Source: Asterias rubens (taxonomy: Eukaryota). From it: a stretch of 64,000 nucleotides of DNA. Where the stretch lies: positions 8,556,001-8,620,000 of the forward strand of contig NC_047069.1 in the NCBI RefSeq assembly GCF_902459465.1. The letters are read 5' to 3'. The translations under genes and the position numbers were made by a program. Shown piece after piece: positions 1 through 64,000 of the stretch. The stretch's first letter is position 1, and each line of letters starts with the position of its first letter. Under the pieces are notes generated by a model. The model saw only the letters and a list, made by a program, of their open reading frames with translations, had not been told where the DNA came from and searched no databases.

Positions 1-2257
1 AAGTGAACTATATGCCTTTTAAGTTATCATCAACCCGTAAAAAAAAGTGCAATGACGGACATGATATCATATTAAGGTCTACTTAACGGTTTGATCGGCA
101 CTGATGATTTTCTTTTCAACAAACAGTCTTGCTTGATCAGAAAGTCCTCAAATCCTCCCATGTACTCAGGTTACGTGTCATGAAATAGCAACCTTACTCC
201 CTAAAGCACGGGACCACTCAACTATATATATAAAACAGTGAATTTTCACGTACACATCATGAGTGCATTGTGTGAAACGTTTTTGAAATATTATACAAAT
301 TTGTTTGTTTCGAGAAGTTTGCAAAATAGAGTTAATGTTTAAAACAAATTGCTTTCATGCACACAAATATGTAAATGGCAATTAACCTGCCTTAATCAAC
401 AACCGCAAAGTATAGCCTTTTCAAATCGATTGTTGATAAATAATATGGAGCGAAGATGAGCAAGTAATATATATTGTTTGTCTGTGAAATCGAGAACGAT
501 AATAATGTTTCTATTCGAACAATATTAACCCATTATTAGTTGATGTTGGTGGTTGTTGTTTATGGTTGTTGTTGTTGTTGTTTTGTGTATCGTACGCAAG
601 ATTTGACTGGGTAAAATGGAATTAAATTTCTCCCTCTTGGTGAAAAAATAGTGCCTACTAAAGGTGACGTGTTAACATGCACATTTTAAACTGGAAGGTT
701 TCGCCTTCTTCAGTTCGTATAAAATTGACTCAACAGCGTTATCTCAGTTATCATACCTGAGGCGCGGCACGAGCGTGTAGACACGTTGCACCATTGCCCC
801 GAGTAGGTAGTGGACGATGAAAGGTACTCACACCATTAAAATTGTAACCTGTTTATTATTCAAAATTATGGGGACCTAAGAATGAAAGTGAGGTTGATTA
901 AAGGTAATACTTTTCGGATACTTAGTTCCCCGCAGGCATCAGATCTAGGCATTGATTGTACGTTTTTCTATACACAACAAAAGTTTGTTTGACGTTCTAA
1001 AACTAAAAGCTTTTTGATAAAGTAAATTTATAAGAAAGAAAGAAAAAACAATATTAGCTCTCGGGTTTTGGAAATATTTTGTACTGAAGCCACAAAGACA
1101 ATTAGGGTGAACTCAAGGTGAACTAAGAAGTAGAAGTATCTCAACGTATGGATAATTTAACTCCATGTCATTGTCATTTTCAAACAAAAGTACTACTGTT
1201 TTGGGTTTTTTTTTTTCAATTGTTTTGAATACACCTACTCATTTACGTTGTTAGCTTTAGTTCAACACAATATTAAAACACTCCTGAAATGAATTCTAAA
1301 GCGTGAAATTAAACATGAGTTTGGTACACGAGTAGGCCTCTGGGATCTGAAAGCACTGCCTTGGGTCACATTGGCCAACTTGTGTCCTCCTAATGGCGTC
1401 TTCTCCCTACAGGTTATTTTTTTTATCTGAACTACAAAATGTCTTTTTGAAATATATCTTAGCTCGCACAATGATCGAGGTTGGTGCCGGGGGCTAAACA
1501 CAATATGATCCACACGTTGTTTGTCATTTCCGTTGTAGTTAAATGAGAGAACGGGTGTTTCTTTGTACACAGTGACTGGTCGAGACATTTTCTTGGCACG
1601 ACATGATACATGATCTAATATAAAGCTAATCATCTTCGCGTAAGATATTATTATACCTTTAAGTGTAAACCACACCTATCGTTGATTGACACAATAAAGC
1701 ATTTACCTCAGCAACCCTTTCTCAAATGTTACTCCTGTGAACAATTTTGAGAGACAATTATTGTCACTCAGGCTGAGCGTATATTTAAATGAAACACATG
1801 TCTATATGCTGTTCTACAATATCACTTTTTACACTAATGCTTCAACGCTGAATTTTACCCGTTATGGGATTGCCAAATAATTATATTAACATCTTGTACA
1901 CCTGATGCTTTTAAGCATTATTATTATCCAGCAAAGCCTATTAAAAGATACTCGTTCGACAATATCGTAGCAACCACTAATTCCCAGTGAACGCCCTCAA
2001 CCAAATACGTCATAACATTATTATCTTTGGCATAGTCCATAAATGCTGATATATTATTGCGTGTACATAGTACATTGTTTAACATCTAAATGTTTGGTTT
2101 GTATTGGTACGGGGTAACATTTAATTGTAAATACTTGAAGAAGCAATTTCGAATACACTTTTAGTAAACTAAGAACATGCTGTGTAGTAGAAAGCCTGAA
2201 CGTTTTTAAAGTTCTTAAAAGTACTAAAATGCAAATTGAAATTCTTTATCCTACGCC

Positions 2258-2290
<33 letters not shown>

Positions 2291-2774
2291 TATAAAATCA
2301 TGTTTGAAATCAACCCGTTTTGTCATGCAAGCAACGGCAGCATGTATACATGCACACACCAATTTCTCGTCTCTGTGGATTTGTTGAAATTGGCGCCACG
2401 GACTCCGGCAAATCCCCACCTTAGGGCTCGTTATTCTAGACTAGATTCTAGACCAGTCTACTCAAAGGTTGGTTGGCTCGAGATCTGATTGAGCCCAAAT
2501 CGCCCAAACTACTCTGCAAATTGTTTTGACAAATCTGTTTGAATGATGCCATAAGTTCTGTCATCAGACGCCCCACCCCCTTCTGATTAAAGAGGGAACT
2601 TTGAACGAGCTCATTCAGATTTAACGAACCTATATATTGACCCACAGTCCATATGACCAAATCAATTTTGGTTGTGTCAGGGGGGGGGGCGCAGTTTATA
2701 CTAACAAGCGGGCATTTTTGGCAATGCGAACGTGTTTACAAGCCCACCATTTACATTTAATCTGACGCGTGTTG

Positions 2775-2782
2775 TGACGTCA
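2775..2782. promoter_or_regulatory. Perfect CRE palindrome TGACGTCA about 690 bp upstream of the GPCR ATG
   Basis: Exact 8-mer seen in sequence; function untested. Confidence 0.25.
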
Positions 2783-3465
2783 TGCGAGGGATCAGTAGCC
2801 AAATATATTTTCTGGAGGAAAAGTACGTTGGTTTGATTTGCTTTGTTTACCACAGCGTCTGCTGTAAACATTTTCGACGTTTTCTTGTTTTCACAAGCCA
2901 TTTCGATCAAGTTAAAATGTTGATTTGGAGAAAACTTAATTATTCTGTGGAAGATTGCTGCGTAGATTTATCTTGGTTAAACAATTTGTATCTGTTAGTT
3001 GCGTCAGGCAGTTTATCAAAGAATAGGCCTATGTTTGTAAATAAAATTGTAGTATTCGTTTAAACAACAAAATGAAACGACATAAAGGCAGTGTGTTGCA
3101 CATTTCCTATTACTCAGTGTTAGAGCCGAAACAGTTTCAAGATTGGAACACGTATACCTGTACTTTCAAATGAAACGATTTTTTCCGGCGGTACATTATC
3201 GCCGTGTGTAAATTTTAAGTACACAAGGGCATGCAGCAGGCGCGGTGACTGCAATACACAAAGCGAATAGCAGGCTGGGTATCATTGGCAGAAGTGCGCA
3301 TGTCTGCCAGTCAATCACAAATTCTGGCTGCTGAAAAAGAGGATGCTGCGCGCCTTAACCTCCCAGTGTGATGTCCAGCACGGAGAAAGCGAACGTTTAG
3401 GGCTCGAGCACTGCAAGTACGATCCACTCCTTTTGATATTCACGAGTGACATCAAAAGTTTGAAC

Positions 3466-4632
3466 ATGGCTGTTTACAACTATTCTAACTTCTCTGCAAT
3501 AAGAGCTAATTGTGATCCGGAGCTTTATAGAAATATCACGTATGACTTTGTGGAGGACTGGACTTATCACGAGGGACAAATCTTCTCCATAACTGTTCTT
3601 TTTCCTATTCTGCTCTTGCTTGGTTTGCTTGGAAACTCCGCTTTTATTTTTGTGGTGTATCGTCGACCTGAGATGCGGACCGTCACTAACTGGTATTTGA
3701 CGAACTTAGCAGTTGCAGACATATTATTTTTGGTCAGTGCAATTGTTGATAAGATTTGGTTATATGCCAAATCGCCGGTGCCAGGGGACGATAGTCCACA
3801 TGGACCAATTGCATGCATTGTGATATCCCTTCTGGCAGATCTGACCTATTTTGCTTCTCTCTGTTTCATCACTTTGGTGTCTTTCGACCGTTTCTTGGCC
3901 GTGCGTCGTCCGCAGACCTCCAAACGAAGACGGACCAAGAATGCAGTGCCGACTAGCGTCGGATGCTGGGTGTTCGCCTTCTGTGTTGCGGCCTGTCTGA
4001 TTCCTTCAAGAAGCAAATTTGTCAAGTACTGTCTCGATTGGCCTCCGGGAGATGATAAATACAAAGACTGGCCTTTAGAAATGTACGTTTGCAGATCACA
4101 CAATATTTGGGTGGATAAGTTCATCAATGTAATCCAAACGGTACCGTTCTTTTCTGCGTTCGCGCTGAATGTGTTTCTCTACATCAACATCATTCGAAGC
4201 CTGGATCGGTCCATCCAGAACCTTGGTCATCATGGAATGTCACAGGACAAGAACGTGGCTATGAGGAATCAAATAGCCAAGATGCTAGTGGTCAACGGAG
4301 TGGTCTTCTTCTGCTGTCTGTTTCCGTTCGAACTAATGTGTTTATTCCAAGTCATCAAAAGTCTGCAAGGCCCCGATGTCCTACCGCTGAAAACAGAGGA
4401 ATTATTGTATGAAATATCTCGTGTATTGGCCTACATAAACTCAGTGGCAAACCCTTTGATTTATACACTGCTTAGCCACAGGTACAGGGCGAGTTTTAAA
4501 GCTGCGTTTATGTGCCGAGGGAACATTTCTCAAAGAGGATCTAGACGCACGGAAAATGATGCCGCTCACAATAACGAGTTTAGGACCTCTTCTTTGCGGG
4601 GACAAAATGCAACGCGAGACGAAATTTTATGA
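3466..4632 (+). CDS. Intronless class A (rhodopsin-like) GPCR, peptide-receptor-like orphan; ORF is open from 3343, likely start ATG 3466
   Basis: Seven hydrophobic segments with TM1 GN (LLGNSAF), TM2 NLAVAD, TM3 DRF, TM4 W, TM7 NSVANPLIY; N-terminal N-glycosylation sequons (NYS, NFS, NIT) follow M at 3466 (context aacATGG). Confidence 0.95.
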   Translation: MAVYNYSNFSAIRANCDPELYRNITYDFVEDWTYHEGQIFSITVLFPILLLLGLLGNSAFIFVVYRRPEMRTVTNWYLTNLAVADILFLVSAIVDKIWLYAKSPVPGDDSPHGPIACIVISLLADLTYFASLCFITLVSFDRFLAVRRPQTSKRRRTKNAVPTSVGCWVFAFCVAACLIPSRSKFVKYCLDWPPGDDKYKDWPLEMYVCRSHNIWVDKFINVIQTVPFFSAFALNVFLYINIIRSLDRSIQNLGHHGMSQDKNVAMRNQIAKMLVVNGVVFFCCLFPFELMCLFQVIKSLQGPDVLPLKTEELLYEISRVLAYINSVANPLIYTLLSHRYRASFKAAFMCRGNISQRGSRRTENDAAHNNEFRTSSLRGQNATRDEIL

Positions 4633-7600
4633 AGGAATTTTACAAAAACTTGTTTGGTTAAACTTGAAGTTGCGTCATCGGTTCTGTAGGATCTGGTGCA
4701 TTATGTAAAACATATTCGTTACACGTTGCATCATTGAACGGGAAAACATAGTACTGGAGTTGGCCTTTATCTACACGATAGTGGTAGTGTAGATTGTATG
4801 TATTATTTGAATGTGTATGCTATACAAAACTGTACAGTTTCATAGGTCAAAATTGAGCCGGTTTCCGTGTCTATTGGGCCTGACCCATTGCCGGGTAAGG
4901 CTGACCCGTCAAATGGTTACAAATTGGACTTAAAATCGGATACCGCGTCATTTACCGGGTAATTTTACCACAAATTCCCAGTCAGCTTGACCCAGAATGA
5001 GTCAGGTCCCAGGGAGTCCGGAATTCTAGTCAATTCAGAGCCGGGAGTTGTCGGTTCTATGTCATTCTGGTAAAATCATAATCCGTCAATATATACGGTT
5101 TGCGTGCCACTCTTCCGGTTAAACAATAGAGTCTGACATCAAACATTACATCTGTAAGCAAACTAAGACGGTTTAAGACTTACCCAAGCTGAGATTCAGC
5201 TTTTTAAAAAAAAGAAAATCTCTAATTAAACGCCCACCATCGCACTGTGCTTGATCATACGTCAGCTGTCTTAAAACTGCAATCTAGAATATAGCCATTG
5301 GGTTTTTATTTCTCAGAACGAACCCAAGGGTAATTCCGTCTTCGATTCAGTTGATGTGATCATTTTTCGGAGCAAATTCTTCTAAACAGGCGATTTAGTC
5401 AAACCCGATTTTCGTCCTGATTACAATCAAATTGCGCACGGGTAACCTACTTAAGATTTCCCTGGACACTGTATACAGTTTGACAGTGTGATGTCTGAGG
5501 GACAGTGACGTCGAATAAAGTAAATATCCCGTGCATGTTTTTACAGTCACATAAGTTGCATGCAGAAGTCAATACTACAGTATTCATACCATCAGCGAAG
5601 CCAATATGTCGAATAATGTTGTTGTATGGTTGATCCAATAAACCTAAAAGGATGGCAATCTAAAGCCGTTTAATTTGAAACCAAAATTCAATCAAAATGG
5701 TAGATTTGACCGTGAAATTTGTGCAAACATCAGCAGAGTAAATTTAGATGCAGGACAAGATAAGGTACACGTAGGAGGATTTATCAATCCATGCTGTTTC
5801 TTCAATCAAATGGTTATGCCGAATTAATCTGACTGTGATTGCATGTACACTTCGATTTACGTTATATACAACTGACTGGTAATTGAGGATTGCTCCAAGA
5901 ACCGCCAGTTAATTCTAAATTTAAACATTCATGACTGCATCAAGGCTAGTTTAAAGTGTGGTGTGTGAATAGGAGAACGAAATATCATATTCATTGTAGT
6001 GTTGCATTAAAGTGTGTCTCTCTTGTCCAGCCTATACGTGCAATGTAGTGCCGATCCAACGAATTTAACTGAATGCCGAGCACAATTGCGTCTCTGCTTA
6101 AACATTAATGCATCTGACAATAAGATATTTCTGATGACGATTGCCGCTATGAATATTTAACATTGAACTGCTCAATGTCTACACGCTTAAATGACTCATT
6201 GAATGTTTTCTTTTTTTATATATAAATTAAATTAAAAATGTTCGTGGTGATGTGACAAGTAAAAAAAATTAAAAAAAAGTTTTTACTCCCAAGAAAAATA
6301 GCGGTCTACAGTTAAAACAAGACGGATGACATGATTGATTGAAATGTCAAACAAAGCCAAACCGTTTCTGCATGATTACCAAGGTCTAGTGATGAGTGTC
6401 TCGTGCAATTAGTTATTCTCGGTGTTTCAAAACATTCGTCTCTAGTTTTGTAAAAACAAACCGTGTCAAACGACCGGTAGTAAAGGAAGTGGTCTCAACA
6501 CAAGCCGGGACAGAATTGCAATTAGGTGTTGTTTAATGGACGAAAGTAAACATGTAGTCCTTCGCAATGCCGTAATATGGGCGTGGCTATATTGCCAATT
6601 ATATGTTTTGTCACCACCAATTATATAAAAACAAATTCGCTTCGTCAAAATTACTAATCTAATCAAGACGAAAGTCTGTAGTTTGAAATCACTCCGTGAA
6701 CATTGTTTTCACAATCAAATATTGTTGTATATTAAACGACCACGGTTTTTATCCATGGGACTTTTTTGTATACACACTTAAAGGTTGGGTCAAAGATTGG
6801 ATTTGATCAAATTACTGATTTAAAGGCAACAGATATAAAAGAAATATGCAATAAAAGTCACATTAAATTTTCATTGTCTCAGCTGAAAACAGTGTATAGA
6901 GTCTTGCTGAGAAACACCAAACAACTGTCACGGAATTTGTGAAAGCTTTCGCAAAAGGACACCGTAACCTCAAGAAATGTGAGAAAAGATTCAGCCATGA
7001 ATCGTTGCTCAGATTAAAATGTGTTACGTGTTAAATGGGTATACAATCATCCAAACCAAATCACTTGCCATGGAAACCTTTCTCTAAAATGTTTATACTC
7101 TCAGCAGTTGCAGTGCTTCTAACAAAATCAGTTTGTTTTGTCATTTATATTGTATACATTGTTCTACCAGGCTATGACCCTACCTTTTTTTATACTAAGG
7201 TTCAGATTGTGTGTGTAGGCCTAAAGATTTACAAAACAAATTTAAATTTCTGACTACCGACCTAACTAAACCGTTTATTTGTGAGACTTGACGTTAACCT
7301 AATATTCAAGAATAAGATTTTATTCCATCTTATAAAACGACCTTTAAAAAAAGGTTTTAAAATTAAACCATTCAGTTCAAATGACCATAGATCTCCGGCT
7401 AAAGTCAAACAGTTAATTTGCAAATATAATGACGGACAATCCTGTAAATTATTAAAATAATAAGGTTAAATATTTCGGTATTAAGGCAATAAAAACAATG
7501 ATATTTATGAGCACTGCAGATCTGATGTGCTGCACCGGTAAAAATTAACTATAACAAAAAATTATTTGCGAATTTTTTGAAAAAAGTATTCAAGGACAGT

Positions 7601-9481
7601 TGGTTTTGGGGAAGCAAATGTCCGTTTTCAGTTGTCTGCTTTTTCCATACTGATTCGCTTCGAAATCTGCTCGCTTATCTCTTAGAACATCATGAATAAA
7701 ATTTAAACACCCCTCACACACAACCTTACGGATCCGGTTTGTGGAGTCCTGCAGGGTGGTTCTATTATTCTCTGTTTAAAAGAATTTGTTCTGTACAATA
7801 AGGAAAACCTATTCTTCATTAAACCTGTTTTGTAAGTCCACATAGTGTTTCGATTCCCTACTGATGTGAACGTTATTGGTTCCCAGGTCCACACTCGTAT
7901 ATGTGGCGTTAAAACACACACAAGTGGAAAAACCTGCAATTGGGGACTTCCTGACAACAGCAAGCTCTCTTGTGTATACGCTCTCCAACTGGGGATCTTT
8001 CCCCAACTGGGAACCATGTTCCTTTTTGTTATAGGCCAACGGTTTGAATGTGTATACGCACGCAAACAAACAACGAACTGCGAGTGTCCGCAGGTAATAA
8101 AAAAGGAGTTGTGAGAATACTCTCGACAGGAGCAAACAACTGGCTAAAGTTGCTTTAAATTAAGTTGACTTAGATGCCGGTTTCTCCCTTTATATTCCAG
8201 TATTCTTATCTTTCAATATATTCCCTTGAATAAGATGTTTTCTTGAGGTTTTTTTAATTTGTTTAAGGACCTCCCGCTTTTGACGAGACACTTGACTTGA
8301 CAGGCGACAATGGACTGCGGACAATTCTGGACTTATTAAATTCTCCGTTTAAAATGTAAGAACAAATTTTTGGTTGATTACTTCGAGGACTAAAAAGCAC
8401 TTATACCCACTTAAAACCGTAGTGTAATCTGTGTATAGTGATTGTGATAATCTGTCATGGTTTCTGACTGGTTTCTGTATATTTTGTAATTTAGTAATGG
8501 TCACGTTTAGTATTAATGAATCACTCCTATACTTCAATGGCAATCGGATAGTTACGATATCTCCTTGCAAAAACAAACAAACAAGCGCACAAGCGAGCGA
8601 AACAAGTGACCACCCTCTTTTACTTTAAAATATTGCACAGCAAACACTTGAAGTTTTCATAACGTTTGTATTTGTGCAATATGAATTTAAAAGGGTCGTT
8701 ATGGTATTCAACTTTAAAACACGCTGGATTTCGAATCAATCTTTTTACGTAAGTTTAATGGCCGTACAGTGAAAGCTAAAAGCTTTTCCCGAACCCACCC
8801 AGTGTCTGTGTAATTTGATTTGTTCATTAAATTATTGTTCGCATCGGGAACTCTTATAGTTATTCCTTTTAGGTTATTCGAAGTACTATAAGACTTCAGA
8901 AAATTACTGTTTTTTATATGCGAAACTCAACAAAGGACGCTTTTTCCAAACTGAACACTTGTGTATCTTCCATGTGAATGAGGTGATTTGTGTCTTTATT
9001 AGATTACTTAAGACATATTTGCTTTCTTTCAATAGAAGTGACTCGAATTATACTTAACATTGTGTATAGTCCTTAATCATGCATAATCATTTTAAAGGTA
9101 CGTTGTTACGACTGAGCAATTTTGTTCAATTGACGTTTTCTTTGCGTTCAAGATGTTCTCATATACTTGTAGATAATGTTGGGGTTCTTTTGGGTGTTTA
9201 ACTGTTGGCGTGAAGCGTCCTTATTTGTTGCCGTTGTTGACCCCATCACTCTGTATTCGAAGGGCGTTACGGTAAATGTGAACATCCTATAGCCGACCAC
9301 ATTCAACCCTTACAAATTGTCAACAAACAATAATTGCGAGATGGTCCTACGTGACTTCAATGTTATGCTTTTGAGAAGTTTACGCTGTAGGGGCTCGATG
9401 CACGAGTCTGCAGTTGCAGTCATATGGCCACTTGTGTAATGAACGCCTATCACGTCTTTCATAATCGCACACGATGATTAA

Positions 9482-10031
9482 AGGCAGTGGACACTATTGG
9501 TAATTACTCAAAATAATTATTAGCATAAAACCTTTCTTGGTGACGAGTAATGGGGAGAGGTTGATGGTATTAAACATTGTGAGAAAGAAGTAATTTTCCA
9601 CGAATTTGATTTCGAGACCTCAAGTTTAGAATTTGAGGTCTCGAAATCAACCATCTAAACGCACACAACTTCGTGTGACAAGGGTGTTTTTCTTTCATTA
9701 TTAGGGACTTTTCGTTTTCGACGACGGATGGTTCTGCGACGGTTGTTCAGCTAAACGTTGTCGTTTTCAGCACAACGAAGATTCATCCAAAGTACTGTCG
9801 TAGAAATTGAGGGACGACCGTCCTCAAAGCCGACGCATGCGCAGATGACGCCAAATGTCATCTTACCCGTCGCAGAACCATCCGTCGTCGAAAACGAAAA
9901 GTCCCTAAAATCTCGCAACTTCGATGACCGATTGAGCTCAAATTTTCACAGGTTTGTTATTTTATGCATATGTTGAGATACACCAACTGTGAAGGCTAGT
10001 CTTTGACAATTACCAATAGTGTCCACTGCCT
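9482..10031 (+). mobile_element. Kolobok-like MITE family 1, copy with nested MITE
   Basis: TTAA flanks at 9478-9481 and 10032-10035; TIR AGGCAGTGGACACTATTGGTAATT; body shared with eight other copies. Confidence 0.9.
9702..9907. mobile_element. Nested MITE with perfect 41-bp terminal inverted repeats
   Basis: 9702-9742 (TAGGGACTTTTCGTTTTCGACGACGGATGGTTCTGCGACGG) is the exact reverse complement of 9867-9907; absent from other family 1 copies. Confidence 0.9.
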
Positions 10032-13000
10032 TTAAAAACTATTTATATCCATAAATATATCTACAGTTATTATTTCAAGCTTTTTTATTCAAATTCACTC
10101 TCTTAGATTAAAACTGACGATGCACGATAGTTTTGTTAATGGAGTTCCAATTGGTTAGAGTGGGGTTAGTATATCTAAGGGTATTGCGGCACCACGTTGT
10201 AGACATCACGTCGTTAACTTTTGTCCTCATCAATGCCGTTGTAACGAACAAAGAAAGATTAAATTCAAAAAACTCTTTCAGTAACTACAAGAGTTAAAAA
10301 AAAAAAATCCAAATTGTAAATATACTTCAAATCACTTAATCATGGACGTTGACATTTTGTTGTGTAGTTTTTTAGTTATGTTTCATAAAATGAAATGTAA
10401 ATTTTTTTCTTTGTGCTGACGCATATTTCAGTATTGACACCTTCACTAATGTGTGAAAATTATGTAAAATATGTATAGATATCTACAATATGTTTGTAAT
10501 ATAGAATTGACTGTTAATCTCATATCAGTAAAAGTTACTGTTTAATTTGTTAATGTGTAGAGTTCATTGACGACATAAAAATATTAACGAACATGTTGGT
10601 GTTCTTTATTATTATATAAAACAAAAAAATGCTGATTTTTGGATTACCAAAATGTGAACAAGACATTACATCGTCATCTGTACAAAAATGATGACTAAGT
10701 ATTGGTATGCGGCAGACGGGCAAAGTAAACTAGTATAGTGACTTTTTACTACGCGTTTTTTCCGTGGTCTTGATATTCTTGTACTGACAACAATATGTAC
10801 AGATCATAATTGATTTGTTTTATTAAAGGAAATGCACGAGTGACACAAACCTTAATCCAACGACAGATTTGATCATTGAGTGGACAGTTGTGCAATGTCT
10901 TGATACTTTGGCATGATTGTAATTGTAATTTCTTTGTACATTTCCCTCCGTCATGTCTTCTGTCAGTATGTAGCCAATAAGGCATCTGCGAGTGGCTGAG
11001 TGATGTATCTTAAATCTGTAGCAGATGAAGTCTGACACACTTTTTCATTTTAAAAAGAATGATCGTCAGATTTTATATGTACAGACAATGAACTTTCAGT
11101 TTTCGGATGTGTAGCTCATCGTGTTGCCAACGCTTTTCTTCCCCTGTACATATAAAAATACGAGAAACTTCAGATAAAGAACGTATTCAAGAAATCGTCG
11201 TGAAATTGGAAGTCATGGAGTTCAAACTAGCAAATCGTAAACATAAATTCCATTACATCCCACGTTCTATAAAAGACTTAACAATGACTGAGTCAGCCAT
11301 CCAGTGTATCAACCATGATCTTGAGGCAGAATGGATACGTAATTGGCAGATTGTGATCCATAACCGTCTGTCGAAAGAAACACGCTCTGTCAAATTGTAT
11401 GAAGAAAAACTAATTACTTGTGCATTAAAATCTTGCTTTAGAGTGTTCAGTTGCTGTACGCAGTAATAAATTAAACTTAGGATGCTGTACCAGCTGCTGT
11501 AATATTATGAACGGGAGGAAAATCCTCCCGACCACTAGAACGAAAATTATAGCATCACAAATTACAGGTTATACGCAATCGCCACACCAGTATTTAAAGA
11601 TTTCCCACTTGGGGCCGATTTGGGCAAGCACCTTATATTTGTACAGTTTGAGATTTAACAGCTCTGGCTAAGGCTTTTTTGGCCTGATTCCATTGGGGTG
11701 TACGATCAATGGCAATGCTTTGCTCAGAGGATTGGAGCGGCTCTTTGTCTAGATTCCTTGGTCGGTAATGAAGTGCTACATTTTACGTGAGACGAATCCT
11801 GATCGATTCACCTGGGTATCACATGACATAGGTGGTGTAGTTAATAAGTAGAGATAATGCTGTTGGGCCACACCTGCACGGCATAACCCCCCTGAATCGC
11901 CAGCACTCGCGTTGTTGGATTACAATCCCATGGGATTCGCTGGGTGGCGTATGTAACCAAGCGAAACAACATTTGAGAACCCGACATTTTGGTTTGAAAA
12001 TGTTTTGTCGTAAACTTTGAGACTGGCGAATCGCGAGAAGGCAGAACTGTACAACGAAACGTTTCTTTAAAGTACACCTTCCAACAAATTATGGTTTAAG
12101 CTCGTGTGGAGCCCATTCCTTCGCCTAGCTTGTTTTCCCAACTGATGAAAATATTCAAGAGGATACTAAAAATGGAAAATTCGTGCTCAACTGCACAGGA
12201 ATCATCCGCAGCGTAAACACAGTGGTCGCCTGGGGAGAACGCCAACCCCATGGCCCTCCGATCACGGTGCCCTTTACTCTCCCCCAGTTGTAGTAAATTT
12301 CGCCCACACGGGAACACCGAGTTCCCTCAGCACGGGTCTTTCGTCTAATACATGTATCTAACCAAAATGCAGCAACCTTTAATGATATCCCGACCATAGT
12401 TTGCCCTCAAGCCTACTTGAATCATACCCAGGGTATACCGTATAGTTCAGATTGGACAGGGAGCTATGTAAGGGTATCATGGAAATACATAGGCCTATTG
12501 GAGATGCTCAGGTGAATTCAGAATCAAATCATCAAATAAAACCTTAATGAAACTACATTCAAGTGCCAATGTCAACATTATGTTATTCTTCACAGCTTTA
12601 CCTTCTCTGAAGGCTTTTCCGTTGAGTTTGTACATCAATCTTGGAATTGTTTGGGGCGCATGCATGATTAACAACTGCATAATACCAAATAAGAACAACC
12701 GCAAAATCAAAATCCATAGTTGTACAACCCGAGGTATCATTAGCAAACATAAAGCTAAACCCCCATGCACATGTTTATTGCAGACCAACATAATCGGATT
12801 GCCTTTAATATTCATCCGATCTTGGGAAATGTTGTATATCACATTTGCGATAGAAGTAATTGCACAAAACGACTTCCACAACAAACGAAGCACAAAGTTC
12901 CCTGCATCATACTCGATTGGCTATAGGGCTATTTATGATGATCAATTGGGTAATTAAATCACGGTACTTCAAAGAGCGTACAATTTCACAAATCCCCTCC

Positions 13001-14464
13001 ATAACGCATCGCCCACTATTTCTGTCTCGCCTGAGACAACTTAATTTAAATCAGCTGGAAAAGTAATATTGTCAAGCTTTATAATCAGAAAACTGATCTG
13101 AGGGGAAGTGAATTAATATAAGCGGTGGGGGAGGGTAACGAATGCATAAAAATGAGCATTCCGTTAGAACCCGGGGACTTACATAACAATTATGAAATTA
13201 TATAAAATGGATTAAACGTATAATAATTAGTAATTTATTTAGACCTCTTATGTGTGTGTGTTATTTGTTCCACATCGAAACAGTTTTACCACTCATCTCA
13301 TGATATTATTTCGATGGCTTTTACAAAATGAATGTTTTGTTCGCGAGTTTGACTTTCCTCCCTACCCCCTCCAATAACGAAACGATCATACGCGAAAGTG
13401 AAATAGGCTGACATTTTCCGGATCTTAACCTTCATTACTCCGAGGCAAAATGCTTCCTTCACCCATCAGTCACCCCATAAAACTCGGTTATATAGGCGAT
13501 ATTGGTCATGCCAACGCGTTAAATAGGGCTTGAAGAAGGTTTTAGCAAAACGCAGCAAATGTGTTTTGGAAGAATTGGGGCTTGTCCCACTTTGACGGCA
13601 ATGGCGAAAATACCGGCTTTTCTTAGAGCGATGCACTCTTAAGCCATACCCTCTCGATAACAGAGATCTTCCCGGTACATCGCTCATCGTTCATGGCACA
13701 TTCGATCCGTACTCAGGTTGCAATTTGATCGGACAAAAAAAAGAGTTATGATCTGTTTGAATGCGCTCCCCGTGATTAAGAACTAATGTAAATCTATCAT
13801 AGTCCAGACTCATCGCATGTCTGCTTTTAAAGGCAACGTGTAATAGTTTTTCACTTTAAGAATGAAACAGATCACAATTGAATACTATTTTGGTTTTATG
13901 ATCAACTTGGATTTACTTTTTTTAAGAAGGTAAAAAGCAAAGTCCAGTATGGTCACTGTAAGCTGCCTGCCTCCCCGATTTAAGCCTTTTATTAAAAGGC
14001 TCTATATTCGATTCCATCGGGTAATCCTAAGATCTAAGCATATTGAAACAGGCGATTCAAGCCTAAAGACATTGCAGTCTGGATCACGAATTTCATACAT
14101 TCAGCCTTCATAAAATGAGATTGTCTGCCACGTGGATTTGATTCTCATAAATCAGGTGTCAATCATATGAAATTATCCACTTAACATATTATTAATACAA
14201 CAATAAGTCCATAGGATACTTCGATAGTGATTCAAAGCAATTAAAGTAGTCATCTCTTCATTAAATAATCGTTTATTTTGATGATGTTGACACAGAAAGT
14301 CATTATTTGTATTTGTTGCTTTTTGTCCATTGTGTAAAGTAATAGAAGCTGTAATCATACAATATTGGTAGAAATTACACGGGTTTCAGTACATAATCTG
14401 AGTACAACTTCCTTATATATCCGTGATAAGTTGTCTTGACATATATTCTCTGCTTATAAGTTAA

Positions 14465-14839
14465 AGGCAGTGGACACTTGGTAATTACTCAAAATAATTA
14501 TCAGCATAAAACCTCACTTGGTAACGAGTAATGGGGAGAGGTTGATAGTACAAAACATTGTGAGAAACGGCTCCCTCTGAAGTGACTTAGTTTTCGAGAA
14601 AGAAGTAATTTTCCACGAATTTGATTTCGAGACCTCAAGTTTAGAACTTGAGGTCTCGAAATCAACCGCCTAAACGCACACAACTTCGTGTGACAAGGGT
14701 GTTTTTTCTTTCATTATTATCTCGCAACTTCGACGACCAATTGAGCTCAAATGTTCACAGGTTTGTTATTTCATGCATATGTTGAGATACACCAAGTGAA
14801 AGACTGGTCTTTGACAATTACCAATAGTGTCCACTGTCT
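14465..14839 (+). mobile_element. Kolobok-like MITE family 1, near full length
   Basis: TTAA on both sides, TIRs, central 21-bp hairpin 14621-14665. Confidence 0.9.
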
Positions 14840-15975
14840 TTAAAACCAAACATTATTATTATGTTCATGCTTACCTCTCCTTCTTTGCAATATTGTAAAG
14901 TCGAAGTTGTTGTTATTACTTTGTTATACGTTTCCCCAGGGTATGGGGTTTGTTCCGATTTTGGAATAAAACAAATAATACAACACAATACAATACAATA
15001 TACAATACAATAACAAAACAATACTAATCAGTAAAGATACAAAATAAAAACGAGTGGGCATAAATATACGTTGATAATTTTCTATGAATACATGCCGAGA
15101 TCAAATGACTGTGTTATTTGATCGGATGCTTAAAGTCCTTGGCTACCGTTCTCTTAACAAAAACAACGGTATTTGAAATTGAAACGAGGAATAGAATAAA
15201 CAATGCTTCAATTCGATTATTCTTAGACATAGCTTGCAAACCATCCAACTGTTTGGTCAAGACAAACATAGACCAATCACTTTCTACCTGCATTGCGGTA
15301 TGGTTGTAAACTACGGGATTTTTGTCTTCATTCTTTGCTGAAAGTAAAAGGCAACATGTGACTTATTTATCATCGTGCAGTACATATTTCGGTTTGGCAA
15401 ATAATAACTATCTGTCTCAGGTTAAAAGCATTGTGTTGAACTGTGAAAGTTACAAGCTAGATGTTGGTGTGTTTTTTTTTAGATAATCTTCCTATCAACT
15501 AACTCGGCAAACTCACACAAGGGGATATAAACGTCAAGCTGGCAACAACCAATCTCTCTCATCATACATTAGTTTTTAAACGTTAAAACGTCTATGATTA
15601 TGAATTGCACAAAAACAAGACATTGTGATTCAGTATTGGTTCCATGAATCCTCCTTGAATTTCCGTAGGACCGTTTTCGCGATGTGACAGGATTTTCCTC
15701 GTACAATTTTCTCCTTCATCGATCTTTATTGTATGTATTTTTACTGCTCGATCAACCGTCAAGCAAGGGTCGATTTTGTTCTTGAAGATTTAGGTCCAAT
15801 GATTCTGCGAGTATTTTTGGTAAATATTTCCAGGAAAATCTGTACGTTGTCCTTGCTTTTTATTTTTCTATGAGTGAGGCGTCCTATTTATTTTAAACTA
15901 GGAGACAAAAACCGTGTCCTTTGGGTTGCGGTGTTTTCAGAAAATTCCTTGACCGCTTTGTTTCAAGTGTTTTGA

Positions 15976-16001
15976 TGTTGTTGTTGTTGTTGTTGTTGTT
16001 G
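15976..16001 (+). repeat. (GTT)n microsatellite
   Basis: Directly visible; a similar degenerate tract lies at about 553-581. Confidence 0.85.
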
Positions 16002-16193
16002 TGTTTTTGGTTCGTTTTGTTTTGTTTCCCCCGTGAAATGAAGACCTATATTCAGTTGGTATAATGATACATCAAATACACGAGAACGCACTGTATTATG
16101 AACACAAAACACATTTCACTAGGCGTACATTAGGTAGTCGCGGCAAAATAATCATAAACACCCCGGGTTTTTGTGCAATGGCCATGGCTTTAA

Positions 16194-16487
16194 AGGCAGT
16201 GGACACTATTGGTCATTACTCAAAATAATTATTAGCATAAAACCTTTCTTGGTGACGAGTAATGAGGAGAGGTTGATGGTATAAAACATTGTGAGAAACG
16301 GCTCCCCCTGAAGTGCCATAGTTTTTGAGAAAGAAGTAATTTTCCTCGAATTTGATTTCGATGACCGATCGCAAGTTCGATGACCGATTGAGCTCAAATT
16401 TTCACAGGTTTGTTATTTTATGCATATGGTGAGATACACCAACTGTGAATGCTAGTCTTTGACAATTACCAATAGTGTCCACTGCCT
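16194..16487 (+). mobile_element. Kolobok-like MITE family 1, internally deleted
   Basis: TTAA flanks and TIRs intact; central hairpin region missing. Confidence 0.88.
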
Positions 16488-17624
16488 TTAAACAGGTTTT
16501 TGGGGAGACACAAGTTTATGATGCCCAACTTTCGAATGATTTGAAATCGCTGCACAAAAAAGTCGATGTACTTTTCATCACTTGAAGCCAAATGTGCTTT
16601 CGGTGTGCTGAACAACATACCCGTAAGAAACAGGTCAGGAAATGCAAGATCATTCTTTACAAAATGGTGTTCCTGAGGACGCCAGACTGGATTTAAACCA
16701 TGCATGCACAGACTTTGAAATATATCATTTGTACCAGTTCCTATCCCCAGCTTCTTCTCTTATTACACTACTCCTTTCCATAATTTAGATATCGCGTTTC
16801 TTCATTTTCAAGTCTGTATTTTATTCATGAGTTGAATTCTAGTACGACTGAATTCAGATTCGCATTGCTTAACCATGCCCCGTTTTCTACCAAAAGAAGT
16901 TTGACCTTATAGACAACATACAGCCAGGAATGTTTTCATGTTACCGCATCCATCACATACGTATATGGAAAGTCATTTTGAAGGCTATCACGTTGAATTT
17001 CAAAATGGTTTAGGGGGCTTTGGCAAACACATCAGCAGGATGAGTTAGAACAAACGTCTACGGTAAACACAATTATAGCTAGGATGGTTTATGCACGCCA
17101 GAGGATAGAGACGGTTTGAGAACTGGGTGATCAATAAAATTGAACTCTGATCAAACCAGAAAGGTGAAATCCTATCACACCGTACCAGCACATCAATTCC
17201 TTGTACAAACCCCACTCCGGGTTCCACCCACCTTGGGCTTGTGGTAAAGAAACCGTTCACTGATTCTCAGTCGATCAGGATCGAATAACCTGCCGTGAAT
17301 TTGAGAGGAGCCTCTGTAAAGTACTTGGGGTCCCGGCTAAGTAGAAAGAGTACAAAACAAAACGAAGTGTGGGAACATGTGTGTTCTCCAGTGGTGTAAA
17401 TTTAATATCACAAGCGAAAGTAACACCTGCACCGTTAAATTCGGTCATGTGTCATGTTGTGCTCATGTTTTCGAGTGACTGTACTCGAGGGGCAGATCGA
17501 TTGGAAGTGGATAATTGAATACATTGTACTTTGACTCGACACATCTTTCAATTCGCTGACGATTTCGAAGCTGCCATTTTTCTCAGTTTAATCAACAATG
17601 AAGGAAATCAAAAGAGTTTTTTTT

Positions 17625-17738
17625 ATATATATTGCTCACTCATGAGATTTTCAAAATTGCATTCTTTCGGTTTCATTAACAATTTAAGGAAATTAAAATG
17701 AGTTTTTAATATAAATATATATTGCTCACTCATGAGAT
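17625..17738 (+). repeat. 24-bp direct repeat pair (ATATATATTGCTCACTCATGAGAT), 90 bp apart
   Basis: Identical at 17625-17648 and 17715-17738. Confidence 0.8.
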
Positions 17739-18843
17739 AAAAACGTTCATTAGGCGATTGAAAAAAGTAACAAAGTTTGGCCAGTAACTCTTCCCCCCCC
17801 CCCCCCCCCTCACAGCAAGCACACATCTTCACTCCCGTTTGTTACTGACTAAAAAAAAACAAGAACAACTCGAGCGTTCAAAATTTGTATTTTTATTTAA
17901 AACCTTCCTCTGAACCCACGTTGTACACCTTTCATCACGGAGAATGTTTTTCTTTTTCCATACGGTGCCAGAGGGCCACTGTTTTACAAGGAACGAAAAA
18001 AGGAGAGGAAATTAAGACGTGTGAAAAGGGGAAAATATTAAAACGCGTAGTGGGAAATGTACAAGCGAGGCAGGATTCGATGAGACAGAGGGTTCCACTA
18101 CTGCCCGGAGGAATCTAAGATGAGAGAAACTGTGAGCATATATGTGAGCGTATTGTAGTAGCGGCACATAGTGAAACTACTGCACATGTGTTTCCATCAG
18201 TGGATTTCAGGCGCAGTTCCTTGTCCCTCTTGTAGATATTATCTTCCCTTTGAGCATACAGAAGCAGGGGATAATTCGAGAGTGGAGAAATTGCAATGAA
18301 CCTCCGTATTGAGTGAGCCGCGAAAACCAATATCAGTAGGAAACAGATGGTCCATTATCTTATAGTCCGAATAGAATCTTGAATTTGAAGAGTTGATTCT
18401 GTATTGAAGAGGATGGGACCGAATTTCAAGATTTATAGTGTCAAAGAATACTATTTATAAGCGAAGAGTACAAAACTGTTGATGTAATCCAAGTCTAGCT
18501 ATTCTGTGTAGTCTACTTCTGGAATAATGGTCTAATTTCCGTAATTCAGTTAGTAATCTCGGAGTTCAACTCGGGGCAACTTGACACAGATACTCCCTTA
18601 TCTATCTTGCCATCGAGCGGTTCGTTTCACATTTTGTCCCCTATCTGCTTTACATTTCTCCGGTCTACACTAACAAAACAATCTTATCCTGCCGTTGTTG
18701 GGTGTATAGTTTCCCCGGTTGCATTGTCCAATGTGAAGTTGGTGTGCAGTATATTGACCTAAAGCAGCCTGTGCGACGTGATTTCCTGTATAAATATGTT
18801 TTTAGTATTTAACAGAAATCTTGACTTGGCTCAATGTGCCTAC

Positions 18844-18889
18844 AAAATAAGAAATAAGAAACTATATATAGTTTCTTATTTCTTATTTT
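18844..18889. repeat. Perfect 46-bp spacerless palindrome
   Basis: AAAATAAGAAATAAGAAACTATA|TATAGTTTCTTATTTCTTATTTT. Confidence 0.9.
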
Positions 18890-18964
18890 ATATAGTAACT
18901 TGCGGGTACACCAATAATGTAAATCTCTCTGTGATAGTGTTGGCTCTGAAAACAGCCGGTGTGG

Positions 18965-19006
18965 TATCGACGTTTCGAACAGTAAACTCTGCTCGTCTTC
19001 AGGAAA
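18965..19006 (-). ncRNA. Minimal type I hammerhead ribozyme motif, best-preserved copy; head of a repeat spanning about 18896-19006
   Basis: Minus strand reads UUUC-CUGAAGA-C-GAGCAG(AGUUUA)CUGUUC-GAA-ACGU-C-GAUA: conserved core, 6-bp stem II, palindromic ACGU stem III, GUC cleavage triplet, stem I with 3 of 4 pairs. Confidence 0.72.
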
Positions 19007-21349
19007 ATCCGGTATTGTTGTCAATTAAAGGAACTATGTGAACCGTTTTTACTTGACACACAACAGGGGGGAAAGTACACGTTGAAAATATCACAACCGA
19101 CGGTGCTGAAAATGAAAACATCTGAAGGACTGTTATTATATGTTTCAGTGTAGGTCCACGTTATTTTAAACGGTTTATGTATTGACAAAAACACTATGCA
19201 ATTCGTGCCACCAATGAGAAAAATTTTCCTTATAATATATATACATTTTTTTTTTGCTTATATTTTTTTAACACAGTGCTATCACCGAAGAAAAACAATG
19301 TCAGGTAATCGGCAAAGACTATATAAACAGTGTCCTCACCAAATTTGTGTTCTGCTCTGAACAAATACACGCATTATTATTAAAAACACGACCCCGATTT
19401 GCATAGGTCCGTATAGAACAAAGTCAGAGCTGAATTGATGAGTTCCTGTCCCCTCAAGTAACGAAAAAAAAAATCGACGAAAATCCTCCCTATTTCCTTG
19501 AGGAATGTTCTTGGAGTGGGTGTGCTGTGGCAGAAGATCAATAACGTGCTAGAGAATCACGTCCCTGCATGTGCAAATTACTCTCGCACTGCATGAAAAA
19601 CGCTCACCATAAACCGGCTGAACGATTTTTTTTCCAGGGGATAAACAATACTGTGACGGGGTTTCAGGATAGACAACAAACATGCGCGGTCTGTATAGTC
19701 GTTGATCCATGATAAGTGCTCACCTGTTTTAGGCCCGTTAATTAAAATGCGTTATAAGTAAGATAGAAGGCCCTTTCCCCATATTTAAATCGCAAACAAC
19801 GTTACGCATCTTCGAAATGGAATCTCACATTGCTCTCAGATCTTAAAATCCGACACCATCATTGATTGTGGAAAGAAACCAGATACCGGTATTCCACTCC
19901 AAGAAGTGAAATAAACCAGATCGAATTTGTTGAGATTTCTATTGAAGGGTGTGTTGCCATTGTTGACGTGTCATATCACATCACACTCCGTCAAGATAAA
20001 TTGTAGTGCATTATGTGTTCCCTTTTCACCCTTACCTATCACTTCAATCACTGAGTGGCCCGGAGCCCTCTTCCTCTGCAAGGTGACCCCGCCTGGCCCA
20101 CGATTCTTCTGGCGTTATCGCTCACAGGAGATGTTGGTATTAACCCCCCATTATGTGCTGAATCACACTATAAGTCATAGTATTATTATCGGCTAAAAAC
20201 TGTCTACGTCGAATAGCTTTTCATATCCTGACGCTAAATATTGAATTTCTAGACATCGATATTTCGACTAAATTAGGCAGCACATAACAGTATGGATTAT
20301 AACTTGACAGGAGACAAATTGGCTAGTTAAAAAAAATACTTTTTAAGCGTCCCTGGATCTTCAGGTTTTGTCGTGAGTCCCATATTCTGGCAAACATGAC
20401 CCTCCCACTGAAGACAATAGTATTACACAAATAATAATTATGAGCATTTATATTATCTATAAACATTGTTAGTAAATTATTAACAATTATGATAAACAAC
20501 ATCATCAAGAACATTATTTTACAACTACCTTGTTTCATAAATGCATAAATGCAGATTTTCTTGTTATATGAATTTCGAAAATGTTGTTGTTTGTTAAAAC
20601 TAAATAATTACGCAACGAGATTTAACGTGATGCAATGATGACCTATAGTTTTTTGACAAGTGCAGTCATCCACCTTTAAGGTATCTGTCATTTAACTTGA
20701 TAAATCGGAAGACTCTATAAGTGGATGCGTTTACAATGCTGGATTGACTTTGTCATTTCCTTTTAGAGCGTTGACTCGTTTCATTAACTTTTAGTCGTTG
20801 ACATCTCCTCCCCCCTTTTGTATGCTTCTTGGCAAATTGTATTGGCCTTTACAAGCTGTTATTCCAAAAAGATAGCACCATCCCATATTGAACTGCTAAT
20901 CAATGCTTATCATTAATACTGTGGTGTTACCGCAAACCAAATATATATTGATACCTCGCCATGCATTGCCTTAAATCCTAAATTAATACTGTTGTTATTT
21001 ATATAATGGAATTTAAATAACTGCAGTTTCTGCTGCTCCAAAAAATGTCTCCAAGATGCAATACGTACTGAACCCTTTTTGAATCAACAGATTTGGGCTT
21101 GAGCTAAGGCTTGAGCTTCGTTCGCTTCAAGTTGATTAAAACCCCGTTTATAGATAATGGCACGTTTTCTAAGCCCAAGCCTAAGGTTTCTAAACCAGTC
21201 CGATTATAGCCAAAGTAACCGTAGTGTACACGAGCGGAGGTAAAAAGCATTTTCAGACGTCTTGTTGTATTGGCTATACAGTCTAAGTACTGGTAACTGT
21301 GGTTAATAAAACTTGATGAAGAAGTAGTCTAATGTTAAGCGTATGAATA

Positions 21350-21531
21350 ATAGACCGTTATCACGGTGTATGGCCATCTTGAATTTCTCCCATTGATATC
21401 AATGTTACCAAAACCGAGGCTGGAAGAACAAAATAGTCCGGTTCCTATTTGTACAATGATTATAAGCATACATTATTGTTATTCGCTAGTAGGAACAAGA
21501 CCAAGATGGAGGCAGTATGATACAGGTCTAT
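21350..21531. mobile_element. Short MITE-like element with ATAGACC/GGTCTAT ends; related fragment at about 36733-36800
   Basis: 7-bp terminal inverted match; internal GGCCATCTT...GTTACCAAAAC(C)GAGGCTGG shared between the two loci. Confidence 0.5.
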
Positions 21532-23144
21532 AAGGCATCAGTTTTGGATTATGTGCAGGCAAAGACACATACTTATGCAAACTATGCCACAGGCGAGGCA
21601 GCGAGTACACAAACCAACAGACAAACAGTCAATGCAAACAGGCCGGGAACAAACACCCTGACAGGCAAGTGGCAAAGAACAAACAAACAGACGGGCATAC
21701 AAAGACAGATGGCTTACTCTTAATGACAAAAACTTTCCTCTGATCACAACAGATCAAGCTTTGATAGATGTCTTATCATTATCAAAAGGCACTATATTTA
21801 TTTGAATACTTTCCACAGGGAAACTGTGGTGTCGTGGGAAATTACAGACAAAGAGCCATTTACAAGCGTGCAATTTAGAAAGTAAGTCAATGGGACTGAA
21901 ATTAAAAAGGGAATGAAGTAAATGGAGAGGGAGACTCTGGAAGGAAATTGGATCCCTACCACGGAAAATGGAAAGGTTAGCTAGAATGAACCCCCAATGA
22001 TGGAAAGTGACATGGGGAAAAACAAAACTTCAACATTAAAGAAAAGCAGCCGCGTCGAGCGGGCGAAAACATTTTAAAATATAAGGGGGGTAATCCACAG
22101 AGATTTATTGCTTTTCTGTGGCCCCAAATTACGTATATCTCCGCTGACAGTCAATTTATTCAGTGTAGGCCTTTTATAATTTCAACCAACTCAAGATATG
22201 TAGAAAAGATTGAGTTATGGAGAGATATATTAAGTCCATTCCAAATTAATTTCCGTTTGAGAGACTGATGGTGACATTGATTTAGTTAGATCTCAATCAC
22301 AGCCACTTTTTCCAAATGTCACAGCCTATCACAGGGGCCCGTCATGTATGAAATCGCAGCTTATTAAAACAATCAAGCACATCTTTCCTGCCGTGAATTA
22401 GATTGGATAAAGAGTCAATTATTTCGCTGCTATAGTGCCAGCGCTCGTCTTCCGCGGCCGGGGCACCTTTCAATCATTTCCCCGATTAAAGAAGACGGGA
22501 AATTATTCGATTTTTATCGATGATCCGTTCATTGACGCGTTAGGTTCATAGACTTCCGTCCAAATGTTGAACTTTTGCGAAAAAGGCAGCAAAAAGACAT
22601 CCAAGATGGTTATAAATTGTTCAAATACAAATGCTTATCTATAGACCCAATGATGTTGAGCTTTGTGTAGCACGACATATGCCAATAATAACGCAGTGCG
22701 CCAATTCCCTACAGTAAACATGCCACTACATCGAGTCTTGCTTTCTCAGCCAGCACTTTATAGAATTTGCTGTGCTATATTAACATCCTCGACTTGACAA
22801 AAAATAAATCGTCTGTTCGGGCGGACAAGGAACACCACGGTTTGAGAGCCTGTGTTATAGAGAGTTGATTATAATCACCATGCGTGGTTTATGGTCGAGC
22901 ACAATTGATGACAACATACGGAAAATGATCCCTATGCAATTGATCCAGCTTGGGCGATTCTGTCTGGGGTTGGATTTGCTTACTTCGCGGGTCGATACAA
23001 AATGTCCGGTTAGTTCAAATCTACATTTTCAAATTGTCTCCAGATTGTGTGACAAGTTCAGAGAGTCCAGCCCTAGGAAACCGTTTCATCAACATTTTAC
23101 ATGCATAAAAAAGCTTACTTAAATAAACTCCAACAATGGTCAGA

Positions 23145-23350
23145 GAGGGTTTGCGGTAAAACCCTTCAAAAAAGCTTTTTGAGTATTATTGGTTTTGAAA
23201 AAACGGTGGTTGAATGCTCAACGTTTCGATCAGTATGCACTGATTGTCTTCAGTAGAGCAAACTGGTCGAAACATTCAGCTATCAACCACTGATTCTGTT
23301 TATAAACAACGCTACTCAACAGAGCTTTGTACACGGTGTTACTGCAAACA
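23145..23350. repeat. Two degenerate hammerhead-repeat copies arranged head-to-head
   Basis: Minus copy 23217-23258 reads CUGAAGA-C-AAUCAG(UGCAUA)CUGAUC-GAA-ACGU-U-GAG with tail ...UUACCGCAAACC; plus copy from about 23253 has GTCGAAAC and tail TACTCAA...GGTGTTACTGCAAAC. Confidence 0.6.
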
Positions 23351-23596
23351 TCACCCACAAAATACTTCCACAATGCAAATCTTACGGAAAAATTAATATG
23401 AGCGTATTGTTCATATTAACGTTTCCAACAGATTTTCTTTTTTGGGGGGGTGGGGATCGAAGATGCAAAATTAAATTGATGAATTTTCTCCAAAACACGT
23501 GTCCTCAATATTCAAGAGCTGAGTTTGAAAACTCCAAACGAGTCCAATAATAGTGTAATAATGTAATGCCACTTTTTAATGGAGTATTTCCCTTAA

Positions 23597-23945
23597 AGGG
23601 AAGGTAACGTACTCAAAACGTAACTTAAAACTGCTTGGTAACGAGCATTGGAGAGCTGTTGATATAAACCATTTGTGGGAAACGACTCCCTCTGAAGTAA
23701 CGTAGTTTTTGAGAAAGATGTAATGTCTCACTAACATAATAAAAGACTTCTAGTTAGAAGTCTTTTATTCCTATCTGAAAGCACACACATTCGTCCAACA
23801 AGGGTGTTTTTTCTTTCACAATTTTCTCGCAACTTCGATGACCGATTGAGCACAAATTTTCACAGGCTTGTTATTTTATGCTTACGATGGGATACATTAA
23901 GTGAGAACACTGGTCTTTGACAAGTGCCGAACGTGTACAGTACCT
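23597..23945 (+). mobile_element. Kolobok-like MITE family 1, variant termini
   Basis: Body matches family 1; ends AGGGAAGGTA...TACCT; left TTAA, right TTAG. Confidence 0.8.
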
Positions 23946-26900
23946 TTAGGACAGCTGGGCAGTCCAGTGGCTATAATGTTCGAATTCATGATCAAATTCA
24001 TTTGGTGCATAATAACAGATCAACTGTAAGTGAATAGCTAACAAAATACCCTAGAAGTGATGAAATAAGAGCATTTGCGGTGTACAAGTGAAGTTTGAAA
24101 GTCGAGATGCCCCCTGTGCTCCGGTATGCGATGGGAATTTGTTGAATCAATTTCTGGCTCACGTGGATCGTCAACTCTGTGGTCAACAAGTGGCCAACTC
24201 AATTCATCTTTTCCTTTGAAATTAAAACCAAAAGGGGAGATGTCTGCTGAAGTACCCCATTCTTGATTTCTTTCTGCGAACGGTGTCTTGTGCAAATACG
24301 TCTGGCGTCAATGGCTTTTCTCAAAGTCCAGTTTAGGTTTCTTTATTTCGGTAATGAATAATTATATCATTGGAGATTTTAAACCCCATCTCTGAGGTGG
24401 GGGTTCCGTCTCCGTTGTGCTTGTATGCTCGGTGTGCTATCATAAGTCCGTTTTCGTTGGTTGGTTTCCCTCCTCCCTGACCAAGCATTCACCGCATTAA
24501 ACTCCCCAAACCCCCATCCTCATCTCGGCCATTTATCAAACGTCAGGTCGACCAGGCAATTAAGTGCGTGTCGGTTGGCTTTGCAATTGACCGTGCCTTG
24601 CCGATATGATGGTTGAATACACAGGCGGTGTACCCCTATATGCAAAATAATTTCCAAGGACTCGGGAATTCCGTCAATCTCTCAGGTGAATGTTGGCACT
24701 GCGGTATTATTAGCCATGGGGATGAAAAGTCATGTTTGTTTTCCCTGATCAAATTTCATAGCCTCTGTGGTTCAATGGAACATAGTAAGTCATGTATGTT
24801 GTTAGAGTCTTGCTTCTGTTTCACATTATACGGCTGTGATTAATACTGGTATGTTGCACCATACAGCTACTGGTTTCTCGTACATGCACATCATTAACAA
24901 ACCTTGATATTGACTTTATTTACTCATTTGTTTATCACATTTTCTTTACCGAGGGTATGCCTGAACACTTTAAACTGATTACCATATCGGGTTACATTTC
25001 GCATTAATTTAACTGCATGAGTTTTCTATCGTGCGTAATTTCCTATAAATTGACATTGTGAATTCACTTCAGGCAGCAATATAACACTATGATACAGCAA
25101 CAGATGCGGTTGTCCGATCACTATAAATAAGATGCTCCCTATTGCTTTTCGTACTTCACTATTTAATCTCTGCTGCAATCGTTATGGCAAAGCATTATTG
25201 TTCAAGTACAACACTTATAACTGTAGGTCTTGTTTAACCAATGAATTATCTCGGTAATCTTCTTAACTGGAATGATAAAGTTCATTCCATATATTTTTCC
25301 CAGAGGAGTTAGACACTGTGCGTTTTAAATCAACTGTCCATGTATGTTGACGTATCACCTTGTGGAGTACTGTCACACTTGGCCATTTTTACAGGCGACT
25401 TGGTGAAGGCAACAAATTGCAAACGCCGTCAAAATGGACACTTTGGTTCCCACAAGAGAAATGCCTATATCCTTAGAAGCTTCAGGAAATTTTGGGAAAA
25501 TCGATTGTGAATGGTGTCTGTCTCTTGAGACGGCAAGGAACCAGTTGCCAGAGTATTGCATGGTGTGACATTGAACTATAGAGACCGTGGAACCATTGGT
25601 AACACTTTTGAATGGTCTGTTTTTCCAAGCGTCGATGCAATTCGAAGCTTGTTTATAACCAATTCAAAAAATAACTGCGTAAATATGAAACTACTGTCAT
25701 AACAGTTAATGGTCCATTTTCTCTGTTTTAGGTGTGTGTTTTTAATTGATAATATTAAATTATTTCGTGTTTACTTACTTTTCATGTTTTTGTCACACCA
25801 AGTGACCCAACTGGCGTAAGCTTCTATAGTGACCCCTAAATTTGCAAGTGGCTCTGGTATAGCATTATCTTTTCGTAGAACAGTCGTCGTTCGGCTGCGT
25901 CGGACTACAAATATTGGAACGCAAGGGGGCGCTATTAGCTTTTTCAGACAGCTTTATCTCGAGGTAGAATTTTTTGTTTAGCCTATGCCTGTACAAAATA
26001 ATCCTCATTCAATAGTTGACTTTTCGTGCTCGAAAAACTTATGTTATGTGACTAAACGTTTATTATGTATTTTAAACCTAACTTTACTATCACCATTATG
26101 ATTTAACCGGATCCTTCAAAAAGCAAACATCATAACTTAGCATTAAAATTCCCCATACAAAATCAAATGACGTCTAATGTATATAAGGTAAGTGATGCAT
26201 TTACACCCGCTGTACTCATGTAGCCTGTATAGACCTTACTGGCCGATGCATATAGTACACACCTAATGGGCAATATTGGTAATTCATTTCGTCATAATAC
26301 GATGATTTGGACTTGATGTAACTTAATAAGTTTGTATTCTTTTTGAAGAGCCAAGACCTACATGTTTAATAGGCTTCCCGTCTGACATCCCCAAACTGTT
26401 ATTAAGGTCCGATAAGTAGTTTTCCCTTATCCCTTATATTGTACTGCCTAATGGTATGGAATTAAAACTGAAACTAGACTTGGATCCAAGGTTATGATCG
26501 TGGTTTTGTGTAGTCTACCCGATACCTATCCATTATTGCCTGATATAGCGCCCTCCGGCAGATTAACCTCCGTCATTGGATTGCGAGTTGGAGCGATTGA
26601 TAGCTAATTATGTCGGCCTGTTTTCGTGGCGGATGCAGAGGAATAACCGCGATCTCAGACTTGAATTTGAGTCTGACCTGAAACCTAAAACCTGAAACCT
26701 GAAATCTGACATTTCTATTAATAGTTTAACTCTTCATACTTCCAGCACTTTTTTTCTGTCAATAAAAATCAAATAAATATGGTTTGAAACATATATTCGA
26801 AATAGAATGTAACTATTTCAATAAATATTTAACATTATTTTGTAGAACAATATTGTTTACTCCACACAATTGTGACCGTGTGCCGCGGGTTGCAACGGGT

Positions 26901-27123
26901 TGCAACGGGTAACGTTGTTTGTGTTAATACAACATGTTGTGTCCATGGTGTACATTGGTTGAGCATGAACAACTGCTGGCAAAAGGTACGGAAAGAAATA
27001 TAATATGCCAAAGAGCATCTTGATAGATTTGGAGGCAAAGTGCCCAAAGGTGCTTACAATTAGTTTGAATACTTACAGTAGTGCTCACATTGCATTTAAT
27101 AATCGATTTAAAGAAAGACTTAA

Positions 27124-27493
27124 AGACACTTGACACAATATTGGTAATTGTCAAAGACCACTCTTCTCACTTGTGTATCTCAACATATACATAAACAAAC
27201 AAACCTGTAAATATTTGAGCTCAATCTGTCGTCGAAGTTGCGAGAAAATAATGAAAGAAAAAACACCCTTGTCACACGAAATTGTGTGCGTTTAGATGTT
27301 TGATTTCGAGACCTCAAATTCTAAATCTGGGGTCTCAAAATCAAATTCGTGGAAAATAACTAGAAAACTACTAATGGCACTTGAGGGGGAGCCGTTTCTC
27401 ACAATGTTTTATACTATCAACCTCTCCCCATTACTCGTTACAAAGTCAGGTTTTATGCTAATAATTATTTTGAGTAAATAGTGTCCACTGCCT
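27124..27493 (-). mobile_element. Kolobok-like MITE family 1
   Basis: Reverse-orientation body, TTAA on both sides. Confidence 0.88.
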
Positions 27494-28970
27494 TTAAAAC
27501 GTTCTTTTACAATAATACAAAATGTCAAAAACCATAGTCCAAATAAGCTATAATCGGTTTATTTCTATCTTAAAATTTAGTCAATTTTGTTTTTCTTAAA
27601 TTTTTGTCCCCTGTGGTGAACGCGCATTTAATTTGACTATCTATTCAATTTCCCAATTAACCTCAATTTAAGAAGGATTTATTACTATATAATCTATACC
27701 TTTGTAATGCCTTGCCAAATTGTGGGTCATCGTCAAGCTATTATTACACATCCATTAAGGTAGATTTTAATTTGTGTTCAAGGCCATAGTTGTATCAAAC
27801 ACACGAACTTGTATGAATAGGGAAGGTATTGAAAACCGTCAGTGTAATCATGATGCCACTGTTATATCTTTAAACCCTGCATTGAGAGACATGTGCTTCA
27901 ATTCTGACAAAGCTTTAAAATTATAGGAGCATTTTTATTTACATTCTTTCCAATGTTGTTTTTCAATTTTATTTTTTAAGTGTGTTGTTTACATTGCCTG
28001 GATTAGGCAAGCTTAATTGTTTGCATTTGAAATGTCAGAGTCAATTCTGTGGTATACTCATTTTCCATTATATAGAGTGCTCAAGTGAGAGTGTCCGGAC
28101 AAACTAACACAGTTTCAACTTCATAGCCGTTGCATTAAATACACCTCCGCGGTTGGAAAACTGTAAAACTTCCCCACACCATCATGAGGATTCGATCTTT
28201 CGGAAAGTGAGTACATCACACAATTCAAGTAAACATTTCTCTTCCACTTTAATGAAAATGTGTAATTTCGTTTCATCTGTACCAGTGACAATTATTGACA
28301 TCAATGTTGAACACTGGATTTTTGTTCTCCCCCATTCTAACCAAGTCACAGACAAGTGACGTGGTTAGGACAATGTAATTATTAAATTTTTCAGCAGCTG
28401 GCAGTGGCCCTCACTGCGTGGTTTAGATTAGTTTTTAATTTTATTCGACCTTCACGTAAGACAGAAATAGGTTGCAGTGTAGGTTGAATTCTTCCAAAGC
28501 CTTGACTTATATAGCAAACAGATTTTCATAACCAAGGTGTAAACATTCTCTGTTTAATATAATTTAAATGAATGGGGATCATCAAAATGAAAAGTATTCA
28601 GATTGCATTTTCGATATTTGACGAAAATCGTGAAAGTATCAGCAATCTGAATTTTGATAGTCGTTCGATGAGAACTCCGTAATAATATACTTATAAGATA
28701 AATAATATAAATAAACAAAAACAACAACAAAACAACACGTATAAAAAGATTGCTTTCTAAAGCATGTGTGACATTATAATGTAAAATACCACATCTAATA
28801 ATGACCTTTATAACAGCACCAATAGAGTTGGTGTTGTAATGTTCTTCGTCACATACAATGTTTACCAAGAAATACTGTATTGGTCATAATACACATATAT
28901 CAAGCGAAAAATACTATGCAGTAAGAATAATAGTACAACAAAATTAATATAGTTGTTGTGAGGCATTTCG

Positions 28971-29987
28971 TTATTTGAGGACAAAATGAGGGATTTTCTT
29001 GAAGCTACAAGTAATAATACTTCGCATAACAATGCTAAAGTGTGGATGCTTAGTGGCGTAAATAACAGGGTTTACACAGCTACTGGCCAGCAGAAAAACC
29101 ACAGCGTATGGGATGAAGAAATCACTCCCTGAAACAACCAAACAAACACTGTACGGTGTCATGCATACCAAAAAAGCACAAACAACGTAAAACATGTTCT
29201 TCGTGACCCCTTTCTGACTACTTTTCCTGGCTCCCCTTTGGGCTGGCTGGACGGGGTGCGAGCATTCTTCCGATCGTTGGAGTGGAATGACTCGTTTTCT
29301 GTGACCCTTTAGATGGATGAATAGTTTGGCATAGCTTGTAATGAGGATAAATGTTGGGATTGGGTAATATGTCACAGCTAGTAGAAGACTGTAAGAGTCA
29401 AGTTCAGTGCTGCTTGATGACGTCTTCCAAGTGCAAGAGCTGTACTTTGGGTTGTATCCCAATTCACCGAAACCGAACACAAACGGAATGGATGCCATCG
29501 TTAGTGGGATCAACCAAGTTATTCCTATGATGATTGATACCACAATATGTGTAAATGCACGACCTGTGTGATGGGGTTGTCGGTTTGATACTAAGACGAG
29601 GCGGTAGACAGCGATACATGTAAGATTATATACGCCACACCCAATACACGTCACTGAGCAGAAGCCACATACGATGCAGATCCAATCTGGGATCGATCCA
29701 TGAGGACTGAGCATAGCCGCCGCATTGATCGGGATGTTGAGGCAAGTGATGAAATCAGCAACACTGAGATTCACTACAAAACAGTTAGTTGTGTTATGAA
29801 GCTTACGGGACAGACCGAAGGCGAGAATAACCAGAATGTTCCCAATAATTCCAACCACGGCAACGATGAGGAGAAGTGTGCTGACTAAATGTCTTTCTAC
29901 ATCGGACAGGACCGACTCAAACATGGCACTTTTATTCTCCATTGCTGTTTTGTGATAGTGAAATAAGTTACACATCGATTTATGCAT
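28971..29987 (-). CDS. Intronless class A GPCR (Tre1/Moody/melatonin-receptor-like orphan), paralogue A; alternative start ATG 29942 (MENKS)
   Basis: TM1 GIIGN, TM2 NLSVADF, TM3 AVYRL in place of DRY, TM6 CMTPY, TM7 NPVIY; 338-codon ORF. Confidence 0.93.
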   Translation of the reverse strand: MHKSMCNLFHYHKTAMENKSAMFESVLSDVERHLVSTLLLIVAVVGIIGNILVILAFGLSRKLHNTTNCFVVNLSVADFITCLNIPINAAAMLSPHGSIPDWICIVCGFCSVTCIGCGVYNLTCIAVYRLVLVSNRQPHHTGRAFTHIVVSIIIGITWLIPLTMASIPFVFGFGELGYNPKYSSCTWKTSSSSTELDSYSLLLAVTYYPIPTFILITSYAKLFIHLKGHRKRVIPLQRSEECSHPVQPAQRGARKSSQKGVTKNMFYVVCAFLVCMTPYSVCLVVSGSDFFIPYAVVFLLASSCVNPVIYATKHPHFSIVMRSIITCSFKKIPHFVLK

Positions 29988-31015
29988 GCCTTATCATCAC
30001 TGAATACTGGAAAAGCTTTTAGGAGCAGTAGCTCCCTCACTTGCCTATCGTGATTGACCTTGTGGATAATTTGGCATACTAATTATGTGGCATATAACCT
30101 ACTCCCACCTGAAGAATGCATTGCTTAACTTCATTTGACAATTGACGTGTTCTTAATTGTTTTCGTTGTAATTTTTCTCCGCATCTTACGAACAACACAT
30201 CCGTCACTTTTGGCCAAAGCAAGAACATAACTATGGATACGACACCATCAGCTTTTCCCCTATTTCGTGTATCTTCAATTATCGGGGGTGTAATTAACCA
30301 TTTTTCGATTTTAGACCTAAAACATAAGAAAATGTGTAGTGTCTCCAAAAATAAGCAATTACATTGCTCGCACAAGTTTATAAAGCATCATAAATATCAA
30401 AAATTACAAAAGGCAGAAACAAATGTTGCACACAAAACAACGCACAAAAAGACTAAACGTAGGACTTCATGAACAGAGTTATGCCAAATCACTCGGCACG
30501 ACATGCGTCGTGACAGCATCGGTCCTGTAATTACGATAGTCGGTCATTTTTCTGAAACTCTATTTGTGAGATAATATTTGATTAAGGCGCCGTAATCATG
30601 TGATCTCGTAAGCGTGACTTTGGAACCGGACAGCAATTGACTCGTCTAGAATACCAGCTTGGGTGAGAACCAAGTTCCGGCAAACAATAATTGACATATC
30701 AATCAATCAATCAATCATAGAACATTTATTTCAACATTGTTATGATAATACATAATACATACACCATTAAGTTAACACTATTATAACAACATATTTTAAA
30801 AGACGAAATAATCATTTATAACAATATTAACTTAACGAAGCTTAGTTTAAACATTATTCACATAACAACATTGGGCAAAGGGTGAAGCAAAGCTTTTGTA
30901 CCCGTACCCTTGACAGACAAACACAGACTGGCAAATGACAAACGAAAAAAGGACAATGACAGACATATAGGAGCATAATTGAGCTATTGCTAAATGACAA
31001 TTTTTCCATTACAGA

Positions 31016-33970
31016 TTAAGAATATGATTGGAGCAGTTGTGTTTTTAGTTGTTTGGTGAATGTAGATAAACTTAATGATGTTTTAAGAGGGGTGGGTAGA
31101 CTATTCCAAAAATGTGTACCTCGTTGAACGAGGCCATTTTTAAACATTGACGTTCTGTTAAAACTAACATAAATGTTCTTGTTCGAGCTGCTTCTAGTGT
31201 TATAAGAATGCACATCTGAAGTGAGAGTAAAACATGAACTAAAACAGGAAGGTAACAAATTATTTATATACCTGTACATGAATTTTCCAAGGTTGAGGTT
31301 ATAGAGATCATTAAAGTGTAGTAGTTTCAGTTCGGCAAACAAAGGAGAGGTATGGTCCCGATAATGAGCGTTGAAAATTATTCGAACAGCTCGTTTTTGT
31401 AAAATAAGAAGTTTATCACAGGATGAAGAGCCACCCCAAGTGAGAATTGAGTAATTTAAATATGGGAGGACTAATGAGTTGTAAAGAGTTATTAAGATAT
31501 TCTTTGGTAAGAAAAACCTCAAACGATTCATTATACCGATGGTTTTTGATATTTTGCTTGACACTACATCAACGTGACTCTTCCAGTTAAGATTTTCGTC
31601 AATATAAATGCCTAGAAATTTTGTACTTTTTACTTTTTGCAAGTTAACACCATTTAATATTAAAGGAACCGTTTGAGTATATTTCTGCTGTCTCGGACAA
31701 AATATTATATAATTTGATTTCAGTACATTAATACATAGTTTATTTGCCAACAGCCAAGTGCTTATTTTTAAAAGTTCAAAATTAAGGTGACTAACAGCTG
31801 TATCTACGTTACTATGACTGTACACTAAACTTGTGTCATCTGCAAATAAAGAGAAGGATATTGTATCAGAAGTATTACATATGTCGTTTATATAAATAAT
31901 AAATAATAGAGGACCCAACACAGAGCCCTGTGGAACTCCACAGGAAATATATTGTTCTTTAGACAGCGTTGACTTAAACAATACAAATTGTTTTCTATTA
32001 GATAAATAACTTTTAAACCAGGCTAATGCTATTCCACGCACACCATAATGTTCCAATTTAGAAATTAAAATGTCATGGTTTACGGTATCGAAAGCCTTTG
32101 AAAGGTCCAAGAATATACCAACGGAAAACGTTTTATCGTCTATGGCCTTGAGTAGTTTATTTACTACGTATGAGGTTGCTAACTCTGTAGATCGGTTTTC
32201 CCTAAAGCCAAACTGCGACTCAGCAAGAATGCTATTTTTATTAATGAATGATATTAGTCTATTATAAACTATCCTTTCAAAAACCTTTGAGAACGTGGAC
32301 AAAACTGAGATAGGTCTAAAATTTCCAATATCATGTTTATTACCCCCTTTATGTATTGGTATAACCTTACCTATTTTTAACGCATCGGGGAAAATACCAG
32401 AAGATAAGGACCTGTTGAAGATTTCAGCAAGTGGTTTAGCAAGAATGTACCTAGCCTGTTTAATTACAAACGGACTTAACCCATCAAAACCAGGAGCCTT
32501 GCTACATGTAAGTTTGTTGAGAGAATCTGCAATTTCTTCTTGCGTAACTGGAGTTAAAAAGATAGAGTGTGAACATCTTCCTGCAAGAAAAGACTCACAC
32601 GAAGTATTACATAATGGTAGATTACGTGTAAGCTTCGCACCGACGCTAACGAAGTATTCATTGAATGCATCTGCAATTTCTTTGTTATCCTCTAGTTTAA
32701 CACAGTCTTCCTTAACAACATAAGACGGGTTGGAATTCGGCTTACCCTTATTTAGCAAAGAATTTATAAGCTTCCAAGTTCCTTTGATATTGCCATTTTC
32801 CTGTTCAAATTTCTTGTTTAAGTAATTTTTCTTTGATATTTTAATCAAAGCATTCAATTTATTTTTATACAGAGTATAGATGGATTTATTTTGGTTATTA
32901 GGATTTCTTAGAAATTTTTTATACAAGTAGTTTTTCCTCCTTATTGAATTGTAAACGCCATCAGATAGCCAGGGTGATTTACAAGAATCATATCTGCGTT
33001 TCACCTCTTGCAAGGGGAAATGTTTATCATACAGTTTAACAACATGCTCCTGAAAGTTACCATATATTTCATGCAAATTATTCAATGATGTTATAAAACT
33101 CCAGTCAATTTGGTTAAGTTCGTCGACAAAATTATGAATATGGTTACTGCTAAAGTCACGCTTACTGTTTCTTCGTTCGTTCTGCGGGTTTTCCCTAAGA
33201 TTATCAGTAACTAGGAATACCGGTAAATGATCGCTTATGTCAGTAACTAAAACGCCGGCATGGTGGTTGTTGAAATCATTTGTCAAGATATTGTCAATTA
33301 CTGTTGCAGTGTCAGCAGTAATTCTAGTTGGTTTGTTAATAGTGGAATAAAAAGATTGGGATTGCAAAGTGTCCATAAAATTACGTACACCATTGTGTGT
33401 ATCATACTGCAATAAATCAATATTAAAGTCACCCATAATATAACACTTTTTGTTTTCATTGTTAACACAAGCCAATATGTCATTAATTAGTTCTATAAAA
33501 TTATTTAACGGGGCGCTTGGTGATTTATACACAACTCCAATAACCACGTTGCTATTGTGATTATTAACAAGCTCAATAAAGCATGATTCTATATCTGAAT
33601 TGTTCACTGATATATCGTTACGAGTTTTGTAAACGATGTCATCTCTAATATATAGTGCTACCCCACCACCTCGTTTATTTTGTCTACAGAAGCCTTCCAT
33701 AGAAAAATTATGCATTTGGACTAGCGGATCTTGAGTATCTTTCAACCATGATTCGGATATCCCAATAATTGAAAATGTGTTTTCCAAGAGGTTTACATAG
33801 TTCCTAATACAAGTAATATTTCGGGGCAAGCTGCGTGCATTTATATGTAATAATTTCATATTTGAACATTTTTTCTTGTTAAATGCATTCAGGAATTGAT
33901 CTTGATCATAGTAATCACAATTTATGACAGGAGCTTGAAAGTTTGTATCTGGATCTAGGCTTGGAATCAT
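31016..33970 (-). CDS. LINE ORF2: apurinic-type endonuclease + reverse transcriptase, 984 aa
   Basis: EN motifs HINARSL, ISESWL, GGGVALY, GDFNID, SDHLPV; RT motifs KAPGFDG, FRPISVL, QFGFR, DLSKAFD, GVPQGSVLGP, FADD, KFLG; no stops. Confidence 0.97.
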   Translation of the reverse strand: MIPSLDPDTNFQAPVINCDYYDQDQFLNAFNKKKCSNMKLLHINARSLPRNITCIRNYVNLLENTFSIIGISESWLKDTQDPLVQMHNFSMEGFCRQNKRGGGVALYIRDDIVYKTRNDISVNNSDIESCFIELVNNHNSNVVIGVVYKSPSAPLNNFIELINDILACVNNENKKCYIMGDFNIDLLQYDTHNGVRNFMDTLQSQSFYSTINKPTRITADTATVIDNILTNDFNNHHAGVLVTDISDHLPVFLVTDNLRENPQNERRNSKRDFSSNHIHNFVDELNQIDWSFITSLNNLHEIYGNFQEHVVKLYDKHFPLQEVKRRYDSCKSPWLSDGVYNSIRRKNYLYKKFLRNPNNQNKSIYTLYKNKLNALIKISKKNYLNKKFEQENGNIKGTWKLINSLLNKGKPNSNPSYVVKEDCVKLEDNKEIADAFNEYFVSVGAKLTRNLPLCNTSCESFLAGRCSHSIFLTPVTQEEIADSLNKLTCSKAPGFDGLSPFVIKQARYILAKPLAEIFNRSLSSGIFPDALKIGKVIPIHKGGNKHDIGNFRPISVLSTFSKVFERIVYNRLISFINKNSILAESQFGFRENRSTELATSYVVNKLLKAIDDKTFSVGIFLDLSKAFDTVNHDILISKLEHYGVRGIALAWFKSYLSNRKQFVLFKSTLSKEQYISCGVPQGSVLGPLLFIIYINDICNTSDTISFSLFADDTSLVYSHSNVDTAVSHLNFELLKISTWLLANKLCINVLKSNYIIFCPRQQKYTQTVPLILNGVNLQKVKSTKFLGIYIDENLNWKSHVDVVSSKISKTIGIMNRLRFFLPKNILITLYNSLVLPYLNYSILTWGGSSSCDKLLILQKRAVRIIFNAHYRDHTSPLFAELKLLHFNDLYNLNLGKFMYRYINNLLPSCFSSCFTLTSDVHSYNTRSSSNKNIYVSFNRTSMFKNGLVQRGTHFWNSLPTPLKTSLSLSTFTKQLKTQLLQSYS

Positions 33971-34160
33971 AGGAGCATCGTGGTTAGTTTAGTTTTGATA
34001 ATAAGCACATACTGTATAGCAATGCCTTACTCCTGTACACACGGACAAACATAAACAAATACATAAATATATCATGATGGAAACACTTTAATTTACTTGA
34101 ACCAGGAAAATCAACTCAGGTTTTATGAATGATAAACGGCACTATTATACTGTAACAATC

Positions 34161-34982
34161 TTAGCTGGATGGGGTGGGTGTATACTTCCTGCCCTGGATG
34201 TAGAGCTCGCCATTCTTGAAGACGGGGCGATTGCCGGCGTCGTACGCTTTCTTCATTACATCTCGGAGGGATCTTTTTTTGGCAACGTCAGCGGCAGGAA
34301 GGTCTTGCAGGATAAACATCCCGGTGTTTGCAAGACTATGTTTGGCTCTCGACAGGACAGCCTGGCGCTCAGACCGATACAGAAATCTCGCGATGATGTG
34401 GCGGGGCTTGTCCGATGGGGATTGTGGGGGTCTTCCTGTACGATGTGCAGCCTCAACTTCAGCTTCCGGCATGTTGTACCGCTCCGTCAGGATCTTCTTG
34501 ACTGTGTCGTAGGGGAAGGTGGTGGGTTCTTTTGGGTTTTCCGGGATTCCCCCAAGCCGGAGGTTGAAGCTTCGGGAATGGCGCTCCAGGTTAAGTGTGT
34601 CGTCCTCCAGGTGTTTAATCTTTGTAATGGCCGTATTGAGCTGCGTCGTCAGGGTGGAAACGCCATCGGATAAGTTCTTTTGTTTTTTTTGGATTTCCTC
34701 GATGGACTTTGACGAGAACTCAATGGCCTCCTCCATTCCACGTTGTTTTGTTTCCAGGGTTTGAATTCTTTTCAAAATGGAATCTTGTTTGTTGATCACT
34801 GTGTCCAGTTTGCTGCTGAGATCAGACGCCATTGACCGGAGTTCCCGACGCAAGGTGATTATGTCATTGTCTGATGACGCAATGGGCGAGCAGGGGTGAT
34901 CACCTGATGAGTGTGGCGCGTAAGTTGACTCTGATGATATCGAAGTGGATGCCGACTTAGTTTTGTCTTTTTTGGGGGGCAT
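34161..34982 (-). CDS. LINE ORF1: coiled coil + RRM/CTD (L1-ORF1p-like), 273 aa
   Basis: Heptad-rich segment followed by ERHSRSFNLRLGGIPE, AAHRTG, PRHIIARF and LQDLP; lies 190 nt upstream of ORF2. Confidence 0.92.
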   Translation of the reverse strand: MPPKKDKTKSASTSISSESTYAPHSSGDHPCSPIASSDNDIITLRRELRSMASDLSSKLDTVINKQDSILKRIQTLETKQRGMEEAIEFSSKSIEEIQKKQKNLSDGVSTLTTQLNTAITKIKHLEDDTLNLERHSRSFNLRLGGIPENPKEPTTFPYDTVKKILTERYNMPEAEVEAAHRTGRPPQSPSDKPRHIIARFLYRSERQAVLSRAKHSLANTGMFILQDLPAADVAKKRSLRDVMKKAYDAGNRPVFKNGELYIQGRKYTPTPSS

Positions 34983-37573
34983 ACTGCTTGACTTTAACTT
35001 CGATGGTTTGTGAAAGTGATGACAAGTTGTTTATACTCACGTTTGGAGGTTATTGGTGGAAATGGAGGAGATATTAAGGTAATTTTAGCTGATTTTCAAG
35101 GAGCTGATTTTCACATGGTGTGGTCGTCTGTGGTCGTGGTCGAACATATGCACTGGTAATGGCATTTCCTCTGCCCCCCCCCCCCCCCAACTAGGATCAA
35201 GATGGCACTCCATATTAGGCCGTGCAGGAATTGGTGACCCCCGCAGTAAAAGGCTGGATCGCTGAAAAAGGCCTATTCTTCAACACTGTCGCTATCGCTT
35301 GAATTCGGATGCCGCCTAATTTACATTCCAATATTGGGGGCGCTGTTTCATGAGGTGCAACTGTGTATATTGAGAAAGTTGTCACATGGAGGGAACAGTT
35401 TTCTTTGGTCACGTGGTTGCTGGACGCCATTTTGTCTTACAATGCAGCAAAACCATAGAGCTAAGCAAAACCCAACTGGCAGACTAATCTGGCACCCCGT
35501 GGCTTCGCCCATGCGTTTCTTGGGGAACAAAATGGCCTCTAATCGCAAATTGTCGTAACTCTCCCGACCCGTTTCATATTATGGACCACGTTCTGACGGC
35601 GAGGGTGCACTGCTATATTGCCAATCGCGCGTGTAATTAAGGATGAATACAACCCACCTTGCGACAATATTAATAATGAAGCCAGCTACTCATCAGTCAT
35701 AGTGTATGTTTGTCTTCGATTGGGCCGACAAACAATCAGTCCAGAAACCTAGTTTCATCGGACAACATTTGCCTATACCTGTCCGTGTGCAGGTCGATTT
35801 CATTATCGACTAGCTTTGGGACTCGAATAAATGTCAACAATGTTGTAGAATGTCCCTTTTTCATGTCATAACTATGATTGACAATGAACTTTATCAACAG
35901 GGTTAGAAATATGAACTGCCAAACGCGTGTGTAGTTCGTCTAGCAAGATGATAAAGCCACGAAACATCAAAAAATGTTGTTATAAAAATTTTTATTGAGG
36001 ATAAGTGCCTTCATGTGTAAAGACTAGGTGATCAAGTTTTAAATAATATGGTTTATAGTTTATGGTTTATCTAAAATCATTCAACAATTCGCGGTCCCGA
36101 ACTCCTTTGCATTGACCTCGTAACTAAGTTGTTATCCAAATCAATTATAGATGTTCTAAATAAAATAAAACAAGTCACCTAATGACTGATGGATATAGCC
36201 ATGAGATCCTCTTTATTGGCAACTGGTAAGCGCCGAGTGTCTCACGGTCCTCGATCATTAACTATCGATACAACAAATAGCTACACGAATTAGCTTCACG
36301 CTTTTGTTCAGCAGACTGCAACGTTTTCAAGCAGACGTTAATTCAACAAAACTATCCAAACACAGCAAAATTAGATTGCACGGTGGACTGTAAAATGTCC
36401 AAAATGTTCAGTCTAATTGTGATGGGAAGGGAATTGTCTGCTTTTTTTCTTTTCTTTTTTTCTTGCAAAAATACCTAATTTATTATAAACCGATGATCGT
36501 CGTTGTGGCGATGTCCGTTGAAGCGTAAAATTAATGTATACTAAAGTTGTTGTTTTTTTTCCATTAAGGAGACGGTCCACGGTTGCAATATTGATCTTGA
36601 GTTTGACATGGTTGACTTAAGACCATACATTTTTAGTTTCCCCTTTTTCGTGTTTTTTGTTGTACTCGTTCAAAGGCTCGGTATACTGTTTACAAACTAA
36701 TATAGTTGGAGGATTAATGTAAAGCTCCTTCTGAAGACCTTTGGTTCGGCCATCTTTATTTTCTTACATTCAATTCAACGTTACCAAAACGAGGCTGGGA
36801 CTCTGTCAGAGAAAAATGTTCAAAACGATGTAATAAGTCGTACAATAAATACATCACTAATTTATTTTTTACAGTGAAGGGCAAATGTAGTTTTTGTTCG
36901 ATGACAATATTAGCATCCATTGATGTTGTTACAACCCTTTACGTCAGCGTCCAATGTTTCGGTCATCGTTATCATTATCATGGTGCTTTGTTTGTCTGCC
37001 CCATTCCGTCCCCTGTGTTCCTGTACGATATGATGTGTAACTTAATTTGTGTTTAGAAAATCAGCGCTTCTTTTATTAAGGCATCTTATACAAGACTTCG
37101 TCTTTTGAATATGCTTGTACCCTTTTGCAATTTGGCAATATTGAGGTTGATTGCATTGAACAGAAGCACAATTCAACTAAATTAAATTCGACGTTTGTTT
37201 CCAAATTTAGTGAAAAGAAGAAGAACGTATATTTAGAACAATTATTTCAATCAAAGACATTCTAGAACTGATTGGACAGAACATATTAGTGAAATGTATT
37301 GTTTTGAGATCATACATTGTGATGTCTGGAAACAAACAAACAGACCAACATGCGGGCGTTATCAGAAACTATAATTAACTTGACATATATTCCTGAATAT
37401 TCATGAACCTGTTTAATGTTTATTACTGATACAAACTAAGGCTCATGTCAATGTGACTGATGGATGAACAACATCATATATTCGTATTATAATCGTGGGT
37501 TGTTTTAATTTTGATTTTTGTTCTTTTTCTTTTCCTTTTTTTCGGAAAAAAATGGAGATGTATTAAGCCTCAT

Positions 37574-38880
37574 TTGGTCCGTTTTTACTTTATGATTAAC
37601 CATGAGTGCTGTTTGCAATGGTCTACGGAACATCACTCAATTAAAAAGCTCATTTTCAAATTGAGGGAGATAGCATGTCATTAATACATTTGATTCCAAC
37701 TATTCAAAACATATTTATTCGCAGGAAAAAAATAACTTGGATCATGTGACGTTGATTGTTGATTGAAGAGACCTATTCCATTCAAAGACCTTCACATCAC
37801 TATCAATCTTTCAATATTTTCTGATGGTTAATTCCATACTTATGTTAATGAAGTTTTAGTAGCTGGGGGTTTAGTGATATAATTGATCTCAAAGGAGCGA
37901 ATAATACATTGAAGGATGAGTCTTCTATACACCGTTGTGCGGGGGGTTGGGAAGGTGGGATGCAAAACCACGATAAGTAAGCTTCTCAAACTGGTATTTT
38001 CATGACCTGTGAGACATCAAGGAAAAAGTGTTGTTGATAATGTTTAATAATTTTTGTTTGTGCAAAGGAGATGCAAGTGTCCCAAGTTGGTCCGTTTTAC
38101 GTTGTAATTATCTTCTGAGTGATGTAGTATGGTCTACGGAACAAAACTTAATTAAAAAGCTCATTCAAACTGCAAGAGATATCCGTCATTGAACATTTGA
38201 GTCCAATTGCCCCCAAAACATAAAAATTAGCAGTAAAAACAACCAGTGAATCATTTAATTAAAGGCAGTGGACACTATTGTTAATTACTTAAAATAATTA
38301 TTAGCATAAAACCTTTCTTGGTGTCGAGTAATGGGGAGAGGTTGATGGTATACAACATTGTGAGAACGCTCCCTCTGAAGTGTCATAGTTTTCGAGAAAG
38401 AAGTAATTTTCCACGAATTTGATTTGGAGACCTCAGATTTAGAACTTGAGGTCTCGAAATCAACCATCTAAACGCACCCACTGTGAAGGCTAGTCTGTGA
38501 CAATGGACAATAGTGTCCACTGTCTTTAACGCTGAATGTTGGTTGAAGAAACCTACTCCATGCAAAGCCCTTCACATCGCTATCAATCATTATCTCCCGT
38601 GGTTACTTCCATACTTATGTTGAAAAGGCTTAGTGTAGTTGAGAGTCGTAAGATCTCAGGAGGGTAAATAATACATTAGATGATGAGTCTTATATACTCC
38701 GTTATGCAGGGGGTTTAGTTTGGCTTAAAGTGAGGTGGGGGCACAAAAAGATAATAAAGCTTTACAAAACTGGTACATTCATGACCTGTGAGACACCAGG
38801 AAAATAGTGTTGTTGCTCGTGCATGACAATTTAAAACATTGAAACTGTGTAACAAGGATTACAAAGGGGGTTGGGTGTAA
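37574..38880 (+). repeat. Old tandem duplication, unit about 510 bp, second unit interrupted by a MITE; boundaries approximate
   Basis: Shared anchors GGTCTACGGAACA (37620/38131), TTCCATACTTATGTT (37832/38607), TTCATGACCTGTGAGACA (37999/38778). Confidence 0.8.
38263..38525 (+). mobile_element. Kolobok-like MITE family 1, internally deleted
   Basis: TTAA flanks, TIRs, hairpin retained; right-hand interior missing. Confidence 0.88.
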
Positions 38881-39816
38881 TTAGACAAATATTAAATTAT
38901 ACATAAATTGTATGTCAAAATGGAAGATCTGTCTTCAAAATTGTAGATCATCGTTCACCCGGAAGAAGGGCATAATGAAGAGTTAAAGAGTTTTCGGAGA
39001 ACAGAAAGTATTGTAACTAATGCTCAATTGTGCTCAAAAAAACTGTCAGAGATGTGAAATTTTGACCGTTTTTTTGGTCCAATAAAACACAACGGTAATG
39101 ACGTCAGTGTATATCGATCGAAATTGTGCTGTTCACTCTGCCCGTGCCAGCTAGAGAAACTGATTAAGCATTGGCTTTCGACATGCATTCTGCCAAAATG
39201 ATAAGTTGATTTGACGAAGTTATCAAGAAAAGTCTATTGTTCAATTATTCGTCTCCTTGAGTTCTTGGGAACTAATACTAGGCCTGTACGGTAGAAAAAT
39301 GGATTACTTCGCATTTGATTATTACAGAATAGTAGAGCATGTTTTGGTTGTTGAAGTCGTCACAGTAGTCATTACTATATCAATTCCATTTACTTGTGCA
39401 GCACACACTGACCAAAATATATACACAAAGAATATTTTCAATTTCGTTAACCCCGAATGATTGGCAAAGCTTTCTCATATATTAAAATCTTTATCATTGT
39501 AGTATATCAAACAAAGTCACCCATAGTCGTTTTCAATTGATGTAAGGTCAAAAGGCAATGTCGAGAGATCAATTACTCATATTAACTGCAAATCAGAATC
39601 TAGGCTGATTTTGTCCGTGTTTTAAGAGTAAAATCCCCCGTTTTTGCAAATTTCAAGATGTTGAACTCTTGTTCATCACACATCAATGTTTTAGACACTG
39701 TTGTTATTTCCATTACATCGAGCAAAATCGTTTGTAATTGATCATTGGGAGAAATAAAACACAGTGGAAGTTTTCCCAACTTCATCTGCATCTGCATCTG
39801 TTTATACAGAACGAAA

Positions 39817-40827
39817 TTACTCCCAAGGTAATTTAACTCGCTGCGGGATCTTTTTGAGTTTGCACAACAAGATGCATCGGATCACTTTCTTGAAATCTGG
39901 ATGTTTGGTCGCATAGATGAAGGGATTTATACAACTATTGCAAGACAGTATGACAGCAGCGTACGTTGTGGCTCTCAGGCAGGCTGGGTGGGTACACAGC
40001 AATGATAATCCGTAAGGAGTTGTGCACATGAAGAATAAGCAAACAACATAAAACATGTTCTTGGTGACTTTGACTTGCCTCCTGTCAAGTCTCTCGCGCA
40101 GGCTTGGTCTTTCCTCTTGATGGGGCTGTATCACGCTAGACACGGTTGGCTCGATGTTCTCGGGCGCCACTTTATTGACTCGTGAACGCAGAAACACGAA
40201 TATCTTAAGGTAACATGTTATGATGACTGCAGTGGGGAGTGGGTAAAATACCAGCGATAACATAACGTCATAAGCCTTTGCTCTTTCGTGGGCGTTATTC
40301 TTAAGGCATGTTCGGTAGCGACTGCTGTAACCAAGCTCCCCGAGGTCCGTAATGAATGGTGTGACCGAAACACAAAGTGGAACTACCCAAATGATAACAA
40401 GCATGAAACAGACGATTGTGGGTCTGCATAGGAATAGGAACGTGGCTTGACTGTACCGAATCAGTATGAGACGGTTAATAGCGATACAGGCTAGAGTATA
40501 AACACTTACTCCGATACAAGTTATCAGAATAAATCCGCACCAAACACACAGCCAGTCAGGTAGAGGCCAACCGTCATCGGCCACAAAAGCCACTATGATC
40601 CAAACGAGATGGAGGCAGATCAGAAAGTCCGAAAAGCTTAGATTGACTACAAATATGTTCATCTTAGTGCGAAGTTTGTACGAAAGGAAAACGGAAATGA
40701 TGACCACCGTGTTCCCCACTATGCCCAATACCGCCACGAGTGCTAAAACACCCGCTAAGATTTGCCTCTCCAAAAGGCTTGATGTAGGTTGTTCCTCATC
40801 CAATCCAGAATGTGAATAGTTATCCAT
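39817..40827 (-). CDS. Intronless class A GPCR (Tre1/Moody/melatonin-receptor-like orphan), paralogue B, 336 aa
   Basis: TM1 GIVGN, TM2 NLSFSDF, TM3 AINRL, TM7 NPFIY; shares GELGY, VTKNMFYVVC and IYATKHP with paralogue A. Confidence 0.94.
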   Translation of the reverse strand: MDNYSHSGLDEEQPTSSLLERQILAGVLALVAVLGIVGNTVVIISVFLSYKLRTKMNIFVVNLSFSDFLICLHLVWIIVAFVADDGWPLPDWLCVWCGFILITCIGVSVYTLACIAINRLILIRYSQATFLFLCRPTIVCFMLVIIWVVPLCVSVTPFITDLGELGYSSRYRTCLKNNAHERAKAYDVMLSLVFYPLPTAVIITCYLKIFVFLRSRVNKVAPENIEPTVSSVIQPHQEERPSLRERLDRRQVKVTKNMFYVVCLFFMCTTPYGLSLLCTHPACLRATTYAAVILSCNSCINPFIYATKHPDFKKVIRCILLCKLKKIPQRVKLPWE

Positions 40828-41419
40828 GTTGCCACAGTACTGGGCGAGCTATAGCTGCGATGTAGTTCTCTTCCCATCAACTCGTGAAATAGTTTGGGCT
40901 TTGCGAGTTGTCCCGTCTGCTCTTCACGCCGACTGTGTGTTGGTTGGATGTGAGCATCACGATATGGCAATGCAGTGTTTGTTATGCTGTCAGTTGCTGC
41001 TTGTTATTGTCACTCAAGCGGCTCGTATAAGCTAAACCGGCAACACTGCTGACAAAATTAATCCAGCCGTTTTTGTTTTAAGTGACGGTCACAGGGGGAG
41101 CGTATTGCCGCGTAACAACAGCACCGAACTGAGCAAATTCCGTTTGCATACTCGTTAGTATTTACGTCCCTTCAGTTAACAAAAATAAACAAAAATACAA
41201 TAGGTTAAGCACAAAAGTGTTTTCCCTGTGTAGCTAATCATCCTTTTAATTGAAGAAATTAATTCTTGAAATTAAAAAAGAAATCGATACTTTTTAGTAT
41301 AACTGTGAGCCACACGCCACACAAATATTGTAATCCATGTAGCGTGATAACTACCCTCCAGTTCCTTTTTGTTTCTCCGTCGTGGGGGAGGGGGGGGGGT
41401 CAGTTTCCTCTTGGTTTAA

Positions 41420-41690
41420 TGACGTGTGGTGGCATAGCGGAATAACAGCACGGACTCAATCTCATCGTGTTTCTAATCAGCTGAGTGTGGGTTCGAGTCA
41501 CAATCATGACATGCGTGTCCTTGAAGCGTCCATTATTGTTGGTCCTTCGGATGGGACGTTCAGCCGTAGGTCCCGCGTGTTGTGTTAAGCGCGTTAAAAG
41601 AGCCCACTTACACTTGCCGCTAAGAGAAGGCGTTTGCCCTGGTATCTCTGGCAGTGGCTGCCACAGATTAATGCGTTGATGAAAAAAGTC
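41420..41690 (+). mobile_element. tRNA-derived SINE, diverged copy
   Basis: Pol III A box TGGCATAGCGG (about 41430) and B box GGTTCGAGTC (41490); body GTCCTTCGGATGGGACGT shared with the copy at 52930. Confidence 0.75.
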
Positions 41691-44199
41691 TATCCTTCAA
41701 TAAATTATTGCTATGTGATAAGGCAAATGAATAGTCCTTATAGCATAATTTTTCACAATCATACCGATCAATTTAAATTCAAGTTTACAGTTTGGCAAAA
41801 CGATGCGTAAAGTATAATAAGAAATGATAGGATCTTAAAAGAGGTTCTTAAATTTTTTTTTAAGTATTAAACACCAATAAACGGTTTCACCATTTTCAAT
41901 CTTTAGATATATACCACCAGTTTGACAAAATAAACAACCAGGGTGTTAGGATGTTAACTGATACAACTATAATATATTTCCCTTTTAACACTATTATCTG
42001 TATCTCTTTTTTACCGTGTGTTGTCAAATAATCACAAGTTTGGTGTGATCAACACCTGCGAGTATAACCAACGCTCACACTGTGTTTGGCCACTTATTTT
42101 TAATTCGTCGCTCATTACTTTTTACCCGGTGCAGGTGCAACGTGCAGCATAAAACACCAAGAACAAAACCCAACTCCCAGTTCTTGCTAATTCAAAAAAC
42201 AAATGATCAATGAAATCCATCTGACGTCGCAATGAACCGGTAATAGTTTACGTGTATGATGGGTAAACCAAACAAAATGAAATGAGCTCTTCTTTTGTAA
42301 ATTAAATGAAAACTCTGAGCAGTGCTTACATTCAAAACAGATAGGGGGTTTTGTGATACTTAAATTTGATGTGCTTCTGAAATTATCGTGGCCAGCTATT
42401 AATATAATACCATGATCATTTTAAACAGGATGTAAGTTTATTTTGTTCAATGTATCCAATCTTGAAATCAAACTTCACAAAATCCAGCTTGCAATAAAAT
42501 TGCCTACCAAACTTATATTGTTATTATATCCTTATAAAAACATCTGTAATTCTGTTGAGAACATTTTTACCTTCACTTTTGTTTCACTTGTATGGAAAAC
42601 TCATTTAAAAGCGATCGTGTAGTTAGCAAACGTGTCCATTGAAAAATTTCTTTATAAATTCAGCTCTTTTATAATCGATCCTTGCTTCTCACAACGACAA
42701 AAGGGCATTAGCTGTTTATATTGACATACCCTTATTATCTGACTGTTGCCAGTGGAGTAATTACAAAGTGTAGTTGGAATAATGGTTGTGTTTGCTTTGG
42801 TTAGACACGGGTCCCAATGTGTCATTGTTTCTGAACGTTCGACGAGGCGTTTGTTTGAACTGAATTTGAATGTCAGGGTGATTTTTAATGTCAAACTGGT
42901 CTCGCTCTTGCTCATTCTTTCACGCGTTACTGTACTGAATCACAACCAAGATTGTCAATGACTCTTTCTTGGCATGACTCTTTCTCGGCAGAATTACAAA
43001 CCAAAGCCCAACTTTCACCGGGTTGTAGTTTTCGGATCTTCACTTCCCCGCATCATGTTTTATTTTGTTTTCTATTTAATTATTTTCTTTATTAAATTAT
43101 CGAGATACCAAAATCAACTTTCATGTGGTTTCCCCGGCCTGTATTCTCTCGCTCAACTTAAAACTACACAGGCTTTTCGGCAGGGATTTTCAATAGTACC
43201 AATCGCTGTCCAAATCCACTGATACTTACAGCTATATGACATTTATTTATGGAGTGTTTTAAACCCTTTCACTTTAACCTATAGTCGGTTGCCCTTGGCC
43301 GAAACAATAAAATGGCCGAAATATATATTATGTTACCACACTATGTTCCTCTTGTACAGAAGTAGGCCTACCCCTACAACCTTCCCTAAAGAATCCCTAA
43401 GGGTGGTACCATTCTATTGAGCACTTACACCATGGTATACGCCGACGTAAATGTCGTATCTCTCCAATTGATTTATTTCAGGAGTTACAGCGAGAAACAC
43501 AATCACTTTAATTTTGTTCTCTGACCCCTTTCTCAAAGGGGGAAAAACGTCTACAGAATTGCCCTCCCCGAACACAATGAAAACACATTAAGGGTTTACA
43601 TAGTGCCACATTTATCAGGCAGTTTGCTATAATAAACTAATTAAATCTTGTACATTCGCACCCCCCCCCCCCACCCCATGGTATTTGATTCCAATAACAC
43701 ATTGATAACACCATGCCCACATATCGGGCACTGAATGCTAAAAGCATCTGAAAAGTGATTTCCACTGAAACAGAATTGGGCTGAGACAGTTAGTTTCCGT
43801 TTTCGGTTTGGATGCATTAAATAAAGGGAATCAATATGTTCAAACCCCCTTCAGACTTTTAAAACAAAACATATTGAACTTTCCATTCGCTTCTAATAAA
43901 AAACATATATATCTTGTTCATTCTCATGTACGAACCTCCAAATTGAGGCTGAGAGGAAAATGTGATATTTGAGACAGAGGGGAGATGTTTCATTGGATGA
44001 TTCGCCCTAGATTTACAGATGAATACTAATAAAAAAAAACGCATGATCAGATCTGCAAATCGTTAAAAAATAACTGAAATACTTTTAATTCAAAATCCCA
44101 ATTGGTCCTTTTGGGGAACACCATTGACTGTATGTATACACAGCCATTTGACAATAATTGGTAAAGTCTGTATGTGGCGGGAGACGTATTTTTTGTTTT

Positions 44200-44321
44200 C
44201 AGGACAGATGAGGCCACTTACCATAAATGGGTGTCTTTTACCTACGTTCGGGTCTGTTTCTCACCTGAACAGATGAGGCCACTTAGATGCGCCCTTATGG
44301 TAAGTGGCCTCATCTCTCCTG
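44200..44321. repeat. 27-bp inverted repeat (1 mismatch) enclosing a third partial copy
   Basis: CAGGACAGATGAGGCCACTTACCATAA at 44200-44226, reverse complement at 44295-44321, direct partial copy at 44269-44285. Confidence 0.8.
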
Positions 44322-45039
44322 GCAGGAGATTATGTTTCCCATATTATGGCAAACCGTACAAACTTCTTCTGATAGCGCCCTCTTTTGCATCATCCTCCTC
44401 TATCCCATGTAAATTTCCCATACCGGGGACATACACTCCGGCGGACAGAATTCCCTATAACATCCGCAAAAACTATAAATATTAGCACATTGTAGAGGGC
44501 GGTATGCTATTCGTGGTCACGGGTACACACTATGGAAAACTCAAGAAACATCACAAATTGTGTTGTACTATTGAGCTATAGTTGTACTGCCCGAGCCTCA
44601 GACCCCATATCTAGCTCTTTGTCTGTAAGCATCATTGCAATTGAAGGTATAAATGCGTGGAATGTATTGTGTAGCATTTGCTAAAATAGCAGGACCGAGT
44701 TTGTATTCAATCCTAGGAATGACCCTATTGTATATACCACAGTAACTTAGAGGGTGCCTTACATCCACATGGCTTACAAAGCCTGTTGTGAAATAGCTCT
44801 CTCTAACATCTGTGTGCACTCATGAGAAATTGCAACTACAAACCCGACTACAAGAAACGGATCTTCGTGACACTTAATGAATTTTATTACAAGAATTACT
44901 GATCACAAAAGTGGTAAAATTATCCAAAGTAATCGAATGAAATATACATGCCAGTAGGCTATACCCTCAGTAAAATGAGTGTTTATGAAACTCCAGGCAA
45001 TCCCCTATTCTGATGGCCATTGTTCGTTTTGATCGACAG

Positions 45040-45151
45040 GGTGGAGTGGAACCCAGAAAGGGCCAGGACGTCTTTAAGAAACTTGGATCATTTATACACA
45101 GAAGGGGACTATTCAAAGAGTTATGCCACGGATGATGTTCTCAAAAACATG
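45040..45151 (+). other. Candidate upstream exon of the sialyltransferase gene (coding or 5' UTR)
   Basis: CAG acceptor, ATG|GTAAG donor, one open frame (VEWNPERARTSLRNLDHLYTEGDYSKSYATDDVLKNM) in register with the exon starting at 48965. Confidence 0.35.
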
Positions 45152-47589
45152 GTAAGAATATGTTTTTCTTCTTTATAAAACGTAGCATAGTGTTGTTATA
45201 TAAATAGGTTGGTTTTGCTCTCCTTTTCTCTAAGAAGATTTTGTCACACGAGGGCGCAATTGTCACCGCTCAGGGATCGCCAGATTGTTGGTGGTTTACA
45301 CTCGTCATCACGGCGAAGGAGAATATATATGCATTCCTCAAAATATTAGCAATAAACGGGCGGTATTTTAATCCTTCATTGTAACTAAATTGCAAAATAC
45401 ATGTTGTTAAATGGATAGGGCACTTGAGACTCGATCATTGGAAGATGAAACTGTGTATTAAGATCATACAGTGTGTTTAGGTGTTGAATAAGCAGTCAAT
45501 ACCATTGATTCAGATACTAATGGATAATAAGACACTTGGTTTTTGTGACATGTAACAATCTCAGTAAACTTCATCCGTAGTGCACTGCTATCGGCACCCC
45601 CCCCCCCCCCTGCCTTGCCCCATAAAAGACGCTGGAGTGTATGGTTTGGATTAAATTACAGCAAGCAAAAGTATACTTTTTGTGATCACAACCAAAGCTA
45701 GCTCAGAAATTTTAGTCTCTGTAATGGTATTCATAAATATTTTGTATCTGTACATTGTTCATGTTGAATAGTTCAAACAGCAGGTTTGGATGGTTTGTAT
45801 TGTAATTTTGTTAGCTAACATGCAAGTTTACTTGTTGTCATAAAAAACAATGCAAGCTCACACCTGAACTATCTGTAATGGTTTTGCTAAAAGAGAAACA
45901 TAAGGGCATGTCAACGTGAAGTATCTTCTATATCGAAGTCTGGTTGACTTTAGAGGTCTGGAGCGATACATCAATGCAATGTCAATGTCATCTTTACAAC
46001 TACAAGTTTCCCCGCTTGCACAGTCAACAGGCATAGCAGTTTCCATAGCAACCATTTGGAAATGGGTGATGGCTGTATTACCGTAATTAAATATAAGTGT
46101 TGCTATATAATACGACGCTCGTCAAAACAATGTTATAAATCCACTTGTTAAACCTCTCTGCTGCCATTTTGAGATATGTTTAGAGTGGTGAATCCCCCCC
46201 CCCTAACCGTGCATGTGCTTGCGGATTTCCCGCTCTCCCACTTAACCATATATGTAAATAAAAAGCTTCTGTTCGTATGGGTGCTGATATTGGCGTAACT
46301 ATGGGCACACATTATGCGCATAATGCATAACTCCATGCCGTTTGCCAACCAATAGTTTACAAGGCATGCTTTAATGTAATTAGCATATTTTCATGGAAAT
46401 GGCTAATAATGGTAATATTGGTTGGTACTGACGCAATTTATGACTTTGTATTGTGTTGTATATTAAACGTTCGTTGTGGTAATTGTTTTCTTGTGTTGTG
46501 CGCTCTCTAACATCTGGCTGTACTATAAATCACTTTAAGCACCTCACTTTCTTTTTGACGAAATATATGAAATTAGCTCCTTTGTTCGCAAGTTTTTCTT
46601 ATGGATTTTTTTTACGTTTTTGATCTGCTGTTTTTGACCCAACTAACGAGTGCACTACATACCACCAAGTGAAGTGGTGATTCCATGTACAGTCATCTAC
46701 TTTATTTATTTTTAACTATTGCTGATTTTGGTTGTTTCAACCAAAATTAAGGCCGTGTTTTCCATGCTGAAAAAATGTGCATGGTTGTTCACTTTTTTTT
46801 TTCCATGGCTCTCACAGTCATACAAGGGACGTAGCCCAAATTTTCACATGTTTGTTTTTATGTATGCCGATTGTGTTGATCGCACAAAATATGAACACTG
46901 TTTGCGACAGTTTCTACATGGATCATTTAACATTTTATTGTCATTTTTGAACCCAGCGTGTGTGTGGGAGGGGCCGCATTTATAGTATGATTACATTGTC
47001 ATTGCATGCTTAGTAGCATCGAGCAAGCGTTAAAACTGTAGCAGCTTAAATAGAATGAGATACTGGACTTCGAGTGTCGTGTAGATTCCTCGCACCACCA
47101 TACTACAGTGGATCGATTGAGTAATCTGTGAGTAACCTTGACATCGATGAAGGGACCGAGAATACTAAGGATTGTTGAGTTGCAGATAATGGTCACTGAG
47201 TAAGGTGATGCAGAACAGGAAGCTGTGAGTGTTGTATTATCACTATACTCAACATCATTCAGGAAGGAGGACAGTATCCTTGTTGGTAAGTAACTTGTTT
47301 ACATATTGTTTTATTTAAACAACACAGTAATGTGTAATGAACAAAACAATAGGCCTAGTCTGCTCACCAAATTATGATTTCATTAGATATTTTGTAGTTT
47401 TATAATGTGTTTGCTCGTGTTTTAGGTAAATGTCTGTTTTGAAACCATTTACCCGGTAGTTACGCTGTGTGTCTCTAACGTCAAAAAGAAAACATACACA
47501 ACAATATTATAAACAAATGAAAACAAGTTTCGACTAACTGAACGTCTTATTCTTGTATCTGTGGTTGGTTTTAGCGAATGTTATAGTTA

Positions 47590-47680
47590 GGTTTGTGGTA
47601 ACACCATGTAGTGATATTCTCTAAATTAGTTGGGGTGGTTCTCAAAAGAACCGTTGGTTTTATCTCGACGTTTCCATCAG
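47590..47680 (-). repeat. Degenerate hammerhead-repeat copy with stem II deleted
   Basis: Minus strand CUGAUG-GAAACGUCGAG, then GGUUC-UUUUGA-GAACC hairpin and tail GGUGUUACCACAAACC. Confidence 0.55.
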
Positions 47681-48576
47681 CGAACGTCCTCGTAACAAAT
47701 ACTGAGAAAGTATCGAGTTAGCTGTTGAAACTGCTTTTCAACAAAATGGTCGACCTATGGTATAAATTCAAACACAACTAGTTGAATGGCCTTCGCAAAA
47801 GGCTGTGACACGGAAGAGAAGACAGGCCAATAATATTATTTGTTATATAGAAACTACTGTCGCAATTCCATGATATATGTATCCTTTTTTCTTTCGATGT
47901 GGAATTTTACGACTCCATTTATTCAAACTTCATAAAATTCACCACAAAAAGCCAGAGTTGATGGAACAATCATTCAATGTATACAACTAGGTAGCACAAG
48001 CAATAGCATGGTTTAGGCTATTTATAAATAATAACAATTATTGAGAATGAGTGGTGAAACAATGGTTACTTTTATGTGAAACATTTCCATCTGAAATAAA
48101 GTGATATTCCAGAAAAACATGTTTAAAAGCAGCCAGATGTTGTTGCTACAACCGAAATTGAGGACAGCGTGTTTCTATGCTGAAAAAATGTGCATTATAT
48201 TTCACTAATTTCTCCATGACTCGCATAACGGATTGAGCCAAAGTTTCCACAGGTTTTTTCATATCGTGTTATTGATCACACAAAACATGACATTTTGTCA
48301 GCGCAACCAATCATACCTTAAAGATTATATCTTTTTTGAAGCAAGATGTGCTGCTTGTTACCATAGCATCAACTTTCAATAACACTATCACACAGAGTCA
48401 ATAATAGCACCTGGGGTAAAAAATTATAGACAACGACACTACCTAAAGTACCTTAACTAAGTGTTTTCAAAGTTACAAGTGGGAATTGGTTCCCGCTAAT
48501 TTCATTAATGGCTAGACAGAAGGTTGGCTATACTGCAATGATTACTTACTGATGTTAGTTTAAAGCCAATCATTAG

Positions 48577-48892
48577 GGGATTTTGGTACTTCTTGTTACA
48601 CACAGCATACTGCCAGAGATTTACATTAAATTTTACACCGTATGAAGACAGTGCTAGTAGAAAGCTTACCTTAAAATATTTGTTGTGGTGGTGCTGTAGT
48701 TTGGGGGAAATTAGTAAAATAATGTTCGTCTCCTGAATTTTGTCACTTGTTTGACTAATTTCTCAGAAACTGCAGCACCTAAGCAAGTAATATTTTAAGG
48801 GGAGCTTTCTACCATTATTACCTTCAAACTATGCAAGTTTAATGAAAATATGTGGACCTGTGTTTTGTGTCCTACAAAAAGTACCCAGACCT
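48577..48892. mobile_element. Fold-back MITE family 2, diverged copy
   Basis: Whole-length imperfect palindrome homologous to 49370-49725; right end ...GTACCCAGACCT|TTAA. Confidence 0.75.
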
Positions 48893-48973
48893 TTAAGAAT
48901 AAATGCCTATACCTTTGTATGGAAGCAAATGGGCACGACTACATAGTTTTGTGTTGTATTACAGGTGGTGAAT

Positions 48974-51900
48974 ATGCGAAATTCTTTTGTACTTAAATTG
49001 GTCGCCTTGAGTATTCTACTGTGTGTCTTACTCAATGTTATCATAAATGATGGAGGATCGTTCTTGCTGATTGAACGATCGGACAGTCTCACAGAATTCA
49101 AGAAAAGGTAACAAATATCCGAATATTGTATTCAAATGTCATGGAATCAAGAGCTGATTTTCTGATCAACTGACATAAATCATTGGTATCAGATTTACCA
49201 GTATTTGTTCCGTATGGTTCCTTGAATCACATAGAAATAAAATAACCAAACATGGGATGAGAGAAAAATCAAACTGTCATCATTATCTCTTTGATCCCAA
49301 CAATGTAAAATGGAAGGTCGTTTGGTAACCAATTAATGACAATAACAGCTTATTTTTTGTTCGTTTTAAAGGGTGTCTGTAACTTTTGTAGGACAAAAAC
49401 CACAATGTCCACAGATTTACACTAAACTAACACAGTTTGAAGATAATGATAGTAGAAAGCTTCCCTGAAAGTATTACGTGCTGAGGTGCTGTAGTTTTTG
49501 GGGAAATGAGTAAACAAAATGTGATGAAAATAATTTTCGTCTCATGAGACGAAAATTATTTTAATCATTTACAAACGTAATTTCATTACATTTTTTTACT
49601 AATTTCTCAAAAACTACAGCACCTCGGTAAGTAATACTTGAAGGGAAGCTTTCAACTATCATTATCTTCAAACCCTGTAAGTTTAATGTAAATCTGTGGA
49701 CATTTTGAAAAAGTACCCGAATCCTTTAAAATATGCATCTGCGTTAATATGATTCAAACAGTCCCAAAAACCGAAAGTATATTTTTAAGTTACTTGAAAG
49801 TTGTTTGTATTGCATTTGTGATTTCGATTGTAATGCGGAAATTGTCATTGCAGTTTTCCAGATCCTGTCAATATAGCACTCCCTGAAAACGAGATGCCTT
49901 CCCTGTCATCATTATTTCAGAATTTTTCCTCAATTGAAGATGAAGTCCTTTACATATACCAGAAATATATACTGGCAAACTGGACTCCTAAGCCAAAACT
50001 TCTGAAAATGATGAGGTATGTAATGTTTAACTTATCGTACGGTAACCTTTGATTTGAAAGACTTTAGCAATATTGCGCCTTTTTGTTCGTCAGATCAGTT
50101 TTATCGGTAGAGCTGTGCTTTTGTTGATCCAATTTGTTTTTATCCCGTTTCTTCTGAGGACAATCACAGCATATCTATAGTGTTCTTAACGTTGAGTCGT
50201 TAATCACCGGTTCTTTTCAGAACCAACACTATACTCAAAAGGAGATAGTCACATGATGTTACCGCAAACCTTATAGTTAAACGAGCTGTGTACTATCGTT
50301 TGCATTAAAATCATATTACTCAAATAAATTTAATGAATGGTTTGTCAAATCGTAAAAGCTCACATTCTATGAATCTAAGATCTAAAAGAACTGTCCATAA
50401 AGTTCCACGTAAAACTGCTCTACTTATAGTGACAGTCCAGTCCCCTACTCCAACAGACTTATCAACAACTCTCTTAGGTCACTCCCTCCATCCTTGTAAC
50501 ATTGTGTGTTTTTGTGTGCATTTTAGAACATTTTAAAATATTTTCGAATATTGATGTGATTTTGTATGGTCTCCCTGGTCAGTGTGCTTCTTTCTGTGCA
50601 ATATTTTTATGTGCTTTATGCATTTTGATTTCCTAAATACCTTCCTGTTTTTACTTAAATACAGTTTACAAATATTCCTGTTGTATTTCTTTTAATTCTA
50701 ATGTACACTTTTTTGTAATTCAGCCAGTAGGCTGCAATGAGCAGTTTAGTTTAATACACCATAATAATAATAATAATAGCACCAAAGATCGTATAGCGCC
50801 GTAGTAGGTGCGCCTGTCTGTGGTTATACTTCCTTCATGCTAAGTCCTAATTTCTCACTACCAACTTGTCATATCTTCTCATTATCCCTTTTGTTTTATT
50901 AGACGCGAGATCTTCCGTTCGTCTTCTTCAACCCAAGTTGACCAGATGACGTTGGCGTTAAGTAACGTCGATAACAATACCATATTGCCGTACTTTGAAC
51001 CCAATATCGGTCCAAATCCTAAAAAGTTCAAACCAAGTGCAGAACTCTTCAAGTATTTGCCCAAAGTAAGAGATTTCAAAATCACAAATTTTAATATTGT
51101 CAGTGTATCCATTGTCAAATTATTTCTAAATAGAGACGTTAATTATTCATTGAATGCAATTCAATTAAATTCAATTCATTCCAATTATGTTTTACACACA
51201 TACAGTGTCACACATACAGTGAAATTCACTTAGGTTTGCGAGTCTTAAACATCAAAATGACAAAAGGCACAATGACAAATACACAATATGCAAACATTAT
51301 GCAAAGATAACAACAGTGCAAACTTGCAAACCCCCGAAAACAGAATTAAGAAGTATTGATCATTCAGTAACCATGAATACATCTTTCCTCGACTTGTTTA
51401 ATTTTTTTCAGAATTTGAATTTCAAATAAATAAAATATATCGGTCAATCAAACTGATTTTGTTGGAATCGTTTGATCTCATTGACAGGACGCAACATTTC
51501 GAAAGGGAACTTTGTTCAAGAAGTGTAGTGTTGTCGGTAATGCAGGGCTATTGTTGCACAGTGCATGTGGGAAGGAAATCGACTCTGCTGATTACGTATT
51601 CAGGTACCAAGAATTAACATAATCTTTAAAACACTCCCGGGTATACGGAGCTCTGGAAGTGCCATTTAACTCTGTTTAGATCCTTATATTATACAGCAGG
51701 ATGATGACACTATAGATGAAGCGACATCCAGAGCTGATTTATCATTTAGCCCCTTTCACACGAAGGTAACTTAGCAAAGGTCCCTTGCTAAATTGTAGCA
51801 TTGTTGTAAAGCTTGTGAAAAGGACAACAATTTTTCTAGTTCTTTTGCAAAATCTTGTCAAGCATTGCTACTTTTTACAACCATGCTCAAATATTTAGCA

Positions 51901-54900
51901 TTGGACCCCAGTTAAATTGCTGCCGTGTGAATGAGATGTGTTTCATCTCGGGATCTTGGACAATCTTGTGTGCTCAACATTTTCAGATTGTTATCATTCC
52001 ATGATGACTTATCTCGGGAAGTCGACATTATACCACGTGCAGGGTGTCGTCCATTCCGATATAAATATATCTCGAAGGCGACATTCAGGATGTTGTCTAC
52101 CCGAGATAACTCATCTCATTCTCTTACCTTTATTGTGTCATCACCAAGCAGTAAATCATCTCAGGATCTCAGCAAGTTGGATGGCACTTCCAGATCTCCG
52201 TATCCAGATTATCAAATCAATGGGAGGGATATCTGAGTCCGAATGGCTGCCGAAATGCCTAGGATGTGTTCCATTTTCGTTTCTTTACTTGACTTATCAG
52301 TTTGCTAAGTACAAAAACAAAGTTTCCTCACCGTTTTGTTTTACAAATCTATAAAGATTTTTATTTTTGTTTATTGATTTATTAATCAAACATTCATGGT
52401 TTATTCTTTGATAACAAATTTTCCCATGGCGACCAAGGGTCGAATTACTGGGAAATAACATACGGAGTATACAAATTGTGAACAGTCTGATAATAAAATG
52501 GATCTTATGGATCTTAAGAATTCTCTTTATAGTATGTATCCGATAAATGGCTCCTGATAAAAATTATATATGGTGGAACATGAATACGACACTGCTATTT
52601 CAATTTGACTTTATTTAATTGAATGCTTTGCAGGTGCAATATGGTACCGATCAAGAAGTTTTCAGAGGATGCAGGACTTAAGACAAATTTTACCACCATG
52701 AATCCGAGTATTTACGGAACAAGGTGAGACAATCAGACCTTTGTTTTAAAATTGTATTAACACTTTTTTAATCTCTTCAGTATTTTGTTTCCCTTTCCTT
52801 TTTCTCTCATTCTTTGAAGACTAAGTTTATGTTGTTGTTGTTTGGTGAGATCGTTTAAAAGACTTCAACAAACAGCTTGCAAACACCATATTACTCCGTA
52901 ACCATAGTATATAGAGTATAGGGTAGAAGTGGAAGTGTCGTGGCTGAACGGTTGAGAGCACCGAATTCAAACTCTGGTGTTTCTGATCAGCAGAGTGTGG
53001 GTTCGAAACTCAGCCGTGACACTTGTTTCCTTAAAGCAAGACACTTAACCATTGCTTCGTCCTTCGGATGGGACGTAAAGCCGTTGGTACCATGTGTTGT
53101 ATAACGTATGTAAAAGAACCCAGTGCAGAAAAAGAGAAGGGGTTCCCGTCTTCCTGGCTGTGGCTGCTGTATGCACCGTAGCACCTTGTAAACCCTTGTA
53201 AGGTGCTAAATAATTGGGTCTCAGAATTCATCCCTGCAGTAATTACTGAAAGTTTGTATATACTCAGCGCATTGAGTACCTTGTTTGATAGATACGACTA
53301 GATAAGACAGTTTGATAGATAAGACTTCGATATTATTATAGACTTGGGAAACACGATTTGAACTGATAAACCTGAAGTACTCTAACTCTCCATGTTGTAT
53401 GTCGCAGTCGTTAACAGATTAAATAGTTTTTAAAAAGACGGGTTGTCTCTTTTTCAGATACAATTATTTTAAACGGGACTCGGATATTGAGAAGTTTAAC
53501 TTTGACTTGAAGGAGTACAGCGGCAATTTGTTCCTCCCGTGTTTGATGTATTCTAACTCGGCGAACAGTTGCTTTAAGAAGGTTCTACCAGCAATTCATA
53601 ACACCAACGGTAGGTTGACAACGAGAGTGGGCAATTCAGAACACCTGCTTGGAATATTACAAAAGTGGAAGTCTTCAGGAATACACCTTATGTCTACAGG
53701 TAATTCTCTCAATGTTGATAATCCCCTAAAAGCAAAGTAAACCTTTGGTTCTTTTAACCGTTCGAATCTTCTTTTAAAGCCACTGGACACTTGGTAATTA
53801 CTCAAAATAATTGTTAGTATAAAAACTTGCTTGGTAACGAGCAATGGAGAGCTGTTGATATTATACAACATTGTGAGAAACGGCTCCGAAGTAACGTAGT
53901 TTTTGTAATTTCTCACTAAAATATTTGAATTGAATTCGATACCTAAGCTGAGGTTTCGAATTCAATCATCTGAAAGCACACAACTTGTGCGACAAGGGTG
54001 TTTTTTCTTCCGTTATTTTCTCGCAACTTCAACTACCAAAAATTTCACAGGTTTGTTATTTTACAAGTGAGAAGACTGGTCTTTGACAAAAGGTGTCAAG
54101 GGCCTTTAATCTTATATAAATGTAGATAATTTGTGTCAGTGTGGCAACCCACAAACCATCAGACACATCATTCATGACTGCCCTGACTTCAGACCATCAA
54201 AAGGCGAGCAGGGACTCGTTATATATCATGATGAGGATACCGTCAAGTGGCTTGAAGTCCTATCTAAATTGCATTCATTGTTCACCTTGGTCCACAGATC
54301 AAACGAAAGAAGCAGGGGGTGAACTCTGTTTAAAGAAGCAGGGGGTGAACTCTGTTTAAAGAAGCAGGGGGTGAACTCTGTTTAAAGAAGCAGGGGGTGA
54401 ACTCTGTTTAAAGAAGCAGGGGGTGAACTCTGTTTAAAGAAGCAGGGGGTGAACTCTGTTTAAAGAAGCAGGGGTTGAACTCTGTTTAAAGAAGCAGGGG
54501 GTGAACTCTGTTTAAAGAAGCAGGGGGTGAACTCTGTTTAGCCCCTTTCACACTGCATCTCTTATCTCCGTGTAATACAACCCTGGGGAGGCCCCGGTAA
54601 AAAAAATTACCCCCACGGTTACCCGGCGCACTTTTTTCACGGGGTTCTGGCTGCACGTTTCAAGAACACCCCGGGGTTTTACGGCTTACCCCTATACTCA
54701 GGAGCAGGGGTGGGTATTCCACAGGGTTTACTCATTCACCGGGGCAGACCGGAGGACAAATGAAGTGAGAAACGACCAACCGCTCTTCCCCGTGGATAAC
54801 CCCGGGGGAAAGCGTAGTGTGAAAGGGGCTTAAGATCCATTTGCTGTTCTGTGTATTGATGATTTTACTTGTTCATTTATCCTTGTCTGCCAGGTTTTTA

Positions 54901-55120
54901 TTTGACTCAAACTGCGATCACATTGTGCAATGAGGTACATCTTTTTGGCTTCTGGTCGTTTTCCAAGGCCATGTATCCAGTGCCCAGAGAGCTCCAATAT
55001 CACTTCTTCGATGACATGAAGCAGTCCAAAGCGCACAGCTTTAATACTGAATTCCAACTACTATGGCAGTTGCACGTGAATGGAATCATCAACATTCATG
55101 TAAACGATTGTGATGGTTAG
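48974..55120 (+). CDS. ST8SIA: Alpha-2,8-sialyltransferase-like (GT29), 377 aa; join(48974..49107,49854..50015,50903..51065,51488..51603,52634..52723,53458..53699,54894..55120)
   Basis: All introns GT-AG with consistent phases, 1134 nt total; N-terminal signal anchor [19 protein letters not shown]; sialylmotif L ([24 protein letters not shown]), S ([14 protein letters not shown]), III-like HFFD, VS HSFNTE; terminal LHVNG..C typical of ST8Sia. Family call only, not an orthologue call. Confidence 0.93.
49370..49725. mobile_element. Fold-back MITE family 2 in intron 1 of the sialyltransferase
   Basis: TTAA flanks at 49366-49369 and 49726-49729; long inverted arms around central palindrome AATAATTTTCGTCTCATGAGACGAAAATTATT. 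Confidence 0.85.
50150..50270 (+). repeat. Degenerate hammerhead-repeat copy in intron 2 of the sialyltransferase
   Basis: CUGAGGA-C...GUUC-UUA-ACGU-U-GAG (core GAA lost), perfect GGUUC-UUUUCA-GAACC hairpin at 50209-50224, tail GUUACCGCAAACC. Confidence 0.6.
52930..53340 (+). mobile_element. tRNA-derived SINE, near full length, in intron 5 of the sialyltransferase
   Basis: A box TGGCTGAACGG at 52941, B box GGTTCGAAAC at 53010, conserved body, (TTA)-type tail. Confidence 0.82.
53778..54105 (+). mobile_element. Kolobok-like MITE family 1, diverged
   Basis: TTAA flanks; body matches family 1. Confidence 0.82.
54110..54312 (+). mobile_element. 5'-truncated 3' end of an RTE/RTEX-like LINE
   Basis: Encodes [17 protein letters not shown] (C-x-C-x7-H-x4-C knuckle) then FRP..G..GL..D.DTVKWL, as at the C-terminus of such RTs; ends in CGAAAGAAG. 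Confidence 0.65.
54309..54540 (+). repeat. Tandem minisatellite, 26-bp unit GAAGCAGGGGGTGAACTCTGTTTAAA, about 8.9 copies
   Basis: Eight full units (one with a single G>T change) plus a truncated ninth; no spacers. Confidence 0.97.
54541..54829. mobile_element. PIF/Harbinger-like MITE
   Basis: TIR GCCCCTTTCACACT/AGTGTGAAAGGGGC with TTA duplicated on both sides (54538-54540, 54830-54832); degenerate relative at about 51749-51934. Confidence 0.88.
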
Positions 55121-55302
55121 TGTTGCGTGATGAAGATAATGGCGCCATGGTCTTATGTAGCAGGGGTCACTTCATTGGGGGGGGGGAGGGGGCGGCGCTT
55201 CCCTTCGAAACCTAAGAAAATATTAACATACCAATAGCACATTTAGTATAAAAAACAGGAGTGCTTTTAACTTAAAAGTTAATAGGAAATCTTTAGGATC
55301 TC

Positions 55303-55308
55303 AATAAA
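55303..55308 (+). terminator. Candidate polyadenylation signal of the sialyltransferase gene
   Basis: AATAAA 183 nt after the stop codon. Confidence 0.35.
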
Positions 55309-55518
55309 TAGATGCACAGTTGTTTTCTTCCACAAGGAAATAATTTATTTATAATCACCCTCCTCTTAAAATAAGCTCGAGAATTTTATATAAGTTTTTT
55401 ATTCCGGGTATATTTAATGCACTTATATCACATTGGTATTTGCAAACACCAGTATTCACACTTACAGTGCGACCCACCATATATGTATACCTCAAATATC
55501 AAATCTGTTAAAATTTAA

Positions 55519-56049
55519 AGTCACCTGGAAATATAATTTTTTTTTCTTTCAAACATAAGAGTATGCTTACGAACAATAAAACATATGTTTAAAAAATATA
55601 TAAAGTTGTTTGGGGGGCTGACTCCGCCTACCCCTTTTGTGACGTCAATCGAGGCAGACTTTGCCTGCAATGCGTATAGTAAACACACGTGTAAAGTACA
55701 TGTACGTCCAAGTCGTGAGTTGGTACGTTTCAAAAAGTGTTTTTCTGCATTCAGCAGCAGTACACCTGGTCGGCATTGCCGGGAAAAACCCCCAAAAAAT
55801 CTTTTTTTGAAACGTACAAACTCACGACTGAGCAATTGTGTTTACTCTACGCATTACAGGCAAAGTCTGCCTCGATTGACGTCACGAACAGCCCCCTCTT
55901 GGGTTGGGGTCTACTCTTAAATTTGTAAATAACATAAGAACTGATTTTTAAAAAAAACTTAGTTAACTGTTTATTCACATTCCACTCATCAAAACACATA
56001 TATTAGTGGCAAAAGCTTTATTTTGAAAAAACACCACTTCCAGGTGACT
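55519..56049. mobile_element. TTAA-flanked MITE family 3 with two CRE-containing internal inverted repeats
   Basis: TIR AGTCACCTGGAA/TTCCAGGTGACT, TTAA at 55515-55518 and 56050-56053; internal inverted segments at about 55640-55688 and 55839-55886. Confidence 0.88.
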
Positions 56050-57608
56050 TTAAAGCTCAATTTGGTTATTGGAGTAACGGAAAAAAAAGTGGGATTACAA
56101 AAAACTGTAAATGTTTTCACTAAAAGCTTTTTTTTCCTAATCTAATGTATTTCACGCAAAGAACCATTTAAATCGAAGTTTCCCACCACTATCTTCATAC
56201 CTAGTATTATGTTAATACCTGTGAACTTTTATAACTTTACTCTCAATGTTTATGCACACAATTTAAAACACCAGCTTATAACCTAGGTATAAATGCATTT
56301 TGTGTGTGGTAAAGGACAAAATGAGAGAGATGATAGTGGTGTTTGTATACAGCTGCAGTCAAACAAGCGATGAGAATTTAAAACGAAAACATATACTAGT
56401 ATTGCTTGCAAACAGCAGCAAAAGAAAACCAGCTTTTGAATGCAAATTTGTTATCATCAAATGAAAAACGATCATTGATATACAAAAAAAGTGAACGTGT
56501 TGAAATGTTTTCATTTTTTTTTTCAAAAATAAAATGGAATCACACCCTACCCAAGATACTTTTCGATGACCATGCGAATAACAGGTTTACCACATGTTTC
56601 GCATGTTTGGTTTACGCATTTAACTCTCTAACCCAATTACAGACTGAACAAATATATATAATACTTTTGACGGCTGTAGGCTATATTATTTTGTGACAGC
56701 TCACGTATTGTTGATTTACCATTAAAACCACTACAAGCTGTAAAGAGTTTGCGAATTATTGCTAGAAATCATCCTAAACTGACATATGTATCCTCGTCAG
56801 TTTACTTAAAAAGGGTCCCTCAAGATGATCAATAATCGCACACCATGAAAATATGAAGCATGTATGACAATATGACATGTGCCATTTAGCAACTTGAACC
56901 TCCTGGATGTTGAGCCTAAATTGGGGTGGTTTATAGGGGCCATGCACCGGCGACGTACTCGCTGTATTATTTGTAAATAACAGAAACCTTTTGAGGCAAT
57001 ACGCCTGTGGCATCCGTACGGGTTGGAGAGCAGTCTGAATGGGTGTCATCAGCGCCCCATAAGGAGAGTCCCTGATTTTATAAACAAAAACCCACTCCAT
57101 ATGTTTGGATAAGAACAAATTCTCGACCCAGATCGGTAAAAATAGCAACCCATAAGTCAGCAAAACAATGATAGGAGACTGATTATATTTAAGTGAGACT
57201 GGTTTACGTTTTTCACAGCAAAGTGGGTACTTGTGTTTAGACCCCCCAGAGTTGTTTGTAAATATTACTTGAATATTATAGTGTTGCCAATGTCCTTTCT
57301 TTTTTAATTGTAAGCTTATTTTTGACTTGTGACTTTGCCTAATATGCTGCCACAGCAACATTCTCTCTCCTGCTAAATTGTTCATACGAGCAGTGCTGCA
57401 TTTGAACATATTTTAGTTCTTCTTGCTGTTACCATGACTCTCCTCATATATTTGTGTATTTGTTAGAGTTACCATATGATATTTGTCAAAGTTGCTCAGG
57501 CGGCAAAGCTATTATTTCCGAACCGGTCGAATCGAATGGTGTATTGACCGGTAGGGTGCATATGGATCAAGGTTGTAACCGCCAGTCGTAAAGATTTGTG
57601 TCGTAATA

Positions 57609-57629
57609 GTGTGTGTGTGTGTGTGTGTG
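57609..57629 (+). repeat. (GT)n microsatellite
   Basis: Directly visible. Confidence 0.9.
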
Positions 57630-58360
57630 CGTGTTTTTATCGTTATTTGTTTTTCTTCTCTAAATTAAGGAGTTCTTGCGAACAAGTTTGTTCCAAGTTT
57701 GATGTAATTCAATTGCCAGGTCTGGAATTATTACAGAGTTTTACCTGGAGCACGTTTGATGCTATTGACTGATATTGTCAAACCCCTACCATGATGTTAT
57801 TATGATGTGCAAATACATCACAGGAAACCCAGGCTATAATATTCACATGAGTGACCCCTTTGTGATTGTAAACAAAATACAGAAAAGATGGCAACTTGAT
57901 TAGAAGCAGGAATAATTAAGATTAATTAGTGTAACAGTTCTACTGCATAGTCTGACAGACATTATCCCTGGTTGGTTAGACCAGCCTTTACATGCACTTA
58001 ATAATGAAATGTGGTGTTTCCCTTGTGTGTTTTTTGTTTTTGTTTTGTCCTTATGAAACAAACTTTAAAAGTGTTTTGCTGAAACTTGTTATTGCTTGAT
58101 TACTCAGTCATTCCAATGAAATCAATATATTTTAATCAACTTATTGCACTTATTATCTAACTTCGGCCACGTGAAATAAAATTGCATTTGTACACCTCTA
58201 CTTTAACCTGGTATGCCATTCAACTTGAAGATCCTACAACTGGCACTACTTGTGACGTCTGTTGTATTGGACCCCATATCGCCCTGACCTATCACATAAA
58301 GTCACTCACCCTGATCTTTAACTATTAGCTTAGTAATGCTCCCAACGGTTGGCAATTGCC

Positions 58361-58429
58361 ATTGGTCTATTCCTAACATTACCAATCCAGTGGGGTCGGC
58401 CTTTTCGCGTGTTACGTGCGGTTATAAAA
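58361..58429 (+). promoter_or_regulatory. Candidate ACE core promoter: ATTGG (58361), CCAAT (58382), TATAAAA (58423)
   Basis: Two CCAAT boxes 40-60 bp upstream of a TATA box, about 155 nt before the ATG. Confidence 0.45.
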
Positions 58430-58581
58430 AAAAATCACTAATTCGCCTCTCTACAAACTTCTGTGTGGAAGACACAATAATCGCGTGAGGGTGCCCGGCA
58501 CTGTACTTTAAATTGAGCTGAGCAGTTCATTGATCTTAAAGACACAATTTTTAAGACATTATTCTCGGAAGTGGGGACATC

Positions 58582-61500
58582 ATGTTGCCCCGTTGGAGTC
58601 GGGGGTTTTCTCTGATCGTATTAGTCGTATATTTGAAGGGTTCGCTCGTTAATGTCGCAGTCTCTCGGGAGTTGAGTGGCAACGTGGATGAAGCACGGAG
58701 GTTCTTGGAATATTATGACAATCTGGCGGCCCATACTTGGCCAGGAGTTGTACAAAAGATGTGGAATTTCAACTACAACATCACAGAGTCTACACGAAGT
58801 GAAATGGTGAGAATTTATTTGTGTTTTAGTTAATCTTATATAAGGACATTTTGTTTCTAAACTATTTTATAAGTAGGTGTACCCATAAGTTCCATGTAGG
58901 CCTAGTTGATTAATCGATGACAAGAATGGGCTGATTGGTATAAAGTTAATTTATAGGTTTTTTCGGCCTATTTCGGAAAAAGAGCAGCCAATTTAACCAT
59001 CAAGCTATTCTATTTCGCGCGAAATCGAATGCTCCTGAACAGGCTCATTCGATTTCGTTTTATGATTAGTCAAATGTAATGTTGCGTCATTCGATTTAAC
59101 AAAATAATCATTCAATTTAACAATTCATCAAAGCAGCATTCAAATTCGCAGTCGCTTCTTGAGGCGTGTTTGTCACGAAAAAGAATGACGGTTCGCTAAA
59201 TTGAACAGAGTGCTAAAGGAATTTGACTCGACTTAAGATGAAATTGAATGGCCGAATTCTGAATTTGAAACGCAGTAACAACTAGAGAGGCAAAACAGCT
59301 TTAATTCGAACGCATGAAAATGAAATTGGCTGCTCATTTGCCGAATTTGACCGAGAAAAGCTATATTATATTATTAAAACATTTCAAACGCAGATAACTT
59401 CAGCAGTCAAATGCCAACCGAATCCCTACTACCCTTTTGGCCATGCTGTAGATTCGCACACGTTTTACCTCATATCATTTGATGTGTTTAACCACATGAG
59501 GATTCATCCTACAGGGGTAATAACTGAACATAAAAACTGTTAAATCACGCTCCTTAAAAGGGACATGTGATGTTATTTATAAAAACGGGCCGATCCAAGT
59601 CTCTTTCGATTTGTCTTGTTAATCTGAGATGGTATTTACTTGCACGTGAAAACTGACACAGTTGGTGATGACACACTACATTAATCATATCAAAGATAGC
59701 TCCTGGAGATAGTCAGTCCGTCTGAACAAATTAGGCCAATGTCGATTCACGATATGAGAAGTGACATTACTGAAAATGTCAAGGTGACGCTTGGCCTTAA
59801 AGGCATTGGACACCTTTGGTAATTAAAAAATGACCAGTCTTCTATCTTGGTGGTGTATCCCAACAAATGCATACAATAACAAACCTGTGAAAATTTGAAC
59901 CCATTTGGTCGTCGAAATGCGAGAAGTTGCGAGAGAATGATGGAAGAAAATGCACCCTTGTCGCACGCCTTGAGTTTGAGACCTCCAGCTGAGGTATCGA
60001 TTTCAATTCAAATATTTTAGTGAGAAATTACTTCTTTCTCAAAAACTACGTTACTTCAGATGGAGCCGTTTCTCACAATGAGTTAAACTATCAACAACTC
60101 TCACTTGCACATTACCAAAGTAAGTTTTGAAAGCTAACAAATTCTTTGAATAATTACCAATAGTGTCCACTGCCTTTAAGACCATATCGAATTACACGCC
60201 ATGGTACATGCCAATTTCACATCACATTCGCAACTTCGTTTATCAGTTGGTATTTAATAAAGCAGAATAAAAAAAAATAAAAAAATTCTTATCAGAGCAG
60301 TTTACCAGCAATCATTCCATGAAGTTTACATTGTAGCGACCGTTGTCCCTCGTATTTTGCTAATCCAAGATATATTCTAAGCGGTATTTTCTGCTGCAGA
60401 CAGCTTTATTATAGACCCAATTTCATAAAGATTGTTCAGTAGAAGTTTTCTGCTTACGGAGCCACCCCTTGCAGAATTGGTATACTTTATCAACACAATA
60501 TAACCGCTTAATGCACGCACAGTCATGTCAGCTGTTTACATTATGACATCACAATCAAAATCAATGGCGAACGTGCAAGTTGGCCACCTATTCTTGCTAA
60601 ATACAATTCGTTTAAGATTAAGCAATTTTTTTGACAGGCCTATATAAATTAGTTAGCACGAACATTCTGCTAGCCTTGAACAGCACTGCGACACTGGCTT
60701 CAGGGGCACCTCGAAGATCTCCCTATTTAATGATGACATTATTTTTCTTTACAGATTGAAGCTAGACTCGTGTATTCTGAATTCAGTAAGCAAGGAAGAG
60801 ACAACGCGTCGAGGTTTAACATGACAGACTTCCCGCCTGACATCAAACGTCAACTCACAAAGATCATGGTTAATGTTGGCGAGAATGCATTCAGGAATAT
60901 AACCAAGTTAGAAGAGGTACAGTGGAACATTAACGAAATTGTGTGATATTAGTTTGGTTTGGATTTGAACAAAAGACAAATTAACTAGAGTGGGATGGGA
61001 TTTGAACCAAACGTGCTATCTAAAGCCTTGTCAATGTATTTGTTCAGGGGTCCAGTCAGAAGTCGTACAACATTAACGGTCGTCAGAAGTCATACAACCA
61101 TTAACGGTCGTGTAGCCAGGGATCACACCAAGTTTACCACACAAACTGGGACGTAGCAGCCAGGGGGATGCCACTAAAGGGCATGCGATTATGGACTGGA
61201 TAGCAGTCACTTTAATCCAGAGGTCGTTGGTTCCAATCCCGCTCTTGTCAATTTGTTTTCGTTCATTTTAAATGTTATACACATAATGAATGTTTATGAG
61301 TGCAATGGTGCGAATATGTTCATGAGTTGAAAGATGGAATGTTCTATTCAACGAGGCGGAGCCGAGTTGAATGGAACATTCCAGCTTTCAACGAATGAAC
61401 ATATTCGCACCATTGCACGAATGAAAAACATTCATTATTTGTTTTATATAACATCCAAGTAGAACTTTGTCATTTTGATTGAAAGAAACAACTTTCAAAA

Positions 61501-63932
61501 CAAACAATTTCAACTGTAGAAGCCGAATGCTAGTAATTTTACTATGCCTTCTTGCAGTAACACCTGCTGCGTTACCAAAGACACGCGCACGCAGTGATGT
61601 TTTTACTCAGCTTTTTCGTTCCATCCGAAAAGTACCATTGCACGCTGGCAGCGTGCCAGCGTGCAATGGTACTTTTCGGATGGAACGAAAAAGCACGGCG
61701 AGTGACTCAGCGTGCAATGGTACTTTTATTTGCTATCACGTGACGGACAATCCTCCAATCAAATGGCAAGGATCTGCTTGGGTGTTATATAAAACCAGTT
61801 AGTTCCTCTTGTTGTTTACTATCTGAATATTAATTTGAAAGCTCCCCTGACCGAAATTAGTGTTTTTTATATAACAGCTACAGATAAGTATAGCCAAAGG
61901 TGTTTAACCTCTAAAATACATTGTAGAATAACACTCAAAATATTTAAAGGTTGTTCACAGCTTATATACTATATACAATTCAGGTATATAACAGGGAAAC
62001 GTTCTTTGTATACACACAAATAAAATGTTTAACTTATAAAAAGTTACATTCAATGCTCATGACATCCACACATCTCTTTTTATAATTTCAGCTGAAAAGT
62101 GTTAAGAGTCAAATGAAGTCTCGATATTCTCAGGCGAAGTCATGCAAATCAAATGAGAACTCGACCGAAGCATGTATGCCGTTTGTGCCAGGTAAGATGA
62201 TTTCTTAATCAAATGATTTTAATCATATTTTTTTAAACCAGAAAAAAAAGTTCTACCCACGAACACAAAATAAAGAAAGAATAGGCAGTGGTTCGATGCA
62301 TACAAAATAAATTGACGTGGAGAAACTGCATTAACCATTGTATATAAAGACACTGGGCACATTCGGTAATTGTCAAAGACCAGTTTTCCCATTTTGGTGT
62401 ATCTTAACATATTATGCACAAAATAACAAATGTGAAACTCCATTAGTCGTCGGAAGTTGCGAGAAAACAATGGGAGAAAAAAAACACCCTTGCCAAACGA
62501 AGTTGTTTGCTTTCAGATGCTTGATTTCGAGAACTTGAAAATCTAATTCTGAGGTCTCGAAATCAAATTCGTGGAAAATAACTTCTTTCTCGAAAACTGC
62601 GTTACTTCACAGGGAGCCGTTTCTCACAATGTGTTATACTACCAACAGCTCTACATTGTTTATTACCATGTAATGTTATATGCTAACAAATATTTTGAGT
62701 AATTACCAATAGTGTCCACTGCCTTTAAACACCTGCTTATTAATAGTAACACACATTTCTGCTTATGGTTTATGAATTTAGGTTAATCGCTGTAAAATCC
62801 ATCTAAAGTGCATTGACAATACCTCCAACCTGTGAAAGCTCTCTATTTTCCCAGATGTTTTACCAGCCAAAAAAAATAATATATATATAATTGCAACCAA
62901 AATGTGCATTATGAATCCTCTGTGTGGTCAAGCTTATCATAAATAATGACAGTGAGTATAATTTATTAATGTGTACAGATGCAGAGAATCTAATGGCAGA
63001 GAGTCGCAATTATACAGAGCTCTTGTATTTATGGGTAAGCTGGCGAGAAGCCACTGGCCCAGGTGCTCAGCCAACATTCCAGAGATATGTTCAACTAAGC
63101 AATATGGCTGCACATGACAACGGTAAAGAGTCAACTTGTTTCTTTGCATACAATATTCGTGTTATTAAAAAGGTAGTGAGTGGAACTTTAAGCTTTAGCT
63201 TGTGCTGAAAATTAAAAGGCCCTTTAACCAGTAAACTCATGTGTACCATGTCTAAGGATGTTGGCTCAGAAATGAACCGTTGTGCTCTTGACTTTTCTAG
63301 CAAGACAATAATTGTGCTCTTTCTCCTGAAGACAAGCAGAGTGTGCTGTTCGAAACGTTGAGACTACATCGGCTCTTTTCAGAGTCAACATTAATCCTGA
63401 AAGAGTTGTACACCATGTTTGTACCCCGCAAGTTTACTAGTTATAGTTACTTCGTAAAGGCAAAGTACACCTTTGGTTTTTAGAACCGGTGGATTTTTTT
63501 AATCTAATGCTACAAAAAACTAAAATGTACAAATTTCATTTTAAAGAACTCGTCGCGTCTTGAGATAACGCTGAAAATCCGCAGCGAATATGTACAAGCT
63601 AAACCCTAGTAATGAATACACATTCTAAGAAGCGTCTACAGCAGTCACGCTTTACTGTAGTAACGCTTCTCAGATTCAAATTTTGGGGATATAAAAAAAA
63701 AGAGTTTATTTGAGTTTTTTAAATTTCTTATTTCGTTTAGACCAACCCGACAAGGGAGCGATGTGGCGATCATGGTACGAGGTTGATGACCTCGAAACCC
63801 AGGTGGATAACATCTACGACCAGTTGCGACCCCTGTACACAAACCTACATGCCTACATCCGCCGAAAGTTGTATAAGATTTACGGTCCGGAGTTTGTTAA
63901 TCTCCGCGGCCCAATACCGGCACATCTACTAG
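58582..63932 (+). CDS. ACE: Angiotensin-converting enzyme-like M2 peptidase, 5' part; join(58582..58806,60755..60916,62092..62191,62979..63122,63741..63932), continues beyond the window
   Basis: Signal peptide; WNFNYNIT; M..RYS.AKSC..C..P; MAESRNYTELLYLW.SWR; YVQLSN.AA; GAMWRSWYE; L.PLY.NLHAYIRRKL; GPIPAHLLG. All GT-AG with consistent phases. The HEXXH zinc motif is not within the window. Confidence 0.95.
58982..59335. repeat. Fold-back MITE-like element in ACE intron 1
   Basis: 13-bp inverted ends GAGCAGCCAATTT/AAATTGGCTGCTC; left half has repeated CATTC(G/A)ATT, right half the complementary-type motifs. Confidence 0.55.
59801..60175 (-). mobile_element. Kolobok-like MITE family 1 in ACE intron 1
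   Basis: TTAA flanks, reverse-orientation body. Confidence 0.85.
60967..61264. repeat. Element with inverted tRNA-like (B-box) ends
   Basis: Left end reverse-complements to GGTTCAAATCCC..ACTCTAGTTAATTTGTCTTTTGTTC; right end reads GGTTCCAATCCCGCTCTTGTCAATTTGTTTTCGTTC. Confidence 0.55.
61283..61795. repeat. Composite double-hairpin element in ACE intron 2
   Basis: 156-bp imperfect palindrome 61283-61438; 19-bp inverted repeats 61441-61459 / 61777-61795; perfect 41-bp hairpin 61610-61694. Confidence 0.8.
62348..62724 (-). mobile_element. Kolobok-like MITE family 1 in ACE intron 3
   Basis: Reverse-orientation body, right TTAA intact, left flank ATAA. Confidence 0.85.
63322..63363 (+). ncRNA. 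Minimal type I hammerhead ribozyme motif in ACE intron 4 (sense); repeat extends to about 63437
   Basis: UCUC-CUGAAGA-C-AAGCAG(AGUGUG)CUGUUC-GAA-ACGU-U-GAGA: perfect 4-bp stem I, A.C mismatch at the base of stem II, GUU triplet. Confidence 0.55.
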
Positions 63933-64000
63933 GTAAGACACTTAAATCCAGAATTAAGGAAGTTGGCATCTAACAAAAATCCTCTTTAAATCACACACAT

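Follow-up and report, generated by a model that had tools for sequence, protein, structure and literature searches.

Penelope-like elements (PLEs) carry in their pLTRs minimal hammerhead motifs, which are recognized by an additional base after position 9 and ahead of 10.1, pairing of G10.1 with C11.1, 6-8 bp in helix II, 4-5 bp in helix I and a palindrome at 15.2-16.2 (Cervera & de la Pena 2014, PMC4209133). The optional tail of 30-40 bp found in PLEs has been explained by two internal start sites of reverse transcriptase (RT) (Frangieh et al. 2024, PMC11167929; Craig et al. 2021, PMC8557442), and internal initiation at two sites was observed in vitro with a PLE from Anolis (Frangieh et al. 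2024, PMC11167929). The pLTRs of PLEs have also been argued to be the source of animal non-LTR retrozymes (Cervera & de la Pena 2020, PMC7229834; Li et al. 2026, bioRxiv 10.64898/2026.07.22.740005); neither of these papers mentions a histone stem-loop. Here we describe an element of the sea star Asterias rubens in which a Penelope-type mini hammerhead is joined to a faithful copy of the host histone-mRNA end signal.

The window, by which we mean the whole stretch of DNA analysed, comprises 64,000 nt of the A. rubens genome (GCF_902459465.1, NC_047069.1, positions 8,556,001-8,620,000, forward strand). A covariance model of the repeat family, trained on 33 genomic copies, was run against the window and yielded seven matches, corresponding to all six units reported in the initial annotation and to a seventh, inverted copy. 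The tail fragment that had been noted near 20923 proved to be a genuine 5'-truncated copy (20896-20980, +), which covers nucleotides 75-154 of the subfamily-2 consensus and consists of tail blocks only, without hammerhead or stem-loop. Genome-wide, at least 206 copies are motif-perfect, and each of the two subfamilies has more than 1,100 candidates. When the genome was searched for the pattern CUGAAGA..GAAACGUYGA followed by a perfect stem-loop, 206 sites were found vs none for a reversed control pattern, placing the combination of hammerhead and stem-loop far above chance. The repeats derive from a short mobile element, ~136 nt (short form) or 175 nt (long form) in length, of which they are dead copies and which occurs thousands of times in the sea-star genome.

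Within the window, a short-form subfamily-1 copy, 82% identical to consensus nucleotides 1-136, lies at 63321-63456 (+; model match 63316-63437, 98.8 bits), with CUGAAGA at 63326-63332, GAAAC at 63352-63356, a predicted cut after 63359, a histone-type stem-loop at 63371-63386 whose second pair is G.U, and an HDE-like GAAAGAG at 63399-63405; this copy is intronic in a Peptidase_M2 gene, in sense orientation. Head-to-head with it, the 5' ends overlapping, stands the copy that was absent from the initial annotation, a degenerate subfamily-1-like unit at 63187-63332 (-; model match 63219-63338, 38.7 bits). Two subfamily-2 copies are likewise inverted head-to-head partners: the one at 23142-23257 (-; short form; model match 23144-23265, 66.2 bits) has an intact hammerhead core (CUGAAGA, AAUCAG/CUGAUC and GAAACGUU) and a stem-loop decayed through a deletion and transitions, and the one at 23255-23379 (+; model match 23233-23354, 44.5 bits) is 5'-truncated at consensus nucleotide 18, extends into the long-form tail and has both hairpins decayed. 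Long-form copies are found at 18821-19007 (-; model match 18894-19012, 95.3 bits), where a subfamily-1 unit with insertions in its AT-rich tail shows an intact hammerhead core (CUGAAGA at 18996-19002), a stem-loop at 18942-18957 with one pair broken and the HDE-like run AGAGAGAU, and at 50149-50318 (+; model match 50144-50274, 84.2 bits), where a subfamily-2 unit has lost its hammerhead to a 7-nt insertion in stem II and a change of GAAAC to UUAAC, and carries a perfect stem-loop at 50209-50224 (Rfam RF00032, 33.2 bits) and the HDE-like run CAAAAGGAGAU. The copy at 47553-47691 (-; model match 47586-47703, 49.1 bits) represents a third variant with ACCCCA after the stem-loop; its hammerhead is destroyed, and its stem-loop at 47637-47652 has the loop UUUG (RF00032, 32.9 bits).

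The core letters tested for the hammerhead were C3, U4, G5, A6, N7, G8 and A9, then G12, A13 and A14, the pair A15.1-U16.1, and H17 (not G). The element consensus reads CUGAAGA ... GAAA C G U C/U, and 206 genomic copies are exact. A bulged C follows CUGAAGA, a G10.1-C11.1 pair closes helix II, helix II itself is of 6 bp (GAGCAG/CUGUUC or GAUCAG/CUGAUC; 91% of cells paired), and helix I, formed by UCUC/GAGA, has 4 bp, or 3 bp in the case of subfamily 2. A palindromic A-C-G-U directly links GAAA to the cleavage base, and a loop of helix III is lacking; since this palindrome replaces helix III, the element hammerhead could cut only as a dimer. On every sequence feature by which the type is recognized, the 5' part of the unit is thus a putative PLE minimal hammerhead. 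Core, bulged base, G10.1-C11.1 pair, 6-bp helix II, 4-bp helix I, palindrome and massive dispersal are all shared with the pLTR hammerheads of PLEs (PMC4209133); unlike these, the motif is not embedded in the pLTR of an element with ORFs but opens a short unit of its own, and a histone 3' cassette comes immediately after it. A hammerhead of the same build, with A-G-C-U at the palindrome position, occurs in the tail of a resident PLE encoding 921 aa. Rfam hammerhead models gave no match at the gathering score, and none at E<=10 in the window or at E<=1 in young copies. Such models call for a hairpin at helix III, which minimal hammerheads lack. At the gathering threshold, no Rfam family of any kind matched in the window.

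The manner of insertion also points to PLEs. Target-site duplications flank copies (e.g. at loci L003, L010, L013 and L022), short and long forms both end in CUUA at sites separated by ~38 nt, the window contains two head-to-head inverted pairs and such pairs recur across the genome, 5'-truncated copies are present in the family, inverted neighbours included, and one locus (L004) holds a three-unit tandem array with a 180-bp period. The target-site duplications, the optional 38-nt tail, the inverted pairs and the partial tandems constitute insertion signatures of the Penelope sphere, as in described PLE insertions, where 3' ends likewise lie 30-40 nt apart and the hammerhead precedes the 3' end by ~100 nt (PMC11167929, PMC8557442). 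A further likeness to PLEs would be the use of uncut RNA as template, which is suggested for the element by copies that retain the sequence flanking each cleavage site on either side. The element differs from PLEs (PMC11167929, PMC8557442) in having no RT/EN ORF, no matching autonomous element found and a sharp 5' end at helix I. In most copies the 5' end coincides with base 1 of helix I and so lies 36 nt ahead of the cleavage site, a start that simple 5' truncation does not predict; in 5'-extended copies, a shared sequence ending in GUCCAGCA precedes the unit. Hammerhead and insertion signatures together bear out the earlier proposal of a non-autonomous Penelope-sphere retroelement headed by a hammerhead motif.

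An autonomous PLE sharing the 3' end of the unit was not found in a limited sample of 30 GIY-YIG loci, 60 units and 150 tails. Searches by tblastn with PLE ORFs detected no RT or GIY-YIG within 1.5 kb at 60 unit loci, bar one unrelated fragment (L021); the unit had no blastn match in the 30 GIY-YIG loci, nor did a motif scan reveal a stem-loop in them; and inspection by eye of contigs C1-C3, covering about half of the unit places, placed no GIY-YIG within 3 kb of a unit. The tail of the abundant 921-aa PLE has no sequence in common with the unit and no histone-type hairpin. Among 150 long-form tails, none was followed by a long ORF. We also considered the 3' part of the unit as the start of a PLE ORF, given an in-frame ATG and indels in multiples of three, and rejected it, the open frames in 150 copies being of 35-315 aa only. 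Of the genomic context anticipated in the initial annotation, tandem repetition was seen in the single 180-bp array, and linkage to a Penelope ORF was not seen at the 60 unit loci.

At 11-16 nt past the predicted cleavage site, the unit carries a second hairpin, whose versions in the two subfamilies are GGCUCU-UUUC-AGAGCC and GGUUCU-UUUC-AGAACC. Host histone 3' ends were compared through explicit pattern searches of the genome only, and in these searches the 16-nt stem-loop of the element was letter-for-letter that of host H3, H2A and H2B genes: three H3 genes and H2A/H2B-adjacent sites share the same 16 nt, followed by ACCAC.. or ACACA.. and AAAAAGAGA. After the loop, ACCACUCCUUCAAAAGAGA is found in one element subfamily vs ACCACUUAUUCAAAAAAGAGA beside a histone gene. 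The best RF00032 score, 34.6 bits, was obtained with a copy elsewhere in the genome (L062; gathering score 34), the scores within the window being the 33.2 and 32.9 bits given above. A downstream element, AAAAGAGAU, starts 11-13 nt past the stem and is a 12-nt Watson-Crick complement of AUCUCUUUUGAA in two U7 candidates; these lie 6 kb apart, each with a UCUUU box, a near-consensus Sm site and a 3' hairpin, and score 28.6 and 27.1 bits, both under the Rfam gathering score (RF00066). The 5' AUCUCUUUUGAA of the candidates exactly complements UUCAAAAGAGAU of the element, and the energy of the duplex between element and U7 candidate, -17.9 kcal/mol, was equalled by 1 of 1000 shuffles. RNAduplex picked an off-target site on the subfamily-1 consensus; for the subfamily-1 variant with UUCAAAAGAGAU, U7 pairing was judged by direct complementarity. 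The U7-candidate complement extends over 12 nt in the element vs 8-9 nt in real histone genes.

Because of its identity to the host histone signal and its complementarity to a U7 candidate, the second hairpin is to be read as a histone 3' signal: judged by its letters, it is, together with the downstream element, a histone mRNA 3' stem-loop with an HDE-like, putative U7-binding element. The stem-loop, which conforms to GGYYCU-UUUC-AGRRCC, its SLBP-type flanks, the spacing and a purine-rich element complementary to the 5' end of the U7 candidates are as in the histone pre-mRNA 3' signal (RF00032, RF00066). Unlike that signal, the cassette lies not behind a histone ORF, none being present upstream of any unit in the window, but behind a predicted hammerhead, in thousands of dispersed copies. 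The family had been put forward as an undescribed system; the element class is in fact known, whereas a histone stem-loop cassette inside such an element was not found described in the searchable literature.

Subfamilies 1 and 2 are a single compensatory pair apart in each hairpin. The variable pair of the stem-loop is C-G in 23 of 33 copies and U-A in the other 10, with no broken cell, and the stem II pair changes from G.U in 21 copies to U-A in 6, each of these "covariations" being one event between two subfamilies rather than many independent events. The C-G to U-A change in the downstream hairpin, the G.U/U-A covariation in stem II and the division of the tails between the two subfamilies therefore stand as initially annotated, but the 6-nt loop of stem II, described there as constant, differs by one letter between subfamilies (AGUAUA vs AGCAUA). 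Conservation between subfamilies is blockwise, with diverged spacers.

Transcription was followed in three RNA-seq runs carrying the same species label, whose libraries were probably blind to small or non-polyadenylated products. Both orientations of the element were equally covered, and 90-96% of reads continued into unrelated flanks. No enrichment of read starts or ends was seen at the predicted hammerhead site in the three runs, small RNAs falling outside these libraries; nor, in the same runs, were ends enriched 4-5 nt past the stem-loop, and depth did not fall after the loop. Transcription of the element in these data is passive read-through only. Discrete RNA ends were not seen in these libraries, which would miss small or non-polyadenylated products, nor was a circular joint present among the best 15 of 70 RNA joints.

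We consider it likely that a SINE-like retroposon, non-autonomous and mobilised in trans by the RT/endonuclease of a PLE, captured a histone 3'-processing cassette and left the units as its dead copies. Its RNA would be ordered, from 5' to 3', as a PLE-type minimal hammerhead, a histone pre-mRNA 3'-processing cassette and conserved 3' blocks ending at two CUUA sites, with the cassette (an SLBP-type stem-loop plus a U7-complementary element) having been captured from the 3' flank of a host histone gene. The PLE enzyme would bind the 3' blocks and initiate reverse transcription internally at either CUUA site; priming on both DNA strands may at times have produced the head-to-head pairs. The compensatory pair in each hairpin and the blockwise conservation amid diverged spacers suggest that the cassette was retained by selection in master copies, where it probably recruits SLBP and/or the U7 snRNP, or protects the non-polyadenylated end of transcripts that do not serve as template. 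Counting against a PLE-mobilised retroposon are the lack of an autonomous partner with the same tail among the loci searched, the sharp start of most copies at helix I, the RNA-seq with neither enriched ends nor a fall in depth (though from libraries that would miss small or non-polyadenylated products), the lack of an Rfam hammerhead match, the scores of the U7 candidates under the gathering score, and the fact that use of the cassette would remove the element's own RT start sites.

More tentatively, and with less confidence than doubt, the cassette may be functional: element RNAs would bind SLBP and the U7 snRNP and so link the element to the S-phase histone mRNA pathway (stability, export, U7 competition), while its copies would scatter histone-type 3' end signals through host genes and could be a source of non-histone genes with such ends. 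On a competing account, which we regard as possible though rather doubtful, the cassette is a neutral relic of one chimeric retroposition, in which a PLE tail became fused with either a histone gene flank or a histone pre-mRNA before its processing, and has hitch-hiked since. The RNA-seq, with neither histone-type ends nor a loss of depth past the loop, is in keeping with this account, as are the loss of RT start sites that cleavage at the cassette would entail and the limitation of the evidence for constraint to two subfamily-level compensatory events. Against it, at least three subfamilies whose spacers have diverged with indels retain a perfect stem-loop of 6 bp and 4 nt, the ACAC/ACC flank and, 11-14 nt on, AAGAGA; all 10 copies with the sole stem change show it compensated; and the U7 complement of the element, at 12 nt, is better than that of real histone genes.

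It is improbable that the family consists of non-LTR retrozymes, whose tandem transcripts would be cut by hammerheads into monomers, circularized by tRNA ligase and reverse transcribed by a rolling circle. The element resembles animal non-LTR retrozymes in being non-autonomous, hammerhead-bearing and AT-rich, in falling near their range of ~170-400 nt and in occurring as monomers and tandem arrays, one of 180 bp being present here; hammerhead, AT-richness and target-site duplications are also as in animal retrozymes that are now argued to be PLE-derived. In contrast to retrozymes, however, the hammerhead is of the minimal PLE type and not of canonical type I, almost every copy is a monomer that has fixed ends and starts 36 nt upstream of the cleavage site, and no head-to-tail joint, as expected of RNA circles, was present among the best 15 of 70 RNA joints. 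Of the ribozyme-processed retroelement of the initial annotation, the Penelope-sphere affiliation is supported; ribozyme processing and a circular-RNA stage are at most putative, copies beginning upstream of the cleavage site and the RNA-seq libraries showing no ends there.

The same annotation assigned the second hairpin to RT recognition or to a tertiary contact of the ribozyme, which would make its histone likeness coincidental. The hairpin does lie near the hammerhead, its conservation includes a compensatory change, and PLE reverse transcriptases recognise structured RNA close to the hammerhead. Yet its 16 nt and flanks are those of the host histone stem-loop, the 12-nt complement of the U7 candidates stands at the canonical distance, so that chance likeness of the whole cassette is not credible, and such a hairpin is missing from the resident autonomous PLE; we therefore hold this reading to be very improbable and discard it in favour of the histone signal. 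Least plausible of all, to the point of being hardly tenable, is that the units descend from histone genes, as orphons or processed pseudogenes, or are a LINE-moved SINE: the histone 3' signal and the short, dispersed units would fit, but no unit in the window has a histone ORF upstream, the units contain the downstream element that mature histone mRNA lacks, thousands of hammerhead-headed copies have no poly(A) or microsatellite tail, and the signature of tail and inversion is PLE-specific.

Taken alone, a hammerhead head with PLE signatures is ordinary. In the retroposon that we favour, a very small RNA (136-175 nt) appears to contain all that is needed for PLE mobilisation in trans, including two RT start sites so far seen only in vitro, in a lizard element. 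To our knowledge, histone-type 3' end formation is regarded as almost exclusive to replication-dependent histone genes. A host-matched stem-loop and putative U7-binding cassette in thousands of mobile copies would provide a natural experiment on this signal outside histone genes, as well as on the copies as a sink for SLBP and U7 and as a route by which the signal may spread to new genes.

Searching the window with a covariance model of the unit built from 33 genomic copies returned seven unit copies. All six units of the initial annotation were recovered, a degenerate seventh copy was added at 63219-63338 (-), and what had been listed as a tail fragment near 20923 proved to be a 5'-truncated copy (20896-20980, +). 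Two head-to-head pairs were apparent, 23142-23257 (-) with 23255-23379 (+), and 63187-63332 (-) with 63321-63456 (+). Every copy in the window is old, with damage varying from copy to copy; an intact hammerhead core persists in those at 18821-19007, 23142-23257 and 63321-63456, and the only perfect stem-loop is found at 50209-50224. The window is animal DNA, as seen from two consecutive Peptidase_M2 (angiotensin-converting-enzyme-like) exons on the + strand (62957-63133 and 63749-63937, Pfam PF01401 profile positions 122-180 and 180-242). A head-to-head element pair sits in the intron between these exons, one of its copies being sense to the gene.

Genome-wide, a first look at the 417.6-Mb assembly yielded more than 1,100 candidates for each of two subfamily queries, and the exact pattern CUGAAGA, 18-20 nt, GAAACGUYGA, 8-18 nt, perfect stem-loop occurred at 206 places versus 0 in the reversed control. 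The repeat family noticed initially is real. The 5' start was sharp in 25 of 30 subfamily-1 loci and fell at (U)UCUCC, where helix I of the hammerhead begins, and the 3' end lay at either of two alternative positions, yielding units of ~136 nt or ~175 nt that both terminate in CUUA; subfamily 2 displayed an identical pair of 3' ends. Target-site duplications were found on both sides of subfamily-1 copies. The remaining 5 of 30 copies reached 35-103 nt further upstream into common sequence with varying truncation points, which hints at a longer parent element. This extension ends in CCACCACCGCCAGCAGUCCAGCA immediately before the unit at the extracted loci L012, L015, L018, L028 and L029, and the consensus of RNA-seq loose ends upstream of the unit start likewise ends in GUCCAGCA. 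Head-to-head pairs recurred across the genome, one locus carried a tandem array of three units with a 180-bp period, and 31-mers of the unit were present in sequencing runs labelled with four organisms.

Across the 33 copies, the three helices were 91% paired, compared to 27-41% in slid controls. One stem-loop pair changes from C-G to U-A between subfamilies (23 vs 10 copies, none broken) and one helix II pair from G.U to U-A (21 vs 6 copies). The covariation claimed initially is thus present at both positions, but the both-sided changes amount to two events only, both separating the subfamilies, which is no substitute for a statistical test. Blocks kept between the subfamily consensuses comprise the hammerhead, the stem-loop with its ACAC flank, AAGAGAU, CACAUGGU..ACC.GCAA, CCAUGCAAAG.UUCAAA and UACUUA, the spacers between them having accumulated indels and substitutions. 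Such blockwise conservation is more telling than the two covariation events.

The hammerhead consensus of the unit (UCUC CUGAAGA C GAGCAG-AGUAUA-CUGUUC GAAA CGU C/U GAGA) shows, by sequence criteria, all five features of the minimal hammerhead of Penelope-like elements (PLEs) described by Cervera & de la Pena (PMC4209133). Their definition comprises an extra base separating positions 9 and 10.1, conservation of the G10.1-C11.1 pair, a helix II that is long, a helix I that is short, and a palindromic 15.2-16.2 without loop 3, implying dimeric action. The family also displays the PLE insertion hallmarks reported by Craig et al. (PMC8557442), namely, an optional tail, inverted neighbours (5'-truncated in their description) and partial tandems. 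In the Anolis PLE studied by Frangieh et al. (PMC11167929), reverse transcription can begin at either of two neighbouring internal sites, accounting for the optional 30-40-bp genomic tail; the two DNA strands are each cut and extended; and insertion does not need hammerhead cleavage, the main template being uncut RNA. Since our copies span the predicted cleavage site, their template, too, would have been uncut RNA. From this insertion signature we infer that the family is PLE-mobilised. A search for a partner element found no reverse transcriptase (RT) or endonuclease within 1.5 kb at 60 units, and no long ORF beyond any of 150 long-form tails. An abundant resident PLE, a young family whose frames are as long as 921 aa (loci L031-L060, e.g. 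L056, L052 and L049) and which gave at least 118 GIY-YIG matches, has a minimal hammerhead of its own (CUGAAGA A GGUCC..GGAUC GAAA GCU A) ~25 nt before the insertion end, within a 3' tail of ~580 nt. Its hammerhead has the same build as that of the unit, whereas the rest of its tail is unrelated and devoid of the stem-loop. The unit belongs to an element class that is already known, that of non-autonomous, PLE-derived retroposons bearing a minimal hammerhead.

Three raw RNA-seq runs bearing the same species label were mapped to one young copy, yielding thousands of reads that covered the two orientations equally, 90-96% of which ran on into unrelated flanks. In these three runs, read starts or ends were enriched at no place on the copy, depth did not drop past the loop, and depth tracked how abundant the short and long forms are in the genome. 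Most of the 15 best-supported of 70 RNA joints linked inverted copies, a few were short goes-back or skip joints, and none of the 15 was head-to-tail. The signal is that of dispersed copies being transcribed passively; since such libraries miss RNAs that are short or lack poly(A), it neither shows nor excludes processing of RNA from master copies.

Nowhere in the window did an Rfam family reach its gathering score, and hammerhead models gave no match at E up to 10 between 18000 and 64000. A permissive scan of that same interval did, in turn, match RF00032, the histone 3' UTR stem-loop (gathering score 34 bits), at 50204-50249 (+, 33.2 bits), 47612-47657 (-, 32.9 bits), 63366-63410 (+, 22.3 bits) and 18917-18962 (-, 19.4 bits), by which the second hairpin was recognised as a histone stem-loop. 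No histone ORF was found upstream of the units in the window. A weak mir-3036 hairpin match (~29.8 bits, gathering score 70) at 27299-27347 (+), common to an unrelated locus (L004:2960-3008, -), is probably another dispersed hairpin repeat.

Host histone 3' ends were sought with patterns tied to the H3 C-terminus and recovered for 3 of 4 full-length H3 matches. Each carried the 16-nt GGCUCUUUUCAGAGCC, the same as in subfamily 1, with CC on its 5' side and, on its 3' side, ACAC or ACCA and then an A-rich stretch. Another pattern search placed AAAAAGAGA 11-13 nt after the loop at these H3 genes and beside H2A/H2B-type matches (C5:1900685, C5:1902629, C5:5778053, C5:5779335, C7:5972865, C7:19590389 and C7:19596871, by assembly contig), and returned ~170 element copies with ACCACUCCUUCAAAAGAGA, a sequence nearly identical to ACCACUUAUUCAAAAAAGAGA beside a histone gene. 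Mature histone mRNA lacks the downstream element; the source of the capture must therefore be either the flank of a gene or a transcript not yet processed. At C4:2336844-2343665 and C11:5372715-5380384, perfect histone-type stem-loops, each with ACAACUUACAAAAAGAGA after it, form same-strand arrays with a spacing of ~470-1660 bp. A histone-fold search (PF00125) gave no match there, and the arrays could be of H4/H1 genes or of another nature.

Two U7 snRNA candidates, both under the gathering score of 34, lie 6 kb apart on contig C17 of the assembly, at 9503699-9503755 (-, 28.6 bits; L091:1501-1557) and 9509743-9509797 (-, 27.1 bits; L092:1501-1555). Both harbor a UCUUU box, a near-consensus Sm site and a 3' hairpin, the latter differing in sequence with pairing kept. 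Candidate U7 AUCUCUUUUGAA is the exact complement of element UUCAAAAGAGAU, and the best candidate-U7/element duplex (-17.9 kcal/mol) was reached by 1 of 1000 shuffles. A tRNA (39.8 bits) occupies L091:1038-1110.

The second hairpin had initially been proposed as a conserved RT-recognition or tertiary-contact element, a role that the RF00032 matches, the 16-nt identity to host H3 ends and the downstream element complementary to the U7 candidates contradict. Judged from sequence, it is instead part of a complete, host-matched putative histone 3'-processing cassette on a mobile element. In full-text literature searches, no paper was found joining the histone stem-loop, SLBP, U7 or the histone downstream element with retrotransposons, Penelope, SINEs or hammerheads, and key PLE and retrozyme papers make no mention of histone. 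The interest of the family lies in the identity of its second hairpin, which would place a host-matched histone 3'-processing cassette aboard a mobile element.

What the first reader, a model, noticed from the sequence alone, without database searches (positions are those of the whole stretch)
18965..19006. Near-intact minimal hammerhead ribozyme with a palindromic stem III (predicted to cleave as a dimer)
Seen on the minus strand: UUUC CUGAAGA C GAGCAG-AGUUUA-CUGUUC GAA ACGU C/GAUA. The catalytic core CUGAnGA...GAAA is complete, stem II has 6 pairs, the triplet is GUC, and there is one extra C after A9. Established: minimal type I hammerheads with short self-complementary stem III occur in Penelope-like elements and non-LTR retrozymes of animals and can cleave as dimers. 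Inference: cleavage between 18969 and 18968. Invisible to the ORF track and likely unannotated.
Basis: partly seen in the sequence, partly recalled or inferred. Interest (0 to 1): 0.8.

Follow-up and report, generated by a model that had tools for sequence, protein, structure and literature searches.

The report
Decayed Penelope-type minimal hammerhead in starfish repeat
The motif is a genuine but worn-out copy of the small self-cutting RNA (minimal hammerhead) carried by Penelope-like jumping genes, sitting at the head of a short repeat present over a thousand times in this starfish genome; the kind is known, and its one unusual trait is that the ribozyme is followed at once by a copy of the signal that ends histone messages.

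Summary
The motif is real and lies exactly where stated. It is not a chance hit. It heads a ~135-170-nt dispersed repeat whose 34-nt ribozyme core has 1,292 copies in this 417-Mb starfish genome, against 0 in the reversed control.

Every "odd" feature is the published signature of the minimal hammerheads of Penelope-like elements (PLEs): no helix III loop, palindromic ACGU, 6-bp helix II, extra C after A9. Sister subfamilies keep helices I and II through compensatory changes (9 of 11 pairs). GAUCAG/CUGAUC has 147 copies; the two mismatched hybrids have 1 and 9.

The repeat inserts like a PLE: optional 36-nt 3' tail, target-site duplications, head-to-head inverted dimers. It has no ORF, and I did not find its autonomous partner.

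Ten nt past the cleavage site lies a histone-mRNA-type stem-loop plus downstream element (Rfam Histone3 34.8-36.1 bits in young copies). The scan had already noted this pairing on other DNA of this genome. I found no paper describing it.

The window copy is old and solitary: 13% from the family majority, with helix I and the stem-loop damaged. It very probably does not cleave. RNA-seq shows no cleavage ends or circles. A few genomic copies begin exactly at G1.1, a weak hint of past cleavage.

The parts
18965..19006 (-). Minimal (PLE-type) hammerhead. Helix I 5' strand 19006-19003; core CUGAAGA 19002-18996; unpaired C 18995; helix II 18994-18989 with 18982-18977, loop 18988-18983; GAA 18976-18974; palindromic A15.1-C-G-U16.1 18973-18970; C17 18969; helix I 3' strand 18968-18965. 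Predicted cleavage between 18969 and 18968.
   Evidence: Sequence read. Architecture matches the min-HHR definition in PMC4209133. Family copy number. Covariation of helices I and II.
18942..18957 (-). Histone-mRNA-type stem-loop (GGCUGU UUUC AGAGCC). It is damaged in this copy by a C>G change that makes a G.G mismatch at the fifth pair. The family majority is the canonical GGCUCU UUUC AGAGCC.
   Evidence: Rfam Histone3 RF00032 scores 19.4 bits on the window copy and 32.4 bits on copy L008. It scores 34.8-36.1 bits, above the gathering score of 34, on young copies L071-L073.
18921..18930 (-). Purine-rich AGAGAGAUUU, 11 nt after the stem-loop. It resembles the AGAGAU downstream element seen after histone-gene-like stem-loops in this genome.
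   Evidence: for the window. One search lists histone-gene-like ends (stem-loop, ACCCAACUCAUU, AGAGAUAG) beside element copies (stem-loop, ACCACUCCUUCAAA, AGAG). The similarity is by eye and not tested functionally.
18848..19007 (-). The whole copy of the short non-autonomous retroelement: hammerhead, stem-loop, body, short-form 3' end, no 36-nt tail. It holds an internal 24-nt inverted duplication of its own 3' end. No target-site duplication is detectable.
   Evidence: The copy differs from the 30-copy majority at 18 of 135 positions. The TSD search found nothing for L001.
18844..18889 (.). 46-nt perfect palindrome, made by the element's 3' terminal ~23 nt lying next to its own reverse complement.
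   Evidence: spurious miRNA and psbA hairpin hits; self-match on the opposite strand; comparison with the family's 3' end.

Best explanation
The motif is a decayed, solitary copy of the minimal hammerhead that heads a short (about 135 nt, or about 170 nt with tail) non-coding retroelement family. That family was spread through this starfish genome by the machinery of Penelope-like elements.

In the family's source transcripts the RNA folds into helix I (4-5 bp) and helix II (6 bp) around the CUGANGA / GAAA core. It has no helix III of its own, so cleavage after C17 needs a second hammerhead, either from a tandem unit or from another RNA. The two palindromic ACGU stretches then pair into a shared helix III.

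By analogy with studied PLE hammerheads, the reaction is weak, probably protein-assisted, and not required for insertion.

Shown here: the sequence, the family, the covariation of the helices, and the PLE-type insertion signatures.

Inferred: the dimer mechanism, the cleavage, and the mobilising enzyme.

The window copy itself has a mismatched helix I and no partner, and is almost certainly inert.
For: 1. Architecture. The motif meets every listed trait of metazoan PLE min-HHRs: core, no loop 3, palindromic 15.1-16.1, unpaired nucleotide between A9 and G10.1, G10.1-C11.1, 6-bp helix II, 4-bp helix I in the family majority (UCUC/GAGA).

2. Copy number. 1,292 copies of the 34-mer against 0 in the control.

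3. Covariation. Across nine sister hammerheads, 87.8% of cells pair against 70.9% in shuffles (0 of 500 reach it). Nine of 11 pairs change on both sides. Slid controls give 20-46%.

4. Linkage. GAUCAG+CUGAUC 147 copies; the mismatched hybrids 1 and 9.

5. Conservation. The hammerhead is 96.2% identical to the majority in 29 copies, the rest of the element 92.1%.

6. PLE insertion signatures.
- An optional 36-nt 3' extension in about a third of copies. [quoted passage not shown]
- Direct repeats of 9 nt or more at the ends in 9 of 30 copies against 2.3% in controls.
- Head-to-head inverted dimers with the tail at one end only, as drawn for PLEs in PMC8557442.

7. A coding PLE of this genome (921-aa ORF, C-terminal GIY-YIG, at least 118 hits) carries a hammerhead of the same build.

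8. Seven copies with unrelated upstream triplets begin exactly at G1.1. Zero begin 4 nt upstream and about one begins 3 nt downstream. Loci L073, L080 and L086 show the same.
Against: - No Rfam hammerhead model scores the window copy, a near-majority copy or the genome. These models expect a helix III hairpin.
- Folding energy alone is unremarkable: z about -1 for the window and majority copies.
- No reverse transcriptase or endonuclease ORF is linked to this family. None of 30 GIY-YIG loci holds it, so PLE mobilisation rests on insertion signatures only.
- RNA-seq raw reads of the species cover the family at less than one read per copy, equally in both orientations. There is no pile-up of ends at C17/G1.1 and no circle joint.
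- I picked the rows of alignment A1 by eye from the list.
- The G1.1 junction count is small. A reverse-transcriptase stop at the folded core would produce the same pattern.
Confidence: 0.85

Rival explanations
1. The family is an animal non-LTR retrozyme in the strict sense. Tandem copies are transcribed, cut by the dimeric hammerheads into unit-length RNAs and circularised. The circles are abundant and serve as the retrotransposition template.
For: Unit length of about 170-180 nt falls in the retrozyme range (PMC7229834). A three-unit array with a 180-nt period lies at C11:14531315-14531793. Same-strand pairs 159-229 nt apart exist in the GAUCAG subfamily. A 2026 preprint argues that retrozymes derive from PLE pLTRs. 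About one copy in five carries a ~33-nt extension at the 5' end, which a permuted or circular template could produce.
Against: The family is overwhelmingly dispersed single copies or inverted dimers. The one array seen is degenerate, with C17>U. RNA reads give less than one read per copy and no goes-back joint of unit length, whereas retrozyme circles are reported as highly expressed. Genomic copies are bounded by the hammerhead's 5' side and the tail, not permuted around the cleavage site. Standard RNA-seq may, however, lose a 170-nt circle.
Confidence: 0.12
2. The hammerhead-shaped fold is conserved for a non-catalytic job, for instance as a recognition or positioning structure for the PLE protein or as a 5'-end structure of the template. 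On this reading cleavage is a by-product or does not occur in vivo.
For: In the only PLE studied in vitro, catalytic mutants of the hammerhead did not affect insertion, cleavage needed the protein, and no RNA-seq ends were found at the site (PMC11167929). Min-HHRs cleave poorly in vitro (PMC4209133). No cleavage ends appear here either. Most 5' ends of genomic copies include the whole hammerhead, so most templates were uncut.
Against: The catalytic nucleotides (CUGANGA, GAAA, H17) are invariant across subfamilies whose helices have changed. A mere protein-binding hairpin would not need that. A small excess of copies starts exactly at G1.1.
Confidence: 0.25
3. The motif is a chance match to the hammerhead consensus, or part of a tRNA-derived SINE head, since GUUCGAA resembles a B box.
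For: The descriptor predicts about 20 chance sites in a genome of this size. CUGUUCGAAAC contains a B-box-like GTTCGAA. Rfam hammerhead models are silent.
Against: There are 1,292 copies against 0 in the control, with compensatory changes in both helices. ARAGORN finds no tRNA in the element. No tRNA or SINE family appears in Rfam scans at E up to 10. There is no A box at the required spacing (sequence).
Confidence: 0.02

Closest known systems
Minimal hammerheads (min-HHR) of metazoan Penelope-like elements (Cervera and de la Pena 2014, PMC4209133)
   Same: Conserved core. No helix III or loop 3, with palindromic 15.2-16.2. An unpaired nucleotide between A9 and G10.1. G10.1-C11.1. A long helix II (6 bp) and a short helix I (4-5 bp). 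Thousands of mostly single copies grouped in consensus families with covariation. Opposite-strand pairs 100-700 bp apart.
   Different: Echinoderms are not named in that paper's main text. Here the hammerhead sits in a short ORF-less element, not a demonstrated pLTR. It is followed 10 nt after the cut site by a histone-type stem-loop, which that paper does not mention.
Poseidon PLE of Anolis carolinensis (PAc): tail signature and protein-assisted hammerhead (Frangieh et al. 2024, PMC11167929)
   Same: Two alternative 3' ends differing by a 30-40-nt optional tail. The hammerhead lies in the 5' part of the unit. No RNA-seq ends at the predicted cleavage site.
   Different: PAc is autonomous, and its hammerhead overlaps the start codon. 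The starfish family has no ORF, and its enzyme is unidentified.
Animal non-LTR retrozymes (Cervera and de la Pena 2020, PMC7229834; Li et al. 2026 preprint, 10.64898/2026.07.22.740005)
   Same: Short (170-400 nt), non-coding, hammerhead-bearing elements with long TSDs, proposed to be PLE derivatives.
   Different: Retrozymes carry canonical type I hammerheads with loop-loop contacts, occur as tandem arrays and give abundant circRNAs. This family has the minimal variant, is mostly dispersed or in inverted dimers, and shows no circle signal.
Histone mRNA 3' stem-loop and downstream element (Rfam RF00032)
   Same: The 16-nt stem-loop is identical to the canonical GGCUCUUUUCAGAGCC. The 3' flank is ACCAC, and a purine-rich AGAG block follows at histone-like spacing. 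Young copies pass the Rfam gathering score.
   Different: It lies inside a retroelement, not after a histone ORF. Two extra C residues separate the AAA of the 5' flank from the stem. Binding by SLBP or processing by U7 is untested.
CChMVd (+) hammerhead with an extra residue between A9 and G10.1 (De la Pena and Flores 2001, as cited in PMC4209133)
   Same: [quoted passage not shown]
   Different: That is a viroid type III hammerhead with a full helix III. I know it only through the citation and my own recollection, and did not read the paper here.

Membership tests
PLE-type minimal hammerhead (min-HHR) | Catalytic core C3-U4-G5-A6-N7-G8-A9 ... G12-A13-A14 and a non-G residue at position 17 | tested here: met
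   Window copy: CUGAAGA, GAA, C17. The core is invariant in alignment A1, whose rows were retrieved by a pattern that fixes most core letters.
PLE-type minimal hammerhead (min-HHR) | No helix III hairpin or loop 3; positions 15.1-16.1 palindromic, so that two copies can pair | tested here: met
   A-C-G-U directly followed by C17. The coding PLE of this genome has A-G-C-U.
PLE-type minimal hammerhead (min-HHR) | Conserved unpaired nucleotide between A9 and G10.1 | tested here: met
   C in the window copy and main family; U or A in sister families. The trait is listed in PMC4209133.
PLE-type minimal hammerhead (min-HHR) | G10.1-C11.1 closing a long helix II (6-8 bp), kept by covariation | tested here: met
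   G-C in 8 of 8 aligned rows. Helix II is 98% paired, with 4 of 6 pairs changed on both sides. Linkage counts are 147 against 1 and 9.
PLE-type minimal hammerhead (min-HHR) | Short helix I (4-5 bp) | tested here: inconclusive
   The family majority is UCUC/GAGA. Sister families have GUCUC/GAGAC, UUCGC/GUGAA, CAGU/ACUG and GCCU/AGGC. The window copy has only 3 of 4 pairs, with U.U, and its predicted fold loses helix I.
PLE-type minimal hammerhead (min-HHR) | Residence in a Penelope-like element (pLTR next to an RT / GIY-YIG ORF) | tested here: inconclusive
   PLE-type insertion signatures are present: optional 36-nt tail, TSDs, inverted head-to-head dimers. No ORF is linked, and none of 30 GIY-YIG loci holds the family.
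PLE-type minimal hammerhead (min-HHR) | Self-cleavage after position 17, as a dimer | not testable with these tools
   Only indirect data. There are no RNA ends at the site. There is a small excess of genomic copies starting at G1.1.
Rfam Hammerhead_1 (RF00163) and other Rfam hammerhead families | Covariance-model score at or above the gathering threshold | tested here: not met
   No hit at gathering on the window. No hammerhead hit at E up to 10 on the window copy or on L008. No hit in the genome at E of 0.001 or less (that search also rang in none of its 14 control genomes, so it is uninformative).
Animal non-LTR retrozyme | Tandem arrays of 170-400-nt units that give unit-length circular RNA | tested here: not met
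   Copies are mostly solitary or inverted pairs. One degenerate three-unit array was seen. No unit-length goes-back joint appears in three RNA runs. Small circles may escape these libraries.
Histone 3' UTR stem-loop (RF00032) | Covariance-model score at or above 34 bits | tested here: met
   Met for young family copies, at 34.8-36.1 bits. Not met for the window copy at 19.4 bits or for L008 at 32.4 bits.
tRNA-derived SINE | tRNA-like head with A and B boxes | tested here: not met
   ARAGORN finds nothing in L016:1450-1720. No tRNA hit in Rfam scans at E up to 10.

The most novel reading that the evidence does not exclude
The hammerhead and the histone-type 3'-end signal form one functional module. 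On this reading the element, and perhaps its unknown autonomous PLE partner, borrows the histone mRNA pathway (SLBP binding, U7-dependent cutting). A single transcript would then have three fates:
- cut by U7 into a stable, SLBP-bound RNA tied to S phase or the germline;
- cut by the ribozyme 10 nt upstream of the stem-loop, which would leave an RNA that begins with the stem-loop;
- left whole, as the template for reverse transcription.

That would be a retroelement hijacking histone RNA metabolism. I found no description of this in the papers searched.
Probability: 0.15. Interest if true: 0.75.

Novelty: new variant of a known kind. Interest (0 to 1): 0.42.

Why it matters
The hammerhead itself adds a well-documented echinoderm case to a known class. 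It shows that the "defects" a reader sees (extra nucleotide, no helix III) are diagnostic of that class, and that Rfam models miss it.

The more interesting point is the tight, family-wide coupling of a PLE hammerhead to a full histone-type 3'-end signal in over a thousand copies. If functional, sense insertions could end host transcripts in the histone manner. The element would also be a natural system for asking what PLE hammerheads are for, which is still an open question (PMC8557442, PMC11167929).

The count of genomic copies that begin exactly at the cleavage product's first base is a cheap, general "fossil" test for in vivo ribozyme activity. It could be applied genome-wide.

Tried and rejected
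- Rfam covariance models. Gathering on the window. E up to 10 on the window copy and on a near-majority copy. RF00163 on the whole genome. No hammerhead hit in any. The genome search also rang in none of its control genomes, so it is uninformative.
- Search for the autonomous parent. Thirty GIY-YIG loci with 1.5-kb flanks were BLASTed with the element and scanned by regex. None holds this family. The abundant 921-aa PLE has a different hammerhead and 3' end. Two identical hammerheads 1.94 kb apart (L070) turned out to be a tandem duplication without ORFs.
- All-against-all comparison of 1.5-kb flanks of 30 copies. It found only unrelated repeats and no shared upstream ORF.
- tRNA-SINE idea. 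Rejected.
- Folding. Monomer energies are not distinctive. RNAcofold of two copies gives a trivial extended duplex of the helix II hairpins and says nothing about the hammerhead dimer.
- RNA reads. No support for cleavage or circles. The statistics of that call are dominated by an unrelated high-copy repeat in the flank.
I used smaller requests instead.
- The similarity of the window's 5' flank to the family tail (AACAATAC) was judged too short to count.

Full report
**Observation**

The minus strand of window 19006..18965 reads UUUC CUGAAGA C GAGCAG AGUUUA CUGUUC GAAA CGUC GAUA, exactly as reported. In hammerhead numbering:
- C3-A9 is 19002-18996.
- The extra C is 18995.
- Helix II is 18994-18989 paired with 18982-18977 (six pairs, one G.U).
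- G12-A14 is 18976-18974.
- A15.1-C-G-U16.1 is 18973-18970.
- C17 is 18969 and G1.1 is 18968.

A strict descriptor of this build finds one site in the window. It finds 0.003 per random 64 kb of the same composition. That is roughly twenty chance sites per genome, so the single site alone would not be decisive.

**It is a repeat**

The window is G000:C8:8556001-8620000 of a 417.6-Mb animal genome. Earlier notes of this scan call it a starfish. A 401-nt query around the motif hit a ~120-nt stretch in many places, with 1,631 first-look candidates.

In an alignment of 30 copies, homology begins within a few bases of the hammerhead's helix I and runs for about 135 nt. The 34-nt core of the family majority has 1,292 genomic matches at 3 or fewer mismatches, at least 100 of them exact, against 0 for the reversed control. 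A generic descriptor, CTGANGA-N17-26-GAAACGTC, gives 1,032 matches against 27.

The family majority has a better helix I (UCUC/GAGA) than the window copy (UUUC/GAUA). The window copy differs from the majority at 18 of 135 positions. These include both partners of helix I pair 2.3-1.3, now U.U.

**What kind of hammerhead**

Rfam's hammerhead models do not score the window copy, a near-majority copy or the genome. They expect a helix III hairpin, which this motif lacks.

Cervera and de la Pena (PMC4209133) defined the minimal hammerhead of metazoan Penelope-like elements by the traits seen here:
- no helix III or loop 3;
- palindromic 15.2-16.2;
- a conserved unpaired nucleotide between A9 and G10.1;
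- G10.1-C11.1;
- a long helix II and a 4-5-bp helix I;
- thousands of mostly single copies per genome, in consensus families with covariation;
- low activity in vitro, and only as dimers.

**Covariation**

The list holds sister subfamilies with different helices:
- helix II: GAUCAG/CUGAUC, GACUAG/CUAGUC, GAUUAG/CUGGUC, GCCACUA/UAGUGGU;
- helix I: GUCUC/GAGAC, UUCGC/GUGAA, CAGU/ACUG.

I aligned the window copy, seven family and subfamily representatives, and the hammerhead of a coding PLE (A1). On that alignment 87.8% of cells pair against 70.9% in shuffles (0 of 500 reach it). Nine of 11 pairs change on both sides. Slid controls give 20-46%.

I chose these rows by eye. The pattern that found them fixed only the core, not the helices.

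An independent count at helix II pair 3 gives:
- GAUCAG with CUGAUC: 147 copies;
- GAUCAG with CUGUUC (U.U): 1 copy;
- GAGCAG with CUGAUC (G.A): 9 copies.

In 29 copies the hammerhead is 96.2% identical to the majority and the 13 core bases 97.6%. The rest of the element is 92.1%. A subfamily polymorphism after the stem-loop inflates that last divergence. Folding energies alone are unremarkable, with z about -1.

**How the element inserts**

Copies end either at ...UUUCUUCUUA or 36 nt further on (...CCACACCAUGCAAAGCUUCAAACAAUACUUA). About a third of the 30 copies have the long form. Frangieh et al. (PMC11167929) showed that such an optional 30-40-nt tail arises from two adjacent reverse-transcription start sites. 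[quoted passage not shown]

Direct repeats of 9 nt or more flank 9 of 30 copies, against 2.3% in mismatched controls.

Head-to-head inverted pairs are common: about nine pairs among 100 listed stem-loop sites. In L072 two copies meet 5' end to 5' end across 5 nt, and the tail is present at one end only. This is the arrangement drawn for PLEs by Craig et al. (PMC8557442).

The element has no ORF and no tRNA-like part. I did not find its autonomous partner:
- Thirty GIY-YIG loci do not hold the family.
- The abundant coding PLE has a 921-aa open frame, a C-terminal GIY-YIG domain and at least 118 hits. It has its own minimal hammerhead of the same build: GCCU CUGAAGA A GGUCC GGAUU GGAUC GAAAGCUA AGGC. 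Its 3' end is unrelated.

PLE mobilisation is thus inferred from insertion signatures, not shown.

**The histone signal**

Ten nt after the predicted cut the family carries GGCUCU UUUC AGAGCC, the canonical histone mRNA stem-loop. Rfam Histone3 scores:
- 19.4 bits on the window copy, which has a C>G change in the stem;
- 32.4 bits on L008;
- 34.8-36.1 bits on young copies, above the gathering score of 34.

The young subfamily continues ACCAC-UCCUUC-AAAAGAG. Stem-loops that look like real histone gene ends continue ACCCAACUCAUU-AGAGAUAG. The element therefore also has a downstream-element-like purine block at similar spacing. This comparison is by eye.

Earlier notes of this scan describe the same pairing on other DNA of this genome (s1-172673, s1-150093, s1-150168, s1-150206). 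Two full-text searches found no paper linking PLEs or hammerheads with the histone stem-loop.

**RNA evidence**

I laid three raw-read RNA-seq runs of the same species label on a near-majority copy, L016:1381-1800, at 90% likeness.
- The family stretch has a summed depth of about 1,000, equal in both read orientations, for well over a thousand copies.
- Single-copy flanks have a depth of 5-20.
- No place shows many molecules beginning or ending. In particular there is none at C17/G1.1 (L016 1539/1540).
- There is no unit-length goes-back joint.

This looks like passive read-through. It matches the negative result reported for the Anolis PLE. It does not exclude a small or circular RNA that these libraries would lose.

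**A genomic trace of cleavage?**

I fetched copies anchored on the stem-loop that lack a perfect hammerhead. Their 5' truncation points cluster in two places:
- at hammerhead positions 7-14;
- at the cleavage site (L073, both copies; L080; L086).

Exact-junction counts on the whole genome:
- seven copies with unrelated, diverse upstream triplets start at G1.1;
- none start 4 nt upstream;
- 3 nt downstream there is one plausible junction and six members of a sequence variant.

This small excess fits templates that had been cut at the predicted bond. It fits equally well a reverse-transcriptase stop at the folded core.

**Verdict**

The motif is a true member, by architecture and family behaviour, of the PLE-type minimal hammerheads. 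It sits at the head of a short non-autonomous retroelement with PLE-type insertion signatures.

The window copy is old, solitary and damaged in helix I and in the stem-loop. I expect no activity from it.

The kind is known. The fusion with a complete histone-type 3' signal is the unusual part, and the scan had already seen it elsewhere in this genome.

Noticed in passing
window 18844-18889: A 46-nt perfect palindrome. The element's last ~23 nt lie next to their own reverse complement, apparently a snap-back or template-jump product at the 3' end of the insertion. It triggers spurious miRNA and psbA hairpin hits in Rfam.
   Followed up: partly
L053:2913-2942 (G000:C17, also L052, L049, L032): An abundant coding Penelope-like element (921-aa open frame, C-terminal GIY-YIG, at least 118 hits) has its own minimal hammerhead. 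The hammerhead lies inside a ~100-nt stretch that is present at the 3' end of some copies and absent where a truncated next copy follows. This suggests an unusually long optional tail that contains the ribozyme.
   Followed up: partly
L071:18-50, L074, L083, and L009/L014/L015/L026 upstream of the element: About one family copy in five has a shared ~33-nt leader (ACATAAGCTCCACCACCTCCAGTAGTCCAGCA) directly before the hammerhead. It could be the true 5' end of a longer form or a tail placed at the 5' end. Unexplained.
   Followed up: partly
L072:1-370 (G000:C1:23308020-23308450): Two copies lie head to head across 5 nt and form a ~300-nt near-perfect inverted repeat. Such dimers are frequent. 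If transcribed they would give long hairpin RNA, a possible small-RNA source.
   Followed up: no
L016:1717-1800 (G000:C73): An unrelated repeat next to this copy has RNA-seq depth of 15,000-20,000 per read orientation in three runs, with sharp loose-end boundaries at 1726 and 1787-1798. It is a very high-copy or highly expressed short element.
   Followed up: no
G000:C1:1370768, C1:12291557, C2:6392835, C2:13271988, C2:23407935, C3:7926200: Stem-loops followed by ACCC(C)AACUCAUUAGAGAUAGUCA look like the 3' ends of real histone genes. They give the species' own downstream-element sequence for comparison with the retroelement.
   Followed up: no
L070 (G000:C2:14638600-14641400): A 1.94-kb unit duplicated in tandem (93-97% identity), without ORFs. 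Each copy holds a hammerhead of the GACUAG subfamily and further UUUC-loop hairpins of histone-like shape (AGUUCU UUUC AGAACU).
   Followed up: partly
runs of coded organisms B, C and D: Sequencing runs labelled as three other organisms hold 27-100% of the element's sampled 31-letter words. Near-identical copies therefore exist beyond the species of the window.
   Followed up: no
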